From positions 124,001 through 188,000 of the forward strand of contig QPGO01000126.1 of NCBI GenBank assembly GCA_008632985.1: DNA of 64,000 nt. The letters are read 5' to 3'. Under the pieces are notes generated by a model. It was given only the letters and a program-made list of their open reading frames with translations, had not been told where the DNA came from and searched no databases. Position 1 is the stretch's first letter. Each line of letters starts with the position of its first letter. This document shows positions 1 through 64,000 of this stretch, piece after piece. The DNA comes from Psammoneis japonica (Eukaryota). The translations under genes were made by a program, and so were the position numbers.

Positions 1-1
1 T

Positions 2-1246
2 GCTGCTCCCATTGCATCGGCCGAAGTGGTTGGGAGTGCTGCCCCCATTACATCGGCCGAAGTAATTGTACCACAACGTGGTGACGAAGAGACGGGAACG
101 TCTCACTTGACGGGTGACACAACGCCACCGAAAAAGCCATTCTGGAAGTCCAAGTGGCTGTGGGTTGCCGCGACTGTGTTGCTACTTGGCGCCGTTGGAG
201 GCCTTGTCGGTGCAATGTTTGGTTCGCAAGGTGATAGCACTAGCCAAACCAGCAATGTTGGCGGTGGTGCAGGAGCCAGCGGTATCACCAATGCACCCTC
301 TGTTGCACCTCCACCAACAACTCCGGCTCCCTTTGTCACGTTCGGTCCGGCTCCCACGCTTCCAAGCGGTAGTCCGGCTCCCACGCTTCCAATCGGCAGT
401 CCGGCTCCCACCCTCCCAATCGGCAGTCCCGCTCCCACCCTTTCAGTCGGCCAGACAACTGCAACCCCAACAATTGCGCCAGTCGACGACACGCCAGCTC
501 CAACCCCGATTCCCGCAACGGATCCTCCCGTGGAAGGTCCTACGCCACCACCGACACCGCGTCCTTCGCCGAAACCAACGGGAAATCCAACTCGACGACC
601 TACCGACAACCCAACTCCTCGGCCTACAGAGCAGAGAAGGACTCCCTGTACCGACGAATACGGCAGTGATATCTTGGTTTGCAGCGAAACTCCAACCGAA
701 TGTTTGTTTTATGTCAAGTTGGGTGGAAGAAGCTGCAGGGACTACTGCTCTTCTCAGGGAGGCTCGTGCTTGTTTGGTATAGCAAATGATAGGGACGACC
801 TGTGCAAGAACATTGGTGCGAACTCATGCGACGAAGGTTTCAATGATAATCTATGCATTTGCACCTTGGGAGATGCCGGCGAACCCCCGACTCGAAACCC
901 TACTCGCAGACCTACTTCAAATCCCACCCGTCGTCCCGTGGACAACGAGACTCCTAGACCAACACCCCGGCCATCTCCACGTCCTACTGACAAGCAAGAG
1001 GAGGAAGAGAAAGATTGCAAGGACAAGTATGGCAGCGGGATCAAGGTTTGCAACGAAAGGTCGTCGGAATGCACTTTTTTTGTTGTACTGAACGATAAGA
1101 GCTGTGACGACTACTGCGAAGATCGCGGAGGCAGGTGCCGATCTGCGGAGGGGAACAAGGACGAGGGTGACGGCCGATGCGTTGGTGAAAATTCGCACAG
1201 TTGCAGTGCTGGTCGAAGGGACACAATCTGCACTTGCACATTGTAG
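2..1246 (+). CDS. Single-pass membrane protein with Pro/Thr stalk and two ~70-aa 10-Cys modules (5' end outside window)
   Basis: Frame open from base 2. KPFWKSKW followed by a hydrophobic helix, PTP repeats and two C-x-D-x-YG..VC..C.FYV.L..SC.DYC..GG.C..C..SC..C.C modules. Clear paralog of the next gene. Confidence 0.85.
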   Translation, partial: AAPIASAEVVGSAAPITSAEVIVPQRGDEETGTSHLTGDTTPPKKPFWKSKWLWVAATVLLLGAVGGLVGAMFGSQGDSTSQTSNVGGGAGASGITNAPSVAPPPTTPAPFVTFGPAPTLPSGSPAPTLPIGSPAPTLPIGSPAPTLSVGQTTATPTIAPVDDTPAPTPIPATDPPVEGPTPPPTPRPSPKPTGNPTRRPTDNPTPRPTEQRRTPCTDEYGSDILVCSETPTECLFYVKLGGRSCRDYCSSQGGSCLFGIANDRDDLCKNIGANSCDEGFNDNLCICTLGDAGEPPTRNPTRRPTSNPTRRPVDNETPRPTPRPSPRPTDKQEEEEKDCKDKYGSGIKVCNERSSECTFFVVLNDKSCDDYCEDRGGRCRSAEGNKDEGDGRCVGENSHSCSAGRRDTICTCTL

Positions 1247-1925
1247 TATTTTACTGCTACGCCGGGGGTTCGCTCTAGATAGAGACAAAATTTAGAATTT
1301 TTTTTTTTATGTTTTGTGGTAAACGTATTGTGGTCCTACTTTTGGCTTTTGGCATTGAAGGTTGAAATTGTCTTTGGCCAATGGCCATGCTTGCGGTTGG
1401 AGGACTTGAAAATAGATCGCAACGAAACAATGCTCAAAATGCTAGAGGCAATGTCTTTCTCCATGGTCTCGTGGGTCCTTTTTCAGTAGGGCCCTATGTT
1501 GTCTGGAAGGGTGTCTAGGAGCTTCGTTCAAAAACGGATCCAGGTACCTCTCTTTCTCAGGGGCGGGACGCACCGATGAGCGATAGCGAGGGGGGTTGAA
1601 AAAGCACGAATTTGTGCGAAGAATTTTGAAAATTTGAGTGGGATGGCTGGCGCGTATCGTTAAGTTCTACTTCAAGTTGCGTATCGTACGACTAGCATAG
1701 AGTACGTAGATTTCTACGGAACACCCGACAAATTCGTGAGCGGTTTGCGGCTGCGGTTCGCGGGCTTTTCTTGCCGCGTTCCGTGACTTCCGTGATTGCC
1801 CATTACATATCCATTATTCTCAATTCACGACAGTGAATAGGATAGCCTCTCTAAGAGCTAGGTTCTATCATTATCTCGGTCCAAGCAGTACCCCCTTGTC
1901 GTCAGAAACAAGCCTGAATGTTACA

Positions 1926-4262
1926 ATGTCGGCATCATCGCCAAGCCCTCAGCATAGTGACAAACAAGCCATTGATGGTTCGAAGGATATACACTTTGAC
2001 CCCGATTTCCCAGAAGAAATAAAACACGAACATGCTATTGATAATTCGAATGATGTATATTTTGATCCGGGTGCCAAAGATTTACCTGAAGAAATAGAAG
2101 TACAGGCTCCCCAGAATACCGATACAAATAAGAATACCCTTAAAGTCACGGAACGCAAATATGACAAAGCAAGCGGGGCTGAGAAATTTGGAGCTGACAG
2201 TGCTCCAAAGAAGCCATTACGTCCTCAACGACGGGCTTGCAGAGAAGAAGACCCAGAGGAAAGTCCAATACAGCCTCGATTACCAACGATGACAGCATCA
2301 TCAGTCAGGCATGAAAGTGACAACGATAGAAACAGGGGGACTGGCGGAGCTGTGAATAGTTCTGCAACAGCATCTACTAGTACTTCTAGGCAAGACGTGC
2401 AGGTGGGCGCCTTTGCAGTACTTGGTGTAAACGCGGGTGAAGCAGCTGGCGATGAACCTTCTTTGGGTTATCGCCGGCAATCTTCTGGTCTTCCCTCAAT
2501 GACTCCAACATCTGCGGAGAGGAGTGGTCATCACGAAGCAGAGGTAGTTGTTGCCAATGCAGTCACAGCAGACGATCTCGTGGATGATATTCGAGAAGAG
2601 CTGAGATCCGAATTTCGAGACGAAATACGAAACATTACAGGTGCACATGCAGCTCAAGCTAGTCAGATTGCAGAAGCTGAAATTGTCATACCACCAGGTG
2701 GTGGCCCTGATGAAGAGGCTGGAATGTCTGCGTTGACGTTTGGCACGACTGCTACAAGGAAACCCTTCTGGAAGTCAAAGTGGCCATGGATTGTGGCAAC
2801 AATGGTATTGATTGCAGCTGTGGGAGGCACTGTAGGTGCAATGTTGAGCACGCAGGGCGGCTCTTCCGAAAACGCAGCCTTGGGTGCCGAAAACACGGGA
2901 CCAACGAATCCCCCCACCTCTCCACTGTTTCCAACCATCTCGCCCGGGGAAGAAACGCCGCCGCCCACGGTTTCGCCTGTCCAGTTCCCTGTGCCTACTC
3001 CAATTCCCGGGACAGGTCCTCCTGTCCTTTTTACCCCGCCTCCGACACCATTCCCCATTTCCAATCCTAGTCCAGGCCCAACTCCAATCTTTACGGGTCC
3101 TCCAGTCCTCATCACCCCGCCTCCGACACCATTGCCCACTCCCAATCCTAGTCCAATCCCAACTCCAATTGTCACGGGTCCTCCCGTCCTTATCACCCCG
3201 CCTCCGACACCATTGCCCACTCCTGACCCTACTCCGCCGCCAACAACACGAAATCCTACGCAGAATCCCACTCGTCGACCTACGCCTCCACCAACACAAA
3301 TTCAGCCGACGCCATGTACCGACCAGTATGGCGATGACATTTTGGTTTGTCGTGAAGGCTCCAACGATTGTACCTTTTACGTCGTGCTGAGCGGATCAAG
3401 CTGTGACGACTATTGCTCGCCCAGGGACGGTTCTTGCTTGTCGGGGGAACGAAACAACGACGAAGACTTGTGCTTGGGAGAAGGCTCCAATTCTTGTTTT
3501 GATGATTTCAATGACAATATTTGTACCTGCACCTTGGGTGAAACGCCACCTCCTACTCCGCCACCTACTCCTCCCGTAACCCCGCCACCAACACAAAATC
3601 CTCCTACCGAAAATCCCACTCGTCGACCAACACCTCAACCAACGCGAAGCCCGCCTACGCCCTGCACCGACCAGTATGGCAACGACATTTTGGTTTGTCG
3701 TGAAGGCTCCAACGATTGTACCTTTTACGTCTCGCTCGGTGGATCAAGTTGTGCGGACTATTGTTCGCCCAGAGGTGGTTCTTGCTTGTCGGCCGAAAGG
3801 AACAACGACGAAGACTTGTGCTTGGGAGAAGGCTCCAATTCTTGTTCAGATGATTTCAATGATAACATATGCACGTGCACCTTGGGTGAAACGCCACCTC
3901 CTACTCCACTACAGACTCCGCCACCCACTCCGCCGCAGACACCACCACCCACTCCGCCGCAGACTCCGCCACCGACTCCTCCTCCAGTCACCCCACCGCC
4001 TACGCCCAACAACAATAACAATGATGATTGCCAAGATCGCTATGGCAGTGACATTACCGTGTGTAGTGAGACATCGTCCGAATGCACCTTTTTTGTGGTA
4101 CTCAATGACGCGAGCTGTGACGACTATTGCAGTGGCGAAGGCGGTGCTTGCATTTCAGCCATTGGAAATGAAGGTAGTACTGGTGATGGCCGTTGTACCG
4201 GAACGAATTCACATAGCTGCAGTGCTGGTCGAGAAGACACTATATGCACCTGCACTTTATAG
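1926..4262 (+). CDS. Paralogous membrane protein with long N-terminal region, TM helix, Pro-rich stalk and three 10-Cys modules
   Basis: First ATG of the 809-aa ORF is at 1926. Same KPFWKSKW+TM motif and same C-terminus (HSCSAGR.DTICTCTL) as gene 1. Modules 1 and 2 (~3310-3560, ~3655-3905) are near-identical at DNA level. Confidence 0.85.
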   Translation: MSASSPSPQHSDKQAIDGSKDIHFDPDFPEEIKHEHAIDNSNDVYFDPGAKDLPEEIEVQAPQNTDTNKNTLKVTERKYDKASGAEKFGADSAPKKPLRPQRRACREEDPEESPIQPRLPTMTASSVRHESDNDRNRGTGGAVNSSATASTSTSRQDVQVGAFAVLGVNAGEAAGDEPSLGYRRQSSGLPSMTPTSAERSGHHEAEVVVANAVTADDLVDDIREELRSEFRDEIRNITGAHAAQASQIAEAEIVIPPGGGPDEEAGMSALTFGTTATRKPFWKSKWPWIVATMVLIAAVGGTVGAMLSTQGGSSENAALGAENTGPTNPPTSPLFPTISPGEETPPPTVSPVQFPVPTPIPGTGPPVLFTPPPTPFPISNPSPGPTPIFTGPPVLITPPPTPLPTPNPSPIPTPIVTGPPVLITPPPTPLPTPDPTPPPTTRNPTQNPTRRPTPPPTQIQPTPCTDQYGDDILVCREGSNDCTFYVVLSGSSCDDYCSPRDGSCLSGERNNDEDLCLGEGSNSCFDDFNDNICTCTLGETPPPTPPPTPPVTPPPTQNPPTENPTRRPTPQPTRSPPTPCTDQYGNDILVCREGSNDCTFYVSLGGSSCADYCSPRGGSCLSAERNNDEDLCLGEGSNSCSDDFNDNICTCTLGETPPPTPLQTPPPTPPQTPPPTPPQTPPPTPPPVTPPPTPNNNNNDDCQDRYGSDITVCSETSSECTFFVVLNDASCDDYCSGEGGACISAIGNEGSTGDGRCTGTNSHSCSAGREDTICTCTL

Positions 4263-4361
4263 AGTATAATGCATGAACAACGATTCATAAGTTTCTAGAG
4301 AGTTTTAAATAGAGATCAGAATAGAGTTTTGCCTTCGACCAGAATGAACGAGTTGATTCTG

Positions 4362-4442
4362 CAAAGACTGTTCAGCCACCTGATCCTACGTTTCATATCG
4401 CAAGAATGCGTTCATCGCGGTTTTCAGGCAGCGTCATTCGCT
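4362..4442 (-). promoter_or_regulatory. Candidate SECIS element in the 3' UTR of the PDI-like selenoprotein
   Basis: Minus strand reads ATGAC-GCTGCCTGA-AAA...TCAGGTGGC-TGAA: UGAN/NGAN core, 9-bp upper stem with 2 G-U pairs, unpaired As. Apical part (~40 nt) is longer than usual. Confidence 0.65.
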
Positions 4443-4533
4443 TCACGTGCACGTCGCAGATGCATTTTCGAAGTCAACCCATACAAATCTCGTCTCCAGC
4501 ATATCCCCCATTCCCATCTACTAAATAATCACT

Positions 4534-5216
4534 CTAGAGTTCTTTTTCCTCTCCCGCTAAGCCTTGAAGAATCCTAACTCGTTGCGTCAACCACGCCTTA
4601 AGTTCAGCCTTCATGGCATCGCCTTTCATTCCCTCCAGACGGGCCAACTGCTTGGCTCTATCCTCCGCCGACTTGGCCTTCATCTTTTCAATATAAGCCT
4701 TTTCCTTATCGGTACAATCCACAGGATCATTCACATCACACTTGGCTTCCAAGTTGTCCGCCACATGCTTATGAAGTGCGTCAAAGTCCCGTCCACCCTT
4801 GTAATCCTTACCCTCCGTATCTCCGTCGACAAAGTACTTGATGGTGGGGTATCCACGCACCTCGTACTTTTCGCAGAGCTCCTTCGCCTCGTCCTTGGTA
4901 CAGTCCACGTCCGCAATGAGAACCGAGGACGAGCCTGCGTACTCGTCACCCAGTTTGTCCCAATCCGGTTTCATGGACTTACAGTGTCCTCACTGCAAGC
5001 AGAGACAAGCAATCAAGTCAGCATGGGAACGTAAAAGTATCAGAACGGCATACGGTATCTTTTTTTTTAACTTACCCAAGGAGCGAGGAACTTCACAAAG
5101 GAATTCTTTCCTTCCATCTTTTCCTTGTAGTTACTCAAGTTCATCTCCACCGCACCACCAGCATGGGATGGGACGGCGAGTGCCGCAAGCACGGCACCAA
5201 ACAGCAACTTCGTCAT
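4534..5216 (-). CDS. Thioredoxin-fold / PDI-like selenoprotein (WUGHC active site); exons 5216-5076 and 4992-4534
   Basis: Exon 1 gives signal peptide MTKLLFGAVLAALAVPSHA...FVKFLAPW. Intron 5075-4993 is GTAAG...TTGCAG. Exon 2 starts TGA GGA CAC TGT AAG (U-G-H-C-K) in frame with KPDWDKL..VDCT..VRGYPTIKYF. Ends EEKEL (ER-retention-like). Confidence 0.9.
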
Positions 5217-5407
5217 GGTTGCGCTCTACACAAAAATTTATGTGCCAGAAGAAGCCTACAGAAAATGACCTTACCGCTGTTTCGTGATTGAAACTCGGGA
5301 CTAAAAAATCGAACCTGCCATTGCGCAATTTGCGCGAACATAACAAGTCTACGTTCATGGTTATTCTATTTTCAGCCTTTAGATACTTAGATGAGCCACC
5401 TGTCGTT

Positions 5408-5525
5408 AGGAACGACCATACAACGATGACAGCACCGCTTCCCGTCTGCTCAGCGAAGTTAAGCATCGTCTGGCCCGGTTAGTACTACGGTGGGGGACCA
5501 CGTTGGAATCCCGGGTGTTGTTCTT
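5408..5525 (+). rRNA. 5S rRNA (solitary copy)
   Basis: AGGAACGACCATAC...CCCGTCTGCTCAGCGAAGTTAAGC...GGTTAGTACTACGGTGGGGGACCACG..GGAA..GGGTGTTGTTCTT, with complementary termini and a following T tract. Confidence 0.95.
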
Positions 5526-6003
5526 TTGTTTGTGTGGACAATGGAATTGATTGTCGTTGTTTTTTGTTGTGTCCTTTGTTGCTCCTCTTTGTGTTTCACG
5601 CGCAAATTGGAGCATGGTAGCTTTTGAGTTTGTGATGTGGTGGAGGGGTTCGAATCCACATGATGCAGCTCTCTTTTACCAGCCTTTCTCGAGCTAGAGT
5701 AGTAGTCGGTAGAGTCTCTATTAGGACACAAACTGTTTGGAGTTTCATGTCAAAATCTTTTCATACAGTCAAAGATCAATCCACTGGCTACATAGCTACA
5801 TAAGCTAGCTAGTAGAGATTAGACTACCTAGTAGAGTAAAGCTGCGAAAGGCTAGACGACTCAAAACGGAATAATAGTTCTCTAAAGTTTTATTCATGCC
5901 ATCACTGTGTAGCCGTATTCTCTTTAGCCCCGTTCTTTTGTAGAACGAGATATGGAAACAACGCAAACAATAATGTGAATGATCATCGGATCAAAACGAT
6001 GCT

Positions 6004-7683
6004 CTACATGAATCGATCAGGTGAAAGGACGTGCCGGCCAATCCTCGTTCCGTCTGGTAATTCAAAGGAACCATCACCATGCTTGTTTTCTTCATGCACA
6101 AGTATACTATCACAGACATCTTGTGCCACGCACTCGGCTGTAGCAAGGCAAGTACTCCAACCCAAAGTTCCGTGTCCCGTGTGCAAAAAGAGACCAGGGA
6201 CAGCCTTGACCGCGCCCACCAATGGAATGTCATCAGGGCTAATGGGTCGAAAGCATTGAAGGGCTTGGCTCTCGCTAATTTCAGCATTGGGTACGATTGT
6301 ATTCATGTACCGTGCCAAGATTCTTGGCGCCACGGAAGGAACGTCAACAGCCTTGTCTCGATAACCGACAAGTTCCCCAAATCCAGCGGCTCGCACCATG
6401 TTTGGGCCCACGGACGAAAAGTACATGTTGTCAAACGAGAATGGAGTATTGAGCATGTTTGTCAATTGGCGACGGGTGTTTTTGTCATCTTGTTCTCGCC
6501 GCAAAGTGAGGGAATAGCCTCGTAGTGGGTAGGTAGGACAGCACCGACCTACACCAATGCTTTGGGCAAATAGCGGGGTTTCTGCACCGGCCGCAAGGAT
6601 CAAGTAGTCATAACTTCTGACAATGCCTTTTGCTGTGGTAATATCAAAAGCAGGGGTTTTCGATTCAGATCGTTGCACCTTGACGACGCCGTCTAGGTTG
6701 TACTGGACACCCAAGCTATCGCACCTATTGATGAGATCTCGAACATAGACAGCACAGCTCGCTGAATGATCGTTCAGTCGATGAACGCCATAGAGTGGAA
6801 AGCGATCAGTACCAGCAACGGCTTGTCCCAGGTGAGCAATGCTTGGATCTAATGCTTCAGACTTAACGCGTTCCAGCAATACTGCTTTCTCCCCCGCGTC
6901 GTTAGCTTCACTGACGGCACGTTGGGCAGATGCCAAAGTTCGATGGAGCGACACAAACCCTTGGTTCAATCCCATTTGTTTCTTCAACTTGTTGTTTGCA
7001 CCAAGATCATTAAGTAGTGCGAATCGGTTGGCGCGTGACAACTGAACCATGTATTCTCCTCTGCGATTCGCCTCTTGAGTTCCGGTCAAGAGAGAAACCT
7101 TGAGAAAGTGATAAAAGAAGGTAGCAAAGCTTTTGCGTTCATCCCACGTGGCGGATGGTCCCATACATCGGATCGGATGAAACGCAAAATATGGTGGAGG
7201 AGATTCGAATCGGTCCAAGTCGGTCTTTTCGGCTTGTCCAAGGACCGTTCTACCAAATTTTTCCCGTTGAACCATAAAGGTTTCCTTCACGGTATCCCAT
7301 GCAATATCCCATAAGGTTTTTCTTTGAGACATGACATGCATGGCCGCTCCTGGAACTAGACTGTTGGCGTTCTTTGCGGTAGCGGCTATCCACTGATCTG
7401 ACATGGGCTCGTCCCCTTCAAACACATCAATCAAAGCTCGATCCTCGAGCCGTCTTGCGAGAGAGTGGGCCGCCGTCAGCCCCGCAATGCCTCCACCGAC
7501 AATAGCAATACGAGGAGTATGAAACAACAATTCGTGGTCTTGGCCTTTGTTCTCTTTTGTTGAAATCATGGACAAGGGTTTGGTGAGAATACCGACGTTT
7601 CCAAATCCTTTTTGATAAAACGTCGTAGCCGATGGCGGTGCAAGGCACGAAAAAGCAACAGGTAGTCTGTACCCAAGTAACAT
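6004..7683 (-). CDS. FAD-dependent oxidoreductase, D-amino acid dehydrogenase (DAO/DadA-like) family; start uncertain (7740, 7683 or ~7570)
   Basis: IAIVGGGIAG Rossmann motif, LILAAG, YPLRGYS, RPISPDDIPLVG, GHGTLGW. Confidence 0.85.
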   Translation of the reverse strand: MLLGYRLPVAFSCLAPPSATTFYQKGFGNVGILTKPLSMISTKENKGQDHELLFHTPRIAIVGGGIAGLTAAHSLARRLEDRALIDVFEGDEPMSDQWIAATAKNANSLVPGAAMHVMSQRKTLWDIAWDTVKETFMVQREKFGRTVLGQAEKTDLDRFESPPPYFAFHPIRCMGPSATWDERKSFATFFYHFLKVSLLTGTQEANRRGEYMVQLSRANRFALLNDLGANNKLKKQMGLNQGFVSLHRTLASAQRAVSEANDAGEKAVLLERVKSEALDPSIAHLGQAVAGTDRFPLYGVHRLNDHSASCAVYVRDLINRCDSLGVQYNLDGVVKVQRSESKTPAFDITTAKGIVRSYDYLILAAGAETPLFAQSIGVGRCCPTYPLRGYSLTLRREQDDKNTRRQLTNMLNTPFSFDNMYFSSVGPNMVRAAGFGELVGYRDKAVDVPSVAPRILARYMNTIVPNAEISESQALQCFRPISPDDIPLVGAVKAVPGLFLHTGHGTLGWSTCLATAECVAQDVCDSILVHEENKHGDGSFELPDGTRIGRHVLSPDRFM

Positions 7684-8077
7684 GATATTTCGTCCTCGTT
7701 CAAATGATAAGGGTGGTTGATGTAAGTGTACCAGCGTCATGAGGTGTCATGGAGAGATGGTTTTCGATTGCACTCTCGAGAGTGTCAGAAGTCGAAAGCT
7801 GCTTCGGGTTTGGGGTTCTCATCGGCTGATTGCCTGGGAACTGAGGTAAAAAAGATGTTGAGACACGCAAAGTTGACACGCAATTTGTAGATGTGGGACT
7901 GAAACAAGACTCAAATCGACAACCCCATCTCCCAGTTCGACTGGTCGTGCGACTTTCAATCCCGTCTTCTTCCTCTTGTTCTCCCACAAAATGAGAATTC
8001 AACGCATTGTAACAACTCAACTACTAATCGACTCCATTCTGTTCCGATCCAAGAAGACAATAAGGGCTTTCAGCATC

Positions 8078-9304
8078 ATGGCAAGCATCAAGAAACCAAC
8101 GACGACGGTGACTGTCGTTGGTGGAGGAAACAGCGCTCATGTTCTTATTCCACTGCTCGGAGCAAGTGGAAAGCACACTGTCAATCTCCTTACAAGACGG
8201 CCCCACGACTGGTCTTCCAAGGTTCAATCGGAGCTACAAGACATGGATGGAAATATTAAAGAAACTTTTGATGGGGTGATTGCTAAGAAATCCGACGATC
8301 CAGCAAAGGTTATCCCCGAAGCAGACGTGATTTGCCTCTGCATGCCTGTGCATACCTACCGCGAGGCATTATCGAAAATCGCTCCGTACATTGACCACAA
8401 CAAAGAAGTCTTCGTCGGCACCATCTATGGACAAGCGGGTTACAATTGGATGGTTCATGAAATGGAACGAGATTACCAGCTTACGAATACTGTTGCTTTT
8501 GCCATCGGTTTGATTCCTTGGATTTGCCGCACGGAAGTGTATGGTTCCAAAGGCATTAACTACGGCGGCAAGCAAGTGAATATTGCAGCAGTAACGCCTA
8601 GAGATCGATTTGATCGTCTTAATGAAATCTTTCTCGAAGACATTTGCCACGCCCCTCTTGGGGTTGGTCCCTTTGTCCAAGCATGCAGCTTTCTCTCTCT
8701 AACGCTCAGCGTGGACAACCAACTCATCCATCCTTCCCGTTGCTACGGACTGTGGAAGACCAGTAGTGGTGGTGTATGGAAAACAAAAGATGACGTCCCC
8801 TACTTTTACAAGGACTTTGATGATGAAAGCGCCAGGATTCTTCAAAGCGTTGATCGAGACTTGGATAACGTACGAGCCGCAATTCGAGAGCGCTGGCCAG
8901 AGCGACCCTTTGAGTACATGCTCTCCTATCTTGACCTGGAGCGTTTGACGCATAAAAGAAGCGTCGATACCGATATTAAAGGTTCATTCCAGGGGAGCAA
9001 GCAGCTTGGTCGTATCAAGACACCTGTAATGCCAGTCGATGACGGGTACATGCTGGATACGCGCTGTCGATTCTTTGGAGACGATATTGCGTACGGTCTT
9101 GTGGTCATTAAGTGGATTGCCGAGCAACTGAATGTGCAGGTTCCCGTCATTGACGAGATTATTGAGTGGGCGGAGATGGTTCGTGACGAAACTTTCCTGA
9201 CAAAGGAGCATTCCATCGATTTAGAAGCGTGTCTCGAATCTAGGTTCAAGACTGGAATTCCTCCGTCCTACGGCATTCCGAACATTGACGACATCTTGGA
9301 TTAG
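8078..9304 (+). CDS. NAD(P)-dependent opine (octopine/tauropine-type) dehydrogenase family protein
   Basis: VTVVGGGNSAH N-terminal Rossmann fold, IPWICR, NQLIHPSRCYG, FYKDFD, RFFGDDIAYGL, VPVIDEIIEW. Confidence 0.85.
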   Translation: MASIKKPTTTVTVVGGGNSAHVLIPLLGASGKHTVNLLTRRPHDWSSKVQSELQDMDGNIKETFDGVIAKKSDDPAKVIPEADVICLCMPVHTYREALSKIAPYIDHNKEVFVGTIYGQAGYNWMVHEMERDYQLTNTVAFAIGLIPWICRTEVYGSKGINYGGKQVNIAAVTPRDRFDRLNEIFLEDICHAPLGVGPFVQACSFLSLTLSVDNQLIHPSRCYGLWKTSSGGVWKTKDDVPYFYKDFDDESARILQSVDRDLDNVRAAIRERWPERPFEYMLSYLDLERLTHKRSVDTDIKGSFQGSKQLGRIKTPVMPVDDGYMLDTRCRFFGDDIAYGLVVIKWIAEQLNVQVPVIDEIIEWAEMVRDETFLTKEHSIDLEACLESRFKTGIPPSYGIPNIDDILD

Positions 9305-9645
9305 GAAGACGTGTATCGTTCCGCAGCTTCATTTATGATTTACGCTATGTACAAAAAGCTATTGGCATCGACAACTTCTGCATATTAGACGAGCTACACT
9401 ACCATAGACAGAAATGTATATGCAAGCTATTAAACGTCATACTTTAGGATACATATGTAAAAAACGAAGATCAATGCAATTTGTTGTAAATTTCCCAGTG
9501 TTTTTGCAGGAGGAGATGGAGGCTAGTTTCGGTCGAGAGGCGCTTACAGCATCTCAGAGTACGGGCTACCGCGATACGTAAACAACTCAATCCAACTCTG
9601 TCATGACAATGATCGATACTGTCGAACGAGGTATGCCATCAACTT

Positions 9646-10911
9646 TCACTTTCTCCGCTTTGAAGCGCTCTCTTTTCTCTCATTCTCCTCGCAAAGAGCG
9701 AAAAGATTGTCGCCTTTTCTTCGCTTTCGATTGGCTGTAGTAGAAGCGTTACCCTGCAATATGACACCATCAAGTCGATTCTTCAACAGGATTGGAACTT
9801 TGTTGTAGCACATTGCAGAAACACTTTTACATCCCCGCATATTGAGTCGTTCTAGGTTGGGCGCTCCTTGAACCAGCGCCTCGATGGATGGGTCTGTCAG
9901 TTGAGCACTAAACGCCACATCGACCAACCGGAGAGTTTCTCGCGCAGACTCTGACTCTGCCAGAGCCGAAATGAGTTGGTCGGTGGCACTGTATCGGAGT
10001 GATACAGACACGAGACAGCTGGTGTTTTGCAGAGCACTGGCAAGTACTTGTGTCGGCAATTTGAGCAACGAGCTAATGTCAAGCTCTCGTGTGAAACGCA
10101 TGGCTTGATTGGTTGAGTTCCCAAACAACGTTTTCAGAGATCGACAGCCCTTTAGATTGAGGCATTCAAGTCCTCCTTCACTGTAACCAACGGGCATTGA
10201 CACGGATAACAGACGCGAGCAATCACTGGCATCAAGAGCAATCAAAGACGGCGGTAGCAAGAGTTTCTCCAAGCTTTTGCAGCAACGAACAGACAGGCGT
10301 TCCAGATGCCGGAGTCCGCTGAGATCCAACTCTTTCAATGCATTCGTTAGCTTTCTCGAATCATAATGAATTTCTGGCAGCCAAGGGTTCCGGCAGTTCC
10401 ATCCAAAGGCAAATGTGGAGACACTCACGTCGAGCGACTGGAAACAATGCGCGAGTGCGTCACGCTCAATCTTTGCGGCAAAACCATTTCTCTTGGTCAC
10501 AACCGCATCATGAAAATCATTTGGTAAATTCTCGGAGAGTTCCTTCACCGACAGTGTCATGTTTGTGGTCACTTCTCCTTGTGGAATCACATTTGGTTGT
10601 GGAAAGTGTCCGCGAATGCGTTTTGCTGGTGGTTTGAGGGCTTTTTTCTGGCGGGGGTTTTCCCTCGGCTCATTATTTTTTTGGTGTCCCACAAACGAAA
10701 TGGCACAAACCATCTTGAAAGCACGGAATGGAATAACCAGTGGAATTATATACGTTGGAAATAATTCTGGCTTCATGAGGACATGAACGCAGCCACATCC
10801 ACCGCTTCTTCGCCACGCCTTGCAAACGCCACGGATGCGCAAACAGTTGGTGGCATCCAGAAAACTAAACACTTTAGCCAACAAGTCATCTGGAATCTCC
10901 GTTATTCTCAT
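9646..10911 (-). CDS. F-box / leucine-rich-repeat protein
   Basis: N-terminal IPDDLLAKVFSFL..IRGVCKAWR F-box, Cys-containing LRRs (LERLNMRGCKSVS), basic NLS-like C-terminus. Confidence 0.85.
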   Translation of the reverse strand: MRITEIPDDLLAKVFSFLDATNCLRIRGVCKAWRRSGGCGCVHVLMKPELFPTYIIPLVIPFRAFKMVCAISFVGHQKNNEPRENPRQKKALKPPAKRIRGHFPQPNVIPQGEVTTNMTLSVKELSENLPNDFHDAVVTKRNGFAAKIERDALAHCFQSLDVSVSTFAFGWNCRNPWLPEIHYDSRKLTNALKELDLSGLRHLERLSVRCCKSLEKLLLPPSLIALDASDCSRLLSVSMPVGYSEGGLECLNLKGCRSLKTLFGNSTNQAMRFTRELDISSLLKLPTQVLASALQNTSCLVSVSLRYSATDQLISALAESESARETLRLVDVAFSAQLTDPSIEALVQGAPNLERLNMRGCKSVSAMCYNKVPILLKNRLDGVILQGNASTTANRKRRKGDNLFALCEENERKESASKRRK

Positions 10912-11199
10912 AATGCTTGAGAGATAGTCAATGGCGCCCTGCGGCTTGACGAACTTGCTTGTGCTGTGTCAACGAAAAGTTGAAACACAGAGCGAGCAAG
11001 GCGGCAGCAAGCAGCGAGCAGGAAGCAAGTCAAAGCGCAGATGTTACGCACGAATTTGTTCTCGAGGCACATCCACGCCCCCCAGAAGTTTAGGCTAATG
11101 TGCTGATTGAGACACTGATGAAAGATGGATGAAAGTAGATTGATTGATCTACATCTGTGTGCACGAGCAGTCTGGTCAGAGGACAGTTCTCTAGAGGTC

Positions 11200-12660
11200 A
11201 ACAATCAGCGAACCCAATCGGAAATCGGGTTCAGTTTTCTCACAAAAATGTGGCTAACAACAAAGTCGACACACTGCTCTCTGGAGAGCCAACATCTTTT
11301 TGGCACAAGAAGCAGCGCCCAAGTGCAGCGCCTGGTGCAGCTTTGTCAATGTGCACACCAAGCCCAATTTCACCAAGAATCACTCCAGGATGCTGCCACA
11401 GTGCAGCCACAAACACGGACACATGTCGCCTGCAATCGCCACCATGGCTGCACCAGACAACGCTGGGGCAGCTGTGCAACAGCCGATTGTTGTTTTGTGT
11501 CGCAGCACTCCTGACTGGATTTCCAAAAGCCCAAAGCTTGGGTTGTGCACTCTGCAAATTCATTGTCTTGTGCCAGCTCTGCCGTGACTCTGCCAACACA
11601 GTGAGAAGAAAAGCGACAACAGGCACACAGCTTTTGTGCCAAGCTGTCTTTTCAGCTTCATTGCCAGCATCACACTTGTTTGAGGCAAGCTTCTTCCTTG
11701 TTGGTTGAGGCCCAGCACACTCACATCACACTCAAGCTCTCTTTCAAAGCCAACACAAAGCGACTTTTCACACAGTGGGCCTGGCTGCTCCAGCCTGTTG
11801 ACAAAGAAAAAGCCTGCACAAGAATTGCTGAAGAAGAGCTGGGGGCACCAATGAGTGCAGGAGTGAGCTGAGTGTCCATTGTGATGACCTCATGCTTGCA
11901 CTCTTTTTGCCGCAGGCACCAGTGCAGCCAGGTTCTCACAAGAGGGTGCACCTTTTCCAGAGCGCGCACTGGGTCTCCTGGCCTGCCCACTTTCTCAGTT
12001 GCTTGGGCTTGTCTTGCTTGTTTAACAGAGCAAAGTTGTCACATTTCAACCAGGCATGTTCAGCCAAGCATGAATGCCAGCAAACTCATGCCTTTTTTCC
12101 TGGTCAAAAGATGCTCGGCGCTGAAGCCATCGCACACCCAGCGGCGCCATCGCTCCAAAGTTTCCCACCTTTCCCCCAATTTCTTTGTGGTTGTTTGTGT
12201 CTTTGCCAGCCTTGCATTTTTGCTTTGTCCATGTTCTTGGTGCAAAGAGGAAACAAGAGGAGCACTCTGGGGCTGGTGCCGCGCCGCACACTCTGCTCAC
12301 TCGCGAGTGCTTTTTCCGCAGTTTTTTGAATCTGAAAGGCAGCCATTGCACCACACAAGAACTTGGCAATTTTTTGGGCATCATCATGGCCATGTGCACC
12401 ACAAGAATGTTCATGATGCATCATCAGCGCTGTCTTTCTCAGGTTTGTGGATGAGCTGAGCATGCTTGCGCTGAAGAGTCGCCCAGACGTCAAACGTGCA
12501 CACCACGAACCCGCCACCAGCGAACATGGTTTTGGCACAATGTCAGGGAGGCACAGCACGGGCATCTTTATCGTGCATTTGTGAAAATGAATGAATCGCG
12601 ATGGCTGCATTTGAAATGATGTGTGGCGCCCTGTCTCCACTAGAGCAGAATTCAAAGTGT
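11200..12660. mobile_element. Decayed, almost TpA-free repeat-like tract (element type unidentified)
   Basis: One TA found between 11260 and 12565. TG/CA-rich, with only Cys/His-rich spurious ORFs. Being a transposon is inference. Confidence 0.45.
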
Positions 12661-12997
12661 TGAGGCAGGTGTCAACCGTGTCATGAATGCGCCACCACGT
12701 CGTGTGTTCTCCACGAATAAATCCGCGAACTGCCCCTCATCAGAGGACAATTCGTCGGAACTCAGATTCCTTTCAATGTACCGCCATCAGTAACATTTCT
12801 ACGAGATGTCGGGAATGAAAGAAGGAGCGCTCTTACCACCGCATGTTTCAGTCGCACAATCCAATCGCGCTTGTGTGATGCATCGTGCGTTCTCATCACA
12901 GAAGATTTTCGCATCTGCTCGCATCTGGCATCTTCTTCAATCTCTCATATCTTGCAGAACCACAAAAAAAGATACCTAAAGATACGCTTTCGAGACA

Positions 12998-13834
12998 ATG
13001 GCCAAGAGACTCGCGACTCAGATTGTGATTGCCGCCTTTCAGGACGAAGAGGCTGTGGATGCCGTTGAAACGGCAGTCGCCAGTGCAGAATGGGACGCCA
13101 AGCAAATCATTTGCACCAACATGGCCAAGGCCAAAAAAGACAAGGCTGGCAAAATGTCCGTCAAGGAATTAGGAAAGCCGAGCGACGTTGGAGCTGCAGC
13201 CACGGGCGGTGGTATCGGTGCGGTCTTGGGTGGATTGGCTCTTTGTTTGCTGGGACCAGCAGGAGCGGCGGCTGGTGCCGCTGCCGGAGGAGCCACCGGA
13301 GCGGCTATCGCTGGCTATGCCAATCATCAAGTGGAGGGTCTTGACAAGGACAAGCTCCAAAAGCTTGGGACGGCTCTCAAACCCGGCACTTCGGCCATTG
13401 TCTTGGTTTTCGATGAAGTTATTGTCTCCAAGAAGGATATTGAAACCGAGTTGGAACTATGGAAGGAAGGTACCGACTTGTTAGTGGATTCCATGACGAC
13501 CAAGATTACCGAACACTTGGAGGCCGGTGACGACATTGCCTATCATTTGGCGTTGGGTGCCGATGGATTTACCGGTTCGCGTTTTGTACTTGGAAAGGAC
13601 GCCATGAATATCCATAACTTGGTCTTGACGCCTGAATTCATTTCGGCGGAAGAATTGACCGCCACGGAGGATGGTGTTGCCTTGGAGGCGGCTGTTGCCA
13701 CGCCGGAACAGCTCACGACGGCTCGTGCCTTGCTCACGTCTTCGGTATGTGCTTATGAAGTCACGGCTATGACAGAGGATGAAGCCGTCTATGAAGCTGG
13801 TGTTGCAGTCGCGGATAAACAGTTGGAAGAATGA
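12998..13834 (+). CDS. DUF1269-like glycine-zipper membrane protein, copy 1
   Basis: IVIAAF..KKDKAGKMSVKE..GGGIGAVLGG..GAAAGAAAGGATGA..G.DKDKLQKLG.ALKPGTSAIVL resembles the bacterial DUF1269 pattern. Intronless. Confidence 0.75.
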   Translation: MAKRLATQIVIAAFQDEEAVDAVETAVASAEWDAKQIICTNMAKAKKDKAGKMSVKELGKPSDVGAAATGGGIGAVLGGLALCLLGPAGAAAGAAAGGATGAAIAGYANHQVEGLDKDKLQKLGTALKPGTSAIVLVFDEVIVSKKDIETELELWKEGTDLLVDSMTTKITEHLEAGDDIAYHLALGADGFTGSRFVLGKDAMNIHNLVLTPEFISAEELTATEDGVALEAAVATPEQLTTARALLTSSVCAYEVTAMTEDEAVYEAGVAVADKQLEE

Positions 13835-14483
13835 GAAGTTGATTGACGAAAGGCACCCCTTTTCTCGTTGTGTAAGTTGTTTAGTAACTTGGTTATTCAG
13901 TTTTATTTTCTATTATAGAGTATGTTATAAAGTATGCTACAGTGCATCGACATATCCTAGCATAATGAGCTAATGCTTAGCTCGAGCTTACAACAGGAAG
14001 AGATGAAGACGATCGCTTTCTGACTACTAGGGCCCTAGTACACGACTTCAAACCACAACACGCTCCAACTGCAGCCGAATTTAGAAGACTTAGCTGTTCG
14101 ACAGCTATCTAGTTGAAAACTACGATGATTTTGTGATGAAAGCTGTCTTTTCCGGCAATTGTTCGATTGGGTTGCCTTCGTTAGGATACGAGGCTTCATT
14201 TCGCAGAGGAAGGAATCGGATGCAAAATCTTGGTCCCCAGAGACACTGTGAACGAGCAATTGCTGCGCACCGCGCAGTAGCTCCGACTGACAGAATAGCA
14301 GGGTTAGGACGCTGCTGCGGTACCAAAACATGTCGCGTTACGTCTTCACAAATGCCATCTTCTTCCCTCGGCTCTTTGTCTTGTCTCTAATCATGACGTC
14401 TCACTCTGGCCAGAGTCTTGTCAGGGACAGGGCTGTCTGCTAAGAACTGAGAGAGAGGCGGGCCCCTGCATGCCCTTTCTGGA

Positions 14484-17400
14484 TTACGACCAGTTGTGTG
14501 CTTTTAAACAGAAGATTGAGGGAGCCCATGTAGAGTGGAAGGGAACAGCAGAGGGAGGCACGGAGGTGGCTGTAGAGACGGTAGAGCAGAAGGGTCGAAG
14601 GACGCAAGACGAAGGGCGTTTTGAGGAAGGCATGGGTGAGGAGGGAGCAGGGAGAGAGGAAGTGAATCGGAGGATGTGCGTAGAAAGGTGAAGAACGACG
14701 TTGCAGGCAAGAGTTTGGGTGGCCCACTGGGATGGGGTGGCCGCACGGTGGGTGTTCCCAAAGCGATCGGCGGACAGGCGACGCCATTCGAAGTCAGCGG
14801 AGGGAAGGATTGCAGACGGAGACGACAAAGCGTAGAGCGAGGAAGGCGGAGCAGGAGGCATCGGAGTGACGAAAGTCAGAGGAAGAGGACCAGGGTGGCT
14901 TGGGCTGAGAGCCGATGGAGGAGGATGTAGAACCAAAGAGCAAGCGGTGAGCAAAGCAGCCGAGACCACCAAGGTGATCTACAGTGAAGGGGAGCAGGAA
15001 GATGCCATCGTTGTCAAGCGAAGAAACAACAAGGGATCCATCGGCAGAGGAAGTGGAGGGGCCAAGAAACTTCAATCTCGCGCTCGAGTGGTGTGCCTCA
15101 GTCAAAACAGGAGAAGAGGGGGCAGGCAGACCTGGAGGAGGGCGAGAGGAAGCTTGAGGGACGGCAACGTCCACTGCAATGCAGTGATGGCGGGAGGGAG
15201 TGGAAAGGGAGGCGGGAGGGGGATTAAAATGCCGACATCAGCGGGACGGAGGAGCGGGCGGGTGGGGAGCAGGTTGGTGGGTTCAAGATGAACGTCATTG
15301 GGGATCGACAGAACTCTGCAAGAGGACCCAAAGTTTGGGCTGGGATGAAAACAGTGCCACCGAGACCATTGGAGAGCTTGGACTTGTGAGCACGGCGGCA
15401 AGAAAAGGCATGATCACCACAGGCATCCAGGATGGCATGGCCACAGGGACAGGGAGTGTTGACAAGGGACGGAGGAAGGATGGGGAGACGAAGCTTGCGA
15501 AGGGCGGCAATGACGCAGGCGTCCGAAGAAAGGCGGGAGCTTGGGAAGCGACGGGAGAAGGAATGAAGAGGGAGGCTTGTAAGCGGAGATGGCAATGAAG
15601 GGAGCGAAGATTGCACGTCGTGACATGAGTTGGCAAGGATGGAGGTTGCTGCTTGCTGCTGATGTTCATGGCAGAGGCGACGAGCCAGGCCAGGAAGAGT
15701 GGCCGATTTAACCAGGGCAGCCAAGGAAGAAGAGGAAAGGGTGGAGGCGGAAGCCAGAGCGGGAGCATGACGGCGGAAGAGCGCACAGAGTCGCAGGGAA
15801 GAGCGAGGGTTGGACCAGGAAGACAGGGAGAGCCGAAAGCAGTGCGGAAGGGAAACAGAAGCGCCAGATGGCAGGCTGACACCGTGCGAAGCAAAGCGGA
15901 ACGAGCGGAGAAGCGACACCAAGAAGGAAGGAATGGCAGCAGCTGTTGGATCTCGGAGACCAAACCCGCCTGAGGAGGCAGGAAGGAAGGCGATGGCAAT
16001 AGAATGATCAGGAAAAGGAGCGGCGAAGGAAGTGACGCAGTGAAGAAAGCGGTGAGTGACGGTGAGGAGGAAATCTTGAAACGGAGAGGTCCAGAGAAAG
16101 GGGTCGGGAGGATTGTCGGGGTCGAAGTTGTGGCAGAAGTCAGCCCCAAGGAGGTGAGCAGAGGATGGAACAAAACAGTGCTTGAAGAGTTGAGCCTGGG
16201 TTTGTTTGTCATGAAGACGGGTGAGAAGCACATCAACTTTGTCGGAGAGAGCAGAGGAAGTGTCGGAAAGGAAGGAGGTGGTGAAGTCGTGGGAGCCAAG
16301 GGGCTGTCCGAGGAAGCAAACACCAGAGGTGAGTTCGGGGTTGTAGGAGGGGTCATTGGCAGGGTTTAAGAAGGAAAGTGCAGCACAGAGAGGATCGGCA
16401 CGGGAAGGGGGAAGAGCAGGGATGGGGCTAACACCGGCAATGGAGGTGAGGATCTTGGTTTTACGGAGGTTGAGGGAGATCCCGCAGGGAGCGCCGAGGG
16501 CGGAGAAGCGTTCAAGGAACCATGGGAGCACGGAATGGGGAAGGAAAGCATGAGCATCATCAACGCAGGAGCCAACTGAGACAGAGGAACGGCCAGGGAT
16601 TCGTTCTTGAAGTTCTTGGTTGATTGGACGAAGAACCAGAGAGAGGACTGGGCTGGCGAAGACAGGGCCGAGAGGGCATCCTTGGGCAAATCCCTCTTCT
16701 TGAAGAAAGGAGCCCCAGGAAGAATCGGGTCGGCGATGCCAACATGCATTGGAACTTTGACATGGAAGGTCAAAAAAAGGAAGCAGAGGATGGAAGGCAG
16801 GGGTGGAGGTGAGAACGTGTCGACAGGCGTCTCGGGATGCTTCGTTGAACACATTGACAAGGTCAAGAAGAAGAAGAACCTTGGTGGAGTCGGCGGAAGA
16901 AAGACATTGTTCAATGTTGGCAAGAGCAGAGTGAATGAGACAATCGAGGCCACCTTTGACACCAATGCCAAATTGGCCATCTGGGAGGAGACATTCGGTG
17001 AATGCAGAACCAAAGAGAGTCATGACGACGGAGCCAGCAATGCGACGGAGAGCAGTGCCGACGCCAATGGGGCGAAGCTTGTTGAGGTCGCTGGCATCTT
17101 CATGCAGAGCGACAAAGCAGTTTGAAGCAAACAAGGAATGGACGGAGGGAGGAATGGAGCCATGGAGAAGGAGAAGGACAAGCTCACGGAAGGATGACAA
17201 GCAGGGACGTTGAGCAACTCCTGTCGGGGTTTTGGCAGAATGAAGGGCGCAGGACTTGAAGAGGTCGGAAGAATCAGCAAAGACGCCGGCAGCAGTCCCA
17301 GGCTTGCATTTGGAGAGAGCAGAAAGAAGAGCGTCGGAGGAGAGCTCAATGGGCTCGTCATGAAGGGAGGAGGCCAAGCGAGTTGAAGGAGGATCAGGCA

Positions 17401-18741
17401 GGTCGGAGGGATGCAGGCGAGGAGGGTAGAGCTTGAGGATGGTGGGAAGGCATTCAGGAGCAACGGCAGCAACAGGAAGCGCAGAGGTGAGCTTGGAGCA
17501 GGCCGAGTGAAAGTCATCTTCGTCGGCGCAGACTTGAGCGGAACAGCAACATGTGGAAGCAGAAAAGTCGGGGGAAGATGAGGAGAGGCGCGGCGCATGG
17601 GAGCAGGCTTCGTGGCAGAGTTGGCGAATGCAGCCACGGCGGAAGAGGGACAAGCGGGAGGCAATGGCTGGGCCAAACTTGGAGCGTGGCGGAACAGGAG
17701 CAAGAATGAGAGCTTCAAAGAGCAAGAGAAGCTTCCAGAAGGGAGTGGAGTCACGTTGCCACGTAGGAATGAGATGGGAAGGGTCAGACAGGGGCTGGGA
17801 GGCGGCCAGCACCCAGCTTGTCACATGGTGAAGAGCGGAGCAGAGTTCCTTGCGGGCAGAGGACGAGAGCTTGCGGCGACAGGAAGCTCGGAAAGGCGGA
17901 GGCTTGAGTGCAAGAGCATGGAGCCATTGTAGCGAGGGACCCCAGTCACCTAGATTGTGGAAGGACGAGAGAACAATGTCAGTGTTGAGGGAAGAGCGAG
18001 GAGCAAAGTGCTTGTTCTGCAAGTGATTGCGGAGGTGGGTGGCAGACAGGCGGGTGTGTTGGCCGCGATTGCAATGCCTGCAGACACGCAAACCAGCGGT
18101 GTCAAAGAAGGACGTAGGTGCATGAGAAAGGGAGAGGCAGGGATGCTCCTGGCAAAGATGGCTGCGCACAGTGGCAGGAAGAGATGATGCATCAATGGAA
18201 GGAGGGGACCAGGAGCAGAAGGGGCAAGTTGGCGGGGCACGGGCTTCGGTGGGCTCCACGAGGCGATGAGGTCGCGGAGGGAGTCGATGTCAGGGGCTGC
18301 AGCCCGGATGGCTTCTTCGTAGAAAGGTTTCCAGGCAGAAAGGCGGGCCGGGCAGCAAGCACCTACGAAGGCATCAAGGACATCCAAGAGCTCCATCTCG
18401 CGCTGGGACTGCTGAGGAGAAACCGAGTCATCAGATTCGGTCTGCACAATTGCATCGGGAGTGGTGGGGGGCGGAGAGGTCTGCACAACTACGGCAGGAA
18501 TGGCAGGGGGTGGAGAGGAAGCATCGGGAGAAGAGTGGGGACGCTTGGAGGGAGGAGGCTCGGTGGTGAGGGAGCGGGCTTGGGGAGGATGGGAGGAAGG
18601 AGATGCAGCAGTGGGGAGCGGATCTTGGGGTTTGGGGAGCTGCCAGTCTTGAGCAAGCAGCTCGAGGGCACGACACGAGAAAGAATCTCGAGAGGGGGCA
18701 GGCGGCTGAAGAGCAGCAGAGGCGTGGGATGGGGAAGCCAT
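14484..18741 (-). mobile_element. Non-LTR retrotransposon of RLE type (CRE-clade-like), copy 1, degenerate
   Basis: N-terminal C2H2 fingers (CPFC..H..H; CRHC..H..H). RT motifs LRPIGVG..RR, QFGIG, LDLVNVFN, GFAQGCPLGP, CVDD (ex-YVDD). C-terminal CPCG..GDHAFSC, RPADV, DVAV. Frameshifted; element ends not resolved. Confidence 0.9.
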
Positions 18742-19020
18742 GCTGTCGCCATGGGTAGATTTACGCAAAGAAGAAGGCGTGCGTGCTGTGTTGTCCGTTT
18801 GGCTGTGCGATGCGATGCTTACCTGCATGCCATGTTGAGCACTTTTCTGCGTCATCTGCTTTCTTGTCTGTGCGTGCCATTTTTGAGTTTCGACTTCCGA
18901 AGACACGCCGACACGCACAACGCACACCACGAGGCACGCAACATGCAACAAACTCACAACGGATGTACGGCACCGACTTCAGATGCCAGTGAGTGTAAGA
19001 ACGAATCGCATGCTGTAACC

Positions 19021-22000
19021 ATGGAATCAACTGATGTTGTCGCTGCTTCCACCAATGAGGAAGTGTCCGTGGCAAGCAGCTGTACGAGCGAGCATCAGAC
19101 GGCGCCAGAGGATCTCGAGCCGAGTCAACAACTAAAGCCCGTTTCAGAGCTCGCAGCCGTTCCAGAAGAAGAAGAAACAACACAAGAAGCGTCTCCGGTT
19201 CAGCTCTGGCATTCGATGCATGCGGAATTGCAAAATGTTTGCAAGTCTCTATCGTGTTCGTTGTGTTTGAGCACCTGTGCAAATCCCGTCATTTTAGACT
19301 CGTGCCTTCACGCATGCTGCCGAGACTGTATTTTGCGTGCGCTGCAGGAAAATAAAAAGTGTCCTTCATGTGGCAACAAAGCCACGAGACGTTCTCTGGT
19401 GGATGCTCCGCATTTCGAGTCACTCGTCAAGGCATGCAAGCACGTATCTCGTGCCATGGGACTGACTCCTGTGGAGTATGACGAGGAATTGGAAGGGTGC
19501 ATGACACAGCTGCCGCCTGAAGAACAAGAAGGAAACAAGGCATCGCTGTTGGATTGTCATGTGCATTTGCAAGTCTCCAAAACGTGGCATGACGTGTTGC
19601 AACGCACATCTCATCATACGACACAAGAAGAGCGCCTGTTACAAGAACGGGCCAAGGTTGTAAAGGCAAACGAGCGTGCTTTGGTCAAAGCTGCAGTGAG
19701 ACAGCAACAAGAAAAGCAGAGCAGCAGAGCTGCAGCAGCTGAATCCAAATCGCCACAAGAGTCACCCAAGTTGGTAACCTTTGCCACCAAGAATGATTCT
19801 TCTCAACGAGATAACGACGAAAACTCGCATACCACCATCAACAACGAAGAGGAAGAGGAGTTTCTGACTGGAAACGAGGAACAACCACCAGACGTACCGC
19901 CGACGAGCCAAGAGCTTCGTGACGCTTCCATGGAACAAGAAGCGACCAATCGTCCCGCCGAAGACATGCTACATGAAGAGCAAGTGCTGCAAGAATCCGC
20001 CACCAGCATGGTGCCGCCCACGAGCCAAGAAATTCGAGACGCCTCCATGGAACAAGAAGCGGCCGATCGCTCCGCGGAAGATATGCTTTATGAAGAGCAG
20101 CAAGAATCATCCACGGCCAACACGCAGGACTTATTTAGTCCCAACACACGCGAAACCATGAGACGTCTTAGCAAGGAAGCCAATGATGTGTTGGAGTCTC
20201 TTCACAAGCCGTCCGAAAGCAGCAATAGTAACGATAATGATGATGACGATGGTATGGTGGCAGAAGTTTTGAATCTCGAAAAGGCAACCGAAGGCTTGCG
20301 TCGTGAATTAGACCGACCCGATCTCAAGAGACAAGCCATGAGTAGTAGTGGCGAGGGATTAATGCACGAGACGGAAGCATCATTGCCGAATGATGAAACC
20401 GACGATGCTTCGTTTGCGAATGATAACGAAAACAACGATTCATCCGAGAGCAGCGACTTTGATCAAACGGCAGGGACGCAAGATATTCGAGATATTCTGG
20501 ATTTGCCTCCGCCCCGCAAGCGCTCGCAACCTCAAGAAGACAAGGAGAACCAAACTCCAACTCAGAACCAAGCTTCGACACCAGCGACTAGAGTGGTTGA
20601 AAAGAGCATTCCTGAAGAAGTACCTCAGCAAAAAGAACCGCAACAAGAAGTAGAACGTGAAGACGAGCCATCGCACTACGCTGTGGGGACGGTGGTGCAG
20701 ATTCAGTCGCGAACGTGGCCGGGTGTCAACAAACCGGGTGGTGTTGCGCGGATATCTAAGGTATCGCTTGAACCATCCATTACCTATGACGTTTCCTACG
20801 TGTTGGGTGGTAAGGAAAAGTCGGTCGATGCAGGATTTGTATCACTCTACAACGACAGCATGAAGCAAGAGCAAAAGGCTAGGCGAGTGACCGTCAAAGA
20901 AGAATCATCATTAGAAATTCCAGCGTCTCTTTTGTTGAAACTTAAGGCTAGTGGATTTGCCACTGACGCCAAGACGGAACGCGCCGTATTGAACAAGGCG
21001 AAAAAGGAAAGGGAATCCAAGACGGACCACACGAAGGCGACGAAAGTATTGAAAAAGGCGGCGAAGAAGGCTCCAACAAAGCCGGGCGACAAGCGTACTA
21101 ATAGTAAAGCCCCAAAACCGAAGCCTAAGCGTCGCAAACGAGACCTTACCGACAACGAAAAAATCGATTTGGCCGATGCTCATTATGCCGAATGGTTTCA
21201 ACAGGCTCAAAGCAATGGCATTGTATACGTGGTGTCTTCGTTTCTATCTGATCGAGACAATGACTTGTTGCAGTTGCTCTGCAAAGAAACTAGAAAATCA
21301 AAAGGTTTGTAGCTGACCGATACGAACCGCTCGCAGCGTCTACCATTCCACTCACTTCCACTTTGTGCTTCTTCTTTTCAGTGGTCGTGAAAGTTTCAAG
21401 CGTGTTTCACCCGTCCAAAACGACACTTTGCGTCATGCCAACTGCGCCGAAAGATCCTACTACCTCTCGGAACCGGTCTCTCAAAGCAATGAGAGCCTCT
21501 CTAGCTGGAGTGCCGATTGTGTCGCCCGATTGGATCTCGACTTGTCTCGAGAAGAAGGAAGTAGTCGAGCCCACCACCTTTATCCGAACCATTACGACTC
21601 GCACGACGCAACTTGTCATCTCACCGAAGCTCCAGCTTGGCATAGCCTTGACCGCTGCAAGAATCCGCGCCCATCAAGCCTTGCCTCTTCACAATGTACA
21701 TGTTTTTTTGTGTGGGTCTTTTGCTTCGCCACGCAAAGTGGATATTCACGTGTTGCTGCGGGAATCTGGGGCACATCTTTTGTCGTCCCTAACGGCAACC
21801 ACGAAAAAGCTTAAGAATCTCTCGAGTGATGATGATGAGCCGGTAGTCCTCTTGTGCGATGATGCAGAGTCGACAAGCTTGTCTGATGCATTGGTAAATG
21901 CTGCAACGAGAGCCATAGACTCTGGCTCTGGAGTTTTGGCGGTAGACGCCGCTTGGCTTTTTGATTCCATTACTTGTGGCATAGTCATGGCCGCAGAGTA

Positions 22001-22055
22001 CTATGAGCCAGCAAATTCGAACGCAAGACAGTTGTGGAAAATGAGTCGAGCATAG
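19021..22055 (+). CDS. RING + Tudor-like + tandem BRCT protein (BRCA1/BARD1-like), copy 1; intron 21305-21381
   Basis: C3HC4 RING (CSLC..C.H..C..C..CP.C), acidic linker with SQ/TQ sites, and BRCT signatures (SLKAMRA..GVPIVSPDWI; AAWLFDSI). The GT..AG intron joins both ORFs in frame. Alternative start 18943. Confidence 0.85.
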
Positions 22056-22828
22056 TTACGAAACTCTGAATCTACCTATAGAAATTTGATTCTGAATGAG
22101 GACACCCGTGCCTCCAGTCGAACCAGTTATTCAAACGAATTCCGATGGACTTCATCGTGTGGAACGGCGACAACCTCCTTTCCGTAGATAGTATCTAGAG
22201 GTTTTCACTCGCATCCGCTTCTTGCTGTTTTCTCTATGGCATAGTAGCTACCGGTAAGGCTTAGAAAGAGAGCTATGTATCAACAATGCTGCTCGCCGTC
22301 CAAAGAAAAAAGTTGGTGTTTGAGTCGTGATTGACACGCTCGCGCCACCTCTCCCTGTTTGCCCAACCCAACTCACTTGTACCCGAAGGATCGTGCCTCA
22401 GCATTCATCCTTCATCCCAGCGGCTTTTTATTATTTTCCCATTGCCGGTTTTTAGAAGCTCCACCGTCTTCCATCTTCGATCCTCCTCATGAAATCAAAC
22501 CTTTTGCAAATAAAACGGAAAGATGCATGGAGGAAACACGATCTTGTCGATCTCTTCTGCATCTCTCGTCCCTTTTGTGGCGCTGCTCGCAGGAATTCCC
22601 AGTTCCCTTTGCATCATTGAACCTCATGACTGAGGATCATGATTCATGTAACCATGACTGAACTTAGCCTTGCTTCAGATGCGTTGATCGATTTCAACAC
22701 GATTGAGATCATCTGATTCTCTCCACTCTCCACGCCATCGGTCACTTTTTTAAACAGAGACGAGATCTGCTTCTCTCACAATCTAGAAACGCTCCTCTGT
22801 TCAAGGAACAGCTGTCTTGCATTGTGAC

Positions 22829-23802
22829 ATGGCCTCTCGTGCTCATTGTCCTCCAGCCTCTGTCTCAAAGGGATCCGAAGCGACCGGCGTTCCCGAGAAG
22901 GAGCCGACTGTGCTGAAGCCGACCATTCTCCTCAACAATGCTGTCAACTGCTCCCACGGTCATCGTACGTCCCAAACAGTCTGGACTGTGTTGAAGACTG
23001 GCTTTGTGCTCGTCAGCCTTTTCTGGGGATGCAATCACTTCGTTTCTAAGAAACCGTCAGTCAAGGATGATTTGACATGCTTCACTTCAGGTCTTCAGCG
23101 CCAAAATAACCTGGCCAGCATTGAGGACCTGCCAACAGACAGTTTTCACAATGTGCTCAGGCATGTTGCGTCAAGTCATTTCATCCAGCAGACGAGGTCC
23201 GGCAGCTTCTTCGAAAGAAGCTCAATCGGTTGCCCGTTGAAGTTCGAGAAAGCATCACAGAAACAGTTGTTGAGGAAGGAGTCACCAACCTAAATTCCTT
23301 TGGTGATTCGACGGCGACGTTTGCGGCCGATGGTCGAGCACACTGTTTCAAAGGCTTTCACTCTACCGTCTGCGACGACACCTTCACGGTCTTCAAATCC
23401 AAAATGTGCGCGACTTGCGTCGTTGCACCCGGAATCACCTTTGATGTTGCTGAAGCAGTGATCGATTACAAACAAGAAACTAGGGAAGAGGTGGTTGGCG
23501 TGAAGCCATGCGAGTGTGGCTGCTTTTGGTGTGCAGAGTGCCCTCTCACAAAAACCAAGACAGTCAAGACGCCCGTGTTCAAGCGCCACAGCCTGACTCT
23601 GAAGCAGCAAGGCCAACTTTCAGAATGGTCAAGGAGGGAAGCAATGATGGAAGCTGAAGATGTCGTTGGAACCGGGAGGACTATCCACATGAGTCCCCCC
23701 AGGGCACGACAACTCGACGACGCGATCAAGGACTTTGCAAAACCAGACTTGGAGGGCAGCTTCTATCATCTGGAAGGGAATGCCTCCATTGCAGACATTT
23801 AA
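22829..23802 (+). pseudogene. Unknown single-TM protein, copy 1 (1-nt deletion ~23150, many Tyr->Cys/His changes)
   Basis: Split into two ORFs relative to the 51286-52260 copy. Confidence 0.65.
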
Positions 23803-24164
23803 TTCTCTAGAGAGAAAGTGTCGAGCATTGTATGTTCTCAGTTTGAAATTAGTTCAACTTGTGCCGGTGTTCGGTTGAGAGACTTGAATCCTTCCTTGTT
23901 GTAACTCTAGTTGCAATTGGAATCGACGTGAACTGCAAATGCTAGCAGGAGACGTCCAACAGTTTTTCCTGGGACCGTCTGCAATGCAACCTGCAATCCT
24001 CCGAAAATGAAGTTCGCCTCGTAAGTTAACCCACAACCCGCGACCGACGTGCCATTGACGGAGCCAAAGGTTTCAGAGATGTTGGTTTCGACACTACAAT
24101 TTCACGTTCATCGTACAAAGGGCGTGGCTCAGCGAAGTCGATCAAAGGGAGCAATGCCTTACAA

Positions 24165-24905
24165 TCATTTCCAAGAATGCAAACTTGCCCCTAAATCAAT
24201 GGTGGCTTCTCCGTCCGGTGCAAAAGCCAAATCCCCATTGTGGATGTTTTTCCACACGGAGGAATCCCCCATTGATCTCAAGAGTGCTTCAGATGGAATG
24301 ACGTTGCTGACACAAAACAGAATTCCTCCTGGTGCCGTCACTCGCGTCAATTCCGTTATAGAATCTTGAAACACATCCTTCCCAGTAATGTGTGTTGCAT
24401 CCAAGGTGCCCTTGTCGAAAATGGCATCAATCGATTGATTCGGAATCATGCGCAAGTTTCTAGCATCGGCCGTCACCAAAGAGACATCAGCATTTCGCAG
24501 TCGATCGGGTCCAAACAGTTCCTTGGCACGATCAATTCCAGCTTGAGAATGATCAAAGGCTGTCATGGTTTGGTTCCAGCCAGCATCACACAATTCGATG
24601 GGAGTCGGATCATTTCCCATGCCTGCCACCAAGACATGAGCTTGGCAATTGGGAACCAGTTCCCTCCAAAAGGGAGCAATTTCATTCCAACCGCAATGCC
24701 AAGAATGCGAACTCGAAGGACGATCTCCGACTCCCTCATGCATTTCATCCCAATGGCTCTTCATCCCAAATTTACATTTCCCCGTTGTTTCATCCATGTT
24801 GGCATTCTTCGACGGCAACACTGCACAAGAAGAGTGCGACGATTGATGCAGTCGACCTTGCATGGCAAAGGCCACTGCAACAAGAGCTTTGGGAACGAAG
24901 ACCAT
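24165..24905 (-). pseudogene. Class I SAM methyltransferase, copy 1, hypermutated
   Basis: All Tyr of copy 3 are changed to His/Cys; CGA->TGA near the end. Confidence 0.75.
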
Positions 24906-25129
24906 GCTTCTTCTTTTAGATTTCGGTTCTGTTCAGATGGAAGAATTAACAGTCTTAAAGAGGAGCAAAGAGTTCTCGCTTCTCGCCCTCCATTCCCTCC
25001 AACCTCAATCACAATCAATCAGTCGCAATCATCTACGATTTTGGGATTTTAGGTTTTGCTCACCGATTTATTTACGGACGATGGACAGCCCTGTGCTAAC
25101 CGACAGATATAAAATGCGCATGCATGCAT

Positions 25130-26773
25130 GTCTCTCGCTCTGAGATCCCTCAATTTTCATGTCACTGGTGCCGTGCTCATTGCCACTGTCCTTGCATCTT
25201 GTTGGATTGATCAGACACAGCAGTCTGACAGGTTGTGGCCTTCATTAGATTGTTCTGCTGTGTCAAGAACAACTGATTCGTTTTTTTTTTTGGCAGACGA
25301 GACGATGCCCTTGCTTCTTGTGTCCCTCTCGGGTGCAGAAAGCAGCTGCAGGCACGTCAGCAGAGGGTCATCAGCACTGCAGAAGACATGCTGGAGCCTG
25401 TGGGTGTTTTTTTCTGCACCTCCAGCATGACCAAAGATGAGAAAAATGGCAATCTTCTCAAGATTGTCAAGACCACTTTGCTGTCAATTTCAGCCCCCTT
25501 CACATCACCCTTGTTTTGCTCTCCAAACGATGCTGGCACACTGCTGCTGTGTCCTCAACCACAGCTTTGCACCAACAATTGCCTTCCCCTGGGCAACATT
25601 CTGGATGGCTTCACTCCTTGTGGTCTGTGCAGCAATTCCACGCCAATCATTTGTCAGAAGATTCTCCAGGACTTGATCGTTCTTCAAGCAGCGGCTCTGC
25701 GCACTCTTTGAAAAGAAGGCACACCTCTGCCAGGTGCTGTCAGCAACCCAAATGGACCTCAGAAACATCTGAACTTCTTCTCCTCTTTGCAGAAGACTGC
25801 GCTCCAAGCAACATGATTTGACAATGATGGCGCTGTTGAGATTCACACTGGGGCAGTGTTGCTCTTTTTCTGACACCCGGCATTGCATCACACAGGTGCT
25901 CGCCACATGCTCTCCAACGGCTGTCCTCCAGATGATCAACCCTCTGACTGCAACCTCTTCAGGTGCTCCTGCCCCTCACTTGACATGGGAGTCATTTTTA
26001 AATGTCGCAACACACGCACCTCCCACTCATTCTTGACAACATCAACAGCTTGGCATGAGAGACCACACCAGCAGATTGCACACTGCAAGCAACCACACTG
26101 CAGCTCACCTTTGCCTCTCTGCAAGACAACAACCAATCAGCAAACCATGGCCCATGGCACCCACACATGCCCAGCTTTGGGAGGCCCTGCCTGAAAAAAG
26201 CGCACATCATCACCCAGCATGTTGTGCCAGCTCCCTGGGTGTGCTGCTGTCTGCTGCTGCTGGTCAGCAGCACATTGCTGAAGCAGCCGCAGCAGCACGC
26301 TGCTGATGTTTTGTTTGTTGCCTGGGTCATGAGAGCATTGCTGATGAGAGTTCCTTGGCAGTGTCTTTTGGGATTGTTTTTTCTGTGACAGAACCCTCTT
26401 TATGTTGAAAAGAGCCAGGGGTGTGCGAGTCATGCAAGCAATGTGTCACAGCTGCTGCAGCAATGGAGTGGCTTGAGCTCAATGTCCTGCTCATCTGGTT
26501 GTGGCCATCATGCAGGCATCAGATGAGTGGGCAATGACAACACTCTTCTTTTTTCACATGCGCCGCTTTTTGAAACATGAGTTTTTTCCTTGGTGGGGCA
26601 CAGCCTTGGTGCATGCTGCTGTTTGTTTTGGTGCAAAAATTGCCACAAAATGATTTCAAACCTGGACAGAGATCCCTTTTCCTGTTGGCCTGAGCTTGCA
26701 TTCCAACCCTGGGTGGGGCTGTGCACGACATTGGGCCCACAGAGTTCTGTGCACAAGCTCTGCAGCAAAGTCA
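25130..26773. mobile_element. Decayed TpA/CpG-depleted tract, copy 1 (truncated by the junction)
   Basis: About 3 TA in 1.6 kb and few CG. No recognisable domain. Confidence 0.45.
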
Positions 26774-27228
26774 TCAGGGAGGCACAGCACGGGCATCTTT
26801 ATCGTGCATTTGTGAAAATGAATGAATCGCGATGGCTGCATTTGAAATGATGTGTGGCGCCCTGTCTCTGCTAGAGCAGAATTCAAAGTGTTGAGGCAGG
26901 TGTCAACCGTGTCATGAATGCGCCACCACGTCGTGTGTTCTCCACGAATAAATCCGCGAACTGCCCCTCATCAGAGGACAATTCGTCGGAACTCAGATTC
27001 CTTTCAATGTACCGCCATCAGTAACATTTCTACGAGATGTCGGGAATGAAAGAAGGAGCGCTCTTACCACCGCATGTTTCAGTCGCACAATCCAATCGCG
27101 CTTGTGTGATGCATCGTGCGTTCTCATCACAGAAGATTTTCGCATCTGCTCGCATCTGGCATCTTCTTCAATCTCTCATATCTTGCAGAACACAAAAAAA
27201 AGATACCTAAAGATACGCTTTCGAGACA

Positions 27229-28065
27229 ATGGCCAAGAGACTCGCGACTCAGATTGTGATTGCCGCCTTTCAGGACGAAGAGGCTGTGGATGCCGTTGAA
27301 ACGGCAGTCGCCAGTGCAGAATGGGACGCCAAGCAAATCATTTGCACCAACATGGCCAAGGCCAAAAAAGACAAGGCTGGCAAAATGTCCGTCAAGGAAT
27401 TAGGAAAGCCGAGCGACGTTGGAGCTGCAGCCACGGGCGGTGGTATCGGTGCGGTCTTGGGTGGATTGGCTCTTTGTTTGCTGGGACCAGCAGGAGCGGC
27501 GGCTGGTGCCGCTGCCGGAGGAGCCACCGGAGCGGCTATCGCTGGCTATGCCAATCATCAAGTGGAGGGTCTTGACAAGGACAAGCTCCAAAAGCTTGGG
27601 ACGGCTCTCAAACCCGGCACTTCGGCCATTGTCTTGGTTTTCGATGAAGTTATTGTCTCCAAGAAGGATATTGAAACCGAGTTGGAACTATGGAAGGAAG
27701 GTACCGACTTGTTAGTGGATTCCATGACGACCAAGATTACCGAACACTTGGAGGCCGGTGACGACATTGCCTATCATTTGGCGTTGGGTGCCGATGGATT
27801 TACCGGTTCGCGTTTTGTACTTGGAAAGGACGCCATGAATATCCATAACTTGGTCTTGACGCCTGAATTCATTTCGGCGGAAGAATTGACCGCCACGGAG
27901 GATGGTGTTGCCTTGGAGGCGGCTGTTGCCACGCCGGAACAGCTCACGACGGCTCGTGCCTTGCTCACGTCTTCGGTATGTGCTTATGAAGTCACGGCTA
28001 TGACAGAGGATGAAGCCGTCTATGAAGCTGGTGTTGCAGTCGCGGATAAACAGTTGGAAGAATGA
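27229..28065 (+). CDS. DUF1269-like protein, copy 2
   Basis: Protein identical to copy 1. Confidence 0.75.
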   Translation: MAKRLATQIVIAAFQDEEAVDAVETAVASAEWDAKQIICTNMAKAKKDKAGKMSVKELGKPSDVGAAATGGGIGAVLGGLALCLLGPAGAAAGAAAGGATGAAIAGYANHQVEGLDKDKLQKLGTALKPGTSAIVLVFDEVIVSKKDIETELELWKEGTDLLVDSMTTKITEHLEAGDDIAYHLALGADGFTGSRFVLGKDAMNIHNLVLTPEFISAEELTATEDGVALEAAVATPEQLTTARALLTSSVCAYEVTAMTEDEAVYEAGVAVADKQLEE

Positions 28066-28715
28066 GAAGTTGATTGACGAAAGGCACCCCTTTTCTCGTT
28101 GTGTAAGTTGTTTAGTAACTTGGTTATTCAGTTTTATTTTCTATTATAGAGTATGTTATAAAGTATGCTACAGTGCATCGACATATCCTAGCATAATGAG
28201 CTAATGCTTAGCTCGAGCTTACAACAGGAAGAGATGAAGACGATCGCTTTCTGACTACTAGGGCCCTAGTACACGACTTCAAACCACAACACGCTCCAAC
28301 TGCAGCCGAATTTAGAAGACTTAGCTGTTCGATAGCTATCTAGTTGAAAACTACGATGATTTTGTGATGAAAGCTGTCTTTTCCGGCAATTGTTCGATTG
28401 GGTTGCCTTCGTTAGGATACGAGGCTTTATTTCGCAGAGGAAGGAATCGGGTGCAAAATCTTGGTCCCTGGAGATGCTGTGAACGAGCAATTGCTGCGCA
28501 CCGCGTAGTAGCTCCGACTGACAGAATAGCAGGGTTAGGACGCTGCTACGGTACCAAAACATGTCGCGTTACGTCTTCACAAATGCTGTCTTCTTCCCTC
28601 GGCTCTTTGTCTTGTCTCTAATCATGACATCTTGCTCTGGCTAGAGTCTTGCCAGTGGATGGGGCTGTCTGCTGAGAACCAAGAGAGAGGCGGGCCCCTA
28701 CGTGCCCTTTCTGGA

Positions 28716-31700
28716 TTACGACCAGTTGTGTGCTTTTAAACAGAAGATTAAGGGAGCCCATGTAGAGCGGAAGGGAACAGCAGAGGGAGGCACGGAGGCA
28801 GCTGTAGAGACGGCAGAGTAGAAGGGTCGAAGGACGCAAGACGAAGGGCGTTTTGAGGAAGGCATGGGTGAGGAGGGAGCAGGGAGAGAGGAAGTGAATC
28901 GGAGGATGTGCGTAGAAAGGTGAAGAACGACGTTGCAGGCAAGAGTTTGGGTGGCCCACTGGGATGGGGTGGCCGCACGGCAGGTGTTCCCAAAGCGATC
29001 GGCGGACAGGCGACGCCATTCGAAGTCAGCGGAGGGAAGGATTGCAGACGGAGACGACAAAGCGTAGAGCGAGGAAGGCGGAGCAGGAGGCATCGGAGTG
29101 ACGAAAGTCAGAGGAAGAGGACCAGGGTGGCTTGGGCTGAGAGCCGATGGAGGAGGATGTAGAACCAAAGAGCAAGCGGTGAGCAAAGCAGCCGAGACCA
29201 CCAAGGTGATCTACAGTGAAGGGGAGCAGGAAGATGCCATCGTTGTCAAGCGAAGAAACAACAAGGGATCCATCGGCAGAGGAAGTGGAGGGGCCAAGAA
29301 ACTTCAATCTCGCGCTCGAGTGGTGTGCCTCAGTTAAAACAGGAGAAGAGGGGGCAGGCAGACCTGGAGGAGGGCGAGAGGAAGCTTGAGGGACGGCAAC
29401 GTCCACTGCAATGTAGTGATGGCGGGAGGGAGTGGAAAGGGAGGCGGGAGGGGGGATTAAAATGCCGACATCAGCGGGACGGAGGAGCGGGCGGGTGGGG
29501 AGCAGGTTGGTGGGTTCAAGATGAACGTCATTGGGGGATCGACAGAACTCTGCAAGAGGACCCAAAGTTTGGGCTGGGATGAAAACAGTGCCACCGAGAC
29601 CATTGGAGAGCTTGGACTTGTGAGCACGGCGGCAAGAAAAGGCATGATCACCACAGGCATCCAGGATGGCATGGCCACAGGGACAGGGAGTGTTGACAAG
29701 GGACGGAGGAAGGATGGGGAGACGAAGCTTGCGAAGGGCGGCAATGACGCAGGCGTCCGAAGAAAGGCGGGAGCTTGGGAAGCGACGGGAGAAGGAATGA
29801 AGAGGGAGGCTTGTAAGCGGAGATGGCAATGAAGGGAGCGAAGATTGCACGTCGTGACATGAGTTGGCAAGGATGGAGGTTGCTGCTTGCTGCTGATGTT
29901 CATGGCAGAGGCGACGAGCCAGGCCAGGAAGAGTGGCCGATTTAACCAGGGCAGCCAAGGAAGAAGAGGAAAGGGTGGAGGCGGAAGCCAGAGCGGGAGC
30001 ATGACGGCGGAAGAGCGCACAGAGTCGCAGGGAAGAGCGAGGGTTGGACCAGGAAGACAGGGAGAGCCGAAAGCAGTGCGGAAGGGAAACAGAAGCGCCA
30101 GATGGCAGGCTGACACCGTGCGAAGCAAAGCGGAACGAGCGGAGAAGCGACACCAAGAAGGAAGGAATGGCAGCAGCTGTTGGATCTCGGAGACCAAACC
30201 CGCCTGAGGAGGCAGGAAGGAAGGCGATGGCAATAGAATGATCAGGAAAAGGAGCGGCGAAGGAAGTGACGCAGTGAAGAAAGCGGTGAGTGACGGTGAG
30301 GAGGAAATCTTGAAACGGAGAGGTCCAGAGAAAGGGGTCGGGAGGATTGTCGGGGTCGAAGTTGTGGCAGAAGTCAGCCCCAAGGAGGTGAGCAGAGGAT
30401 GGAACAAAACAGTGCTTGAAGAGTTGAGCCTGGGTTTGTTTGTCATGAAGACGGGTGAGAAGCACATCAACTTTGTCGGAGAGAGCAGAGGAAGTGTCGG
30501 AAAGGAAGGAGGTGGTGAAGTCGTGGGAGCCGAGGGGCTGTCCGAGGAAGCAAACACCAGAGGTGAGTTCGGGGTTGTGGGAGGGGTCATTGGCAGGGTT
30601 TAAGAAGGAAAGTGCAGCACAGAGAGGATCGGCACGGGAAGGGGGAAGAGCAGGGATGGGGCTAACACCGGCAATGGAGGTGAGGATCTTGGTTTTACGG
30701 AGGTTGAGGGAGATCCCGCAGGGAGCGCCGAGGGCGGAGAAGCGTTCAAGGAACCATGGGAGCACGGAATGGGGAAGGAAAGCATGAGCATCATCAACGC
30801 AGGAGCCAACTGAGACAGAGGAACGGCCAGGGATTCGTTCTTGAAGTTCTTGGTTGATTGGACGAAGAACCAGAGAGAGGACTGGGCTGGCGAAGACAGG
30901 GCCGAGAGGGCATCCTTGGGCAAATCCCTCTTCTTGAAGAAAGGAGCCCCAGGAAGAATCGGGTCGGCGATGCCAACATGCATTGGAACTTTGACATGGA
31001 AGGTCAAAAAAAGGAAGCAGAGGATGGAAGGCAGGGGTGGAGGTGAGAACGTGTCGACAGGCGTCTCGGGATGCTTCGTTGAACACATTGACAAGGTCAA
31101 GAAGAAGAAGAACCTTGGTGGAGTCGGCGGAAGAAAGACATTGTTCAATGTTGGCAAGAGCAGAGTGAATGAGACAATCGAGGCCACCTTTGACACCAAT
31201 GCCAAATTGGCCATCTGGGAGGAGACATTCGGTGAATGCAGAACCAAAGAGAGTCATGACGACGGAGCCAGCAATGCGACGGAGAGCAGTGCCGACGCCA
31301 ATGGGGCGAAGCTTGTTGAGGTCGCTGGCATCTTCATGCAGAGCGACAAAGCAGTTTGAAGCAAACAAGGAATGGACGGAGGGAGGAATGGAGCCATGGA
31401 GAAGGAGAAGGACAAGCTCACGGAAGGATGACAAGCAGGGACGTTGAGCAACTCCTGTCGGGGTTTTGGCAGAATGAAGGGCGCAGGACTTGAAGAGGTC
31501 GGTAGAATCAGCAAAGACGCCGGCAGCAGTCCCAGGCTTGCATTTGGAGAGAGCAGAAAGAAGAGCGTCGGAGGAGAGCTCAATGGGCTCGTCATGAAGG
31601 GAGGAGGCCAAGCGAGTTGAAGGAGGATCAGGCAGGTCGGAGGGATGCAGGCGAGGAGGGTAGAGCTTGAGGATGGTGGGAAGGCATTCAGGAGCAACGG

Positions 31701-32974
31701 CAGCAACAGGAAGCGCAGAGGTGAGCTTGGAGCAGGCCGAGTGAAAGTCATCTTCGTCGGCGCAGACTTGAGCGGAACAGCAACATGTGGAAGCAGAAAA
31801 GTCGGGGGAAGATGAGGAGAGGCGCGGCGCATGGGAGCAGGCTTCGTGGCAGAGTTGGCGAATGCAGCCACGGCGGAAGAGGGACAAGCGGGAGGCAATG
31901 GTGGGGCCAAACTTGGAGCGTGGCGGAACAGGAGCAAGAATGAGAGCTTCAAAGAGTAAGAGAAGCTTCCAGAAGGGAGTGGAGTCACGTTGCCACGTAG
32001 GAATGAGATGGGAAGGGTCAGACAGGGGCTGGGAGGCGGCCAGCACCCAGCTTGTCACATGGTGAAGAGCGGAGCAGAGTTCCTTGCGGGCAGAGGACGA
32101 GAGCTTGCGGCGACAGGAAGCTCGGAAAGGCGGAGGCTTGAGTGCAAGAGCATGGAGCCATTGTAGCGAGGGACCCCAGTCACCTAGATTGTGGAAGGAC
32201 GAGAGAACAATGTCAGTGTTGAGGGAAGAGCGAGGAGCAAAGTGCTTGTTCTGCAAGTGATTGCGGAGGTGGGTGGCAGACAGGTGGGTGTGTTGGCCAC
32301 GATTGCAATGCCTGCAGACATGCAAACCAGCGGTGTCAAAGAAGGACGTAGGTGCATGAGAAAGGGAGAGGCAGGGATGCTCCTGGCAAAGATGGCTGCG
32401 CACAGTGGCAGGAAGAGATGATGCATCAATGGAAGGAGGGGACCAGGAGCAGAAGGGGCAAGTTGGCGGGGCACGGGCTTCGGTGGGCTCCACGAGGCGA
32501 TGAGGTCGCGGAGGGAGTCGATGTCAGGGGCTGCAGCCCGGATGGCTTCTTCGTAGAAAGGTTTCCAGGCAGAAAGGCGGGCCGGGCAGCAAGCACCTAC
32601 GAAGGCATCAAGGACATCCAAGAGTTCCATCTCGCGCTGGGACTGCTGAGGAGAAACCGAGTCATCAGATTCGGTCTGCACAATTGCATCGGGAGTGGTG
32701 GGGGGCGGAGAGGTCTGCACAACTACGGCAGGAATGGCAGGGGTGGAGAGGAAGCATCGGGAGAAGAGTGGGGGCGCTTGGAGGGAGGAGGCTCGGCAGT
32801 GAGGGAGCGGGCTTGGGGAGGATGGGAGGAAGGAGATGCAGCAGTGGGGAGCGGATCTTGGGGTTTGGGGAGCTGCCAGTCTTGAGCAAGCAGCTCGAGG
32901 GCACGACACGAGAAAGAATCTCGAGAGGGGGCAGGCGGCTGAAGAGCAGCAGAGGCGTGGGATGGGGAAGCCAT
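28716..32974 (-). mobile_element. RLE-type non-LTR retrotransposon, copy 2
   Basis: 1155-codon open frame covering the zinc fingers, RT, CCHC-like knuckle and RLE motifs. Confidence 0.9.
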
Positions 32975-33253
32975 GCTGTCGCCATGGGTAGATTTACGCA
33001 AAGAAGAAGGCGTGCGTGCTGTATTGTCCGTTTGGCTGTGCGATGCGATGCTTACCTGTATGCCGTGTTGAGCACTTTTCTGCGTCATCTGCTTTCTTGT
33101 CTGTGCGCGCCATTTTTGAGTTTCGACTTCCGAAGACACGCCGACACGCACAACGCACACCACGAGGCACGCAACATGCAACAAACTCACAACGGATGTA
33201 CGGTACCGACTTCAGATGCCAGTGAGTGTAAGAACGAATCGCATACTGTAACC

Positions 33254-36200
33254 ATGGAATCAACTGATGTTGTCGCTGCTTCTACCAATGAGGAAGTGTC
33301 CGTGGCAAGCAGCTGTACGAGCGAGTATCAGACGGCGCCAGAGGATCTCGAGCCGAGTCAACAACTAAAGCCCGTTTCAGAGCTCGCAGCCGTTCCAGAA
33401 GAAGAAGAAACAACACAAGAAGCGTCTCCGGTTCAGCTCTGGCATTCGATGCATGCGGAATTGCAAAATATTTGCAAGTCTCTATCGTGTTCGTTGTGTT
33501 TGAGCACCTATACAAATCCCGTCATTTTAGACTCGTGCCTTCACGCATACTGCCGAGACTGTATTTTGCGTGCGCTGCAGGAAAATAAAAAGTGTCCTTT
33601 ATGTGGCAACAAAGCCACGAGACGTTCTCTGGTGGATGCTCCGCATTTCGAGTCACTCGTCAAGGCATACAAGCACGTATCTCGTGCCATGGGACTGACT
33701 CCTATGGAGTATGACGAGGAATTGGAAGGGTGCATGACACAGCTGCCGCCTGAAGAACAAGAAGGAAACAAGGCATCGCTGTTGGATTGTCATGTGCATT
33801 TGCAAGTCTCCAAAACGTGGCATGACGTGTTGCAACGCACATCTCATCATACGACACAAGAAGAGCGCCTATTACAAGAACGGGCCAAGGTTGTAAAGGC
33901 AAACGAGCGTGCTTTGGTCAAAGCTGCAGTGAGACAGCAACAAGAAAAGCAGAGTAGCAGAGCTGCAGCAGCTGAATCCAAATCGCCACAAGAGTCACCC
34001 AAGTTGGTAACCTTTGCCACCAAGAATGATTCTTCTCAACGAGATAACGACGAAAACTCGCATACCACCATCAACAACGAAGAGGAAGAGGAGTTTCTGA
34101 CTGGAAACGAGGAACAACCACCAGACGTACCGCCGACGAGCCAAGAGCTTCGTGACGCTTCCATGGAACAAGAAGCGACCAATCGTCCCGCCGAAGACAT
34201 GCTACATGAAGAGCAAGTGCTGCAAGAATCCGCCACCAGCATGGTGCCGCCCACGAGCCAAGAAATTCGAGACGCCTCCATGGAACAAGAAGCGGCCGAT
34301 CGCTCCGCGGAAGATATGCTTTATGAAGAGCAGCAAGAATCATCCACGGCCAACACGCAGGACTTATTTAGTCCCAACACACGCGAAACCATGAGACGTC
34401 TTAGCAAGGAAGCCAATGATGTGTTGGAGTCTCTTCACAAGCCGTCCGAAAGCAGCAATAGTAACGATAATGATGATGACGATGGTATGGTGGCAGAAGT
34501 TTTGAATCTCGAAAAGGCAACCGAAGGCTTGCGTCGTGAATTAGACCGACCCGATCTCAAGAGACAAGCCATGAGTAGTAGTGGCGAGGGATTAATGCAC
34601 GAGACGGAAGCATCATTGCCGAATGATGAAACCGACGATGCTTCGTTTGCGAATGATAACGAAAACAACGATTCATCCGAGAGCAGCGACTTTGATCAAA
34701 CGGCAGGGACGCAAGATATTCGAGATATTCTGGATTTGCCTCCGCCCCGCAAGCGCTCGCAACCTCAAGAAGACAAGGAGAACCAAACTCCAACTCAGAA
34801 CCAAGCTTCGACACCAGCGACTAGAGTGGTTGAAAAGAGCATTCCTGAAGAAGTACCTCAGCAAAAAGAACCGCAACAAGAAGTAGAACGTGAAGACGAG
34901 CCATCGCACTACGCTGTGGGGACGGTGGTGCAGATTCAGTCGCGAACGTGGCCGGGTGTCAACAAACCGGGTGGTGTTGCGCGGATATCTAAGGTATCGC
35001 TTGAACCATCCATTACCTATGACGTTTCCTACGTGTTGGGTGGTAAGGAAAAGTCGGTCGATGCAGGATTTGTATCACTCTACAACGACAGCATGAAGCA
35101 AGAGCAAAAGGCTAGGCGAGTGACCGTCAAAGAAGAATCATCATTAGAAATTCCAGCGTCTCTTTTGTTGAAACTTAAGGCTAGTGGATTTGCCACTGAC
35201 GCCAAGACGGAACGCGCCGTATTGAACAAGGCGAAAAAGGAAAGGGAATCCAAGACGGACCACACGAAGGCGACGAAAGTATTGAAAAAGGCGGCGAAGA
35301 AGGCTCCAACAAAGCCGGGCGACAAGCGTACTAATAGTAAAGCCCCAAAACCGAAGCCTAAGCGTCGCAAACGAGACCTTACCGACAACGAAAAAATCGA
35401 TTTGGCCGATGCTCATTATGCCGAATGGTTTCAACAGGCTCAAAGCAATGGCATTGTATACGTGGTGTCTTCGTTTCTATCTGATCGAGACAATGACTTG
35501 TTGCAGTTGCTCTGCAAAGAAACTAGAAAATCAAAAGGTTTGTAGCTGACCGATACGAACCGCTCGCAGCGTCTACCATTCCACTCACTTCCACTTTGTG
35601 CTTCTTCTTTTCCAGTGGTCGTGAAAGTTTNNNNNNNNNNNNNNNNNNNNNNNNNNNNNNNNNNNNNNNNNNNNNNNNNNNNNNNNNNNNNNNNNNNNNN
35701 NNNNNNNNNNNNNNNNNNNNNNNNNNNNNNNNNNNNNNNNNNNNNNNNNNNNNNNNNNNNNNNNNNNNNNNNNNNNNNNNNNNNNNNNNNNNNNNNNNNN
35801 NNNNNNNNNNNNNNNNNNNNNNNNNNNNNNNNNNNNNNNNNNNNNNNNNNNNNNNNNNNNNNNNNNNNNNNNNNNNNNNNNNNNNNNNNNNNNNNNNNNN
35901 NNNNNNNNNNNNNNNNNNNNNNNNNNNNNNNNNNNNNNNNNNNNNNNNNNNNNNNNNNNNNNNNNNNNNNNNNNNNNNNNNNNNNNNNNNNNNNNNNNNN
36001 NNNNNNNNNNNNNNNNNNNNNNNNNNNNNNNNNNNNNNNNNNNNNNNNNNNNNNNNNNNNNNNNNNNNNNNNNNNCGGTAGTCCTCTTGTGCGATGATGC
36101 AGAGTCGACAAGCTTGTCTGATGCATTGGTAAATGCTGCAACGAGAGCCATAGACTCTGGCTCTGGAGTTTTGGCGGTAGACGCCGCTTGGCTTTTGATT

Positions 36201-36288
36201 CCATACTTGTGGCATAGTCATGGCCGCAGAGTACTATGAGCCAGCAAATTCGAACGCAAGACAGTTGTGGAAAATGAGTCGAGCATAG
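33254..36288 (+). CDS. RING-BRCT protein, copy 2 (interrupted by assembly gap)
   Basis: RING keeps Tyr (STYTNP, HAYCRD). N run lies inside exon 2. Confidence 0.75.
35631..36075. other. Assembly gap (N run)
   Basis: 445 Ns, about the length of the missing part of BRCT exon 2. Confidence 1.
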
Positions 36289-37061
36289 TTACGAAACTCT
36301 GAATCTACCTATAGAAATTTGATTCTGAATGAGGACACCCGTGCCTCCAGTCGAACCAGTTATTCAAACGAATTCCGATGGACTTCATCGTGTGGAACGG
36401 CGACAACCTCCTTTCCGTAGATAGTATCTAGAGGTTTTTCACTCGCATCCGCTTCTTGCTGTTTTCTCTATGGCATGTAGCTACCGGTAGGCTTAGAAAG
36501 AGAGCTATGTATCAACAATGCTGCTCGCCGTCCAAAGAAAAAAGTTGGTGTTTGAGTCGTGATTGACACGCTCGCGCCACCTCTCCCTGTTTGCCCAACC
36601 CAACTCACTTGTACCCGAAGGATCGTGCCTCAGCATTCATCCTTCATCCCAGCGGCTTTTTATTATTTTCCCATTACCGGTTTTTAGAAGCTCCACCGTC
36701 TTCCATCTTCGATCCTCCTCATGAAATCAAACCTTTTGCAAATAAAACGGAAAGATACATAGAGGAAACACGATCTTGTCGATCTCTTCTGTATCTCTCG
36801 TCCCTTTTATGGCGCTGCTCGCAGGAATTCCCAATTCCCTTTGTATCATTGAACCTCATGACTGAGGATCATGATTCATGTAACCATGACTGAACTTAGC
36901 CTTGCTTCAGATGCGTTGATCGATTTCAACACGATTGAGATCATCTGATTCTCTCCACTCTCCACGCTATCGGTCACTTTTTTAAACAGAGACGAGATCT
37001 GCTTCTCTCACAATCTAGAAACGCTCCTCTGTTCAAGGAAACAGCTGTCTTGCATTGTAAC

Positions 37062-38138
37062 ATGGCCTCTCGTGCTCATTGTCCTCCAGCCTCTGTCTCA
37101 AAGGGATCCGAAGCGACCGGCGTTCCCGAGAAGGAGCCGACTGTGCCGAAGCCGACCATTCTCCTCAACAATGCTGTCAACTACTCCCACGGTCATCGTA
37201 CGTCCCAAACAGTCTGGACTGTGTTGAAGACTAGCTTTGTGCTCGTCAGCCTTTTCTGGGGATACAATCACTTCGTTTCTAAGAAACCGTCAGTTAAGGA
37301 TGATTTGACATACTTCACTTCAGGTCTTCAGCGCCAAAATAACCTGGCCAGCATTGAGGACCTGCCAACAGACAGTTTTCATAAATGTGCTCAGGCATGT
37401 TGCGTCAAGTCATTTCATCCAGCAGACGAGGTCCGGCAGCTTCTTCGAAAGAAGCTCAATCGGTTGCCCGTTGAAGTTCGAGAAAGCATCATAGAAACAG
37501 TTGTTGAGGAAGGAGTCACCGACCTAAATTCCTTTGGTGATTCGACGGCGACGTTTGCGGCCGATGGTCGAGCACACTATTTCAAAGGCTTTTACTCTAC
37601 CGTCTGCGACGACACCTTCACGGTCTTCAAATCCAAAATGTACGCGACTTGCGTCGTTGCATCCGGAATCACCTTTGATGTTGCTGAAGCAGTGATCGAT
37701 TACAAACAAGAAACTAGGGAAGAGGTGGTTGGCGTGAAGCCATGCGAGTGTGGCTACTTTTGGTGTGCAGAGTGCCCTCTCACAAAAACCAAGACAGTCA
37801 AGACGCCCGTGTTCAAGCGCCATAGCCTGACTCTGAAGCAGCAAGGCCAACTTTCAGAATGGTTAAGGAGGGAAGCAATGATGGAAGCTGAAGATGTCGT
37901 TGGAACCGGGAGGACTATCCACATGAGTCCCCCCAGGGCACGACAACTCGACGACGCGATCAAGGACTTTGCAAAACCAGACTTGGAGGGTAGCTTCTAT
38001 CATCTGGAAGGGAACGCCTCCATTGCAGACACCCAATTCTCTAGAGAGAAAGTGTCGAGCATTGCACGTTCTCAGTTTGAAATTAGTTCAACTTGTGCCG
38101 GTGTTCGGTTGAGAGACTTGAATCCTTCCTTGTTGTAA
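37062..38138 (+). CDS. Unknown single-TM protein, copy 2, with stop-loss read-through
   Basis: ATTTAA in copies 1 and 3 reads ACCCAA at 38031-38036, extending the ORF by 34 codons. Confidence 0.6.
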   Translation: MASRAHCPPASVSKGSEATGVPEKEPTVPKPTILLNNAVNYSHGHRTSQTVWTVLKTSFVLVSLFWGYNHFVSKKPSVKDDLTYFTSGLQRQNNLASIEDLPTDSFHKCAQACCVKSFHPADEVRQLLRKKLNRLPVEVRESIIETVVEEGVTDLNSFGDSTATFAADGRAHYFKGFYSTVCDDTFTVFKSKMYATCVVASGITFDVAEAVIDYKQETREEVVGVKPCECGYFWCAECPLTKTKTVKTPVFKRHSLTLKQQGQLSEWLRREAMMEAEDVVGTGRTIHMSPPRARQLDDAIKDFAKPDLEGSFYHLEGNASIADTQFSREKVSSIARSQFEISSTCAGVRLRDLNPSLL

Positions 38139-38400
38139 CTCTAGTTGCAATTGGAATCGACGTGAACTGCAAATGCTAGCAGGAGACGTCCAACAGTTTT
38201 TCCTGGGACCGTCTGCAATGCAACCTGCAATCCTCCGAAAATGAAGTTCGCCTCGTAAGTTAACCCACAACCCGCGACCGACGTGCCATTGACGGAGCCA
38301 AAGGTTCAACAGAGATGTTGGTTTCGACACTGCAATTTCACGTTCATCGTACAAAGGGCGTGGCTCAGCGAAGTCGATCAAAGGGAGCAATGCCTTACAA

Positions 38401-39141
38401 TCATTTCCAAGAATGCAAACTTGCCCCTAAATCAATGGTGGCTTCTCCGTCCGGTGCAAAAGCCAAATCCCCATTGTGGACATTTTTCCACACGGAGGAA
38501 TCCCCCATTGATCTCAAGAGTGCTTCAGATGGAATGACGTTGCTGACACAAAACAGAATTCCTCCTGGTGCCGTCACTCGCGTCAATTCCGTTATAGAAT
38601 CTTGAAACACATCCTTCCCAGCAATGTGCATTGCATCCAAGGTGCCCTTGTCGAAAATGGCATCAATCGATTGATTCGGAATCATGCGCAAGTTTCTAGC
38701 ATCGGCCGTTGCCAAAGAGACATTGGCATTTCGCAGTCGATCGGGTCCAAACAGTTCCTTGGCACGATCAATTCCAGCTTGAGAATGATCAAAGGCTGTC
38801 ATGGTTTGGTTCCAGCCAGCATCGTGCAATTCGATGGGAGTCGGATCATTTCCCATGCCTGCCACCAAGACATGAGCTTGGCAATTGGGAACCAGTTCCC
38901 TCCAAAAGGGAGCAATTTCATTCCAACCGCAACTCCAAGAATGCGAACTCGAAGGACGATCTCCGACTCCCTCACGCATTTCATCCCAACAGCTCTTCAT
39001 CCCAAATTTACATTTCCCCGTTGTTTCATCCATGTTGGCATTCTTCGACGGCAACACTGCACAAGAAGAGTGCGACGATTGATGCAGTCGACCTTGCATG
39101 GCAAAGGCCACTGCAACAAGAGCTTTGGGAACGAAGACCAC
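38401..39141 (-). pseudogene. SAM methyltransferase, copy 2, hypermutated
   Basis: Tyr lost, often to a different residue than in copy 1. Confidence 0.75.
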
Positions 39142-39365
39142 ACTTCTTCTTTTAGATTTCGGTTCTGTTCAGATGGAAGAATTAACAGTCTTAAAGAGGA
39201 GCAAAGAGTTCTCGCTTCTCGCCCTCCATTCCCTCCAACCTCAATCGCAATCAATCAGTCGCAATCATCTACGATTTTGGGATTTTGGGTTTTGCTCACC
39301 GATTTATTTACGGACGATGGACAGCCCTGTGCTAACCGACAGATATAAAATGCGCATGCATGCAT

Positions 39366-41008
39366 GTCTCTCGCTCTGAGATCCCTCAATTTTCATGTCA
39401 CTGGTGCCGTGCTCATTGCCACTGTCCTTGCATCTTGTTGGATTGATCAGACACAGCAGTCTGACAGGTTATGGCCTTCATTAGATTGTTCTGCTGTGTC
39501 AAGAACAACTGATTCGTTTTTTTTTTTGGCAGACGAGACGATGCCCTTGCTTCTTGTGTCCCTCTCGGGTGCAGAAAGCAGCTGCAGGCACGTCAGCAGA
39601 GGGTCATCAGCACTGCAGAAGACATGCTGGAGCCTGTGGGTGTTTTTTTCTGCACCTCCAGCATGACCAAAGATGAGAAAAATGGCAATCTTCTCAAGAT
39701 TGTCAAGACCACTTTGCTGTCAATTTCAGCCCCCTTCACATCACCCTTGTTTTGCTCTCCAAACGATGCTGGCACACTGCTGCTGTGTCCTCAACCACAG
39801 CTTTGCACCAACAATTGCCTTCCCCTGGGCAACATTCTGGGTGGCTTCACTCCTTGTGGTCTGTGCAGCAATTCCACGCCAATCATTTGTCAGAAGATTC
39901 TCCAGGACTTGATCGTTCTTCAAGCAGCGGCTCTGCGCACTCTTTGAAAAGAAGGCACACCTCTGCCAGGTGCTGTCAGCAACCCAAATGGACCTCAGAA
40001 ACATCTGAACTTCTTCTCCTCTTTGCAGAAGACTGCGCTCCAAGCAACATGATTTGACAATGATGGCGCTGTTGAGATTCACACTGGGGCAGTGTTGCTC
40101 TTTTTCTGACACCCGGCATTGCATCACACAGGTGCTCGCCACATGCTCTCCAACGGCTGTCCTCCAGATGATCAACCCTCTGACTGCAACCTCTTCAGGT
40201 GCTCCTGCCCCTCACTTGACATGGGAGTCATTTTTAAATGTCGCAACACACGCACCTCCCACTCATTCTTGACAACATCAACAGCTTGGCATGAGAGACC
40301 ACACCAGCAGATTGCACACTGCAAGCAACCACACTGCAGCTCACCTTTGCCTCTCTGCAAGACAACAACCAATCAGCAAACCATGGCCCATGGCACCCAC
40401 ACATGCCCAGCTTTGGGAGGCCCTGCCTGAAAAAAGCGCACATCATCACCCAGCATGTTGTGCCAGCTCCCTGGGTGTGCTGCTGTCTGCTGCTGCTGGT
40501 CAGCAGCACATTGCTGAAGCAGCCGCAGCAGCACGCTGCTGATGTTTTGTTTGTTGCCTGGGTCATGAGAGCATTGCTGATGAGAGTTCCTTGGCAGTGT
40601 CTTTTGGGATTGTTTTTTCTGTGACAGAACCCTCTTTATGTTGAAAAGAGCCAGGGGTGTGCGAGTCATGCAAGCAATGTGTCACAGCTGCTGCAGCAAT
40701 GGAGTGGCTTGAGCTCAATGTCCTGCTCATCTGGTTGTGGCCATCATGCAGGCATCAGATGAGTGGGCAATGACAACACTCTTCTTTTTCACATGCGCCG
40801 CTTTTTGAAACATGAGTTTTTTCCTTGGTGGGGCACAGCCTTGGTGCATGCTGCTGTTTGTTTTGGTGCAAAAATTGCCACAAAATGATTTCAAACCTGG
40901 ACAGAGATCCCTTTTCCTGTTGGCCTGAGCTTGCATTCCAACCCTGGGTGGGGCTGTGCACGACATTGGGCCCACAGAGTTCTGTGCACAAGCTCTGCAG
41001 CAAAGTCA
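39366..41008. mobile_element. Decayed TpA/CpG-depleted tract, copy 2
   Basis: Near-identical to 25130-26773. Confidence 0.45.
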
Positions 41009-41462
41009 TCAGGGAGGCACAGCACGGGCATCTTTATCGTGCATTTGTGAAAATGAATGAATCGCGATGGCTGCATTTGAAATGATGTGTGGCGCCCTGT
41101 CTCTGCTAGAGCAGAATTCAAAGTGTTGAGGCAGGTGTCAACCGTGTCATGAATGCGCCACCACGTCGTGTGTTCTCCACGAATAAATCCGCGAACTGCC
41201 CCTCATCAGAGGACAATTCGTCGGAACTCAGATTCCTTTCAATGTACCGCCATCAGTAACATTTCTACGAGATGTCGGGAATGAAAGAAGGAGCGCTCTT
41301 ACCACCGCATGTTTCAGTCGCACAATCCAATCGCGCTTGTGTGATGCATCGTGCGTTCTCATCACAGAAGATTTTCGCATCTGCTCGCATCTGGCATCTT
41401 CTTCAATCTCTCATATCTGCAGAACACAAAAAAAAGATACCTAAAGATACGCTTTCGAGACA

Positions 41463-42298
41463 ATGGCCAAGAGACTCGCGACTCAGATTGTGATTGCCGC
41501 CTTTCAGGACGAAGAGGCTGTGGATGCCGTTGAAACGGCAGTCGCCAGTGCAGAATGGGACGCCAAGCAAATCATTTGCACCAACATGGCCAAGGCCAAA
41601 AAAGACAAGGCTGGCAAAATGTCCGTCAAGGAATTAGGAAAGCCGAGCGACGTTGGAGCTGCAGCCACGGGCGGTGGTATCGGTGCGGTCTTGGGTGGAT
41701 TGGCTCTTTGTTTGCTGGGACCAGCAGGAGCGGCGGCTGGTGCCGCTGCCGGAGGAGCCACCGGAGCGGCTATCGCTGGCTATGCCAATCATCAAGTGGA
41801 GGGTCTTGACAAGGACAAGCTCCAAAAGCTTGGGACGGCTCTCAAACCCGGCACTTCGGCCATTGTCTTGGTTTTCGATGAAGTTATTGTCTCCAAGAAG
41901 GATATTGAAACCGAGTTGGAACTATGGAAGGAAGGTACCGACTTGTTAGTGGATTCCATGACGACCAAGATTACCGAACACTTGGAGGCCGGTGACGACA
42001 TTGCCTATCATTTGGCGTTGGGTGCCGATGGATTTACCGGTTCGCGTTTTGTACTTGGAAAGGACGCCATGAATATCCATAACTTGGTCTTGACGCCTGA
42101 TTCATTTCGGCGGAAGAATTGACCGCCACGGAGGATGGTGTTGCCTTGGAGGCGGCTGTTGCCACGCCGGAACAGCTCACGACGGCTCGTGCCTTGCTCA
42201 CGTCTTCGGTATGTGCTTATGAAGTCACGGCTATGACAGAGGATGAAGCCGTCTATGAAGCTGGTGTTGCAGTCGCGGATAAACAGTTGGAAGAATGA
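41463..42298 (+). CDS. DUF1269-like protein, copy 3 (1-nt deletion ~42100, possibly a sequencing error)
   Basis: Otherwise identical to copies 1 and 2. Confidence 0.65.
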
Positions 42299-42948
42299 GA
42301 AGTTGATTGACGAAAGGCACCCCTTTTCTCGTTGTGTAAGTTGTTTAGTAACTTGGTTATTCAGTTTTATTTTCTATTATAGAGTATGTTATAAAGTATG
42401 CTACAGTGCATCGACATATCCTAGCATAATGAGCTAATGCTTAGCTCGAGCTTACAACAGGAAGAGATGAAGACGATCGCTTTCTGACTACTAGGGCCCT
42501 AGTACACGACTTCAAACCACAACACGCTCCAACTGCAGCCGAATTTAGAAGACTTAGCTGTTCGATAGCTATCTAGTTGAAAACTACGATGATTTTGTGA
42601 TGAAAGCTGTCTTTTCCGGCAATTGTTCGATTGGGTTGCCTTCGTTAGGATACGAGGCTTTATTTCGCAGAGGAAGGAATCGGGTGCAAAATCTTGGTCC
42701 CTGGAGATGCTGTGAACGAGCAATTGCTGCGCACCGCGTAGTAGCTCCGACTGACAGAATAGCAGGGTTAGGACGCTGCTACGGTACCAAAACATGTCGC
42801 GTTACGTCTTCACAAATGCTGTCTTCTTCCCTCGGCTCTTTGTCTTGTCTCTAATCATGACATCTTGCTCTGGCTAGAGTCTTGCCAGTGGATGGGGCTG
42901 TCTGCTGAGAACCAAGAGAGAGGCGGGCCCCTACGTGCCCTTTCTGGA

Positions 42949-45900
42949 TTACGACCAGTTGTGTGCTTTTAAACAGAAGATTAAGGGAGCCCATGTAGAG
43001 CGGAAGGGAACAGCAGAGGGAGGCACGGAGGCAGCTGTAGAGACGGCAGAGTAGAAGGGTCGAAGGACGCAAGACGAAGGGCGTTTTGAGGAAGGCATGG
43101 GTGAGGAGGGAGCAGGGAGAGAGGAAGTGAATCGGAGGATGTGCGTAGAAAGGTGAAGAACGACGTTGCAGGCAAGAGTTTGGGTGGCCCACTGGGATGG
43201 GGTGGCCGCACGGCAGGTGTTCCCAAAGCGATCGGCGGACAGGCGACGCCATTCGAAGTCAGCGGAGGGAAGGATTGCAGACGGAGACGACAAAGCGTAG
43301 AGCGAGGAAGGCGGAGCAGGAGGCATCGGAGTGACGAAAGTCAGAGGAAGAGGACCAGGGTGGCTTGGGCTGAGAGCCGATGGAGGAGGATGTAGAACCA
43401 AAGAGCAAGCGGTGAGCAAAGCAGCCGAGACCACCAAGGTGATCTACAGTGAAGGGGAGCAGGAAGATGCCATCGTTGTCAAGCGAAGAAACAACAAGGG
43501 ATCCATCGGCAGAGGAAGTGGAGGGGCCAAGAAACTTCAATCTCGTGCTCGAGTGGTGTGCCTCAGTTAAAACAGGAGAAGAGGGGGCAGGCAGACCTGG
43601 AGGAGGGCGAGAGGAAGCTTGAGGGACGGCAACGTCCACTGCAATGTAGTGATGGCGGGAGGGAGTGGAAGGGAGGCGGGAGGGGGGATTAAAATGCCGA
43701 CATCAGCGGGACGGAGGAGCGGGCGGGTGGGGAGCAGGTTGGTGGGTTCAAGATGAACGTCATTGGGGGATCGACAGAACTCTGCAAGAGGACCCAAAGT
43801 TTGGGCTGGGATGAAAACAGTGCACCGAGACCATTGGAGAGCTTGGACTTGTGAGCACGGCGGCAAGAAAAGGCATGATCACCACAGGCATCCAGGATGG
43901 CATGGCCACAGGGACAGGGAGTGTTGACAAGGGACGGAGGAAGGATGGGGAGACGAAGCTTGCGAAGGGCGGCAATGACGCAGGCGTCCGAAGAAAGGCG
44001 GGAGCTTGGGAAGCGACGGAGAAGGAATGAAGAGGGAGGCTTGTAAGCGGAGATGGCAATGAAGGGAGCGAAGATTGCACGTCGTGACATGAGTTGGCAA
44101 GGATGGAGGTTGCTGCTTGCTGCTGATGTTCATGGCAGAGGCGACAAGCCAGGCCAGGAAGAGTGGCCGATTTAACCAGGGCAGCCAAGGAAGAAGAGGA
44201 AAGGGTGGAGGCGGAAGCCAGAGCGGGAGCATGACGGCGGAAGAGCGCACAGAGTCGCAGGGAAGAGCGAGGGTTGGACCAGGAAGACAGGGAGAGCCGA
44301 AAGCAGTGCGGAAGGGAAACAGAAGCGCCAGATGGCAGGCTGACACCGTGCGAAGCAAAGCGGAACGAGCGGAGAAGCGACACCAAGAAGGAAGGAATGG
44401 CAGCAGCTGTTGGATCTCGGAGACCAAACCCGCCTGAGGAGGCAGGAAGGAAGGCGATGGCAATAGAATGATCAGGAAAAGGAGCGGCGAAGGAAGTGAC
44501 GCAGTGAAGAAAGCGGTGAGTGACGGTGAGGAGGAAATCTTGAAACGGAGAGGTCCAGAGAAAGGGGTCGGGAGGATTGTCGGGGTCGAAGTTGTGGCAG
44601 AAGTCAGCCCCAAGGAGGTGAGCAGAGGATGGAACAAAACAGTGCTTGAAGAGTTGAGCCTGGGTTTGTTTGTCATGAAGACGGGTGAGAAGCACATCAA
44701 CTTTGTCGGAGAGAGCAGAGGAAGTGTCGGAAAGGAAGGAGGTGGTGAAGTCGTGGGAGCCGAGGGGCTGTCCGAGGAAGCAAACACCAGAGGTGAGTTC
44801 GGGGTTGTGGGAGGGGTCATTGGCAGGGTTTAAGAAGGAAAGTGCAGCACAGAGAGGATCGGCACGGGAAGGGGGAAGAGCAGGGATGGGGCTAACACCG
44901 GCAATGGAGGTGAGGATCTTGGTTTTACGGAGGTTGAGGGAGATCCCGCAGGGAGCGCCGAGGGCGGAGAAGCGTTCAAGGAACCATGGGAGCACGGAAT
45001 GGGGAAGGAAAGCATGAGCATCATCAACGCAGGAGCCAACTGAGACAGAGGAACGGCCAGGGATTCGTTCTTGAAGTTCTTGGTTGATTGGACGAAGAAC
45101 CAGAGAGAGGACTGGGCTGGCGAAGACAGGGCCGAGAGGGCATCCTTGGGCAAATCCCTCTTCTTGAAGAAAGGAGCCCCAGGAAGAATCGGGTCGGCGA
45201 TACCAACATGCGTTGGAACTTTGACACAGAAGGTCAAAAAAAGGAAGCAGAGGATGGAAGGCAGGGGTGGAGGTGAGAACGTGTCGACAGGCATCTCGGG
45301 ATGCTTCGTTGAACACATTGACAAGGTCAAGAAGAAGAAGAACCTTGGTGGAGTCGGCGGAAGAAAGACATTGTTCAATGTTGGCAAGAGCAGAGTGAAT
45401 GAGACAATCGAGGCCACCTTTGACACCAATGCCAAATTGGCCATCTGGGAGGAGACATTCGGTGAATGCAGAACCAAAGAGAGTCATGACGACGGAGCCA
45501 GCAATGCGACGGAGAGCAGTGCCGACGCCAATGGGGCGAAGCTTGTTGAGGTCGCTGGCATCTTCATGCAGAGCGACAAAGCAGTTTGAAGCAAACAAGG
45601 AATGGACGGAGGGAGGAATGGAGCCATGGAGAAGGAGAAGGACAAGCTCACGGAAGGATGACAAGCAGGGACGTTGAGCAACTCCTGTCGGGGTTTTGGC
45701 AGAATGAAGGGCGCAGGACTTGAAGAGGTCGGTAGAATCAGCAAAGACGCCGGCAGCAGTCCCAGGCTTGCATTTGGAGAGAGCAGAAAGAAGAGCGTCG
45801 GAGGAGAGCTCAATGGGCTCGTCATGAAGGGAGGAGGCCAAGCGAGTTGAAGGAGGATCAGGCAGGTCGGAGGGATGCAGGCGAGGAGGGTAGAGCTTGA

Positions 45901-47201
45901 GGATGGTGGGAAGGCATTCAGGAGCAACGGCAGCAACAGGAAGCGCAGAGGTGAGCTTGGAGCAGGCCGAGTGAAAGTCATCTTCGTCGGCGCAGACTTG
46001 AGCGGAACAGCAACATGTGGAAGCAGAAAAGTCGGGGGAAGATGAGGAGAGGCGCGGCGCATGGAGCAGGCTTCGTGGCAGAGTTGGCGAATGCAGCCAC
46101 GGCGGAAGAGGGACAAGCGGGAGGCAATGGTGGGGCCAAACTTGGAGCGTGGCGGAACAGGAGCAAGAATGAGAGCTTCAAAGAGTAAGAGAAGCTTCCA
46201 GAAGGGAGTGGAGTCACGTTGCCACGTAGGAATGAGATGGGAAGGGTCAGACAGGGGCTGGGAGGCGGCCAGCACCCAGCTTGTCACATGGTGAAGAGCG
46301 GAGCAGAGTTCCTTGCGGGCAGAGGACGAGAGCTTGCGGCGACAGGAAGCTCGGAAAGGCGGAGGCTTGAGTGCAAGAGCATGGAGCCATTGTAGCGAGG
46401 GACCCCAGTCACCTAGATTGTGGAAGGACGAGAGAACAATGTCAGTGTTGAGGGAAGAGCGAGGAGCAAAGTGCTTGTTCTGCAAGTGATTGCGGAGGTG
46501 GGTGGCAGACAGGTGGGTGTGTTGGCCACGATTGCAATGCCTGCAGACATGCAAACCAGCGGTGTCAAAGAAGGACGTAGGTGCATGAGAAAGGGAGAGG
46601 CAGGGATGCTCCTGGCAAAGATGGCTGCGCACAGTGGCAGGAAGAGATGATGCATCAATGGAAGGAGGGGACCAGGAGCAGAAGGGGCAAGTTGGCGGGG
46701 CACGGGCTTCGGTGGGCTCCACGAGGCGATGAGGTCGCGGAGGGAGTCGATGTCAGGGGCTGCAGCCCGGATGGCTTCTTCGTAGAAAGGTTTCCAGGCA
46801 GAAAGGCGGCCGGGCAGCAAGCACCTACGAAGGCATCAAGGACATCCAAGAGTTCCATCTCGCGCTGGGACTGCTGAGGAGAAACCGAGTCATCAGATTC
46901 GGTCTGCACAATTGCATCGGGAGTGGTGGGGGGCGGAGAGGTCTGCACAACTACGGCAGGAATGGCAGGGGGTGGAGAGGAAGCATCGGGAGAAGAGTGG
47001 GGGCGCTTGGAGGGAGGAGGCTCGGCAGTGAGGGAGCGGGCTTGGGAGGATGGGAGGAAGGAGATGCAGCAGTGGGGAGCGGATCTTGGGGTTTGGGGAG
47101 CTGCCAGTCTTGAGCAAGCAGCTCGAGGGCACGACACGAGAAAGAATCTCGAGAGGGGGCAGGCGGCTGAAGAGCAGCAGAGGCGTGGGATGGGAAGCCA
47201 T
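42949..47201 (-). mobile_element. RLE-type non-LTR retrotransposon, copy 3
   Basis: Same motifs, with extra 1-nt deletions mostly in homopolymers. Confidence 0.9.
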
Positions 47202-47478
47202 GCTGTCGCCATGGGTAGATTACGCAAAGAAGAAGGCGTGCGTGCTGTATTGTCCGTTGGCTGTGCGATGCGATGCTTACCTGTATGCCGTGTTGAGCAC
47301 TTTTCTGCGTCATCTGCTTTCTTGTCTGTGCGCGCCATTTTTGAGTTTCGACTTCCGAAGACACGCCGACACGCACAACGCACACCACGAGGCACGCAAC
47401 ATGCAACAAACTCACAACGGATGTACGGTACCGACTTCAGATGCCAGTGAGTGTAAGAACGAATCGCATACTGTAACC

Positions 47479-50400
47479 ATGGAATCAACTGATGTTGTCG
47501 CTGCTTCTACCAATGAGGAAGTGTCCGTGGCAAGCAGCTGTACGAGCGAGTATCAGACGGCGCCAGAGGATCTCGAGCCGAGTCAACAACTAAAGCCCGT
47601 TTCAGAGCTCGCAGCCGTTCCAGAAGAAGAAGAAACAACACAAGAAGCGTCTCCGGTTCAGCTCTGGCATTCGATGCATGCGGAATTGCAAAATATTTGC
47701 AAGTCTCTATCGTGTTCGTTGTGTTTGAGCACCTATACAAATCCCGTCATTTTAGACTCGTGCCTTCACGCATACTGCCGAGACTGTATTTTGCGTGCGC
47801 TGCAGGAAAATAAAAAGTGTCCTTTATGTGGCAACAAAGCCACGAGACGTTCTCTGGTGGATGCTCCGCATTTCGAGTCACTCGTCAAGGCATACAAGCA
47901 CGTATCTCGTGCCATGGGACTGACTCCTATGGAGTATGACGAGGAATTGGAAGGGTGCATGACACAGCTGCCGCCTGAAGAACAAGAAGGAAACAAGGCA
48001 TCGCTGTTGGATTGTCATGTGCATTTGCAAGTCTCCAAAACGTGGCATGACGTGTTGCAACGCACATCTCATCATACGACACAAGAAGAGCGCCTATTAC
48101 AAGAACGGGCCAAGGTTGTAAAGGCAAACGAGCGTGCTTTGGTCAAAGCTGCAGTGAGACAGCAACAAGAAAAGCAGAGTAGCAGAGCTGCAGCAGCTGA
48201 ATCCAAATCGCCACAAGAGTCACCCAAGTTGGTAACCTTTGCCACCAAGAATGATTCTTCTCAACGAGATAACGACGAAAACTCGCATACCACCATCAAC
48301 AACGAAGAGGAAGAGGAGTTTCTGACTGGAAACGAGGAACAACCACCAGACGTACCGCCGACGAGCCAAGAGCTTCGTGACGCTTCCATGGAACAAGAAG
48401 CGACCAATCGTCCCGCCGAAGACATGCTACATGAAGAGCAAGTGCTGCAAGAATCCGCCACCAGCATGGTGCCGCCCACGAGCCAAGAAATTCGAGACGC
48501 CTCCATGGAACAAGAAGCGGCCGATCGCTCCGCGGAAGATATGCTTTATGAAGAGCAGCAAGAATCATCCACGGCCAACACGCAGGACTTATTTAGTCCC
48601 AACACACGCGAAACCATGAGACGTCTTAGCAAGGAAGCCAATGATGTGTTGGAGTCTCTTCACAAGCCGTCCGAAAGCAGCAATAGTAACGATAATGATG
48701 ATGACGATGGTATGGTGGCAGAAGTTTTGAATCTCGAAAAGGCAACCGAAGGCTTGCGTCGTGAATTAGACCGACCCGATCTCAAGAGACAAGCCATGAG
48801 TAGTAGTGGCGAGGGATTAATGCACGAGACGGAAGCATCATTGCCGAATGATGAAACCGACGATGCTTCGTTTGCGAATGATAACGAAAACAACGATTCA
48901 TCCGAGAGCAGCGACTTTGATCAAACGGCAGGGACGCAAGATATTCGAGATATTCTGGATTTGCCTCCGCCCCGCAAGCGCTCGCAACCTCAAGAAGACA
49001 AGGAGAACCAAACTCCAACTCAGAACCAAGCTTCGACACCAGCGACTAGAGTGGTTGAAAAGAGCATTCCTGAAGAAGTACCTCAGCAAAAGAACCGCAA
49101 CAAGAAGTAGAACGTGAAGACGAGCCATCGCACTACGCTGTGGGGACGGTGGTGCAGATTCAGTCGCGAACGTGGCCGGGTGTCAACAAACCGGGTGGTG
49201 TTGCGCGGATATCTAAGGTATCGCTTGAACCATCCATTACCTATGACGTTTCCTACGTGTTGGGTGGTAAGGAAAAGTCGGTCGATGCAGGATTTGTATC
49301 ACTCTACAACGACAGCATGAAGCAAGAGCAAAAGGCTAGGCGAGTGACCGTCAAAGAAGAATCATCATTAGAAATTCCAGCGTCTCTTTTGTTGAAACTT
49401 AAGGCTAGTGGATTTGCCACTGACGCCAAGACGGAACGCGCCGTATTGAACAAGGCGAAAAAGGAAAGGGAATCCAAGACGGACCACACGAAGGCGACGA
49501 AAGTATTGAAAAAGGCGGCGAAGAAGGCTCCAACAAAGCCGGGCGACAAGCGTACTAATAGTAAAGCCCCAAAACCGAAGCCTAAGCGTCGCAAACGAGA
49601 CCTTACCGACAACGAAAAAATCGATTTGGCCGATGCTCATTATGCCGAATGGTTTCAACAGGCTCAAAGCAATGGCATTGTATACGTGGTGTCTTCGTTT
49701 CTATCTGATCGAGACAATGACTTGTTGCAGTTGCTCTGCAAAGAAACTAGAAAATCAAAAGGTTTGTAGCTGACCGATACGAACCGCTCGCAGCGTCTAC
49801 CATTCCACTCACTTCCACTTTGTGCTTCTTCTTTTCAGTGGTCGTGAAAGTTTCAAGCGTGTTTCACCCGTCCAAAACGACACTTTGCGTCATGCCAACT
49901 GCGCCGAAAGATCCTACTACCTCTCGGAACCGGTCTCTCAAAGCAATGAGAGCCTCTCTAGCTGGAGTGCCGATTGTGTCGCCCGATTGGATCTCGACTT
50001 GTCTCGAGAAGAAGGAAGTAGTCGAGCCCACCACCTTTATCCGAACCATTACGACTCGCACGACGCAACTTGTCATCTCACCGAAGCTCCAGCTTGGCAT
50101 AGCCTTGACCGCTGCAAGAATCCGCGCCCATCAAGCCTTGCCTCTTCACAATGTACATGTTTTTTTGTGTGGGTCTTTTGCTTCGCCACGCAAAGTGGAT
50201 ATTCACGTGTTGCTGCGGGAATCTGGGGCACATCTTTTGTCGTCCCTAACGGCAACCACGAAAAAGCTTAAGAATCTCTCGAGTGATGATGATGAGACGG
50301 TAGTCCTCTTGTGCGATGATGCAGAGTCGACAAGCTTGTCTGATGCATTGGTAAATGCTGCAACGAGAGCCATAGACTCTGGCTCTGGAGTTTTGGCGGT

Positions 50401-50512
50401 AGACGCCGCTTGGCTTTTTGATTCCATTACTTGTGGCATAGTCATGGCCGCAGAGTACTATGAGCCAGCAAATTCGAACGCAAGACAGTTGTGGAAAATG
50501 AGTCGAGCATAG
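47479..50512 (+). CDS. RING-BRCT protein, copy 3 (1-nt deletion in A run ~49090, possibly an error)
   Basis: Three ORFs colinear with copy 1. Confidence 0.75.
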
Positions 50513-51285
50513 TTACGAAACTCTGAATCTACCTATAGAAATTTGATTCTGAATGAGGACACCCGTGCCTCCAGTCGAACCAGTTATTCAAACGAATTCC
50601 GATGGACTTCATCGTGTGGAACGGCGACAACCTCCTTTCCGTAGATAGTATCTAGAGGTTTTCACTCGCATCCGCTTCTTGCTGTTTTCTCTATGGCATA
50701 GTAGCTACCGGTAAGGCTTAGAAAGAGAGCTATGTATCAACAATGCTGCTCGCCGTCCAAAGAAAAAAGTTGGTGTTTGAGTCGTGATTGACACGCTCGC
50801 GCCACCTCTCCCTGTTTGCCCAACCCAACTCACTTGTACCCGAAGGATCGTGCCTCAGCATTCATCCTTCATCCCAGCGGCTTTTTATTATTTTCCCATT
50901 ACCGGTTTTTAGAAGCTCCACCGTCTTCCATCTTCGATCCTCCTCATGAAATCAAACCTTTTGCAAATAAAACGGAAAGATACATAGAGGAAACACGATC
51001 TTGTCGATCTCTTCTGTATCTCTCGTCCCTTTTATGGCGCTGCTCGCAGGAATTCCCAATTCCCTTTGTATCATTGAACCTCATGACTGAGGATCATGAT
51101 TCATGTAACCATGACTGAACTTAGCCTTGCTTCAGATGCGTTGATCGATTTCAACACGATTGAGATCATCTGATTCTCTCCACCCTCCACGCTATCGGTC
51201 ACTTTTTTAAACAGAGACGAGATCTGCTTCTCTCACAATCTAGAAACGCTCCTCTGTTCAAGGAACAGCTGTCTTGCATTGCAAC

Positions 51286-52260
51286 ATGGCCTCTCGTGCT
51301 CATTGTCCTCCAGCCTCTGTCTCAAAGGGATCCGAAGCGACCGGCGTTCCCGAGAAGGAGCCGACTGTGCCGAAGCCGACCATTCTCCTCAACAATGCTG
51401 TCAACTACTCCCACGGTCATCGTACGTCCCAAACAGTCTGGACTGTGTTGAAGACTAGCTTTGTGCTCGTCAGCCTTTTCTGGGGATGCAATCACTTCGT
51501 TTCTAAGAAACCGTCAGTTAAGGATGATTTGACATACTTCACTTCAGGTCTTCAGCGCCAAAATAACCTGGCCAGCATTGAGGACCTGCCAACAGACAGT
51601 TTTCATAAATGTGCTCAGGCATGTTGCGTCAAGTCATTTCATCCAGCAGACGAGGTCCGGCAGCTTCTTCGAAAGAAGCTCAATCGGTTGCCCGTTGAAG
51701 TTCGAGAAAGCATCATAGAAACAGTTGTTGAGGAAGGAGTCACCGACCTAAATTCCTTTGGTGATTCGACGGCGACGTTTGCGGCCGATGGTCGAGCACA
51801 CTATTTCAAAGGCTTTTACTCTGCCGTCTGCGACGACACCTTCACGGTCTTCAAATCCAAAATGTACGCGACTTGCGTCGTTGCATCCGGAATCACCTTT
51901 GATGTTGCTGAAGCAGTGATCGATTACAAACAAGAAACTAGGGAAGAGGTGGTTGGCGTGAAGCCATGCGAGTGTGGCTACTTTTGGTGTGCAGAGTGCC
52001 CTCTCACAAAAACCAAGACAGTCAAGACGCCCGTGTTCAAGCGCCATAGCCTGACTCTGAAGCAGCAAGGCCAACTTTCAGAATGGTTAAGGAGGGAAGC
52101 AATGATGGAAGCTGAAGATGTCGTTGGAACCGGGAGGACTATCCACATGAGTCCCCCCAGGGCACGACAACTCGACGACGCGATCAAGGACTTTGCAAAA
52201 CCAGACTTGGAGGGTAGCTTCTATCATCTGGAAGGGAACGCCTCCATTGCAGACATTTAA
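51286..52260 (+). CDS. Unknown single-TM protein, copy 3 (intact frame, 324 aa)
   Basis: MASRAHCPP..., hydrophobic VWTVLKTSFVLVSLFWG and a CECG.FWC..CP motif. No family recognised. Confidence 0.6.
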   Translation: MASRAHCPPASVSKGSEATGVPEKEPTVPKPTILLNNAVNYSHGHRTSQTVWTVLKTSFVLVSLFWGCNHFVSKKPSVKDDLTYFTSGLQRQNNLASIEDLPTDSFHKCAQACCVKSFHPADEVRQLLRKKLNRLPVEVRESIIETVVEEGVTDLNSFGDSTATFAADGRAHYFKGFYSAVCDDTFTVFKSKMYATCVVASGITFDVAEAVIDYKQETREEVVGVKPCECGYFWCAECPLTKTKTVKTPVFKRHSLTLKQQGQLSEWLRREAMMEAEDVVGTGRTIHMSPPRARQLDDAIKDFAKPDLEGSFYHLEGNASIADI

Positions 52261-52618
52261 TTCTCTAGAGAGAAAGTATCGAGTATTGTATATTCTCAGT
52301 TTGAAATTAGTTCAACTTGTACCGGTATTCGGTTGAGAGACTTGAATCCTTCCTTGTTGTAACTCTAGTTACAATTGGAATCGACGTGAACTGCAAATAC
52401 TAGTAGGAGACGTCCAATAGTTTTTCCTGGGACCGTCTGCAATGCAACCTGCAATCCTCCGAAAATGAAGTTCGCCTCGTAAGTTAACCCACAACCCGCG
52501 ACCGACGTGCCATTGACGGAGCCAAAGGTTTAACAGAGATATTGGTTTCGATACTACAATTTCACGTTCATCGTATAAAGGGCGTGGCTCAGCGAAGTCG
52601 ATCAAAGGGAGCAATGCC

Positions 52619-53365
52619 TTACAATCGTTTCCAAGAATACAAACTTGCCCCTAAATCAATGGTGGCTTCTCCGTCCGGTGCAAAAGCCAAATCCCCATTA
52701 TGGATATTTTTCCACACGGAGGAATCCCCCATTGATCTCAAGAGTACTTCAGATGGAATGACGTTGCTGACACAAAACAGAATTCCTCCTGGTGCCGTCA
52801 CTCGCGTCAATTCCGTTATAGAATCTTGAAATACATCCTTCCCAGTAATGTATATTGCATCCAAGGTACCCTTATCGAAAATAGCATCAATCGATTGATT
52901 CGGAATCATGCGCAAGTTTCTAGCATCGGCCGTTACCAAAGAGACATTAGTATTTCGCAGTCGATCGGGTCCAAACAGTTCCTTGGCACGATCAATTCCA
53001 GCTTGAGAATAATCAAAGGCTGTCATGGTTTGGTTCCAGCCAGCATCATACAATTCGATGGGAGTCGGATCATTTCCCATGCCTGCCACCAAGACATGAG
53101 CTTGGTAATTGGGAACCAGTTCCCTCCAAAAGGGAGCAATTTCATTCCAACCGCAATACCAAGAATACGAACTCGAAGGACGATCTCCGACTCCCTCATA
53201 CATTTCATCCCAATAGCTCTTCATCCCAAATTTACATTTCCCCGTTGTTTCATCCATGTTGGCATTCTTCGACGGCAACACTACACAAGAAGAGTGCGAC
53301 GATTGATGCAGTCGACCTTGCATGGCAAAGGCTACTGCAACAAGAGCTTTGGGAACGAAGACCAT
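52619..53365 (-). CDS. Class I SAM-dependent methyltransferase (METTL13/EEF1AKMT4-like), copy 3, least mutated
   Basis: YWDEMY, YSWY, VLVAGMGN (motif I), FDYS, DAR, FDKGTLDA, PGG. Confidence 0.85.
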   Translation of the reverse strand: MVFVPKALVAVAFAMQGRLHQSSHSSCVVLPSKNANMDETTGKCKFGMKSYWDEMYEGVGDRPSSSYSWYCGWNEIAPFWRELVPNYQAHVLVAGMGNDPTPIELYDAGWNQTMTAFDYSQAGIDRAKELFGPDRLRNTNVSLVTADARNLRMIPNQSIDAIFDKGTLDAIYITGKDVFQDSITELTRVTAPGGILFCVSNVIPSEVLLRSMGDSSVWKNIHNGDLAFAPDGEATIDLGASLYSWKRL

Positions 53366-53589
53366 ACTTCTTCTTTTAGATTTCGGTTCTGTTCAGATGG
53401 AAGAATTAATAGTCTTAAAGAGGAGCAAAGAGTTCTCGCTTCTCGCCCTCCATTCCCTCCAACCTCAATCGCAATCAATCAGTCGCAATCATCTACGATT
53501 TTGGGATTTTAGGTTTTGCTCACCGATTTATTTACGGACGATGGACAGCCCTGTGCTAACCGACAGATATAAAATACGCATGCATGTAT

Positions 53590-55790
53590 GTCTCTCGCTC
53601 TGAGATCCCTCAATTTTCATGTCACTGGTGCCGTGCTCATTGCCACTGTCCTTGCATCTTGTTGGATTGATCAGACACAGCAGTCTGACAGGTTATGGCC
53701 TTCATTAGATTGTTCTGCTGTGTCAAGAACAACTGATTTGTTTTTTTTTTTGGCAGACGAGACGATGCCCTTGCTTCTTGTGTCCCTCTCGGGTGCAGAA
53801 AGCAGCTGCAGGCACGTCAGCAGAGGGTCATCAGCACTGCAGAAGACATGCTGGAGCCTGTGGGTGTTTTTTTCTGCACCTCCAGCATGACCAAAGATGA
53901 GAAAAATGGCAATCTTCTCAAGATTGTCAAGACCACTTTGCTGTCAATTTCAGCCCCCTTCACATCACCCTTGTTTTGCTCTCCAAACGATGCTGGCACA
54001 CTGCTGCTGTGTCCTCAACCACAGCTTTGCACCAACAATTGCCTTCCCCTGGGCAACATTCTGGATGGCTTCACTCCTTGTGGTCTGTGCAGCAATTCCA
54101 CGCCAATCATTTGTCAGAAGATTCTCCAGGACTTGATCGTTCTTCAAGCAGCGGCTCTGCGCACTCTTTGAAAAGAAGGCACACCTCTGCCAGGTGCTGT
54201 CAGCAACCCAAATGGACCTCAGAAACATCTGAACTTCTTCTCCTCTTTGCAGAAGACTGCGCTTCAAGCAACATGATTTGACAATGATGGCGCTGTTGAG
54301 ATTCACATTGGGGCAGTGTTGCTCTTTTTCTGACACCCGGCATTGCATCACACAGGTGCTCGCCACATGCTCTCCAACGGCTGTCCTCCAGATGATCAAC
54401 CCTCTGACTGCAACCTCTTCAGGTGCTCCTGCCCCTCACTTGACATGGGAGTCATTTTTAAATGTCACAACACACGCACCTCCCACTCATTCTTGACAAC
54501 ATCAACAGCTTGGCATGAGAGACCACACCAGCAGATTGCACACTGCAAGCAACCACACTGCAGCTCACCTTTGCCTCTCTGCAAGACAACAACCAATCAG
54601 CAAACCATGGCCCATGGCACCCACACATGCCCAGCTTTGGGAGGCCCTGCCTGAAAAAAGCGCACATCATCACCCAGCATGTTGTGCCAGCTCCCTGGGT
54701 GTGCTGCTGTCTGCTGCTGCTGGTCAGCAGCACATTGCTGAAGCAGCCACAGCAGCATGCTGCTGATGTTTTGTTTGTTGCCTGGGTCATGAGAGCATTG
54801 CTGATGAGAGTTCCTTGGCAGTGTCTTTTGGGATTGTTTTTTCTGTGACAGAACCCTCTTTATGTTGAAAAGAGCCAGGGGTGTGCGAGTCATGCAAGCA
54901 ATGTGTCACAGCTGCTGCAGCAATGGAATGGCTTGAGCTCAATGTCCTGCTCATCTGGTTGTGGCCATCATGCAGGCATCAGATGAATGGGCAATGACAA
55001 CACTCTTCTTTTTTCACATGCGCCGCTTTTTGAAACATGAGTTTTTTCCTTGGTGGGGCACAGCCTTGGTGCATGCTGCTGTTTGTTTTGGTGCAAAAAT
55101 TGCCACAAAATGATTTCAAACCTGGACAGAGATCCCTTTTCCTGTTGGCCTGAGCTTGCATTCCAACCCTGGGTGGGGCTGTGCATGACATTGGGCCCAC
55201 AGAGTTCTGTGCACAAGCTCTGCAGCAAAGTCATCAGGTGATTCTTGCCAGCAGGAAATGAGGGGCAATTTTGTGAAAACCTGTGAACTTCACATTTGAG
55301 GCACGCCACCTCCAGCTTGCCCAAACATTAAAAAAATGCCCAGCCACTTTTTGTTCTTAAAAATGATGAAAATTAAAAGCCTGTGGCTTCACAAAACAGG
55401 GAGCATCAAACAATTTTGCAGAAGATCCGAGTGCAGAAAACCTCTCACATGACAGTGCAGCAAAAGGTCCCACCCAGAGCTGGAGCACATTGAGAGCTTC
55501 TGTGTTTGGGGCCAATGTGAGAAAGCAGGCTCCACACTGTGTCTCCCTGAGAAGGGGATCTCCATTTCTGAGCACAGTGCTCCACATCTGCTGGGGGCAT
55601 CTCTCATGATGTCAGTGTTTGCTGCACACAAGGAGTCGGCTGGCCTGTGAAGAAAACATCCCTGCCACTCTCCAATGGTTTCAAATTGCTTTCAACAACT
55701 CAACCCTTGCAAAATCTGTGAATCTCTGCTGTGATTGGCAGTCAAAACAGGGCAGTCAGCAATCAGTCGCCCATGGGGTAAATTGACAGT
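53590..55790. mobile_element. Decayed TpA/CpG-depleted tract, full-length version crossing the right amplicon boundary
   Basis: Same composition continues ~550 bp past 55238. TA returns abruptly at ~55790. Confidence 0.45.
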
Positions 55791-55907
55791 GCACACAATA
55801 CAAGAAACGCAGGCAACTACTAGAGGGGCATTTGCAGAGTCGAATTTTCTGTTTTGTTTTTCTTTTCTCTAGAGTATCACATTGTACTATTTTCTAAACT
55901 TGGTTCT

Positions 55908-56954
55908 TTACGCACTCATTTTGTTTCCAAAATGATCCGGAGCTTCTTGCACCTTTTGCAAGACCCCGACAAAGTACCGAACATCCTGAGTATCTTGATC
56001 GACAATGGGTCCCGCCTGGATGCGATTGTGAAACTTTTCACCCTCCTTGTTGTAATTGGTGAGAATGGTCGAGGTCGATTTGCCGTGGAGCAACTCGTCC
56101 ATCATGTGCTGGACGGCGTCTGTTTGCGTTTCGGGTCCCTGCAGCAGCTTTCCGAGACTCTGGGAACGAGCTTCGTCTTGGGTATATCCACACAGACCGA
56201 CCCATGCGTCATTGACGGCGACAATCTCAAAGGGAGCTGTGGGCTTGGTAACGACAATGGCGCGGGGATCCTCGTAATTTCCGAGTGCCTCGTAGAGCGA
56301 TGTGGGAAGCAGGGGCACATGTTCTTGTAGATTCAAACTCTTTTTGAGTTGCGCGTCCGCGGCTTGTTGTATCAAAAGAGATCCAAAATCGGATTCGGGA
56401 CTTGCCAGATTGTAAGCGGTCGTGGCGAGAGACTCGCGGAGACACTCGGGTTCTTGCACAAAGTGAATATAATCCTCTCGGGCATGAGTGCGGGGTACAT
56501 CTTGGTGGCAGAAATCAGCATCGGGCGATGCAAAGGATAGCGATTCTGACCACTCGTGTGTGGGTGGATTGAGCGGCTCGGCACTGACGTAATCGGCTTC
56601 GGGTGAAGCAAAACTAAGAGACTGAGACCATTCGGCAGCTTCGTTTCTGGAAGAGTCACAGAAATCGGCTTCGGGACTTGCAAAGCTGAGCGAATCGGAC
56701 CATTCAGGACTTTCGTGCTTTTCCAGTGATCCACACGTAAAGTCGGATTCGGGCGATGCAAACGAGAGGGACTGGGACCATTCGGCTGGTTCTTGTCGAA
56801 CGGCACCACATACAAAATCGGATTCGGCTCCGGCAAACGACAAACTACCGGACCAGGCCGTCAGGGCACGAGCGGCGGTTCGTCTCGTTGTTACACCCAG
56901 TAGTCTCTTGGCCGCTAGTCGGCTTCCGCGTTGCATGACTGCCAAGCTTGTCAT
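55908..56954 (-). CDS. PAS (LOV-like, Cys-less) domain protein with five WSxSLSFAxxxxDF repeats
   Basis: AIVVT..PFEIVAVNDAW..LCGY..LLQGPET..LTNYNKEG..F.N. Arg-rich N-terminus resembling a mitochondrial presequence. Confidence 0.85.
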   Translation of the reverse strand: MTSLAVMQRGSRLAAKRLLGVTTRRTAARALTAWSGSLSFAGAESDFVCGAVRQEPAEWSQSLSFASPESDFTCGSLEKHESPEWSDSLSFASPEADFCDSSRNEAAEWSQSLSFASPEADYVSAEPLNPPTHEWSESLSFASPDADFCHQDVPRTHAREDYIHFVQEPECLRESLATTAYNLASPESDFGSLLIQQAADAQLKKSLNLQEHVPLLPTSLYEALGNYEDPRAIVVTKPTAPFEIVAVNDAWVGLCGYTQDEARSQSLGKLLQGPETQTDAVQHMMDELLHGKSTSTILTNYNKEGEKFHNRIQAGPIVDQDTQDVRYFVGVLQKVQEAPDHFGNKMSA

Positions 56955-57476
56955 TGTTGTTATTGTTTCGATTGTGAGAGAGACGTAGTACGTTGTTCTT
57001 TTGATGTTGCTCGTGAAGAATGATGTTCATCGGCGTTGCGATTGATCGATCTTTTCTTTTTCTGCGTGTCAACTCGACAGCTGAAAGTGCCGCGCGGTGT
57101 TCGCGTTTGACGTGGGCGCCGTAGAAATTGTACTGGATTCTACAGAGAACAAAATATCGGCAGCTGCGTGTGACGCGCAGGATTCTTTGTGCTTGAAGTT
57201 TTGAGTCAAAGGAATCAAAAGAACCGTCCGTACTTCAGTACCGGTAAAACCTTACGGGTGCAAAGTGGAAATCCGTAAAAACTGACGAGAGACGAGAGCG
57301 TGTGTGTTATGCACTTTAGTGACACTGTCGATAACAATCACCATAAAATTGTATGCACTCTATGCTGTTTGCGTTCATCGTCTGACTCGTGACATTTTGT
57401 GAAAGACGGTGCTGAATTCGTAAGAGACAAGAGTCGCCTTTTGAGTGCTGCGAATCCAGTCCGACGTTGCTGCAGA

Positions 57477-58649
57477 ATGGACGACGACGATTCATCTGCC
57501 AGAATCCTCAGCGCAATGGCACAAGCTGTAGGGCAGTCCGAGAAGGAATTTTTGTCAGAGGCTGTTGTCAAACTTGAACCAGGATGCAAAGGACTCGTCA
57601 ATGCCAGAAAAATTCGCGTGATGTTTGACAGTGGATTGGTTGAATTGCCACCCGAGATTGGCATGTTGCACCGACTGGTGGAGTTGAGGTTGACTTCATG
57701 TGAAAATCTTCAGCGACTGCCTCCAGAAATTGGGCGATTGACGAACCTTGAAGTGTTGGACCTTGAGGACTGCTTTGAGCTGACCGAGTTGCCTGGTGAG
57801 ATTGGAGAATTGGCAACCTTGAAGGAGTTGCTGCTACGCAAGTGTTGCGGGATCAAACGATTGCCTCGAACTTTGCATCGGCTCTCGCAGCTTGAGGTGT
57901 TGGACTTGTCACATTGCGGAAGTCTCGAGAGGTTGCCAAGTGACATTTTCCGGTCAAGAAGTTTGAAAGAGTTGAGATTTAATGTTTGCAAAGCCCTCAC
58001 TCGGCTGCCTCCGGGAATTGGACAGTTGCGTGAATTGGAATACCTCGACCTTTCTTACTGCGAAAGTCTCGCTGAAATCCCAGGTGAGATTGGTGACCTG
58101 CCAAAGCTGAAAGGTCTCGGCTTAAGTGGCACGTCACATTGCGCACGAGAATTCTTGGAAAACATTTGCACAAGCAGTCTGTCAAATCTGACACACTTGG
58201 AGTTGAGCGGTTGTCGTGATCTTCAAGAGCTGCCTCCTGCAATGGGATCGCTTCGAAACCTGGAGAAGCTGGTTGTGAGTTGGTGCAAGCAATTGACTCA
58301 AATTAGCAACGAGGTTCTGTCACTGCCGAGCCTCAAAAGTCTCAGATTGTGGGGTTGCACTGCGCTCACCATTTCACCCGAAGAAATCGGCGAGGCTTCG
58401 TATTCGGTTGAAAGGGTGGGCATGCCCACCTATGCATCCCAAGATGAAATGGACTGCTACTGTGAAATGAACAAGGCCGGAAGACACCTGCTGCGTCGAG
58501 AAAATGGAGTTCCTGACGCTCTCTGGCCGCACGTCTTGGCGGGTCGTCGGAGCAACGAGAACTTCATGTTTTGGTTCTTAAAGCACAACCCCAACTTTGT
58601 CAAGAAACGAGTTGAAAAAAGAGGAACCAAAAGAGCTCGCGAGGAATAG
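57477..58649 (+). CDS. Leucine-rich-repeat protein (LxxLPxEIGxLxxLxxLxLxxC type)
   Basis: About 10 LRRs of 24 aa, followed by NKAGRHLL..VPDALWPHVL. Confidence 0.85.
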   Translation: MDDDDSSARILSAMAQAVGQSEKEFLSEAVVKLEPGCKGLVNARKIRVMFDSGLVELPPEIGMLHRLVELRLTSCENLQRLPPEIGRLTNLEVLDLEDCFELTELPGEIGELATLKELLLRKCCGIKRLPRTLHRLSQLEVLDLSHCGSLERLPSDIFRSRSLKELRFNVCKALTRLPPGIGQLRELEYLDLSYCESLAEIPGEIGDLPKLKGLGLSGTSHCAREFLENICTSSLSNLTHLELSGCRDLQELPPAMGSLRNLEKLVVSWCKQLTQISNEVLSLPSLKSLRLWGCTALTISPEEIGEASYSVERVGMPTYASQDEMDCYCEMNKAGRHLLRRENGVPDALWPHVLAGRRSNENFMFWFLKHNPNFVKKRVEKRGTKRAREE

Positions 58650-59085
58650 CAAGTTTCATGTGGATGTCTTGTAAACACACAGCGGTCTCAGCTCGACGAC
58701 TGTAGAAGTTGTGTAGACTAGGGCAATTCAGCTTTCTATGAACGCGCTTGCTAGAGACCAAATGACTATCTCGTTGATGCCATTTAGATTGTAGCTATGC
58801 CCTTTGTATTAAATCAATATCTTAATCAACGAAACCAGCTTCCCATACGTGAAAGACAATCGCGACAATTCAAGAATCTGCAGGTTGATTCTCCGTGGCA
58901 ACAGTTGTCGTATGGTATTGCCATCCAACAAAAGCCATAGACTACTCGAAAAGCTTGTTAGAGGTTTATCGCACGGCCCTCTCATTGTCTTGTCGGGCCG
59001 AAATCCACGTTGCGTTTACCAACGAGCGTGTATCACCGCAGGGTCGTATCACGGTAAGAGTTGTACGGAACTAATCGCAAAATCG

Positions 59086-60330
59086 CTATTGCGTAAGAAA
59101 TACACGAAGAGAAAACGACGTCTGGTGTCCTAACACCTCTATTGGCTGTGCAAGGGAAGAAAGAAGAGCACGTCTTGCTTGTTTCAATATTGAGAACAAT
59201 TCCACTTCGAAACGACCCGAGTCATGAACCGAGTTTCTGTTAAACAGTAGGCCTAAACGCCCATAATCTATTCCACTATAATTCTTTAAAGGCACTTTCA
59301 TTGCTTTGTCAGCTATTCCACAACTCCGTAACGGTGCCATCCACGTCGACGTTGATTTGTTGACCCGAAAACTACGTTGCATCTCGACGATGAATCATCC
59401 GACGCATCTAGTGTCGCTAGATACTGAGTGGTGTTGGCAGCCTCCACTACCGTTACGATCCGGTGTCGCGCCAACCAGTCCCTCAAACACGTGAAGGCCA
59501 CATGAATGTCGCGAAAGAGCGATTGAAAGTACTTGTTGTTGAAAATCGGATGAGTCCGCTGCTTCCTCCAACTTTCCGTCCCCTCCTTCATTCTCACTTG
59601 TACCCACGGTAAGGACAACCACGAAGCAAACCAAGAAAGTCCCGTTGCTTTGTCTGCAAAGGGATCAAATCGATCAATCTATGTAAAGCCCACTAAAATG
59701 CACCGCGTCCCACCCGTGGTGGGCATTCCCTAGTGAACAATGTGCTAATCAAAACTTGTCCCACCTCGGGTTTTAACGTCTCGTGTTGTTCGGTCCATCT
59801 TTTGTAAAAGCGAGTGCCGCCACCCTCGAATTCGTCATGAAGCAGTACGTTGAAAGAAAGTTGAGACGAATCCGTGCGTCGTCGCAAATGAGACTGTCCC
59901 TTGGTGGCTTCGTATCGAACCACAAACATCTACGCAGAGACACACACCAACGTGAAAGTTTAGACGAGATTCAGTATTGTAAACTTGCAAGAACTAGTCA
60001 TACTTACATCATTGGCACAAATCACCGCTGGCGTTGAATTCCATAGAGACGTTCACTAGAGTTATGTTAAGGCGTTCCGATAGAAACAATCGGTCTTCCT
60101 TGGTAAAACGGTCAAGTAACAACGCTCAAATAGGTGGAGGGATAGGACTTTTACCAATCTTTTCGCCATCCAACCGGCGAAAGCGCCAAGAGTTCATCGT
60201 CGGGATCTTGTCCCGCATTGGCCTGGGCAGGCCTTGTGAGAAAATCAAAAATTGTTTGGCATTCCTCCACAGAAAAGAGCGGAGCGACAAACGAAGATCT
60301 CGCCGTTAGCTTGATATCACTGCACGTAGC
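59086..60330 (-). pseudogene. 2OG-Fe(II) oxygenase (prolyl/lysyl hydroxylase-like) pseudogene
   Basis: PLFSVEEC; intron ~60007-59930; MFVVRY..GQ..L.R(R)TDSS..SFNVLL.DEFEGGGTRF. The HxD His is replaced by Arg; frameshifts and stops present. Confidence 0.65.
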
Positions 60331-60420
60331 TCGATCTGGGTTCTTGTCGCGTCGGATCAACTGCGGTTTTTACTCTTAAAGCATCAAATACAGTATACAC
60401 TGTACTTTTGACAATTCATT

Positions 60421-61773
60421 CTACGTATAGTAAGAAGGAACCACATTTCTTGCAAGGGACCATTCCGGGAGAGATGGCCGTACTCCGTCGCTCAGTGGTG
60501 ACTCGGCAAGTACGTTAGCAAGGCGATGCAACGTTGCCTCATTCTCTATTGCCTTGTCAACAGCCTCCTGGCTTCCTCCTGCTCCATCCGTCCCTGGTAA
60601 CGGAGCGAAGCCCGGGTGAAAAACCCCAGTAAGACTTTGCTCTGCCTCAGCCTGTTCTTCCGATACTGGAGCAAGTTTAGCGCGCTTGCGAAGTTGAGCA
60701 CACTTGATGCTCTGCAGTTCCACAAATCTGGGCTTCAAAGACTTCAGCAGAGACTCAAATTCGTTCAAACACTGCCGCCCATCTCTGTACTGTGTCAAGG
60801 ACATGTTGTTGAAAGCCTCAAATTGTATCAAATACCATTTCTCATTCCCGTCCGTACCCAGCAGCACAGTTGACTGTCCCCACGTACTTTGCCTCGAGAA
60901 AGCAGCAAGTTGAAGCAGCATTTGAGCTTTGTTCATCGGCCTCCTGTTCGTCTTCATCTCGACCAGTGCCATACCGTATTGGTAGATTGATTCCCCAGTC
61001 CAGTCGCAAAGGTCAAACTTTGATTTCTCACCAACGCATCCATCAGACTTGCCTGTCGCCTTCTTTCGATCGGCCTTGATAGGTGCTAATTTCTTTCCTT
61101 TCACGTCTCTGATGGCTAGCTCCTCGCCGTTAACAGCAAGATCATGCTCCAACTTACTAAAGAGCCATTTCAGAGCCGCTGGGATCCCATCATTATCTGA
61201 AATCTTTGCTTCTCCTCCGTTGAAAAGTGGCTGATCCCAATCAAACTTTTCAACAGCAGAGCCGTCTCCGACCGTCATGTTGGCGTCGGTTGCACGCCAG
61301 GAAATCGACAACCCCGACAACAGCTCGGTTGCAAATTCAGTGCTCGCGTTTGACATGTCTTTTTAATCTGTTCTTGACTCGATCGTCATTTCCGTTAAAC
61401 GGTCAATTTTCGCTGATAAATTTTTCTGTTGCACGGAGTGTTCCAAGCTGCTTAGCGACGAACAGGAGGAGTACAGTCTGAAAATGGAACCGCTGCGAAG
61501 AAGCGGCAGAACCGGCTCACCTCCCCCTGCTGCTGCTTTTCTTGAATACGATAGCGCGTTGATCCAATAGTCAGGACACCGCCACCACAATGAAGGAGGG
61601 ATCCAAAGGTCTTGACAGTTGGTTCCTTTCCGCTTGAGTAGGTCGCATGGAAATATTTCGTGTAGTCGTCCGGCAAGGCGGCCTCCGTTTCTTCTTCTTC
61701 CGCCCATTTTACTGCCACCCTCACGCCGTCGCTGGTTCTGGACACCTCCGCCACAGGCAGCTCCTCCTCCCAT
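60421..61773 (-). pseudogene. Crinkler-like PD-(D/E)xK nuclease-fold gene; putative exons ~61773-61521 and 61425-60421; 311-aa core still open
   Basis: TGKSD..ALVEMK..AQMLLQLAA..LLGTDG..W motifs. Phase-0 GTGAG..CTAAG..CAG intron, in-frame TAA at 61365-61363 and an apparent extra G after the ATG. Confidence 0.55.
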
Positions 61774-62294
61774 GGAACGCTGATGACGCAGTCGTTACGG
61801 CAGTAGACAAGTAGGGATTGGCGTTGGCAGCCATGATGGTTGCTTGGACGTTCGTGCCTGGGCGCACCGGTAACATGTATGATGTACCGGTAGAGCGAAT
61901 TTTGAGTTGTCGTGTGTGCCCACCCGCCCTTGCAGCAGCCACCCCCGCCTGGACCACAAAAACAGCTTGCCGCCGCCATCGCACGAACATGAAAAGATTG
62001 CCGTTTCTTCTCAGATTTTTCGCTTTTTTGAAATTTTCGCTGTTCGCTTCCTGCGAACTCCCTCCAAAACTGTATCCATAATATCCGGGTTGTCACTAAT
62101 GAGATCCATGTATGTTTCTACATAGATGATTTCCTATACAAAGATATACGAAATATAACGGCCGCGCACCATTTTTCTAAAATTTCTTTGTGGTTTGTGG
62201 AGTAGACTATCCCAACAACATCCACCATGTCGCGTCTACCGCTCCCACCAATAGCAGCAGCAACAGCACAGTCTTCAAGGATAAGGTTGAATTT

Positions 62295-62735
62295 ATGGCC
62301 TCCATGGAAGAGTGCATGATTGATGCCGAATACAAGATGTGGAAGAAGAACACTCCCTGCCTGTACGACTCTTTGTCATGACGCACGCGTTGGAACAGCC
62401 GTCGCTTACTTGTCAGTGGTTACCCGTATCGAGACAATTACCTCGCGTCAATGAGCACTCGCTCTTGTTCTGAGCTCACACGACGGGAGAATATAATTAT
62501 CTCATGGTGACTATGGTGTCAATTTGTTGCGCTAGGATTCTGTGATGGAAATCCGGGAAAACTCCAATCCCAACACTACGACAACGACGACGACTCACAA
62601 TGACGAAGAAAAAAAGAACCGGGAGGCTTTGGGCGTGGCAATTCGGTGGTGCGCAAGATTGATGTTAAACTCAATTTGAAGCATTTGAGTGAAGTCAATC
62701 ATGGGCGATACATGCCTCAGAATCACTTTGTCGTA
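62295..62735 (+). pseudogene. MSI1: Truncated RBBP4/MSI1 (CAF-1 p48 histone-binding WD40) pseudogene
   Basis: EYKMWKKNTPCLYD, VMTHALEQPSLTCQWLP, NYLM and EVNHGRYMPQN across frameshifts and stops. Rest of the WD40 domain is absent. Confidence 0.8.
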
Positions 62736-62773
62736 CGTACTGTTGTAGCTTTCAGTTGAGTGCGCTTGCGCAC

Positions 62774-62995
62774 TCATTCCGCATGAATCATGTCGATCCC
62801 TGGCAACGTTGGACAACATTTGCACTTGTAAGCTTTGAAAAAGTCGTCAACAAATGTCATTTCCATGTGTCGTTGTTTGTGATATCGACAGTACCAATTT
62901 CCACAAACGACGCAGCTTTGATCCAGATGTGTTTCTGCGCAGCCTCGCACGTGACAGCAGTGGCGTCTTGATGGTTTGGAATGTGACCCTCCCAT
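62774..62995 (-). CDS. Small (73 aa) Cys/His-rich protein with N-myristoylation-like start
   Basis: MGGSHSK, C..GC..C..C..YC..H...H spacing, A/C-rich leader upstream. Confidence 0.5.
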   Translation of the reverse strand: MGGSHSKPSRRHCCHVRGCAETHLDQSCVVCGNWYCRYHKQRHMEMTFVDDFFKAYKCKCCPTLPGIDMIHAE

Positions 62996-64000
62996 TATTG
63001 TTGTTTTTGTGTCTTGGTGTTTTTTGTGTTGTTGTGACCAGTGGTTTTGCATTATAGATGAGCTAATTTGTGGTGTGTCGCAACGAAAACTGCGGCTATC
63101 GCCTATCCACGACTCGATGTCGCTTTTTTTATTCGTGATTGAACGCGGTGAATTCTTGGGAACGTAACTCTTTCACCAACATTCTCAGGTCTAATAGTCT
63201 ATCTCGAAAGAAGCATTTTGTGATTCATTATTGGACGAGTGATGCGATGGATCACTGCAAGTTCATGGATGCTCATTCGCTCGCTACGTACGAGTAGTCC
63301 AGAGAGTCGATTGATCATGACGGCTTGATCCTTTCCCGCCGCATTTCTCTAAATGATTTACACTGGTAAACATTGTTGCTGCTTTCATGATCCGGATTAT
63401 AGGTTAGCTTCGTGCATTGTGCCTCTTGCTCCACTGCAAGACTCAGGAAGCCGAGTTCAAGTACTCGCACTTTGCATGATGTTCCTCCTGAATTTTTTTT
63501 TCCCTCAATCGATGAATGTGAAGTGCGGTGAGTCTCTTTCTCAATTGGATGGTTCAGGCTATGATTCAGGCTTCTGGGACACAAGGACTAAATGTTGCTC
63601 TTGATCGTGAGGCACTCAAGTGCGAATCACCTGTTGGCCAATCATGTCGCGGGAAGCTACGCATCCGCCACTCCGACACCGCTGTGCGCATTCCCGTGGG
63701 ATTACGCCATTCACGACCAAGACTAACCATCGCACTCTCATCTTTTCACGATTTTGCAAATCAAAGGGCATAAAGCATAGATACGAGAGAAACTTGTCTC
63801 ACAAACCAAGACTAGCTAGAAGAAGATCAATAAGACGCAAAGGGAATAAGCACAACTCGAGCTCAAAGAGGAACAAGTCGTCATCAAGCTGACTCAGACT
63901 ACGAACTACGAGGCAATTACTACAAGAACTATACCAAGAAGCAGAAACAAGAACAAAATCAACATGGGCTTTGGTAAAGATACCCTAAGAAGCATTGCCG

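Follow-up and report, generated by a model that had tools for sequence, protein, structure and literature searches.

The signature considered here has already been described for Bigelowiella natans, in which integrated NCLDV and virophage DNA undergoes TpA-restricted A>G/T>C hypermutation (Mettrop et al., bioRxiv 10.64898/2026.01.13.699255). As reported in that preprint, mutations in hypermutable regions were A>G or T>C in 230 of 231 cases, each of these at a TpA step, the TpA-depleted coding sequences were enriched for RT domains, and de novo changes appeared in mutation-accumulation lines, in single-copy DNA and without any new insertion. The original prediction for our locus, which knew of no described system with such a signature, is superseded in this respect. 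The likeness, going by the preprint, lies in the nearly exclusive A>G and T>C changes that convert TpA to TpG or CpA, in their restriction to certain regions, where the rate exceeds background by orders of magnitude, and in a long-term footprint of TpA depletion with a gain of CpA and TpG. However, B. natans is a chlorarachniophyte, on a different supergroup branch from the diatoms whose proteins are the homologs of the genes studied here; its de novo mutations were measured, whereas we compared paralogs and outgroups; its reported targets are giant virus and virophage DNA, whereas the recognizable target here is a retrotransposon; and depletion is deeper here (TA observed/expected, O/E, of 0.03–0.15 against 0.45 in the B. 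natans NCLDV region). Three features described below, namely the spread into host genes, the preference for A-T-A-Y and the scarcity of double changes, are absent from the abstract, Results and Discussion of the preprint, whose main text contains neither 'trinucleotide' nor 'diatom'.

Other known systems share single aspects. Fungal RIP likewise produces localized, dinucleotide-specific transitions in mobile or duplicated DNA, with the same CpA/TpG–TpA pair and with leakage to neighbours, but it runs in the opposite direction: here TA is lost, not gained, and TAA and TAG are erased with no stops created. Unlike RIP, the process covers the duplicated length only in part, affects one zone outside the repeat and occurs in a non-fungal lineage. 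TadA and ADAT2-ADAT3, fungal TAD2/3 editing and TadA-derived base editors all deaminate A after U or T, and fungal mRNA editing prefers U at −1 (PMC11156358). ADAR and APOBEC leave deaminase-type hypermutation fossilized in copies of animal retroelements, but they act before or during integration, whereas the tandem DNA copies here diverged in place.

Organization of the locus

The window (the whole 64,000-nucleotide stretch analysed, one locus of one genome) has genes whose homologs are diatom proteins, which would place it in a diatom-like genome. It contains three tandem 14.2-kb copies, 98.5–99.4% identical by self-BLAST (Table 1). The first ~11.25 kb of copy B are C-like (intact) and the remainder is A-like (mutated).

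Table 1. Features of the array and its flanks; ancestral states are as judged from homologs, and TA changes in copy A are counted relative to the intact lineage.
Feature	Positions	Strand	Remarks
TA-free, CpG-poor, CA/TG-rich degraded zone	11200–12600		Left of the array, outside the tandem copies
Tandem copy A	12543–26773		Most mutated copy in host genes
Mutated tract, copy A	14102–15182		Beyond 3′ end of RT ORF; both lineages affected; 10 TA changes
Mutated tract, copy A	17723–19722	+	RT 5′ end into RING end of RING-BRCT gene; 16 TA changes
Mutated tract, copy A	22443–25234		ORFx and methyltransferase gene; adjoins TA-free tail; 58 TA changes
TA-free, CpG-poor tail of unit	25200–26800		Also ~39430–41030 in B; 53700–55700 is tail of C plus right flank
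Tandem copy B	26774–41008		Mosaic; N gap at 35631–36075 (445 N)
Retrotransposon RT ORF, longest copy (1165 aa), copy B	29026–32523	−	Matching ORFs at 15224–18289 in A and 43760–46752 (split) in C
Mutated tract, copy B	38034–39363		Methyltransferase gene; 43 TA changes versus C, only within this tract
Tandem copy C	41009–55238		Ancestral TA state kept in methyltransferase and ORFx genes
Intact SAM-dependent methyltransferase ORF, copy C	52619–53392	−	Ancestral reference; equals consensus of 90 homologs at every well-conserved variable column

Substitution spectrum and sequence context

In the three-way MAFFT alignment, 175 columns with a substitution could be read in every copy; 174 of these were two-state, comprising 169 transitions and five transversions. 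When the differences were recounted as variable dinucleotide loci (n = 150), TA stood against TG or CA at 97 (TA/TG at 46, TA/CA at 38, TA/CA/TG at eight, TA/TG/CG at two, and three others with TA), CA against TG at 11 and CG against CA or TG at 23, with 19 remaining; the predicted TA majority and CG minority are thus both present. No polarity is assignable to the 23 CG-type loci because CG occurs in two copies at 17 of them and in one copy at six; they may reflect ordinary 5mC decay.

Going from copy C to copy A, the patch in columns 9500–13000 shows 62 A>G-type changes. In 58 of them the A follows T, a bias far beyond chance given that only 244 of the 1861 A targets are in this position. The frequency of T[A>G] was accordingly 58/244 (24%), against 1/572 for A[A>G], 2/502 for C[A>G] and 1/543 for G[A>G] (0.2–0.4%), and C>T changes numbered 8/1626; T[A>G] frequencies were 46/244 from C to B and 15/72 in the RING patch. 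As predicted, the changes amount to a single event, in which an A following T on either strand turns into G, and other A's and C's are almost untouched. Pol-eta-type WA mutagenesis, one of the candidates named originally, is excluded by the single change among 572 A's after A. ADAR, which requires dsRNA, also accepts A at −1; the same count sets the present process apart from it, and APOBEC gives C>T.

The following base matters as well: TAC was mutated at 59/171 sites and TAT at 45/160, but TAA at 13/140 and TAG at 12/151, so that TAC and TAT are about fourfold more prone than TAA and TAG (TAY versus TAR, odds ratio 4.9, P = 7e-13). Among four-letter contexts, ATAC was changed at 22/36 sites, ATAT at 8/12 and CTAG at 1/16, and the preferred context is A-T-A-Y. 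The substrate of bacterial TadA reads U-A-C, matching the TAC favoured here. The natural substrates of TadA/ADAT-type enzymes are RNA hairpin loops, whereas the changed A's showed no hairpin-loop preference (P = 0.40; TAY sites only, P = 0.32). Changes on both strands of one TA were seen twice against 10.9 expected, a shortage that fits a strict requirement for T at −1. In host genes the two strands received 35 versus 23 and 24 versus 22 changes, which are interspersed and form no strand-coordinated runs (one of four sets reaches P = 0.037).

Direction of change

As outgroups we used 90 methyltransferase homologs, 17 RING homologs and 38 reverse-transcriptase relatives. At the variable methyltransferase columns the homologs have Y in 69/75, 81/82, 78/83, 83/83, 76/90, 89/89, 67/89 and 75/89, I in 89/89 and M in 69/72; the conserved state is the copy-C (TA) residue at all 10, where copies A and B carry H, C, R, S, T, M or V, and the YWD..Y motif found in copy C is HWD..H in A and CWD..R in B. 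At two RING columns with Y in copies B and C but C in copy A, the homologs show Y in 15/16 and F in five with Y in one. In the RT ORF, compared with the 38 relatives of ≥800 aa from the first 50 matches listed, conserved Tyr has become Cys in 4/4 columns and His in none, including YxDD>CVDD in all three copies, whereas other conserved residues are retained (L in 46/52, P in 31/35, G in 24/26 and W in 5/5 columns); Tyr makes up two of its 1165 residues versus 1.3–3.7% in these relatives. Since it is the TA state (Tyr, Ile, Met) that is conserved in homologs, the change ran from TA to TG/CA, opposite to fungal RIP and as originally predicted. Judged from these protein families, TA is ancestral and TG/CA derived at conserved coding columns, and we extrapolate the same polarity to the non-coding tracts. 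Of the 63 TA that copy C has in columns 11000–12500, 39–41 read otherwise in A or B (39–40 in A), whereas none of the 23 TA of copy A is non-TA in C.

TA-free zones and a dead retrotransposon

Three zones, the RT ORF and two degraded stretches, have TA O/E of about 0.03–0.15. The zone left of the array contains 0–1 TA and 40–49 CA+TG per 200 bp (TA O/E 0.12–0.19, CG O/E 0.39–0.80); its scanned ORFs had no Pfam match, and comparison with the 14.2-kb unit gave no detectable similarity beyond a 47-bp chance-level match. The unit tail likewise has 0–1 TA per 200 bp (TA O/E 0.03–0.14, CG O/E 0.19–0.41), and 5mC decay probably acts there. In its six frames TAA and TAG together number 3–6 per kb versus about 30 in normal genes, a 5–10 times depletion, whereas TGA is not lowered (32–49 versus 33–37 per kb). 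Ordinary genes keep TA, as the original prediction held: the opine dehydrogenase ORF has 54 in 1428 bp, near the 23 per 540 bp given there. No coding content is recognizable in two of the three TA-free zones, whose mobile or foreign nature is putative.

The third is the ORF of a dead non-LTR retrotransposon. Its RVT_1 match (E = 2.7e-6) is under the gathering score, but its relatives (1997, of which 148 at E ≤ 1e-30) pass RVT_1. The TA O/E of 0.14 in this ORF compares with 0.43–0.83 in 80 related RT loci from metagenomes, so TA loss is no trait of the family. None of these 80 loci was TA-depleted in a search whose pattern required NMFN, here destroyed by the process (NVFN), and they lend no support to its being common. 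No difference exists among the three copies in the RT Tyr>Cys changes or in the TA-free zones; the RT ORF and the two degraded zones lost nearly every TA before the 14.2-kb unit was triplicated.

Spread into host genes

The mutated tracts adjoin the TA-free zones and extend 1–3 kb into genes of one duplicate lineage, taking in intergenic DNA; this agrees with the predicted concentration of changes in and beside element-like DNA, and the predicted limits (11200–55790) coincide with the outer edges of the TA-free zones at 11200–12600 and 53700–55700. The affected host genes encode the RING-BRCT protein, ORFx and the methyltransferase, and their Tyr, Ile, Leu and Met codons were destroyed; TA changes created no stop codons but removed TAA and TAG. 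The RING-BRCT gene of copy A carries Y336C, Y349C, L366S and Y389C, and Pfam zf-C3HC4_2 scores 27.6 bits in copy A versus 41.8 in copy B. Tyr>Cys change in the RING region was, with CVDD and the altered methyltransferase motif, one of three protein examples given originally, and each of them is present.

Mutation went on after the triplication, with at least two rounds and a duplication between them. In columns 11255–13000, 28 changes are common to A and B, nine hit the same TA with a different product, two are found in A only and six in B only; copy B has no TA changes versus C in columns 9000–11255. At positions 14238–14749 the lineages differ at nine loci, one having CA where the other has TG.

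Duplication by itself does not seem to attract the process. There are no substitutions in columns 500–1500 and 7500–9500 despite 43 and 68 TA there, no mutated TA in the duplicated columns 0–1500 and 7500–9500, and the TA-free zone at 11200–12543 lies outside the array. With the tracts extending from TA-free zones and other duplicated stretches untouched, spread from silenced elements fits better than homology-triggered mutation. Of the original repeat-associated 'reverse-RIP' interpretation, the direction, the single event, the contrast with RIP and with 5mC decay and the concentration of changes around element-like DNA hold. The repeat as trigger is not supported, the polymerase candidate is excluded and the novelty of the signature is out of date.

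Alternative explanations

Three copies cannot be rooted alone, and every pattern is equally parsimonious in reverse, with TG/CA (or CG) ancestral, TA derived by RIP-like or 5mC-type C>T change and copy C the mutated one; the low CpG O/E of the TA-free tails and the CG-type loci, which 5mC decay may explain, are in keeping with C>T change. Ancestral TG/CA was the case that the original prediction set against itself, and each well-conserved column tested in the outgroups (10 methyltransferase, two RING and four RT) speaks against it. Moreover, C>T change would enrich TA and create TAA and TAG stops, yet both are depleted in the affected zones. This reading is refuted for TA-type loci by the outgroups and the TA depletion and remains only for the CG-type minority; as an account of the locus it is exceedingly improbable. 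An artefact, in the form of miscalls at modified bases or of alleles or haplotypes stacked as a false tandem array beside the N gap, is very improbable. The gap does lie inside the array, and the 12 single-base gap columns seen in copy C alone point to uneven consensus quality. Logan contigs contain both the TA and the mutated version, but the two runs are not independent support because they come from one sample, which may be the assembly's own source. These contigs nevertheless carry different versions (X1 the TA version of 18708–22524, X2 the copy-A version of 19042–21302 with 0 differences), and X2, with its 77-nt GT..AG skip, looks like a spliced transcript, whose cDNA is read without DNA modifications. 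Even alleles would leave the context-specific, polarized spectrum to be explained, and the RT Tyr>Cys changes and TA-free zones are the same in all copies.

The all-Cys outcome at the four conserved RT Tyr columns equals A>G on the sense strand, where TG O/E (1.36–1.51) slightly exceeds CA O/E (1.16–1.38), and together with the preference of fungal TAD2/3 mRNA editing for U at −1 (PMC11156358) this would suit A-to-I editing of element transcripts at the RNA level and their subsequent reverse transcription before insertion, host genes being altered by conversion from edited cDNA. Against it, the host genes were mutated in place in tandem DNA copies and on both strands in similar numbers, intergenic DNA and TA-free zones without RT are affected too, and TAG and TAA, frequent targets of fungal editing, are the least-changed contexts here; we regard this route as quite unlikely. 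It is also unlikely that the T of TpA, preferably in R-T-A, is the base attacked, for example by JBP/TET-like oxidation, and then mispairs with G or is misrepaired to give T>C, with A>G as the same event on the other strand. The symmetric spectrum leaves the attacked base of the pair indistinguishable, the changes on both strands are interspersed without coordinated runs, and hydroxymethyluracil in dinoflagellate DNA favours TpA and TpC. But such an enzyme or modification is not in evidence here, the double-change shortage and the T at −1 and Y at +1 read at least as simply as T-A-Y recognition around adenine, and the sole published proposal for the signature, that of the B. natans preprint, is adenine deamination.

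Proposed explanation

The locus was probably shaped by TpA-specific A:T>G:C hypermutation acting in place on DNA, which would be the same kind of process as that measured in the B. natans mutation-accumulation lines. Adenine deamination is a more tentative proposal for its chemistry: a TadA/ADAT-like deaminase needing T at −1 might convert DNA adenine to hypoxanthine. The window itself contains no candidate gene for the enzyme. The process would be recruited to silenced mobile or foreign DNA and leak into neighbours, and such leaks may persist only where a second intact gene copy exists. Here, as in the preprint, both the deaminase and a function in defence are what we and its authors infer. 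The signature having been described in 2026 for one distant alga, the diatom would represent an additional lineage.

Organization of the locus

The window resembles eukaryotic DNA, is poor in introns and has a G+C content of about 50%; its central part consists of a 14.2-kb unit repeated three times in tandem with 98.5–99.4% identity in self-comparison (copies A, B and C). The named homologs of the unit's methyltransferase and of a flanking opine dehydrogenase came from diatoms (Cylindrotheca, Skeletonema, Detonula, Amphora, Cyclotella, Thalassiosira and Leptocylindrus), with best identities of 64–68%, so that the source is probably a diatom. An 840-aa ORF at 1740-4262, which had no Pfam match and contains tandem repeats of 81 bp and 348 bp, with further repeats of 24–27 bp nearby, looks like a Pro/Thr-rich repetitive protein.

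Tandem copies and gene content of the repeated unit
Feature	Position	Strand	Remarks
Tandem copy A	12543-26773		Self-comparison
Tandem copy B	26774-41008		Self-comparison; 445-N gap at 35631-36075
Tandem copy C	41009-55238		Self-comparison
Reverse transcriptase (RT) ORF, copy A	15224-18289	minus	Long ORF, weak reverse-transcriptase match
RT ORF, copy B	29026-32523	minus	As in copy A
RT ORF, copy C	43760-46752	minus	As in copy A
DUF1269 gene			In each unit
RING-plus-BRCT gene			In each unit
ORFx			In each unit; ORF of unknown family
SAM-dependent methyltransferase gene			In each unit
Unit tail			1.6 kb without recognizable content

In the three-way alignment there were 175 substitution columns, 174 of them two-state, and 169 of the latter were transitions. 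Grouped into 150 variable dinucleotide loci, 97 were TA versus TG and/or CA, 23 were CG versus CA/TG, 11 were CA versus TG between copies, and 19 were other changes; the copy differences described in the original prediction, mostly TA versus TG/CA with fewer CG versus TG/CA, are thus real. They are clustered, with none in columns 500–1500 and 7500–9500 and about 100 over ORFx and the methyltransferase gene. Two sequencing runs of one sample, represented by Logan contigs, carried both versions of the RING region: the X1 contig had the TA version and the X2 contig the copy-A version with 0 differences. Since the assembly itself may derive from this sample, the contigs support the assembly but are not independent of it.

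The X2 contig also omits 77 nt with GT..AG ends (21302-21380), linking the RING ORF, which ends at 21312, to the BRCT ORF; the two are probably exons of a single BRCA1/BARD1-like gene. This contig looks like a spliced transcript, and none of the sequencing runs listed with the window sequence was RNA. Private single-base gap columns numbered 12 in copy C (41009-50000) and six each in copies A and B, and those of copy C disrupt the DUF1269, RT and RING frames, reflecting either real decay or a weaker assembly consensus there.

Direction of the changes

Three copies alone provide no root, and all their patterns could be read equally well as RIP-like C>T changes; we therefore used outgroups. In the alignment of the methyltransferase with all 90 homologs found, the conserved columns that vary between the copies were Tyr in 69/75, 81/82, 78/83, 83/83, 76/90, 89/89, 67/89 and 75/89 sequences, Ile in 89/89 and Met in 69/72. 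The homolog consensus was always the state of copy C, and copies A and B read His, Cys, Arg, Ser, Thr, Met or Val. Of two conserved aromatic columns in the RING region (all 17 homologs found), one was Tyr in 15 of 16 sequences and the other was Phe in five and Tyr in one; copies B and C agree with the homologs, copy A has Cys, and the Pfam RING score was 41.8 bits in B versus 27.6 in A.

The RT ORF has changed in all three copies. It had 1997 relatives (148 at E ≤ 1e-30), of which 38 with at least 800 residues, taken from the first 50 hits, were aligned. Cys stands at all four Tyr columns conserved in these 38 sequences, the catalytic YxDD having become CVDD in all three copies, whereas the remaining conserved residues are retained at 85–100%. 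Tyr makes up 0.2% of the ORF in the window versus 1.3–3.7% in the 38 relatives. As all three sets of outgroups carry the TA-type residues, TA is ancestral and the change ran TA>TG/CA, the direction originally claimed; the RIP-like C>T direction is ruled out by the same comparisons, TA being depleted, not enriched.

Spectrum and sequence context

With the intact lineage (copy C and the start of copy B) as ancestor and both strands counted, changes of the A>G type outnumbered those of the C>T type by 62 to 8 from C to A and by 50 to 5 from C to B. They were located at TpA in 58/62 (C to A), 46/50 (C to B) and 15/16 (RING patch) cases. From C to A, A>G changes affected 58 of the 244 A's that follow T, compared with 1/572, 2/502 and 1/543 of those preceded by A, C and G, respectively; all C>T changes together came to 8/1626, and the T[A>G] rates in the remaining patches were 46/244 and 15/72. 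The following base also matters: TAC was changed at 59/171 sites, TAT at 45/160, TAA at 13/140 and TAG at 12/151 (TAY versus TAR, odds ratio 4.9, P = 7e-13). An A at -2 raises the rate to as much as 61–67% (ATAC, ATAT), versus 6–7% at CTAG and CTAA. The original prediction had proposed a spectrum of the aligned copies polarized with homologs; the one obtained is A>G after T, with TAY favoured over TAR.

The two strands were mutated in similar numbers and the changes are interspersed; strand-coordinated runs were absent in three of the four sets, the other giving P = 0.037. Both strands of one TA were changed in 2 cases versus 10.9 expected, a rarity that fits an agent requiring T at -1, since the first change turns the opposite context into CA.

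TA-free zones

All copies of the RT ORF are TA-poor, with a TA observed/expected ratio (O/E) of 0.14 overall and 0.06–0.10 in the core. For the tail of the unit, which lies at 25200-26800 and recurs in the other copies up to 55700, TA O/E is 0.03–0.14, and for a zone on the left at 11200-12600, outside the tandem array, it is 0.12–0.19. The RT ORF is of mobile origin, the tail and the left zone have no recognizable content, and host genes are mutated too. Pfam found nothing in the scanned ORFs of the TA-free zones or in ORFx, and a comparison of the left zone and right flank with the unit as a recombination substrate yielded only weak matches of 47 bp and 32 bp. CpG is also scarce in the tail (O/E 0.19–0.41) and in the left zone, so that ordinary 5mC decay probably acts there as well; it may be behind the 23 CG-type loci, which could have changed in either direction. 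The single-copy F-box/LRR gene at 10000-11200, beside the left zone, has a TA O/E of 0.31 versus 0.44–0.74 further left, which, judged on composition, may reflect mild spill-over into a single-copy gene.

A change of TA to TG or CA makes no stop codons and erases TAA and TAG, which leaves many overlapping long ORFs. In the TA-free zones TAA and TAG together occur 3–6 times per kb over six frames versus about 30 in normal genes, and TGA is not lowered (32–49 per kb versus 33–37). In copy B the stop codon of ORFx (37963-37965, codon 366), which is a stop in A and C, has become Gln by TA>CA, so that the ORF has 399 aa instead of 338. Affected DNA is thus rich in long open frames that gene finders call as genes, a caveat for annotation.

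The RT domain scored E = 2.7e-6 against RVT_1 in the window, with relatives passing the cut-off. Retrotransposons of the R2/NeSL/CRE type combine an RT domain with C2H2 fingers at the N terminus and a CCHC / PD..D nuclease motif at the C terminus. Zinc-finger-like and CxC..GDH..C / RPADV / DV motifs were seen in the RT ORF and in the family consensus, and the element may be a non-LTR retrotransposon with a restriction-like endonuclease of this type. Related RT loci from metagenomes (80 kept of 118 confirmed) had a TA O/E of 0.43–0.83 and none was TA-depleted, the search pattern being biased against mutated copies; TA loss thus does not characterize the RT family. The coding strand is pyrimidine-rich, with a purine fraction of 0.31, compared with 0.29–0.36 in most of the closest metagenome relatives (loci L001–L016) and 0.45–0.53 in more distant ones, and the GC and AT skews on the plus strand reach +0.38 and +0.36. 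Because transitions cannot create a purine/pyrimidine skew, this skew is a trait of the RT subfamily. The summed depth of X1 contigs, which is not a copy number, was 340–600 where the RT ORF has its 5' end (18000-18872) versus about 118 over the neighbouring gene, a hint of further copies of the element elsewhere.

History and spread

The RT ORF and the tails were emptied of TA before the triplication. Later changes hit host genes of one lineage, to which the whole of copy A and the part of copy B beyond about 38034 belong, whereas those of the second lineage (copy C and the start of B) stayed unchanged. In the methyltransferase patch, with 69 TA sites in copy C, 28 changes are common to A and B, two are private to A and six to B, and nine TA's were changed in both to different products. 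The common, private and same-site changes together indicate that the process was active before and after the split of A and B, with hot sites.

In its wording, a repeat-associated 'reverse-RIP', the original prediction makes the repeat the trigger, which is not supported. Duplicated columns 0–1500 and 7500–9500 hold no mutated TA, the duplicated DNA between the mutated tracts shows 0 changed TA of dozens, and the TA-free stretch 11200-12543 lies outside the array, all of which argues against homology-triggered mutation. The mutated tracts (14102-15182, 17723-19722 and 22443-25234) adjoin TA-free elements. As the sole proxy for a mutation rate, 24% of TA strand-targets were changed versus 0 substitutions in 3000 neighbouring duplicated columns. 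Adjacency to the elements, with untouched duplicated DNA in between, suggests that mutation would have spread outward from silenced elements into adjoining genes, rather than by a RIP-like mechanism; damaged genes would then persist only where an intact paralog remains.

Relation to known mutational systems

The locus displays real, polarized, TpA-specific A:T>G:C hypermutation. The statement in the original prediction that no system with this signature had been described is out of date, although its other reasoning was sound. In mutation-accumulation lines of Bigelowiella natans, integrated giant-virus and virophage regions received 231 of the 302 nuclear mutations; of these, 230 were A>G or T>C changes, every one at TpA, and the rate was about 6e-7 per site per generation (about 1e-7 to 1e-6 in some lines); RT and transposase domains were enriched in TpA-poor coding sequences, and the authors suggested that an ADAT2-like deaminase is responsible (Mettrop et al., 2026, bioRxiv 10.64898/2026.01.13.699255). 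The main text of the preprint mentions neither diatoms nor trinucleotide context; in the literature searched it alone describes the TpA>TpG/CpA signature, and no report from diatoms appeared. In both organisms the changes are almost only A>G/T>C and the mutated A follows T, but in the window some changes fall outside TpA, whereas in B. natans, as the preprint text has it, all are on TpA. By the preprint's two cut-offs, which are 5% tails of the B. natans genome and may not transfer, 11001-13000, 25001-27000, 39001-41000 and 53001-56000 pass in runs of 2–3; windows in the RT ORF pass the cut-off on TA (0.06–0.25), with CA/TG means of only about 1.2–1.45. We consider in-place TpA hypermutation of the B. 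natans kind the probable explanation of the locus. To a kind known so far from this single preprint, the locus adds a new lineage and a footprint that is more extreme and better resolved.

Fungal RIP changes C:G to T:A (CpA>TpA), so that TA is gained; duplication sets it off and the mutations extend along the whole duplicated stretch, whereas in the window TA is ancestral and depleted and the changes do not follow the duplication. Mutagenesis of the Pol-eta type produces A>G at WA, i.e. at both TA and AA. This candidate of the original prediction shares the changes at TA (58/244) but is rejected because A>G is nearly absent at AA (1/572, 2/573 and 0/175 in the three comparisons). ADAR acts on dsRNA and, among 5' neighbours, prefers U about equally to A, then C, then G. 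An ADAR-type editor would match the T at -1 but is rejected, since A at -1 is not tolerated and both DNA strands are mutated in place; in the preprint, too, ADAR is described as favouring upstream U (Mettrop et al., 2026). A TadA/ADAT-like enzyme shares the T at -1, the window favouring in addition C or T at +1, but no sign of the loop preference of such enzymes was found: in DNA folding of 41-nt windows, 73 changed and 167 unchanged targets showed no preference of changed A's for hairpin loops or unpaired positions (P = 0.40), nor did TAY sites alone (P = 0.32). Of the 83 ORFs that reach 110 aa, 35 were scanned in one round and others in separate rounds; across the 63 scanned ORFs of the window, Pfam detected no deaminase domain or other enzyme candidate, in agreement with the original remark that no responsible enzyme is identifiable there. 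One possible chemistry, to which we give somewhat less than an even chance, is deamination of adenine by an enzyme that depends on T at -1.

Implications

The mutator would be recruited to silent mobile DNA and would serve in defence. With somewhat less than an even chance, TpA-directed editing of genomic DNA might extend beyond one chlorarachniophyte as a chromatin-coupled genome defence of distant SAR lineages (diatoms and Rhizaria). Its agent would be a naturally occurring adenine deaminase of DNA that leaves an A-T-A-Y footprint and attacks silenced mobile DNA again and again, until no TA is left. It would also spill over into adjoining genes, pseudogenize redundant duplicates through missense instead of nonsense changes and fill regions with long false ORFs.

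RIP, APOBEC and 5mC decay all drive silenced DNA toward A+T. A mutator that runs the opposite way and reads TpA was, in the literature searched, reported only in 2026 and in one alga. The locus constrains the enzyme, which strictly needs T at -1, favours Y at +1 and A at -2, acts on both strands and makes few double changes, and the host pays for it with the collateral loss of adjoining duplicated genes. Such an enzyme would edit adenine in DNA naturally. If a distant and ecologically dominant group provides a second case, the process is likely to be widespread and old, and would become open to testing in organisms with genetic tools.

What the first reader, a model, noticed from the sequence alone, without database searches (positions are those of the whole stretch)
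18780..22440. Mutation spreads ~1 kb from the retrotransposon into the BRCA1-like gene, then stops
Seen: between 18780 and ~19720, copy 1 has about 15 TA->TG/CA and 2 CpG changes versus copies 2 and 3 (STYTNP->STCANP, HAYC->HACC, KAYK->KACK). From ~19720 to ~22430 I see essentially none, although TA sites are plentiful. Changes resume at ~22440 toward the decayed element. The triplicated DUF1269 gene is also untouched. Inference: the trigger is proximity to an element (a spreading chromatin or methylation domain), not duplication itself, which differs from RIP.
Basis: partly seen in the sequence, partly recalled or inferred. Interest (0 to 1): 0.8.

Follow-up and report, generated by a model that had tools for sequence, protein, structure and literature searches.

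The report
TpA hypermutation blocks flanking a retrotransposon
In one copy of a triplicated 14-kb segment of a diatom-like genome, about half of all TA dinucleotides inside sharply bounded blocks next to silent, transposon-like DNA have become TG or CA. This is the reverse of fungal RIP, and in the papers I could search it is reported only from one other alga.

Summary
The window holds a 14.23-kb tandem triplication (c1, c2, c3). Between 18790 and 19722, c1 differs from c2=c3 at 17 places: 15 at TA and 2 at CpG. That is 15 of 30 TA sites, against 0 of 92 in 19723-22442 (p 2.5e-11). Changes resume at 22444, and the DUF1269 gene is untouched.

Homologues of three genes (RING/BRCT protein, gene X, methyltransferase) carry Tyr or Ile where the TA-bearing copy does and where the changed copies have Cys, His or Arg. 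RIP (C->T) is therefore excluded.

The change prefers T-A-Y. The LINE itself has almost no TA left (observed/expected 0.1) and almost no Tyr. A DNA-like run and an RNA-like run carry both variant types, so it is not a base-calling artefact.

The same signature was reported in 2026 for integrated viruses of Bigelowiella natans, so this is a new member of a known kind, in a stramenopile.

The blocks do abut TA-exhausted silent DNA, and duplication alone does not trigger them. But the "decayed element" at 22440 is two host genes, sister copies with the same neighbours are unhit, and the edges are abrupt rather than graded.

The parts
12543..26773 (.). Copy 1 (c1) of the 14.23-kb tandem unit. It equals copy A of the inferred original duplication and is the heavily hit copy.
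   Evidence: Self-BLAST and three-way alignment.
26774..41008 (.). Copy 2 (c2), a recombinant. It is identical to c3 at c1-private sites up to 23781 (c1 coordinates) and groups with c1 from 23820 on. It contains an N run at 35631-36075.
   Evidence: Nine non-TA sites in 25279-26726 also group c1 with c2.
41009..55238 (.). Copy 3 (c3), equal to copy B. It keeps the ancestral TA state in the RING gene, gene X and the methyltransferase gene.
12980..13834 (+). DUF1269-family gene (also at 27211-28065 and 41445-42298). Unhit in all copies. Depth is very high in the RNA-like run X2.
   Evidence: Pfam PF06897, 33.3 bits. 0 of 56 TA sites changed in 12543-14101. X2 depth 4400-5400.
14102..14750 (.). 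Left block. It spans about 440 bp of flank plus the 3' end of the LINE, and is hit in c1 and also in c2=c3. At several dinucleotides c1 reads CA or TG where c2=c3 read the other, on the opposite strand.
   Evidence: c1 8 of 26 and c2=c3 2 of 26 TA sites changed. Eight further sites here read CA in one lineage and TG in the other.
14538..18750 (-). Non-LTR retrotransposon (LINE), with an RT ORF at 15224-18289. It is high-copy, has no cover in X2, and is TA-exhausted in all three copies. Its ends are approximate, taken from read depth.
   Evidence: RVT_1 28 bits, just under the 29.6 cutoff. 30 homologues at E <= 1e-34. TA o/e 0.10. Tyr 2 of 1021 residues, and Cys or His at 4 of 4 consensus-Tyr columns. 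X1 depth 465-4000 against about 115 for the unit.
18790..19722 (.). The block in the finding. In c1, 15 of 30 TA sites are changed to TG/CA, plus 2 CpG changes. It covers the promoter/5' region and the first ~780 nt of the RING-BRCT coding sequence, including the RING finger.
18943..22055 (+). RING + BRCT gene (BRCA1/BARD1-like architecture). Exon 1 runs to 21302, a 77-nt GT..AG intron spans 21303-21379, and exon 2 runs 21380-22055, in frame. The start codon is inferred.
   Evidence: Pfam zf-C3HC4 and BRCT. X2 contig skipping 21303-21379. ATG list.
19723..22443 (.). Unhit core. 0 of 92 TA sites and 0 of 181 CpG sites are changed. It holds one c1-private transversion, at 21840.
22444..25235 (.). 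Second c1 block: 59 of 102 TA sites are changed in c1. It covers gene X (22787-23802, split by an indel in c1) and the methyltransferase gene.
   Evidence: 21 of 36 and 38 of 66.
38032..39471 (.). The c2 block, equivalent to c1 23798-25235. 42 of 66 TA sites are changed: 29 in the same way as c1, and 9 differently from c1 at the same TA.
51244..52260 (+). Gene X, a 338-aa ORF intact in c3. It matches no Pfam family and has one homologue (39% identity).
52619..53392 (-). SAM-dependent methyltransferase gene. The c3 copy keeps 8 conserved Tyr, 1 conserved Ile and the Arg codon where c1 and c2 have TGA.
25236..26773 (.). Unit end 'J' (also at 39472-41008 and 53696-55233). It is poor in both TA and CpG and rich in CA+TG, has no Pfam match, has no cover in X2, and is not high-copy. 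Similar zones lie at 11000-12700 and 55239-55900.
   Evidence: 3 TA sites in 1.5 kb.

Best explanation
This is a real, DNA-level hypermutation that converts A:T to G:C specifically at 5'-TA-3' (TA->TG or CA), with a strong preference for T-A-pyrimidine. It is the same signature as the TpA hypermutation reported in 2026 for integrated viral DNA of the alga Bigelowiella natans, seen here in a diatom-like stramenopile.

History (inferred):
- The process had already removed almost every TA from a silent, high-copy LINE and from two other silent zones before the segment was duplicated.
- After a recent microhomology-mediated tandem duplication (copies A and B), it acted in copy A in blocks that start at these TA-exhausted zones. 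The blocks run 0.4-2.8 kb into the neighbouring host genes and end abruptly.
- Copy B stayed clean except beside the 3' end of the LINE.
- An unequal crossover near 23800 then made the third copy (c2 = left part of B + right part of A), and hits went on in c1 and c2.

Mechanism (inferred, not shown): enzymatic deamination of adenine in T-A-Y context in DNA, confined to a copy-specific silent (probably cytosine-methylated) chromatin domain seeded by the element. The damage persists because the hit genes are redundant.

Consequence (follows from the genetic code): this change never creates a stop codon and destroys TAA and TAG. Hit genes therefore stay open but lose Tyr (to Cys/His) and Ile.
For: Direction:
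- Methyltransferase: at 9 codons where the copies differ, 40-53 of 53 homologues have Tyr (8 codons) or Ile (1 codon). That is the c3 (TA) state, while c1 and c2 have His/Cys/Arg/Ser/Thr/Met. c3 also keeps Arg (47 of 53 homologues) where c1 and c2 have TGA.
- RING gene, 51 homologues: codon 400 is Tyr 26/Phe 25/Cys 0; codon 440 is Tyr 41/Phe 6; codon 387 is Tyr 20/Leu 17/Cys 1. c2 and c3 have Tyr and c1 has Cys. Codons 374 and 388 also favour c2/c3.
- Gene X, one homologue: c2/c3 match it exactly at 5 positions and are aromatic like it at 2 more, out of 7 differing positions in the well-aligned part. c1 matches at none.

Specificity:
- 169 of 175 substitution columns are transitions, and 105 of 175 lie in TA-bearing dinucleotides, against a TA share of 2.3%.
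- T-A-Y half-sites are hit 78 of 173 times, T-A-R 22 of 142 (odds ratio 4.5, p 1.5e-8; TAC 0.48, TAT 0.41, TAA 0.17, TAG 0.14).

Blocks:
- 15 of 30 against 0 of 92 TA sites (p 2.5e-11).
- c1 38 of 66 against c3 0 of 66 (p 3e-15).
- The hit rate is flat and then zero. The chance of 0 of 23 half-sites at the in-block rate is 4e-4.

Earlier exhaustion of the LINE:
- TA o/e is 0.10, against 0.43-0.83 in 76 of 80 related LINE loci from metagenomes.
- Tyr is 0.2% of residues, against 2.0-3.5% in the 8 homologues tabulated. Cys or His stands at 4 of 4 consensus-Tyr columns, while Phe is kept at 15 of 15 and Trp at 3 of 3.
- Surviving TA sites with T-A-Y on both strands number 4 of 115 in the TA-poor elements, against 5098 of 17410 in the other 76 loci (p 3e-12).

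Not an artefact:
- A DNA-like run's contig over 18708-22524 carries the c2/c3 state at 15 of the 19 places where c1 differs, and the c1 state at 4.
- A spliced, RNA-like contig carries the c1 state over 19042-21302 with 0 differences. This includes T->C sites, which editing of the sense RNA cannot give.

Precedent: mutation-accumulation lines of B. natans gained 230 A->G/T->C changes out of 231 single-nucleotide mutations in two integrated viral regions, all of the A->G/T->C changes at TpA. Low-TpA coding sequences there are enriched in reverse-transcriptase domains (bioRxiv 10.64898/2026.01.13.699255; abstract, Results and Discussion read).
Against: - No whole genome is held, so the link to elements rests on four blocks in one locus.
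- Identical flanks in the sister copies are not hit, so an element next door is not enough.
- The second block abuts a zone that matches no transposon family and is not high-copy.
- The hit c1 RING gene is transcribed and spliced, which sits badly with a simply silenced domain.
- One RING codon (452: c1 Val, c2/c3 Met; homologues Val 21, Ile 10, Met 0) points the other way, and codon 417 is ambiguous.
- About 24 CpG<->TpG/CpA differences and 24 other columns do not fit a pure TpA rule.
- The DNA-like run's contigs seem to lack most c1-private 31-mers: its share is 0.78, against 0.755 for words shared with c2/c3. The c1 state of the RING block is therefore backed only by the assembly and the RNA-like contig. 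Both runs come from one sample, which may be the assembly's own source.
- The enzyme, the chromatin state and the timing are all inferred.
Confidence: 0.6

Rival explanations
1. Whole-copy hypermutation followed by gene conversion. Copy A was hit along most of its length, and the clean cores (12700-14101, 19723-22443) were later overwritten from copy B. On this reading the sharp edges are conversion-tract ends, not limits of the mutator.
For: The edges are abrupt. Tandem repeats do convert, and c2 is itself a recombinant. CpG changes and other transitions are also absent from the cores: 0 of 267 CpG sites.
Against: The core keeps one c1-private transversion (21840), seen as C in the RNA-like contig and as A in the DNA-like contig. 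Of the unit's few non-transition differences (6 transversion columns, plus 21840, which lies opposite the N run), one therefore lies in the core, about what uniform age predicts (n = 1, weak). Two separate conversions would be needed, and both would have to restore expressed host-gene parts.
Confidence: 0.15
2. Bursts plus selection, without copy-specific chromatin. Short, dense bursts strike DNA around elements in any copy. In single-copy genes they are purged. After duplication one hit copy is tolerated, and the other is then protected by purifying selection.
For: Only redundant copies of the RING gene, gene X and the methyltransferase are hit. c3 keeps every conserved Tyr and the Arg codon. 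The blocks are flat with sharp ends. In B. natans the process is active in only 11 of 15 lines.
Against: Selection cannot shield neutral TA sites one by one, so this needs each block to arise in very few events. Yet c1 and c2 went on diverging at 9 shared TA sites plus private ones after the third copy formed, which suggests repeated action on the same block.
Confidence: 0.2
3. Error-prone repair synthesis of the polymerase-eta type. That enzyme miscopies T at WA motifs and gives A->G, as in phase 2 of antibody hypermutation (recalled knowledge). Here it would be recruited to repair patches in silent chromatin, and no deaminase would be involved.
For: A->G at TA is the main polymerase-eta hotspot (recalled). 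Three differences have the form AAT/AGT: 22602, 26468, 26527. Patch-like blocks of about 1-3 kb.
Against: AA sites are barely used, whereas WA would predict many. The 3' pyrimidine preference resembles the U-A-C context of the A34 site that the tRNA adenosine deaminase TadA edits (recalled). Removal of nearly all TA from the LINE is hard to reach with a polymerase error rate.
Confidence: 0.08
4. RIP-like C->T change at CpA in the common ancestor of c2 and c3. On this reading c1 is ancestral and the majority rule misleads.
For: CpA->TpA is the classical RIP change. The differences are symmetric, so parsimony among the three copies cannot polarise them.
Against: Outgroup proteins have Tyr or Ile where the TA copies do, in three genes. 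C->T would have had to create conserved residues at more than 15 codons by chance. The TA-poor LINE lacks Tyr, whereas RIP would enrich TA.
Confidence: 0.01
5. Assembly artefact: systematic long-read base-calling errors at a modified base, or collapsed polishing that made the cores identical.
For: The copies differ by single-base homopolymer indels that a short-read-like contig does not show: gaps 0 over 18708-22524. The assembly is therefore imperfectly polished. The DNA-like run's contigs hold few c1-private words.
Against: Both variant types occur in contigs of two other runs, and c1 and c3 differ at 21840 inside the core in those runs too. The differences follow one recombination history and track protein conservation. 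The same depletion is seen in unrelated metagenome contigs.
Confidence: 0.03
6. ADAR-type A-to-I editing of double-stranded RNA, followed by reverse transcription and conversion of the genomic copy.
For: ADARs prefer a 5' U, and retroelements are known to be hyper-edited in animals (recalled, and cited in the discussion of the preprint).
Against: A 3' G, favoured by ADARs (recalled), is the least hit context here: TAG 0.14. Changes on both strands occur in one molecule. The blocks include promoter and intergenic DNA, and the copy keeps its intron.
Confidence: 0.02

Closest known systems
TpA hypermutation of integrated viral DNA in Bigelowiella natans (Mettrop et al., bioRxiv 10.64898/2026.01.13.699255, 2026; abstract, Results and Discussion read)
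   Same: Almost only A->G/T->C, at TpA, giving TpG/CpA. It is confined to discrete regions with normal DNA alongside. The long-term trace is low TpA with high CpA+TpG, and reverse-transcriptase genes are among the depleted sequences. It does not need a second copy and is not always active.
   Different: Here the host is a diatom-like stramenopile, not a rhizarian. The exhausted target is a high-copy LINE. The visible hits are collateral, in host genes 0.4-2.8 kb beyond the exhausted DNA, and only in redundant copies. A 3' pyrimidine preference (T-A-Y), sharp block ends and co-localised CpG changes are seen here. The words trinucleotide, context, flank and diatom do not occur in the preprint's main text; its supplements were not available. 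No mutation rate can be measured here.
Repeat-induced point mutation (RIP) of Neurospora and other fungi
   Same: Dense, dinucleotide-specific transitions that ruin repeated or selfish DNA and can leak into neighbouring sequence. Both leave a skewed TpA : CpA+TpG balance.
   Different: The direction is opposite (A:T->G:C rather than G:C->A:T), so TpA is lost rather than gained. No stop codons are made. Duplicated DNA is not hit along its length, and single-copy zones are depleted too. The organism is not a fungus.
Deaminase-based restriction in animals (APOBEC3 on retroelement cDNA; ADAR hyper-editing of repeat RNA) and AID-driven somatic hypermutation
   Same: Clustered, context-specific transitions aimed at selfish or selected sequences. 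For AID, the hypermutated domain is about 1-2 kb with defined limits near a promoter (recalled).
   Different: APOBEC and AID change C, not A. ADAR acts on RNA and favours a 3' G. Here the change is in genomic DNA, on both strands, at T-A-Y.
tRNA adenosine deaminases TadA / ADAT2-ADAT3 (the candidate enzyme class named in the preprint)
   Same: The natural A34 target sits after the conserved U33. For bacterial TadA it also sits before C35, that is U-A-C (recalled). This matches the T-A-Y preference found here.
   Different: Their known natural substrate is tRNA. No gene of this class could be examined because no genome is held for this window.

Membership tests
B. natans-type TpA hypermutation | Changes are almost only A:T->G:C transitions | tested here: met
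   169 of 175 substitution columns are transitions. Outgroups polarise the TA-type ones as TA->TG/CA in three genes.
B. natans-type TpA hypermutation | Changes fall on TpA dinucleotides only | tested here: inconclusive
   105 of 175 columns lie in TA-bearing dinucleotides, and 22 more in CA-versus-TG pairs best explained by a TA ancestor. However, 24 columns are single CpG<->TpG/CpA differences and 24 are other columns. TpA dominates but is not exclusive.
B. natans-type TpA hypermutation | Confined to discrete regions next to normally mutating DNA | tested here: met
   15 of 30 against 0 of 92 TA sites, and 38 of 66 against 0 of 66.
B. natans-type TpA hypermutation | Targets foreign or selfish DNA and leaves low TpA with high CpA+TpG | tested here: met
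   The LINE has TA o/e 0.10 and CA+TG o/e 1.36, against 0.43-0.83 for TA in 76 of 80 related loci. Tyr is lost at 4 of 4 consensus columns. The blocks seen between the copies lie in host genes beside it.
B. natans-type TpA hypermutation | Elevated de novo rate in mutation-accumulation lines; active in only some lines | not testable with these tools
   No lines and no raw reads. Only contigs of three runs of one sample could be laid.
RIP (fungal repeat-induced point mutation) | G:C->A:T transitions, mostly CpA->TpA | tested here: not met
   The direction is the reverse. Hit DNA loses TpA.
RIP (fungal repeat-induced point mutation) | Acts along the length of duplicated sequence because it is duplicated | tested here: not met
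   Two triplicated cores are untouched, 0 of 56 and 0 of 92 TA sites. Non-duplicated zones at 11000-12542 and 55239-55900 are TA-poor too.
RIP (fungal repeat-induced point mutation) | Premeiotic, dependent on RID/DIM-2 cytosine methyltransferases, in fungi | not testable with these tools
   No genome is held. The named homologues are diatoms.
ADAR-type RNA hyper-editing fixed through cDNA | A->G on one RNA strand, with 3' G favoured | tested here: not met
   TAG is hit at 0.14 against TAC at 0.48. Both A->G and T->C occur in one contig, and the intron and promoter are included.
BRCA1/BARD1-like protein (the label used in the finding) | N-terminal C3HC4 RING plus C-terminal BRCT | tested here: met
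   zf-C3HC4 scores 27.3 bits (cutoff 21) and BRCT 26.3 bits (cutoff 21.3). The two ORFs are joined in frame by a 77-nt intron. Orthology to BRCA1 or BARD1 was not tested.

The most novel reading that the evidence does not exclude
Stramenopiles and rhizarians share a guided DNA adenine-deaminase defence, a mirror image of RIP. An editor derived from the tRNA deaminases (hence T-A-Y) is directed, through small RNAs or silent chromatin, to selfish DNA. It works in kilobase blocks with defined borders, erases TA until the element is dead while leaving its frames open, and spills into neighbouring host genes whenever redundancy allows. This would make it a source of fast, directional divergence of young gene duplicates in major marine algae.
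Probability: 0.3. Interest if true: 0.9.

Novelty: new member of a known kind. Interest (0 to 1): 0.72.

Why it matters
TpA-specific A:T->G:C hypermutation has, in the papers I could search, a single report: a 2026 preprint on one chlorarachniophyte.

This locus shows the same signature in a diatom-like genome. The process may therefore be widespread among ecologically dominant algae.

The locus also supplies what the preprint's main text does not:
- An internal control, namely three near-identical copies of which only some blocks are hit.
- Polarity proven by protein outgroups.
- A trinucleotide preference that narrows the choice of enzyme.
- Block borders a few tens of bases wide.
- Proof that host genes, here a RING/BRCT repair-type gene and a methyltransferase, can be collateral targets.

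This makes two questions directly testable: what aims the mutator, and which enzyme it is. It also carries a warning for annotation. Hypermutated elements keep long open frames because TAA and TAG are erased, so an open frame there is no sign of an active element.

Tried and rejected
- Whole-genome search: none is held, so no genome-wide distance plot and no search for deaminase genes.
- Earlier notes of this scan: nothing for this genome, these words or the LINE sequence.
- Sequencing runs: no listed holder is on record as RNA. X3 laid nothing.
- Pfam on ORFs of the TA-poor zones (25505-25975, 25998-26399, 11148-11708, 11872-12459, 12104-12736), on gene X and on 17950-18978: no family.
- Similarity between the upstream zone 10000-12542 and the unit end 24900-26773, as a test for unequal crossover between repeats: none. 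The junction instead shows a 5-bp microhomology.
- Strand bias relative to transcription: counts for A on the + strand against the - strand at T-A-Y are 9/23 vs 4/20 (RING block), 6/12 vs 3/9 (gene X), 12/19 vs 4/18 (methyltransferase, c1) and 11/19 vs 9/18 (c2). There is no consistent link to the coding strand, so I dropped it.
- I considered that the TG-in-c1/CA-in-c2 pairs are the two sister chromatids of one doubly deaminated duplex. I rejected it because the orientations are mixed, 4 one way and 3 the other.
- A CpG ancestor for the CA-versus-TG pairs in 14238-14750 was rejected on my own rough estimate, not a tool result. Too few single CpG changes occur there for that many double hits (site lists).
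- GC-biased gene conversion was rejected: there is no G/C donor, and the changes are TA-specific.
- Protein Atlas on the opine-dehydrogenase ORF showed only that the nearest eukaryotic cluster is mostly oomycete.
- The SPLASH paper (PMC9258296; passages read) mentions diatoms and hypermutation in unrelated contexts.

Full report
ANATOMY

The window contains a tandem triplication of a 14.23-kb unit: c1 12543-26773, c2 26774-41008, c3 41009-55238. Pairwise identity is 98.5-99.4% (self-BLAST; repeat families). c2 carries a 445-base N run at 35631-36075.

Each unit holds, from left to right:
- A DUF1269-family gene (12980-13834, +).
- A non-LTR retrotransposon on the minus strand, with a 1021-codon RT frame (15224-18289).
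- A RING + BRCT gene (+).
- A 338-codon gene of unknown family, "gene X". It is intact only in c3 (51244-52260); in c1 an indel splits it.
- A SAM-dependent methyltransferase gene (24165-24932, -).
- A 1.5-kb end zone, "J", with no recognisable gene.

The flanks of the array are ordinary host genes: FAD oxidoreductase, opine dehydrogenase, F-box/LRR, PAS and LRR. The unit junction shows a 5-bp microhomology (TCAGG) and no flanking repeat.

No whole genome is held for the window. Named homologues of the methyltransferase are diatoms: Synedropsis sp. CCMP1620, Cylindrotheca and Skeletonema, at 38-58% identity. The best, unnamed, hit is only 63% identical. The source is therefore a diatom or a close relative whose proteins are not in the collections.

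THE OBSERVATION

A three-way alignment gives 175 substitution columns.
- 169 of the 175 are transitions.
- 105 lie in a dinucleotide that reads TA in at least one copy and TG, CA or CG in the others.
- 46 lie in 35 sites that read only CG, TG or CA. Eleven of those sites are CA in one lineage and TG in the other.
- 24 are other columns.
- TA makes up only 2.3% of dinucleotides.

In the finding's stretch c1 differs from c2=c3 at 17 positions between 18790 and 19722. Fifteen are TA-type and two are CpG-type, exactly as reported.

By TA sites:

| Stretch (c1 coordinates) | TA sites | Hit in c1 | Hit in c2 | Hit in c3 |
|---|---|---|---|---|
| 12543-14101 (DUF1269) | 56 | 0 | 0 | 0 |
| 18789-19722 | 30 | 15 | 0 | 0 |
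| 19723-22442 | 92 | 0 | 0 | 0 |
| 22443-23797 | 36 | 21 | 0 | 3 |
| 23798-25235 | 66 | 38 | 42 | 0 |

The contrast 15/30 against 0/92 has p = 2.5e-11, and 38/66 against 0/66 has p = 3e-15.

DIRECTION

Three copies cannot polarise a symmetric series CG <-> TG/CA <-> TA. My first suspicion was ordinary RIP-like C->T change in the ancestor of c2 and c3. Outgroup proteins say otherwise.

- Methyltransferase. At nine codons where the copies differ, 40 to 53 of 53 homologues have Tyr (eight codons) or Ile (one). That is the state of c3, while c1 and c2 have His, Cys, Arg, Ser, Thr or Met. c3 also has Arg (47 of 53 homologues) where c1 and c2 have a TGA stop.
- RING gene. Among the 51 homologues with E <= 1e-10, codon 400 is Tyr 26/Phe 25/Cys 0, codon 440 is Tyr 41/Phe 6, and codon 387 is Tyr 20/Leu 17/Cys 1. 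c2 and c3 have Tyr and c1 has Cys. Codons 374 and 388 agree. Codon 452 (c1 Val; homologues Val 21, Ile 10, Met 0) disagrees, and codon 417 is uninformative.
- Gene X. It has a single homologue. At the seven differing positions of the well-aligned part, c2/c3 equal it five times and share an aromatic residue twice. c1 never matches.

SPECIFICITY

Each TA counts as two half-sites, one A per strand, and events shared by two copies are counted once. On that basis T-A-Y is hit at 78 of 173 half-sites and T-A-R at 22 of 142 (odds ratio 4.5, p 1.5e-8). By trinucleotide the rates are TAC 0.48, TAT 0.41, TAA 0.17 and TAG 0.14.

It follows from the genetic code that TA->TG/CA cannot turn any sense codon into a stop, and that it removes TAA and TAG. 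Hit genes stay open but lose Tyr and Ile.

THE ELEMENT ITSELF

The LINE has a TA observed/expected ratio of 0.06-0.10 in all three copies, with CA+TG at 1.2-1.4.
- Its RT frame has 2 Tyr in 1021 residues (0.2%), against 2.0-3.5% in the 8 homologues tabulated, and 4.5% Cys against 1.3-2.2%.
- At the four columns where at least 60% of 30 homologues have Tyr it has Cys, Cys, His and Cys. Consensus Phe (15 of 15), Trp (3 of 3), His (3 of 3) and Cys (6 of 6) are kept.
- The many long frames in this region are thus a by-product of stop-codon loss, not a sign of an active element.
- The depletion is not a family trait. Of 80 related LINE loci fetched from metagenomes, 76 have TA o/e of 0.43-0.83.
- Four loci are depleted like this one. 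L017 has TA o/e 0.06 and no Tyr in a 706-codon frame. L026, L035 and L048 have 0.22-0.29 and Tyr at 0.4-0.8%. In L026 and L035 TA returns to about 1.0-1.3 in the last 500 bases.
- In the depleted elements the surviving TA sites avoid the doubly favourable context R-T-A-Y: 4 of 115, against 5098 of 17410 in the other 76 loci (p 3e-12). This independently supports the T-A-Y rule and suggests the same process acts in other organisms.

Zone J, the zone upstream of the array (11000-12700) and the zone downstream of it (55239-55900) are poor in both TA (o/e 0.03-0.21) and CpG (0.19-0.41). Their CA+TG o/e is 1.5-1.9.

INDEPENDENT READ SETS

Two coded runs from one sample hold the stretch, and only their contigs could be laid.

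X1 behaves as DNA.
- Depth is about 115 over the unit and 465-4000 over 14443-18717, so the LINE is a high-copy family.
- Its 3817-base contig over 18708-22524 differs from c1 at 15 places. All 15 are among the 19 places where c1 differs from c3 in that span. It agrees with c1 at 18790, 18971, 19367 and 22444.
- It has no gaps, so the homopolymer indels that break the c2 and c3 frames in the assembly are probably assembly errors.

X2 behaves as RNA.
- One contig skips a 77-base GT..AG stretch (21303-21379), which joins the RING and BRCT frames in phase.
- Depth ranges from 0 over the LINE and J to 4400-5400 over DUF1269.
- The spliced contig is identical to c1 over 19042-21302, including sites where c1 has C for T. 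Editing of a sense transcript cannot produce those.
- X2 contigs over 22746-25024 differ from c1 by 25 and 35 letters.

Both variant types therefore exist outside the assembly. The changes are in DNA, and the hit c1 RING gene is transcribed and spliced.

Caveats:
- 24.5% of the 31-mers of c1 18700-25300 are private to c1. X1's word share (0.78) is close to the shared fraction (0.755), so X1's contigs mostly follow the majority path.
- The runs may come from the sample that was assembled.

HISTORY (INFERRED)

c2 equals c3 at every c1-private site up to 23781 and groups with c1 from 23820 on. Nine non-TA sites in 25279-26726 also group c1 with c2. One unequal crossover in an A-B duplication gives exactly A - (B-left/A-right) - B.

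Hits continued afterwards. In 23798-25235, c1 and c2 carry different products at the same TA at nine sites (TG/CA 4, CA/TG 3, TG/CG 2), and c2 has five private hits.

Apart from the TA and CpG sets, the 24 remaining substitution columns are mostly transitions and include only 6 transversion columns. The array is therefore young, and the blocks reflect a process far faster than background.

WHERE THE BLOCKS LIE

All blocks start at TA-exhausted DNA that has no cover in the RNA-like run.
- The left block (14102-14750) runs from the 3' end of the LINE (about 14538 by read depth) some 440 bp outward. It stops about 270 bp short of the DUF1269 stop codon, and it is hit in both lineages.
- The block in the finding runs about 0.9-1 kb from the 5' end of the LINE (about 18700-18750) into the RING gene.
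- The third block runs 2.8 kb leftward from J through the methyltransferase gene and gene X. It stops about 390 bp after the RING/BRCT stop codon.

Inside a block the hit rate is flat. At T-A-Y half-sites it is 3/12, 3/10, 5/17 and 2/6 per 250 bp, and then zero (0/7, 0/7, 0/9). The last hit is at 19722 and the next unhit T-A-Y is at 19775. The chance of 0 of 23 at the in-block rate is 4e-4.

CpG changes private to c1 are confined to the same blocks: 10 of 234 against 0 of 267 in the cores (p 4e-4). One is polarised as CpG->TpG by the conserved Arg codon.

Duplication is not the trigger: the cores are clean, and unduplicated zones are depleted too. The blocks do adjoin element-like DNA, and the co-localised CpG decay fits a methylated domain. 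Four points go against a simple reading.
- The stretch from 22440 is host genes, not a decayed element.
- J matches no transposon family and is not high-copy.
- The same neighbours leave c2/c3 (RING) and c3 (gene X, methyltransferase) untouched. In its native setting next to J, the methyltransferase gene had kept a normal TA content (o/e 0.66 for 52001-53000).
- There is no distance decay.

Something copy-specific must be added. One option is a silent chromatin state that covers one duplicate. The other is dense bursts that survive only where a redundant copy exists. A later gene conversion that cleaned the cores cannot be excluded. It is not required, because the core keeps a c1-private transversion (21840) that both runs confirm.

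WHAT IS KNOWN

Six full-text searches found one description of this signature: Mettrop et al., bioRxiv 10.64898/2026.01.13.699255. I read its abstract, Results and Discussion. Its supplements were not available.
- In mutation-accumulation lines of Bigelowiella natans, two integrated viral regions mutate about 1000-fold faster than the rest of the genome.
- 230 of the 231 single-nucleotide mutations in those regions are A->G/T->C, and all of these are at TpA.
- This happens in only 11 of 15 lines, and the larger region is single-copy.
- Low-TpA coding sequences are enriched in reverse-transcriptase and endonuclease-RT domains.
- The authors propose an ADAT2-like adenine deaminase.
- The main text does not contain the words trinucleotide, context, flank or diatom.

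The present locus is thus a new member of that kind in another major lineage. It adds polarity by outgroups, the T-A-Y preference, sharp block borders, co-localised CpG change, and collateral hits in redundant host genes.

The T-A-Y preference resembles the U-A-C setting of the adenosine edited by the tRNA deaminase TadA (recalled knowledge). It speaks against ADAR-like enzymes, which favour a 3' G (recalled). This is a lead, not a test.

VERDICT

- Observation: confirmed.
- Interpretation: partly supported.
- Confidence that this is a real TpA-directed A:T->G:C hypermutation in DNA: about 0.9.
- Confidence that element-seeded, copy-specific domains aim it: about 0.45.
- Confidence that an adenine deaminase does it: about 0.4.

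Noticed in passing
window 35631-36075: A run of 445 N in copy 2, aligned without length change to c1 21397-21840 and c3 49854-50297. The sequence there is unknown, so 11 TA sites could not be scored in c2.
   Followed up: no
window 18731, 18760, 18798, 20630 (c3 equivalents); 21378, 21958, 21970, 22201, 22243, 22256 (c2 equivalents): Single-base homopolymer indels between the copies break the RING/BRCT frames of c2 and c3 in the assembly. A 3817-base contig of run X1 with the c2/c3 substitutions has no gaps against c1. These are probably assembly errors, and the c2/c3 genes are probably intact.
   Followed up: partly
window 21303-21379: A 77-nt GT..AG intron joins the 1061-codon RING frame to the BRCT frame in phase, as shown by a contig of run X2. 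The listing guesses X2 to be DNA, but it behaves as a transcriptome.
   Followed up: yes
window 12543-12547 and 55234-55238: The tandem unit begins with TCAGG, and the same five bases end the array. This is a 5-bp microhomology at the duplication breakpoint. No similar repeats flank the unit.
   Followed up: yes
window 23781-23820 (c1 coordinates; c2 38015-38054): Switch point of c2 from c3-like to c1-like, taken as the unequal crossover that made the third copy. c2 has three private changes exactly here (23798-23800).
   Followed up: partly
window 16738-16829 (c3 45202-45293): Five columns within 92 bp of the LINE set c3 apart from c1=c2, against the c2=c3 pattern around them. At RT codon 518 c3 keeps Tyr, the consensus of 21 of 30 homologues, while c1 and c2 have His. 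This may be a small conversion patch, from c1 to c2 or from another LINE copy into c3.
   Followed up: no
window 11000-12700, 25236-26773 (and its copies), 55239-55900: Zones poor in both TA (o/e 0.03-0.21) and CpG (0.19-0.41), with CA+TG o/e of 1.5-1.9. They have many spurious long frames, no Pfam match, no cover in run X2, and ordinary depth in X1. Their origin is unknown; they may be very old hypermutated and methylated insertions.
   Followed up: partly
L017 1-3500; L026 1-3500; L035 1-2500; L048: Metagenome contigs with related LINEs that are TA-exhausted (o/e 0.06-0.29), with Tyr at 0.0-0.8% in their long frames. In L026 and L035, TA returns to about 1.0-1.3 in the last 500 bases. The same process seems to act in other organisms.
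   Followed up: partly
window 9646-10968 (F-box/LRR gene, minus strand): TA o/e falls from 0.71 (9001-10000) to 0.31 (10001-11000) in the part of this single-copy gene nearest the TA-poor upstream zone. This may be spill-over into an unduplicated gene. It could not be polarised.
   Followed up: no
window 3012-3907: Internal direct repeats (3237-3559 against 3582-3907 at 86.5%; 3012-3142 against 3093-3223 at 88.6%) inside the 840-codon frame 1740-4262, which matches no Pfam family.
   Followed up: no
window 18708-22524: The X1 contig reads like c1 at 4 of the 19 c1-specific sites (18790, 18971, 19367, 22444). This hints at further copies or an allele with an intermediate set of hits that is not in this assembly.
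   Followed up: no

Follow-up and report, generated by a model that had tools for sequence, protein, structure and literature searches.

Localised A-to-G hypermutation at TpA in a tandem repeat from the nuclear genome of a probable diatom

In Bigelowiella natans, integrated NCLDV and virophage DNA has been described as undergoing hypermutation restricted to the TpA dinucleotide (Mettrop et al., bioRxiv 10.64898/2026.01.13.699255). According to the part of the preprint available to us, some but not all of the mutation-accumulation lines of this chlorarachniophyte revealed, in real time, de novo A>G/T>C changes at TpA only, in two regions carrying single-copy viral inserts. An ADAT2-like adenine deaminase was proposed as the agent, and DNA activity was reported for a few ADAT2 proteins.

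The locus described here resembles that case, as far as the accessible text goes, in that almost only A>G/T>C changes occur, at TpA, giving TpG or CpA according to strand; in their regional confinement; and in the presence of TpA-poor, CpA/TpG-rich stretches. Such stretches are enriched in reverse transcriptase in B. natans, and here a retroelement with an RVT_1 domain is exhausted of TA. However, the present genome is probably that of a diatom, the sequences affected are those of host genes and of a retroelement, all within a tandem repeat, and not integrated single-copy viral DNA, and the process was deduced from paralog comparison. A preference for TAY and the full loss of tyrosine codons, both seen here, find no mention in the available part of the preprint, which was the only report returned by a literature search for this signature in diatoms.

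Other hypermutation systems share some of these features. RIP, in Neurospora and other fungi, likewise introduces dense transitions at one dinucleotide in repeats and transposons, inactivates duplicated host genes and leaves a footprint of dinucleotide skew, but it converts C to T at CpA, thereby making TA and stop codons, whereas A>G at TpA removes TA and can create no stops. Retroelements and viruses, as foreign or mobile DNA, likewise acquire clusters of motif-specific transitions through the defensive action of APOBEC3 and AID. These enzymes deaminate cytosine (giving C>T at TC/CC or WRC), whereas adenine is the target here, and APOBEC clusters are strand-coordinated, whereas a runs test revealed no overall strand coordination at this locus. 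ADAR, ADAT2-ADAT3 and TadA have in common with the present changes a U or T before the target A and an A>G outcome; their substrates are RNA, apart from the DNA activity mentioned above for a few ADAT2 proteins, whereas the differences reported here are heritable and in DNA.

The tandem repeat and its TpA signature

A single locus was analysed, in a window comprising the whole 64-kb stretch. Repeats were identified by self-BLAST and the units aligned three-way with MAFFT, which delimited three copies of a ~14.2-kb segment:
12543..26773, unstranded: tandem unit copy 1 (14.23 kb)
26774..41008, unstranded: tandem unit copy 2, with an N run at 35631-36075
41009..55238, unstranded: tandem unit copy 3

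The units differ at 207 of 14,246 alignment columns. Copy 3 is the least altered and retains TA at nearly all variable sites, while copy 1 is the most strongly hit, with changes spanning columns 1560-12747. Copy 2 is near-identical to copy 3 over columns 1-11247 and like copy 1 over columns 11286-14246; this block pattern is compatible with unequal crossover near columns 11248-11285. The right breakpoint of the unit (55238) falls within an element termed V, and the unit junction displays TCAGG microhomology only. An element directly left of the array, termed U, has no similarity to V; thus, the duplication was not born between flanking repeats. Word depth in run X1 was ~117 within the unit, as opposed to 62 in the right flank, depth not being equal to copy number. 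In view of these depths and of the N gap in copy 2, some of the assembled copies could be alleles joined by the assembler, which would change the history of the array and leave the mutation signature as it is.

The signature is most readily seen around a methyltransferase gene present in each unit:
52619..53365, minus strand: methyltransferase copy 3 (Pfam Methyltransf_11/25), 248 aa with 9 Tyr
24165..24905, minus strand: methyltransferase copy 1, open frame, 0 Tyr (Tyr>His/Cys), Ile171>Thr
38401..39141, minus strand: methyltransferase copy 2, open frame, 0 Tyr (Tyr>His/Cys/Arg/Ser)

A preliminary description of this DNA had estimated about 25 differences per ~1 kb between copies 3 and 1, nearly all of them TA->TG/CA and striking both strands. 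Our count over 52619-53600 agrees: 28 differences, 26 of them at TpA (17 A>G preceded by T and 9 T>C followed by A), the other 2 being G>A after C. Copy 3 has 43 TpA in this interval, which cover 86 of its 982 bases, and the chance of at least 26 of 28 differences falling there is P = 1e-25. Copy 2 differs from copy 3 at 32 positions in the same interval, 29 of which are at TpA. The 43 sites include 15 that are the same in all copies, 17 changed identically in copies 1 and 2, seven that are reciprocal (TG in one of the other copies, CA in the other), two with other double changes (TG/CT and TG/CG) and two altered in copy 2 alone. All five reciprocal examples quoted previously were recovered in the three-way alignment (copy 3, then copy 1 / copy 2):
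columns 12222-23: caaTAgct -> caaTGgct / caaCAgct
columns 11713-14: ggaTAttt -> TG / CA
columns 12373-74: ccaTActt -> TG / CA
columns 11942-43: cgtTAcca -> CA / TG
columns 11860-62: tgTATAttg -> TGTG / TGCA

The earlier proposal that the events postdate the divergence of the copies holds for the 9-11 sites with independent later hits. It does not extend to the 17 of 28 changed TpA that are identical in copies 1 and 2, which were most simply inherited from an ancestor common to both.

Of the 169 gap-free transition columns in the unit as a whole, 154 have a YpR context, and TpA is variable at 95 of 323 sites compared with 35 of 2,783 for other YpR (P = 1e-69). CpG<>TpG/CpA accounts for approximately 24 transition columns, and approximately 15 fall outside YpR, such that a second, ordinary process contributes too. 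Error-prone repair synthesis of the polymerase-eta type, which acts at WA motifs, during recombination between tandem copies was considered as a source of the main signature. During somatic hypermutation the principal hot spot of polymerase-eta is A>G at TA, tandem copies recombine, and the blocks of copy 2 would fit an unequal crossover. This explanation is nonetheless very improbable: hits at both TA and AA would be expected, and A precedes the changed position in only 3 of 88 A/G columns; gap-free transversion columns number only ~10 against the 169 transitions; and TA-exhausted single elements such as U and V are hard to derive from recombination repair.

We also considered whether the variants are real. 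An X2 contig of 1,190 bases has no differences from copy 3 over 52295-53484, and in 47500-49759 an X2 contig carries 11 differences, the number that separates copy 1 there, all 11 being copy-1 states. The G/C states are also present at many sites in X1 contigs. Runs X1 and X2 and the assembly are probably from one sample, so this read support is not independent of strain. An artefact of assembly, polishing or base-calling, whether by miscalling of modified TpA or by a chimeric consensus as the preliminary description had envisaged, would be in keeping with the N gap in copy 2 and with an X1 depth ratio of ~1.9, which is at odds with three copies. Nanopore consensus sequences can, moreover, contain A>G/T>C errors at palindromic modified motifs. 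However, the variant haplotypes recur in contigs of two other runs, rendering a long-read consensus artefact unlikely; orthologs agree with the TA states and disagree with the G/C states (see below); and the long blocks in common, with copy 2 matching copy 3 over 11 kb, resemble descent and not random error. We judge an artefact to be very improbable.

Direction of change and its effect on host genes

A set of 32 diatom-type orthologs was used to polarise the methyltransferase differences. At 10 variable positions the copy 3 residue occurs in 25-32 of 31-32 orthologs and the residues of copies 1 and 2 in 0-1. Copy 3 agrees with the orthologs at every conserved Tyr position and retains conserved Ile as well, whereas copies 1 and 2 carry His, Cys, Arg or Ser at these places; among the 19 variable columns there was none with the opposite polarity. 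The preliminary description had allowed for orthologs carrying His or Cys at the hit positions, and the contrary was found. Thus, on the evidence of the orthologs, which settle the direction, TA is shown to be the ancestral state and the change to be A>G / T>C, the reverse of what RIP does in fungi.

All nine Tyr were lost from methyltransferase copies 1 and 2, both of which also carry CGA>TGA two codons ahead of the normal stop; in copy 2 the start codon has changed from ATG to GTG. All three reading frames remain open. The Tyr codons (TAY) would have been prime targets of the process, which accounts for the loss of all nine, and TA-containing stops can only be destroyed by it, never created, so that damaged copies stay open. 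No new TA-containing stop codon was found in any copy. The preliminary description held that a host gene had been destroyed while one copy survived. The loss of Tyr, the early TGA and the GTG start, together with an intact copy 3, speak for this; the frames are open, however, and inactivation is a conclusion drawn from conservation.

Further genes of the unit were examined:
47032..50512, plus strand: RING + BRCT gene, copy 3
51286..52260, plus strand: conserved ORF of unknown function, copy 3
41445..42122, plus strand: DUF1269 gene, within columns 1-1500 (0/54 TpA variable)

In copy 1, the conserved ORF beside the methyltransferase has undergone seven Tyr>Cys/His substitutions and has a 1-base frame-breaking gap; in copy 2 its stop is lost (TAA>CAA). 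Sixty-one homologs back the TA state at positions 208 (Tyr in 60/61), 192, 246, 158, 282 and 215, and at position 194 they reveal a TA>TG hit in copy 3 itself. None of these seven polarised positions runs against the A>G / T>C direction. The 5' part of the RING gene in copy 1 (18790-19722) likewise possesses seven Tyr>Cys/His changes plus further TpA hits; a search for RING-domain orthologs with which to polarise them retained 0 of 44 candidates at E <= 0.001. The fresh hits occur within the tandem repeat, in host genes that have orthologs in diatoms.

A reversed process, in which RIP-like C>T (CpA>TpA) struck copy 3, was weighed against these data. The TA/CA/TG pattern by itself resembles fungal RIP, and eight unpolarised copy 3 changes in element V would read as C>T/G>A were copy 3 derived. 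Yet the orthologs side with the Tyr and Ile of copy 3 at 10/10 informative positions, copy 3 is free of stop codons despite the ~29 such changes required, and the three-state sites would take 3-4 changes each instead of 2. The ortholog comparison refutes this direction for both genes tested, the methyltransferase and the neighbouring ORF, and we give it next to no credence.

Run X2 skips 77 nt of the RING + BRCT gene, bounded by GT..AG, at 49760-49836, and from this skip and its depth pattern we read X2 as RNA-derived. Since the RING gene is represented in its copy-1 version by an X2 contig, a copy that has been hit need not be silent. Word depth over the DUF1269 gene is very high in X2. Contigs of methyltransferase copies 1 and 2 were absent from X2, an absence that is uninformative on their expression.

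Regional clustering, sequence context and TA-exhausted elements

The hits are strongly clustered. None of 111 TpA sites varies in columns 1-1500 and 7501-9500, whereas one or more copies are altered at 58 of 87 sites of columns 10001-12500 (P = 2e-28). The densest tract is located as follows:
50901..53739 in copy 3 coordinates (columns 9908-12747), unstranded: densest hit tract

If redundant copies were simply decaying neutrally, under a mutation bias acting on the whole genome, no local targeting would be required, and TA is indeed scarce window-wide, with observed/expected values of 0.3-0.8 even in ordinary genes. Such decay is contradicted by the extreme heterogeneity of TpA variation along the unit (chi-square 114, 17 d.f., P = 2e-16) and by the older internal repeat at 3237-3907, used as a control, which has a normal spectrum (19 of 41 mismatches are transversions, with no TpA bias). 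We therefore hold it to be very unlikely.

The target A was struck at 87 of 216 positions before C or T and at 33 of 190 before A or G (P = 4e-7), G being disfavoured (18/104), while the base at -2, before the T of TA, had no effect on the hit rate. RTAY sites were struck in 39 of 55 cases and YTAR sites in 12 of 42. RTAY is favourable on both strands, which would explain reciprocal TG/CA outcomes at one site.

A claim of strand-coordinated hit clusters was abandoned because runs tests per lineage gave no overall significance (29 runs versus 30.5 expected for copy 1 in region A, P = 0.40). Orientation blocks are confined to the reciprocal sites, where copy 1 carries CA at six sites and then TG at four (columns 96-6026); these blocks are not fully accounted for by the RTAY hot spot.

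TadA acts on a U-A-C substrate loop, whereas ADAR favours a 3' G; the pyrimidine after the target here is thus closer to the TadA loop. Editing of double-stranded RNA by an ADAR-type enzyme, then copied back to DNA, would agree with the convergent arrangement of the two most heavily hit genes. ADARs are, to our knowledge, known only from animals; the changes sit in genomic DNA (the assembly and X1 contigs), including intergenic sequence and sequence upstream of genes; and a pyrimidine, not G, is favoured after the target. The 5' U preference does agree with ADAR, as stated in the part of the B. natans preprint available to us (10.64898/2026.01.13.699255), but we regard this route as highly improbable.

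Three further sequences are almost devoid of TA:
42967..47200, minus strand: retroelement with a reverse-transcriptase ORF (RVT_1), boundaries approximate; equivalents in the other units at 14502-18740 and 28734-32973
53753..55790, unstranded: element V, 2 kb, 5 TA and 22 CG in total, sharp edges
11250..12500, unstranded: element U, 2 TA in 1,250 bases, CG-poor

The retroelement has a TA observed/expected ratio of 0.06-0.25, U and V have one of 0.03-0.2, and CA and TG stand at 1.4-1.9. The retroelement is high-copy, with a high word depth in X1, and the variants of its family in that run are transitions only, with no remaining TpA context to be read. Its ORFs retain Tyr at 2 of 806 and 0 of 423 residues, and its reverse-transcriptase domain has Cys at 4/4 consensus-Tyr positions while keeping 130 of 159 consensus positions overall. 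Element V begins beside a T-run at about 53741-53751 and has a word depth in X1 at the level of the unit. No protein was recognisable in V by Pfam on three ORFs and a protein-atlas look-up of one, and the look-up of one ORF of U returned nothing usable. No extra copies of U or V were found in the 64-kb window. The fresh hits adjoin the high-copy retroelement and the 2-kb element, and earlier wording of collateral damage to a host gene fits this position. Taken as a whole, the interpretation in the preliminary description is supported.

A candidate agent and its proposed targeting

Localised TpA hypermutation on either strand, preferring TAY, probably explains the locus. Such a process would turn TA into TG or CA by replacing its A with G, on whichever strand, and most easily where a pyrimidine comes after the A. 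It would have acted on parts of the repeated 14.2-kb segment, having earlier consumed nearly all TA in the resident retroelement and in U and V, and the fresh hits would fall in the sequence flanking these exhausted elements. By analogy with the proposal for B. natans, the agent may be an adenine deaminase acting on DNA, yielding inosine that is read as G. We infer that targeting tracks silenced or foreign DNA and then spreads to its neighbours.

The same TpA A>G chemistry might instead be triggered by duplication, as a homology-sensing, RIP-like defence through adenine deamination in which both unpaired strands of pairing copies are deaminated to give reciprocal TG/CA. In its favour, the hits are located within a tandem repeat, and TA has been exhausted in the high-copy retroelement; the later hits coincide in copies 1 and 2 well beyond what independence would give (9 in both, 0 and 2 in one only, 15 in neither; P = 2e-5); and the orientation blocks would suit pairing. 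Yet the hits are patchy, with large duplicated parts spared (the 0/111 TpA above), and very unequal between copies: in region A, ~59 strand-hits fall in one lineage and 13 in its partner. The RTAY context by itself makes both strands hot, the runs test gave no overall strand coordination, U and V have no extra copies in the window, with V at unit-level depth in X1, and the B. natans target is reported as single-copy in the accessible part of the preprint. A duplication trigger is, in our assessment, unlikely. That copy 1 is far more hit than its partner lineage is in itself a poor fit to a simple process striking both repeat members.

A broader and less likely proposal may tentatively be put forward: that diatoms possess a heritable genome defence mirroring fungal RIP, in which an adenine deaminase acting on nuclear DNA at TAY is aimed by homology or silencing marks at repeats and mobile DNA and spills into host genes that adjoin them or were duplicated with them. 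Tyr and stop codons would be erased and no stops made, leaving genes 'open but dead', and the blockwise reciprocal TG/CA would mark two unpaired strands deaminated during copy pairing.

Several features are new at this locus. The direction of change was obtained from orthologs and not assumed, a three-base TAY preference emerged, host genes and a retroelement were struck, beyond viral inserts, and the footprint at the protein level consists of Tyr>His/Cys with frames left open. This footprint is relevant to annotation, as dead genes of this kind slip through ORF-based gene callers, and it bears on mutation-rate models and on efforts to find a DNA adenine deaminase in nature. If real, the locus is a second instance of A>G hypermutation specific to TpA, in an algal lineage other than that of the sole published case, which would suggest that the process is widespread among marine protists.

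Organisation of the tandem array

Self-BLAST and alignment resolved three head-to-tail units, which differ at 207 of 14,246 alignment columns and are accompanied by two TA-poor elements, U and V.

Features of the array
11250-12500: element U, directly left of the array, nearly without TA and CG-poor
12543-26773: unit copy 1, head-to-tail, 14.23 kb
26774-41008: unit copy 2, head-to-tail, 14.23 kb, with a run of 445 N at 35631-36075
41009-55238: unit copy 3, head-to-tail, 14.23 kb
about 42967-47200 (copy 3), minus strand: reverse-transcriptase retroelement
within the unit: DUF1269 gene
within the unit: RING+BRCT gene
within the unit, next to the methyltransferase: conserved ORF, function unknown
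within the unit, minus strand: Methyltransf_11 gene, the subject of the preliminary description
53753-55790, 25293-26773 (copy 1) and 39529-41008 (copy 2): element V, 2 kb of complex sequence with hardly any TA or CG, only its left part lying inside the unit

The methyltransferase has 88 relatives, the best of them 63% identical. All those that are named come from diatoms (Cylindrotheca, Chaetoceros, Detonula and Bacillariaceae), and the source of the window is therefore probably a diatom nuclear genome.

The internal unit junctions (26769-26778 and 41004-41013) are identical to each other and share with the right flank (55234-55243) only the five bases of a TCAGG microhomology. This arrangement suggests that the array may have arisen by a single microhomology-mediated duplication followed by unequal crossing-over. 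Across columns 1560-11247 copy 1 is the odd one out and copies 2 and 3 agree, while from column 11286 to the end copies 1 and 2 match and copy 3 is the outlier. These blocks fit a starting array of two copies, one of them heavily hit, to which an unequal crossover in the region of columns 11248-11285 would have added a third; methyltransferase copies 1 and 2 would then have been driven apart by additional hits. Word depth in sequencing run X1, which is not equivalent to copy number, was about 117 on the unit and about 62 on the flank, values that do not match three copies per haploid genome, and copy 2 is interrupted by the N run. Part of what is assembled as copies 1 and 2 could thus be allelic; the mutation signature is unaffected either way.

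Changes at TpA and their direction

Within 52619-53600, copies 3 and 1 differ at 28 positions, comprising 17 A>G preceded by T, 9 T>C followed by A and 2 G>A preceded by C. The preliminary description had claimed that nearly all such differences were TA to TG or CA, and that both strands were struck. Both claims hold, with 26 of the 28 falling at the 43 TpA of copy 3, which occupy 86 of the 982 bases (P = 1e-25), and its five quoted examples were found in the alignment exactly as given. Copy 2 differs from copy 3 at 32 positions (29 at TpA). Of the 43 TpA, copies 1 and 2 both retain 15, share an identical change at 17 and differ reciprocally at 7, where one reads TG and the other CA; a further 2 show other double changes and 2 are altered in copy 2 alone. 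The further proposal that the hits postdate divergence of the copies was borne out in part: 9-11 sites were struck after copies 1 and 2 separated, but 17 of 28 are most simply read as struck beforehand. Over the whole unit, 154 of the 169 gap-free transition columns fall at pyrimidine-purine steps, and variable sites account for 95/323 TpA against 35/2,783 other YpR.

The same differences could, from sequence alone, have been produced by fungal-type RIP (CpA>TpA) striking copy 3. Polarity was therefore assessed by aligning the three methyltransferases with 32 relatives. The copies disagree at 19 columns, ten of which were informative (positions 51, 56, 67, 70, 106, 119, 171, 172, 243 and 247). 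At these, copy 3 has the residue found in 25-32 of 31-32 orthologs and copies 1 and 2 match 0-1; the conserved residues it keeps are nine Tyr/Ile and one Arg. No column among the 19 showed the opposite polarity. The relatives thus hold the Tyr/Ile of copy 3, rather than the His/Cys that would have spoken against TA as the starting state. Copy 3 retains 9 Tyr in total, whereas copies 1 and 2 have none.

A second test used 61 homologs of the conserved ORF. Sixty of the 61 have Tyr at position 208, where copy 1 has Cys, and at positions 192, 246, 158, 282 and 215 the homologs side with copies 2 and 3. Copy 3 has itself undergone a TA>TG change at position 194 (Thr in 54/61). On the homolog states of both genes, we conclude that TA is ancestral and that the change is A>G on either strand, which confirms the direction given in the preliminary description. 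RIP is rejected, since the tested direction runs opposite to it.

We compared contigs from X1 and a second run, X2, with 40500-56000; both runs derive from the same sample, so their support is not independent of the strain. One X2 contig of 1,190 bases has no differences from copy 3 over 52295-53484, a span that includes the entire methyltransferase. Another differs at 11 positions in 47500-49759, the exact count separating copy 1 from copy 3, and a third, with 8 differences in 51203-52283, resembles copy 2. In the X1 contigs many sites show G/C states, intermixed with TA states as expected for bubble-popped contigs. Together, these contigs speak against both a long-read consensus artefact and a chimeric consensus at the kilobase scale.

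X2 leaves the retroelement and V uncovered, reaches very high depth over DUF1269 and shows a GT..AG skip, and for these reasons looks RNA-derived; the kind of run is otherwise a tool's guess. That X2 lacks methyltransferase contigs of the other two copies says nothing about whether these are expressed. The skip, 77 nt at 49760-49836, joins the RING and BRCT frames. It fits a spliceosomal intron, likely that of a BRCA1/BARD1-like gene.

An older repeat within a flanking gene served as control: its two halves (3237-3559 and 3582-3907, 86.5% identical) showed an ordinary spectrum, with 19 transversions among 41 mismatches and no TpA bias. The TpA signature is thus not the general divergence pattern of this genome. 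Two adjacent genes, at 2-1246 and 1740-4262, code for proteins that are rich in Pro/Thr and bear repeated Cys-rich modules (CTDxYG...CTCTL); the internal repeats of these genes likewise have an ordinary substitution spectrum.

Regional hits and TA-exhausted elements

The hits are regional. Variable TpA number 0/54 in columns 1-1500 and 0/57 in columns 7501-9500, against 58/87 in columns 10001-12500 (P = 2e-28), and lesser clusters occupy columns 1560-2209 and 6251-7183. The clusters adjoin sequence nearly emptied of TA: the retroelement, V and U.

The target A was hit at 87 of 216 sites when followed by C or T and at 33 of 190 when followed by A or G (P = 4e-7); the base preceding the T had no influence on the hit rate. 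Such a preference makes RTAY favourable on both strands and YTAR on neither, and these sites were hit at 39/55 and 12/42, respectively. This explains much of the reported resolution of one TA into different outcomes. Later hits coincide in copies 1 and 2 well above chance expectation (both 9, single 0 and 2, neither 15; P = 2e-5), with RTAY at 6 of the 9 shared sites. The reciprocal sites nevertheless fall into blocks of orientation which independent hot-spot hits do not predict and which are not fully accounted for. Over columns 96-6026 (12638-18565 in copy 1), copy 1 has CA six times and then TG four times, and in the methyltransferase (52705-53366) the blocks read TG,TG / CA,CA,CA / TG and onward. 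Overall runs tests gave no strand coordination.

The retroelement has a TA observed/expected ratio of 0.06-0.25 with CpG near 0.75. Its X1 word depth, up to about 4,000 against about 117 in the remaining unit, marks it as a member of an abundant family. Its ORFs contain 2 Tyr in 806 residues and 0 in 423. Compared with 38 related reverse transcriptases, it keeps the consensus at 130/159 positions but at none of four consensus Tyr, all of which are Cys.

Element V has 5 TA and 22 CG in 2 kb, CA/TG at 1.6-1.9 times expectation, and sharp edges; the T-run at its left edge could represent the poly(A) of a retrocopy lying on the minus strand. V encodes no protein that could be recognised, and X1 depth gives no extra copies of it. 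In copy 3 (54264-55186), V carries 8 changes unique to that copy, C>T/G>A if copy 3 is derived; 4 of the 8 fall at CpG, a pattern that would be compatible with cytosine methylation of V. The ORFs of U are His/Cys-rich without Tyr, and U and V have no sequence relationship.

A TAY-specific process and its precedent

The process is TAY-specific, regional, acts on both strands and converts A:T to G:C. It eliminates codons for Tyr, Ile(ATA), Leu(TTA) and Val(GTA) as well as starts and stops, and never creates a stop, so all three methyltransferase frames stay open. Copy 2 of the methyltransferase has lost its start (ATG>GTG) at a TpA. The conserved ORF of copy 2 runs on through a lost stop, TAA>CAA (38032-38036), and copy 2 also shows three adjacent T>C changes (TTT>CCC), just one of them at TpA; the conserved ORF of copy 1 is broken by a 1-base gap at 23149-23150. 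A second, ordinary process, CpG>TpG/CpA, affects about 24 columns and is the source of the early CGA>TGA stop common to methyltransferase copies 1 and 2 and of the CpG depletion of U and V.

ADAR editing is ruled out by the change being at the DNA level and by the disfavoured 3' G, and a polymerase-eta pattern by A preceding only 3 of 88 A/G columns. The footprint is real and unusual, of a kind described only very recently, and we found no report in the literature of a TpA A>G signature in diatoms. The only precedent for the signature, and the nearest counterpart of this case, was reported for Bigelowiella natans in a 2026 preprint (10.64898/2026.01.13.699255). It describes 231 de novo mutations within two regions of integrated viral DNA, confined to some mutation-accumulation lines; all but one were A>G/T>C, every one of these at TpA. 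It also reports TpA-poor coding sequences enriched in reverse transcriptase, and its authors propose adenine deamination with an ADAT2-like enzyme as candidate agent. TpA signature, regionality and footprint are all found here too. The systems differ in lineage (here a probable diatom), in targets (single-copy viral DNA there; host genes plus a retroelement, within a tandem repeat, here) and in evidence (real-time there, paralog comparison here).

We infer that adenine in DNA may be enzymatically deaminated to inosine, which the following round of replication would read as G. The targets would be DNA that is mobile, foreign or silenced, with spread of 0.4-3 kb into neighbours, and the methyltransferase hits would then be collateral. 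If X2 is RNA-derived, the intact methyltransferase copy is transcribed.
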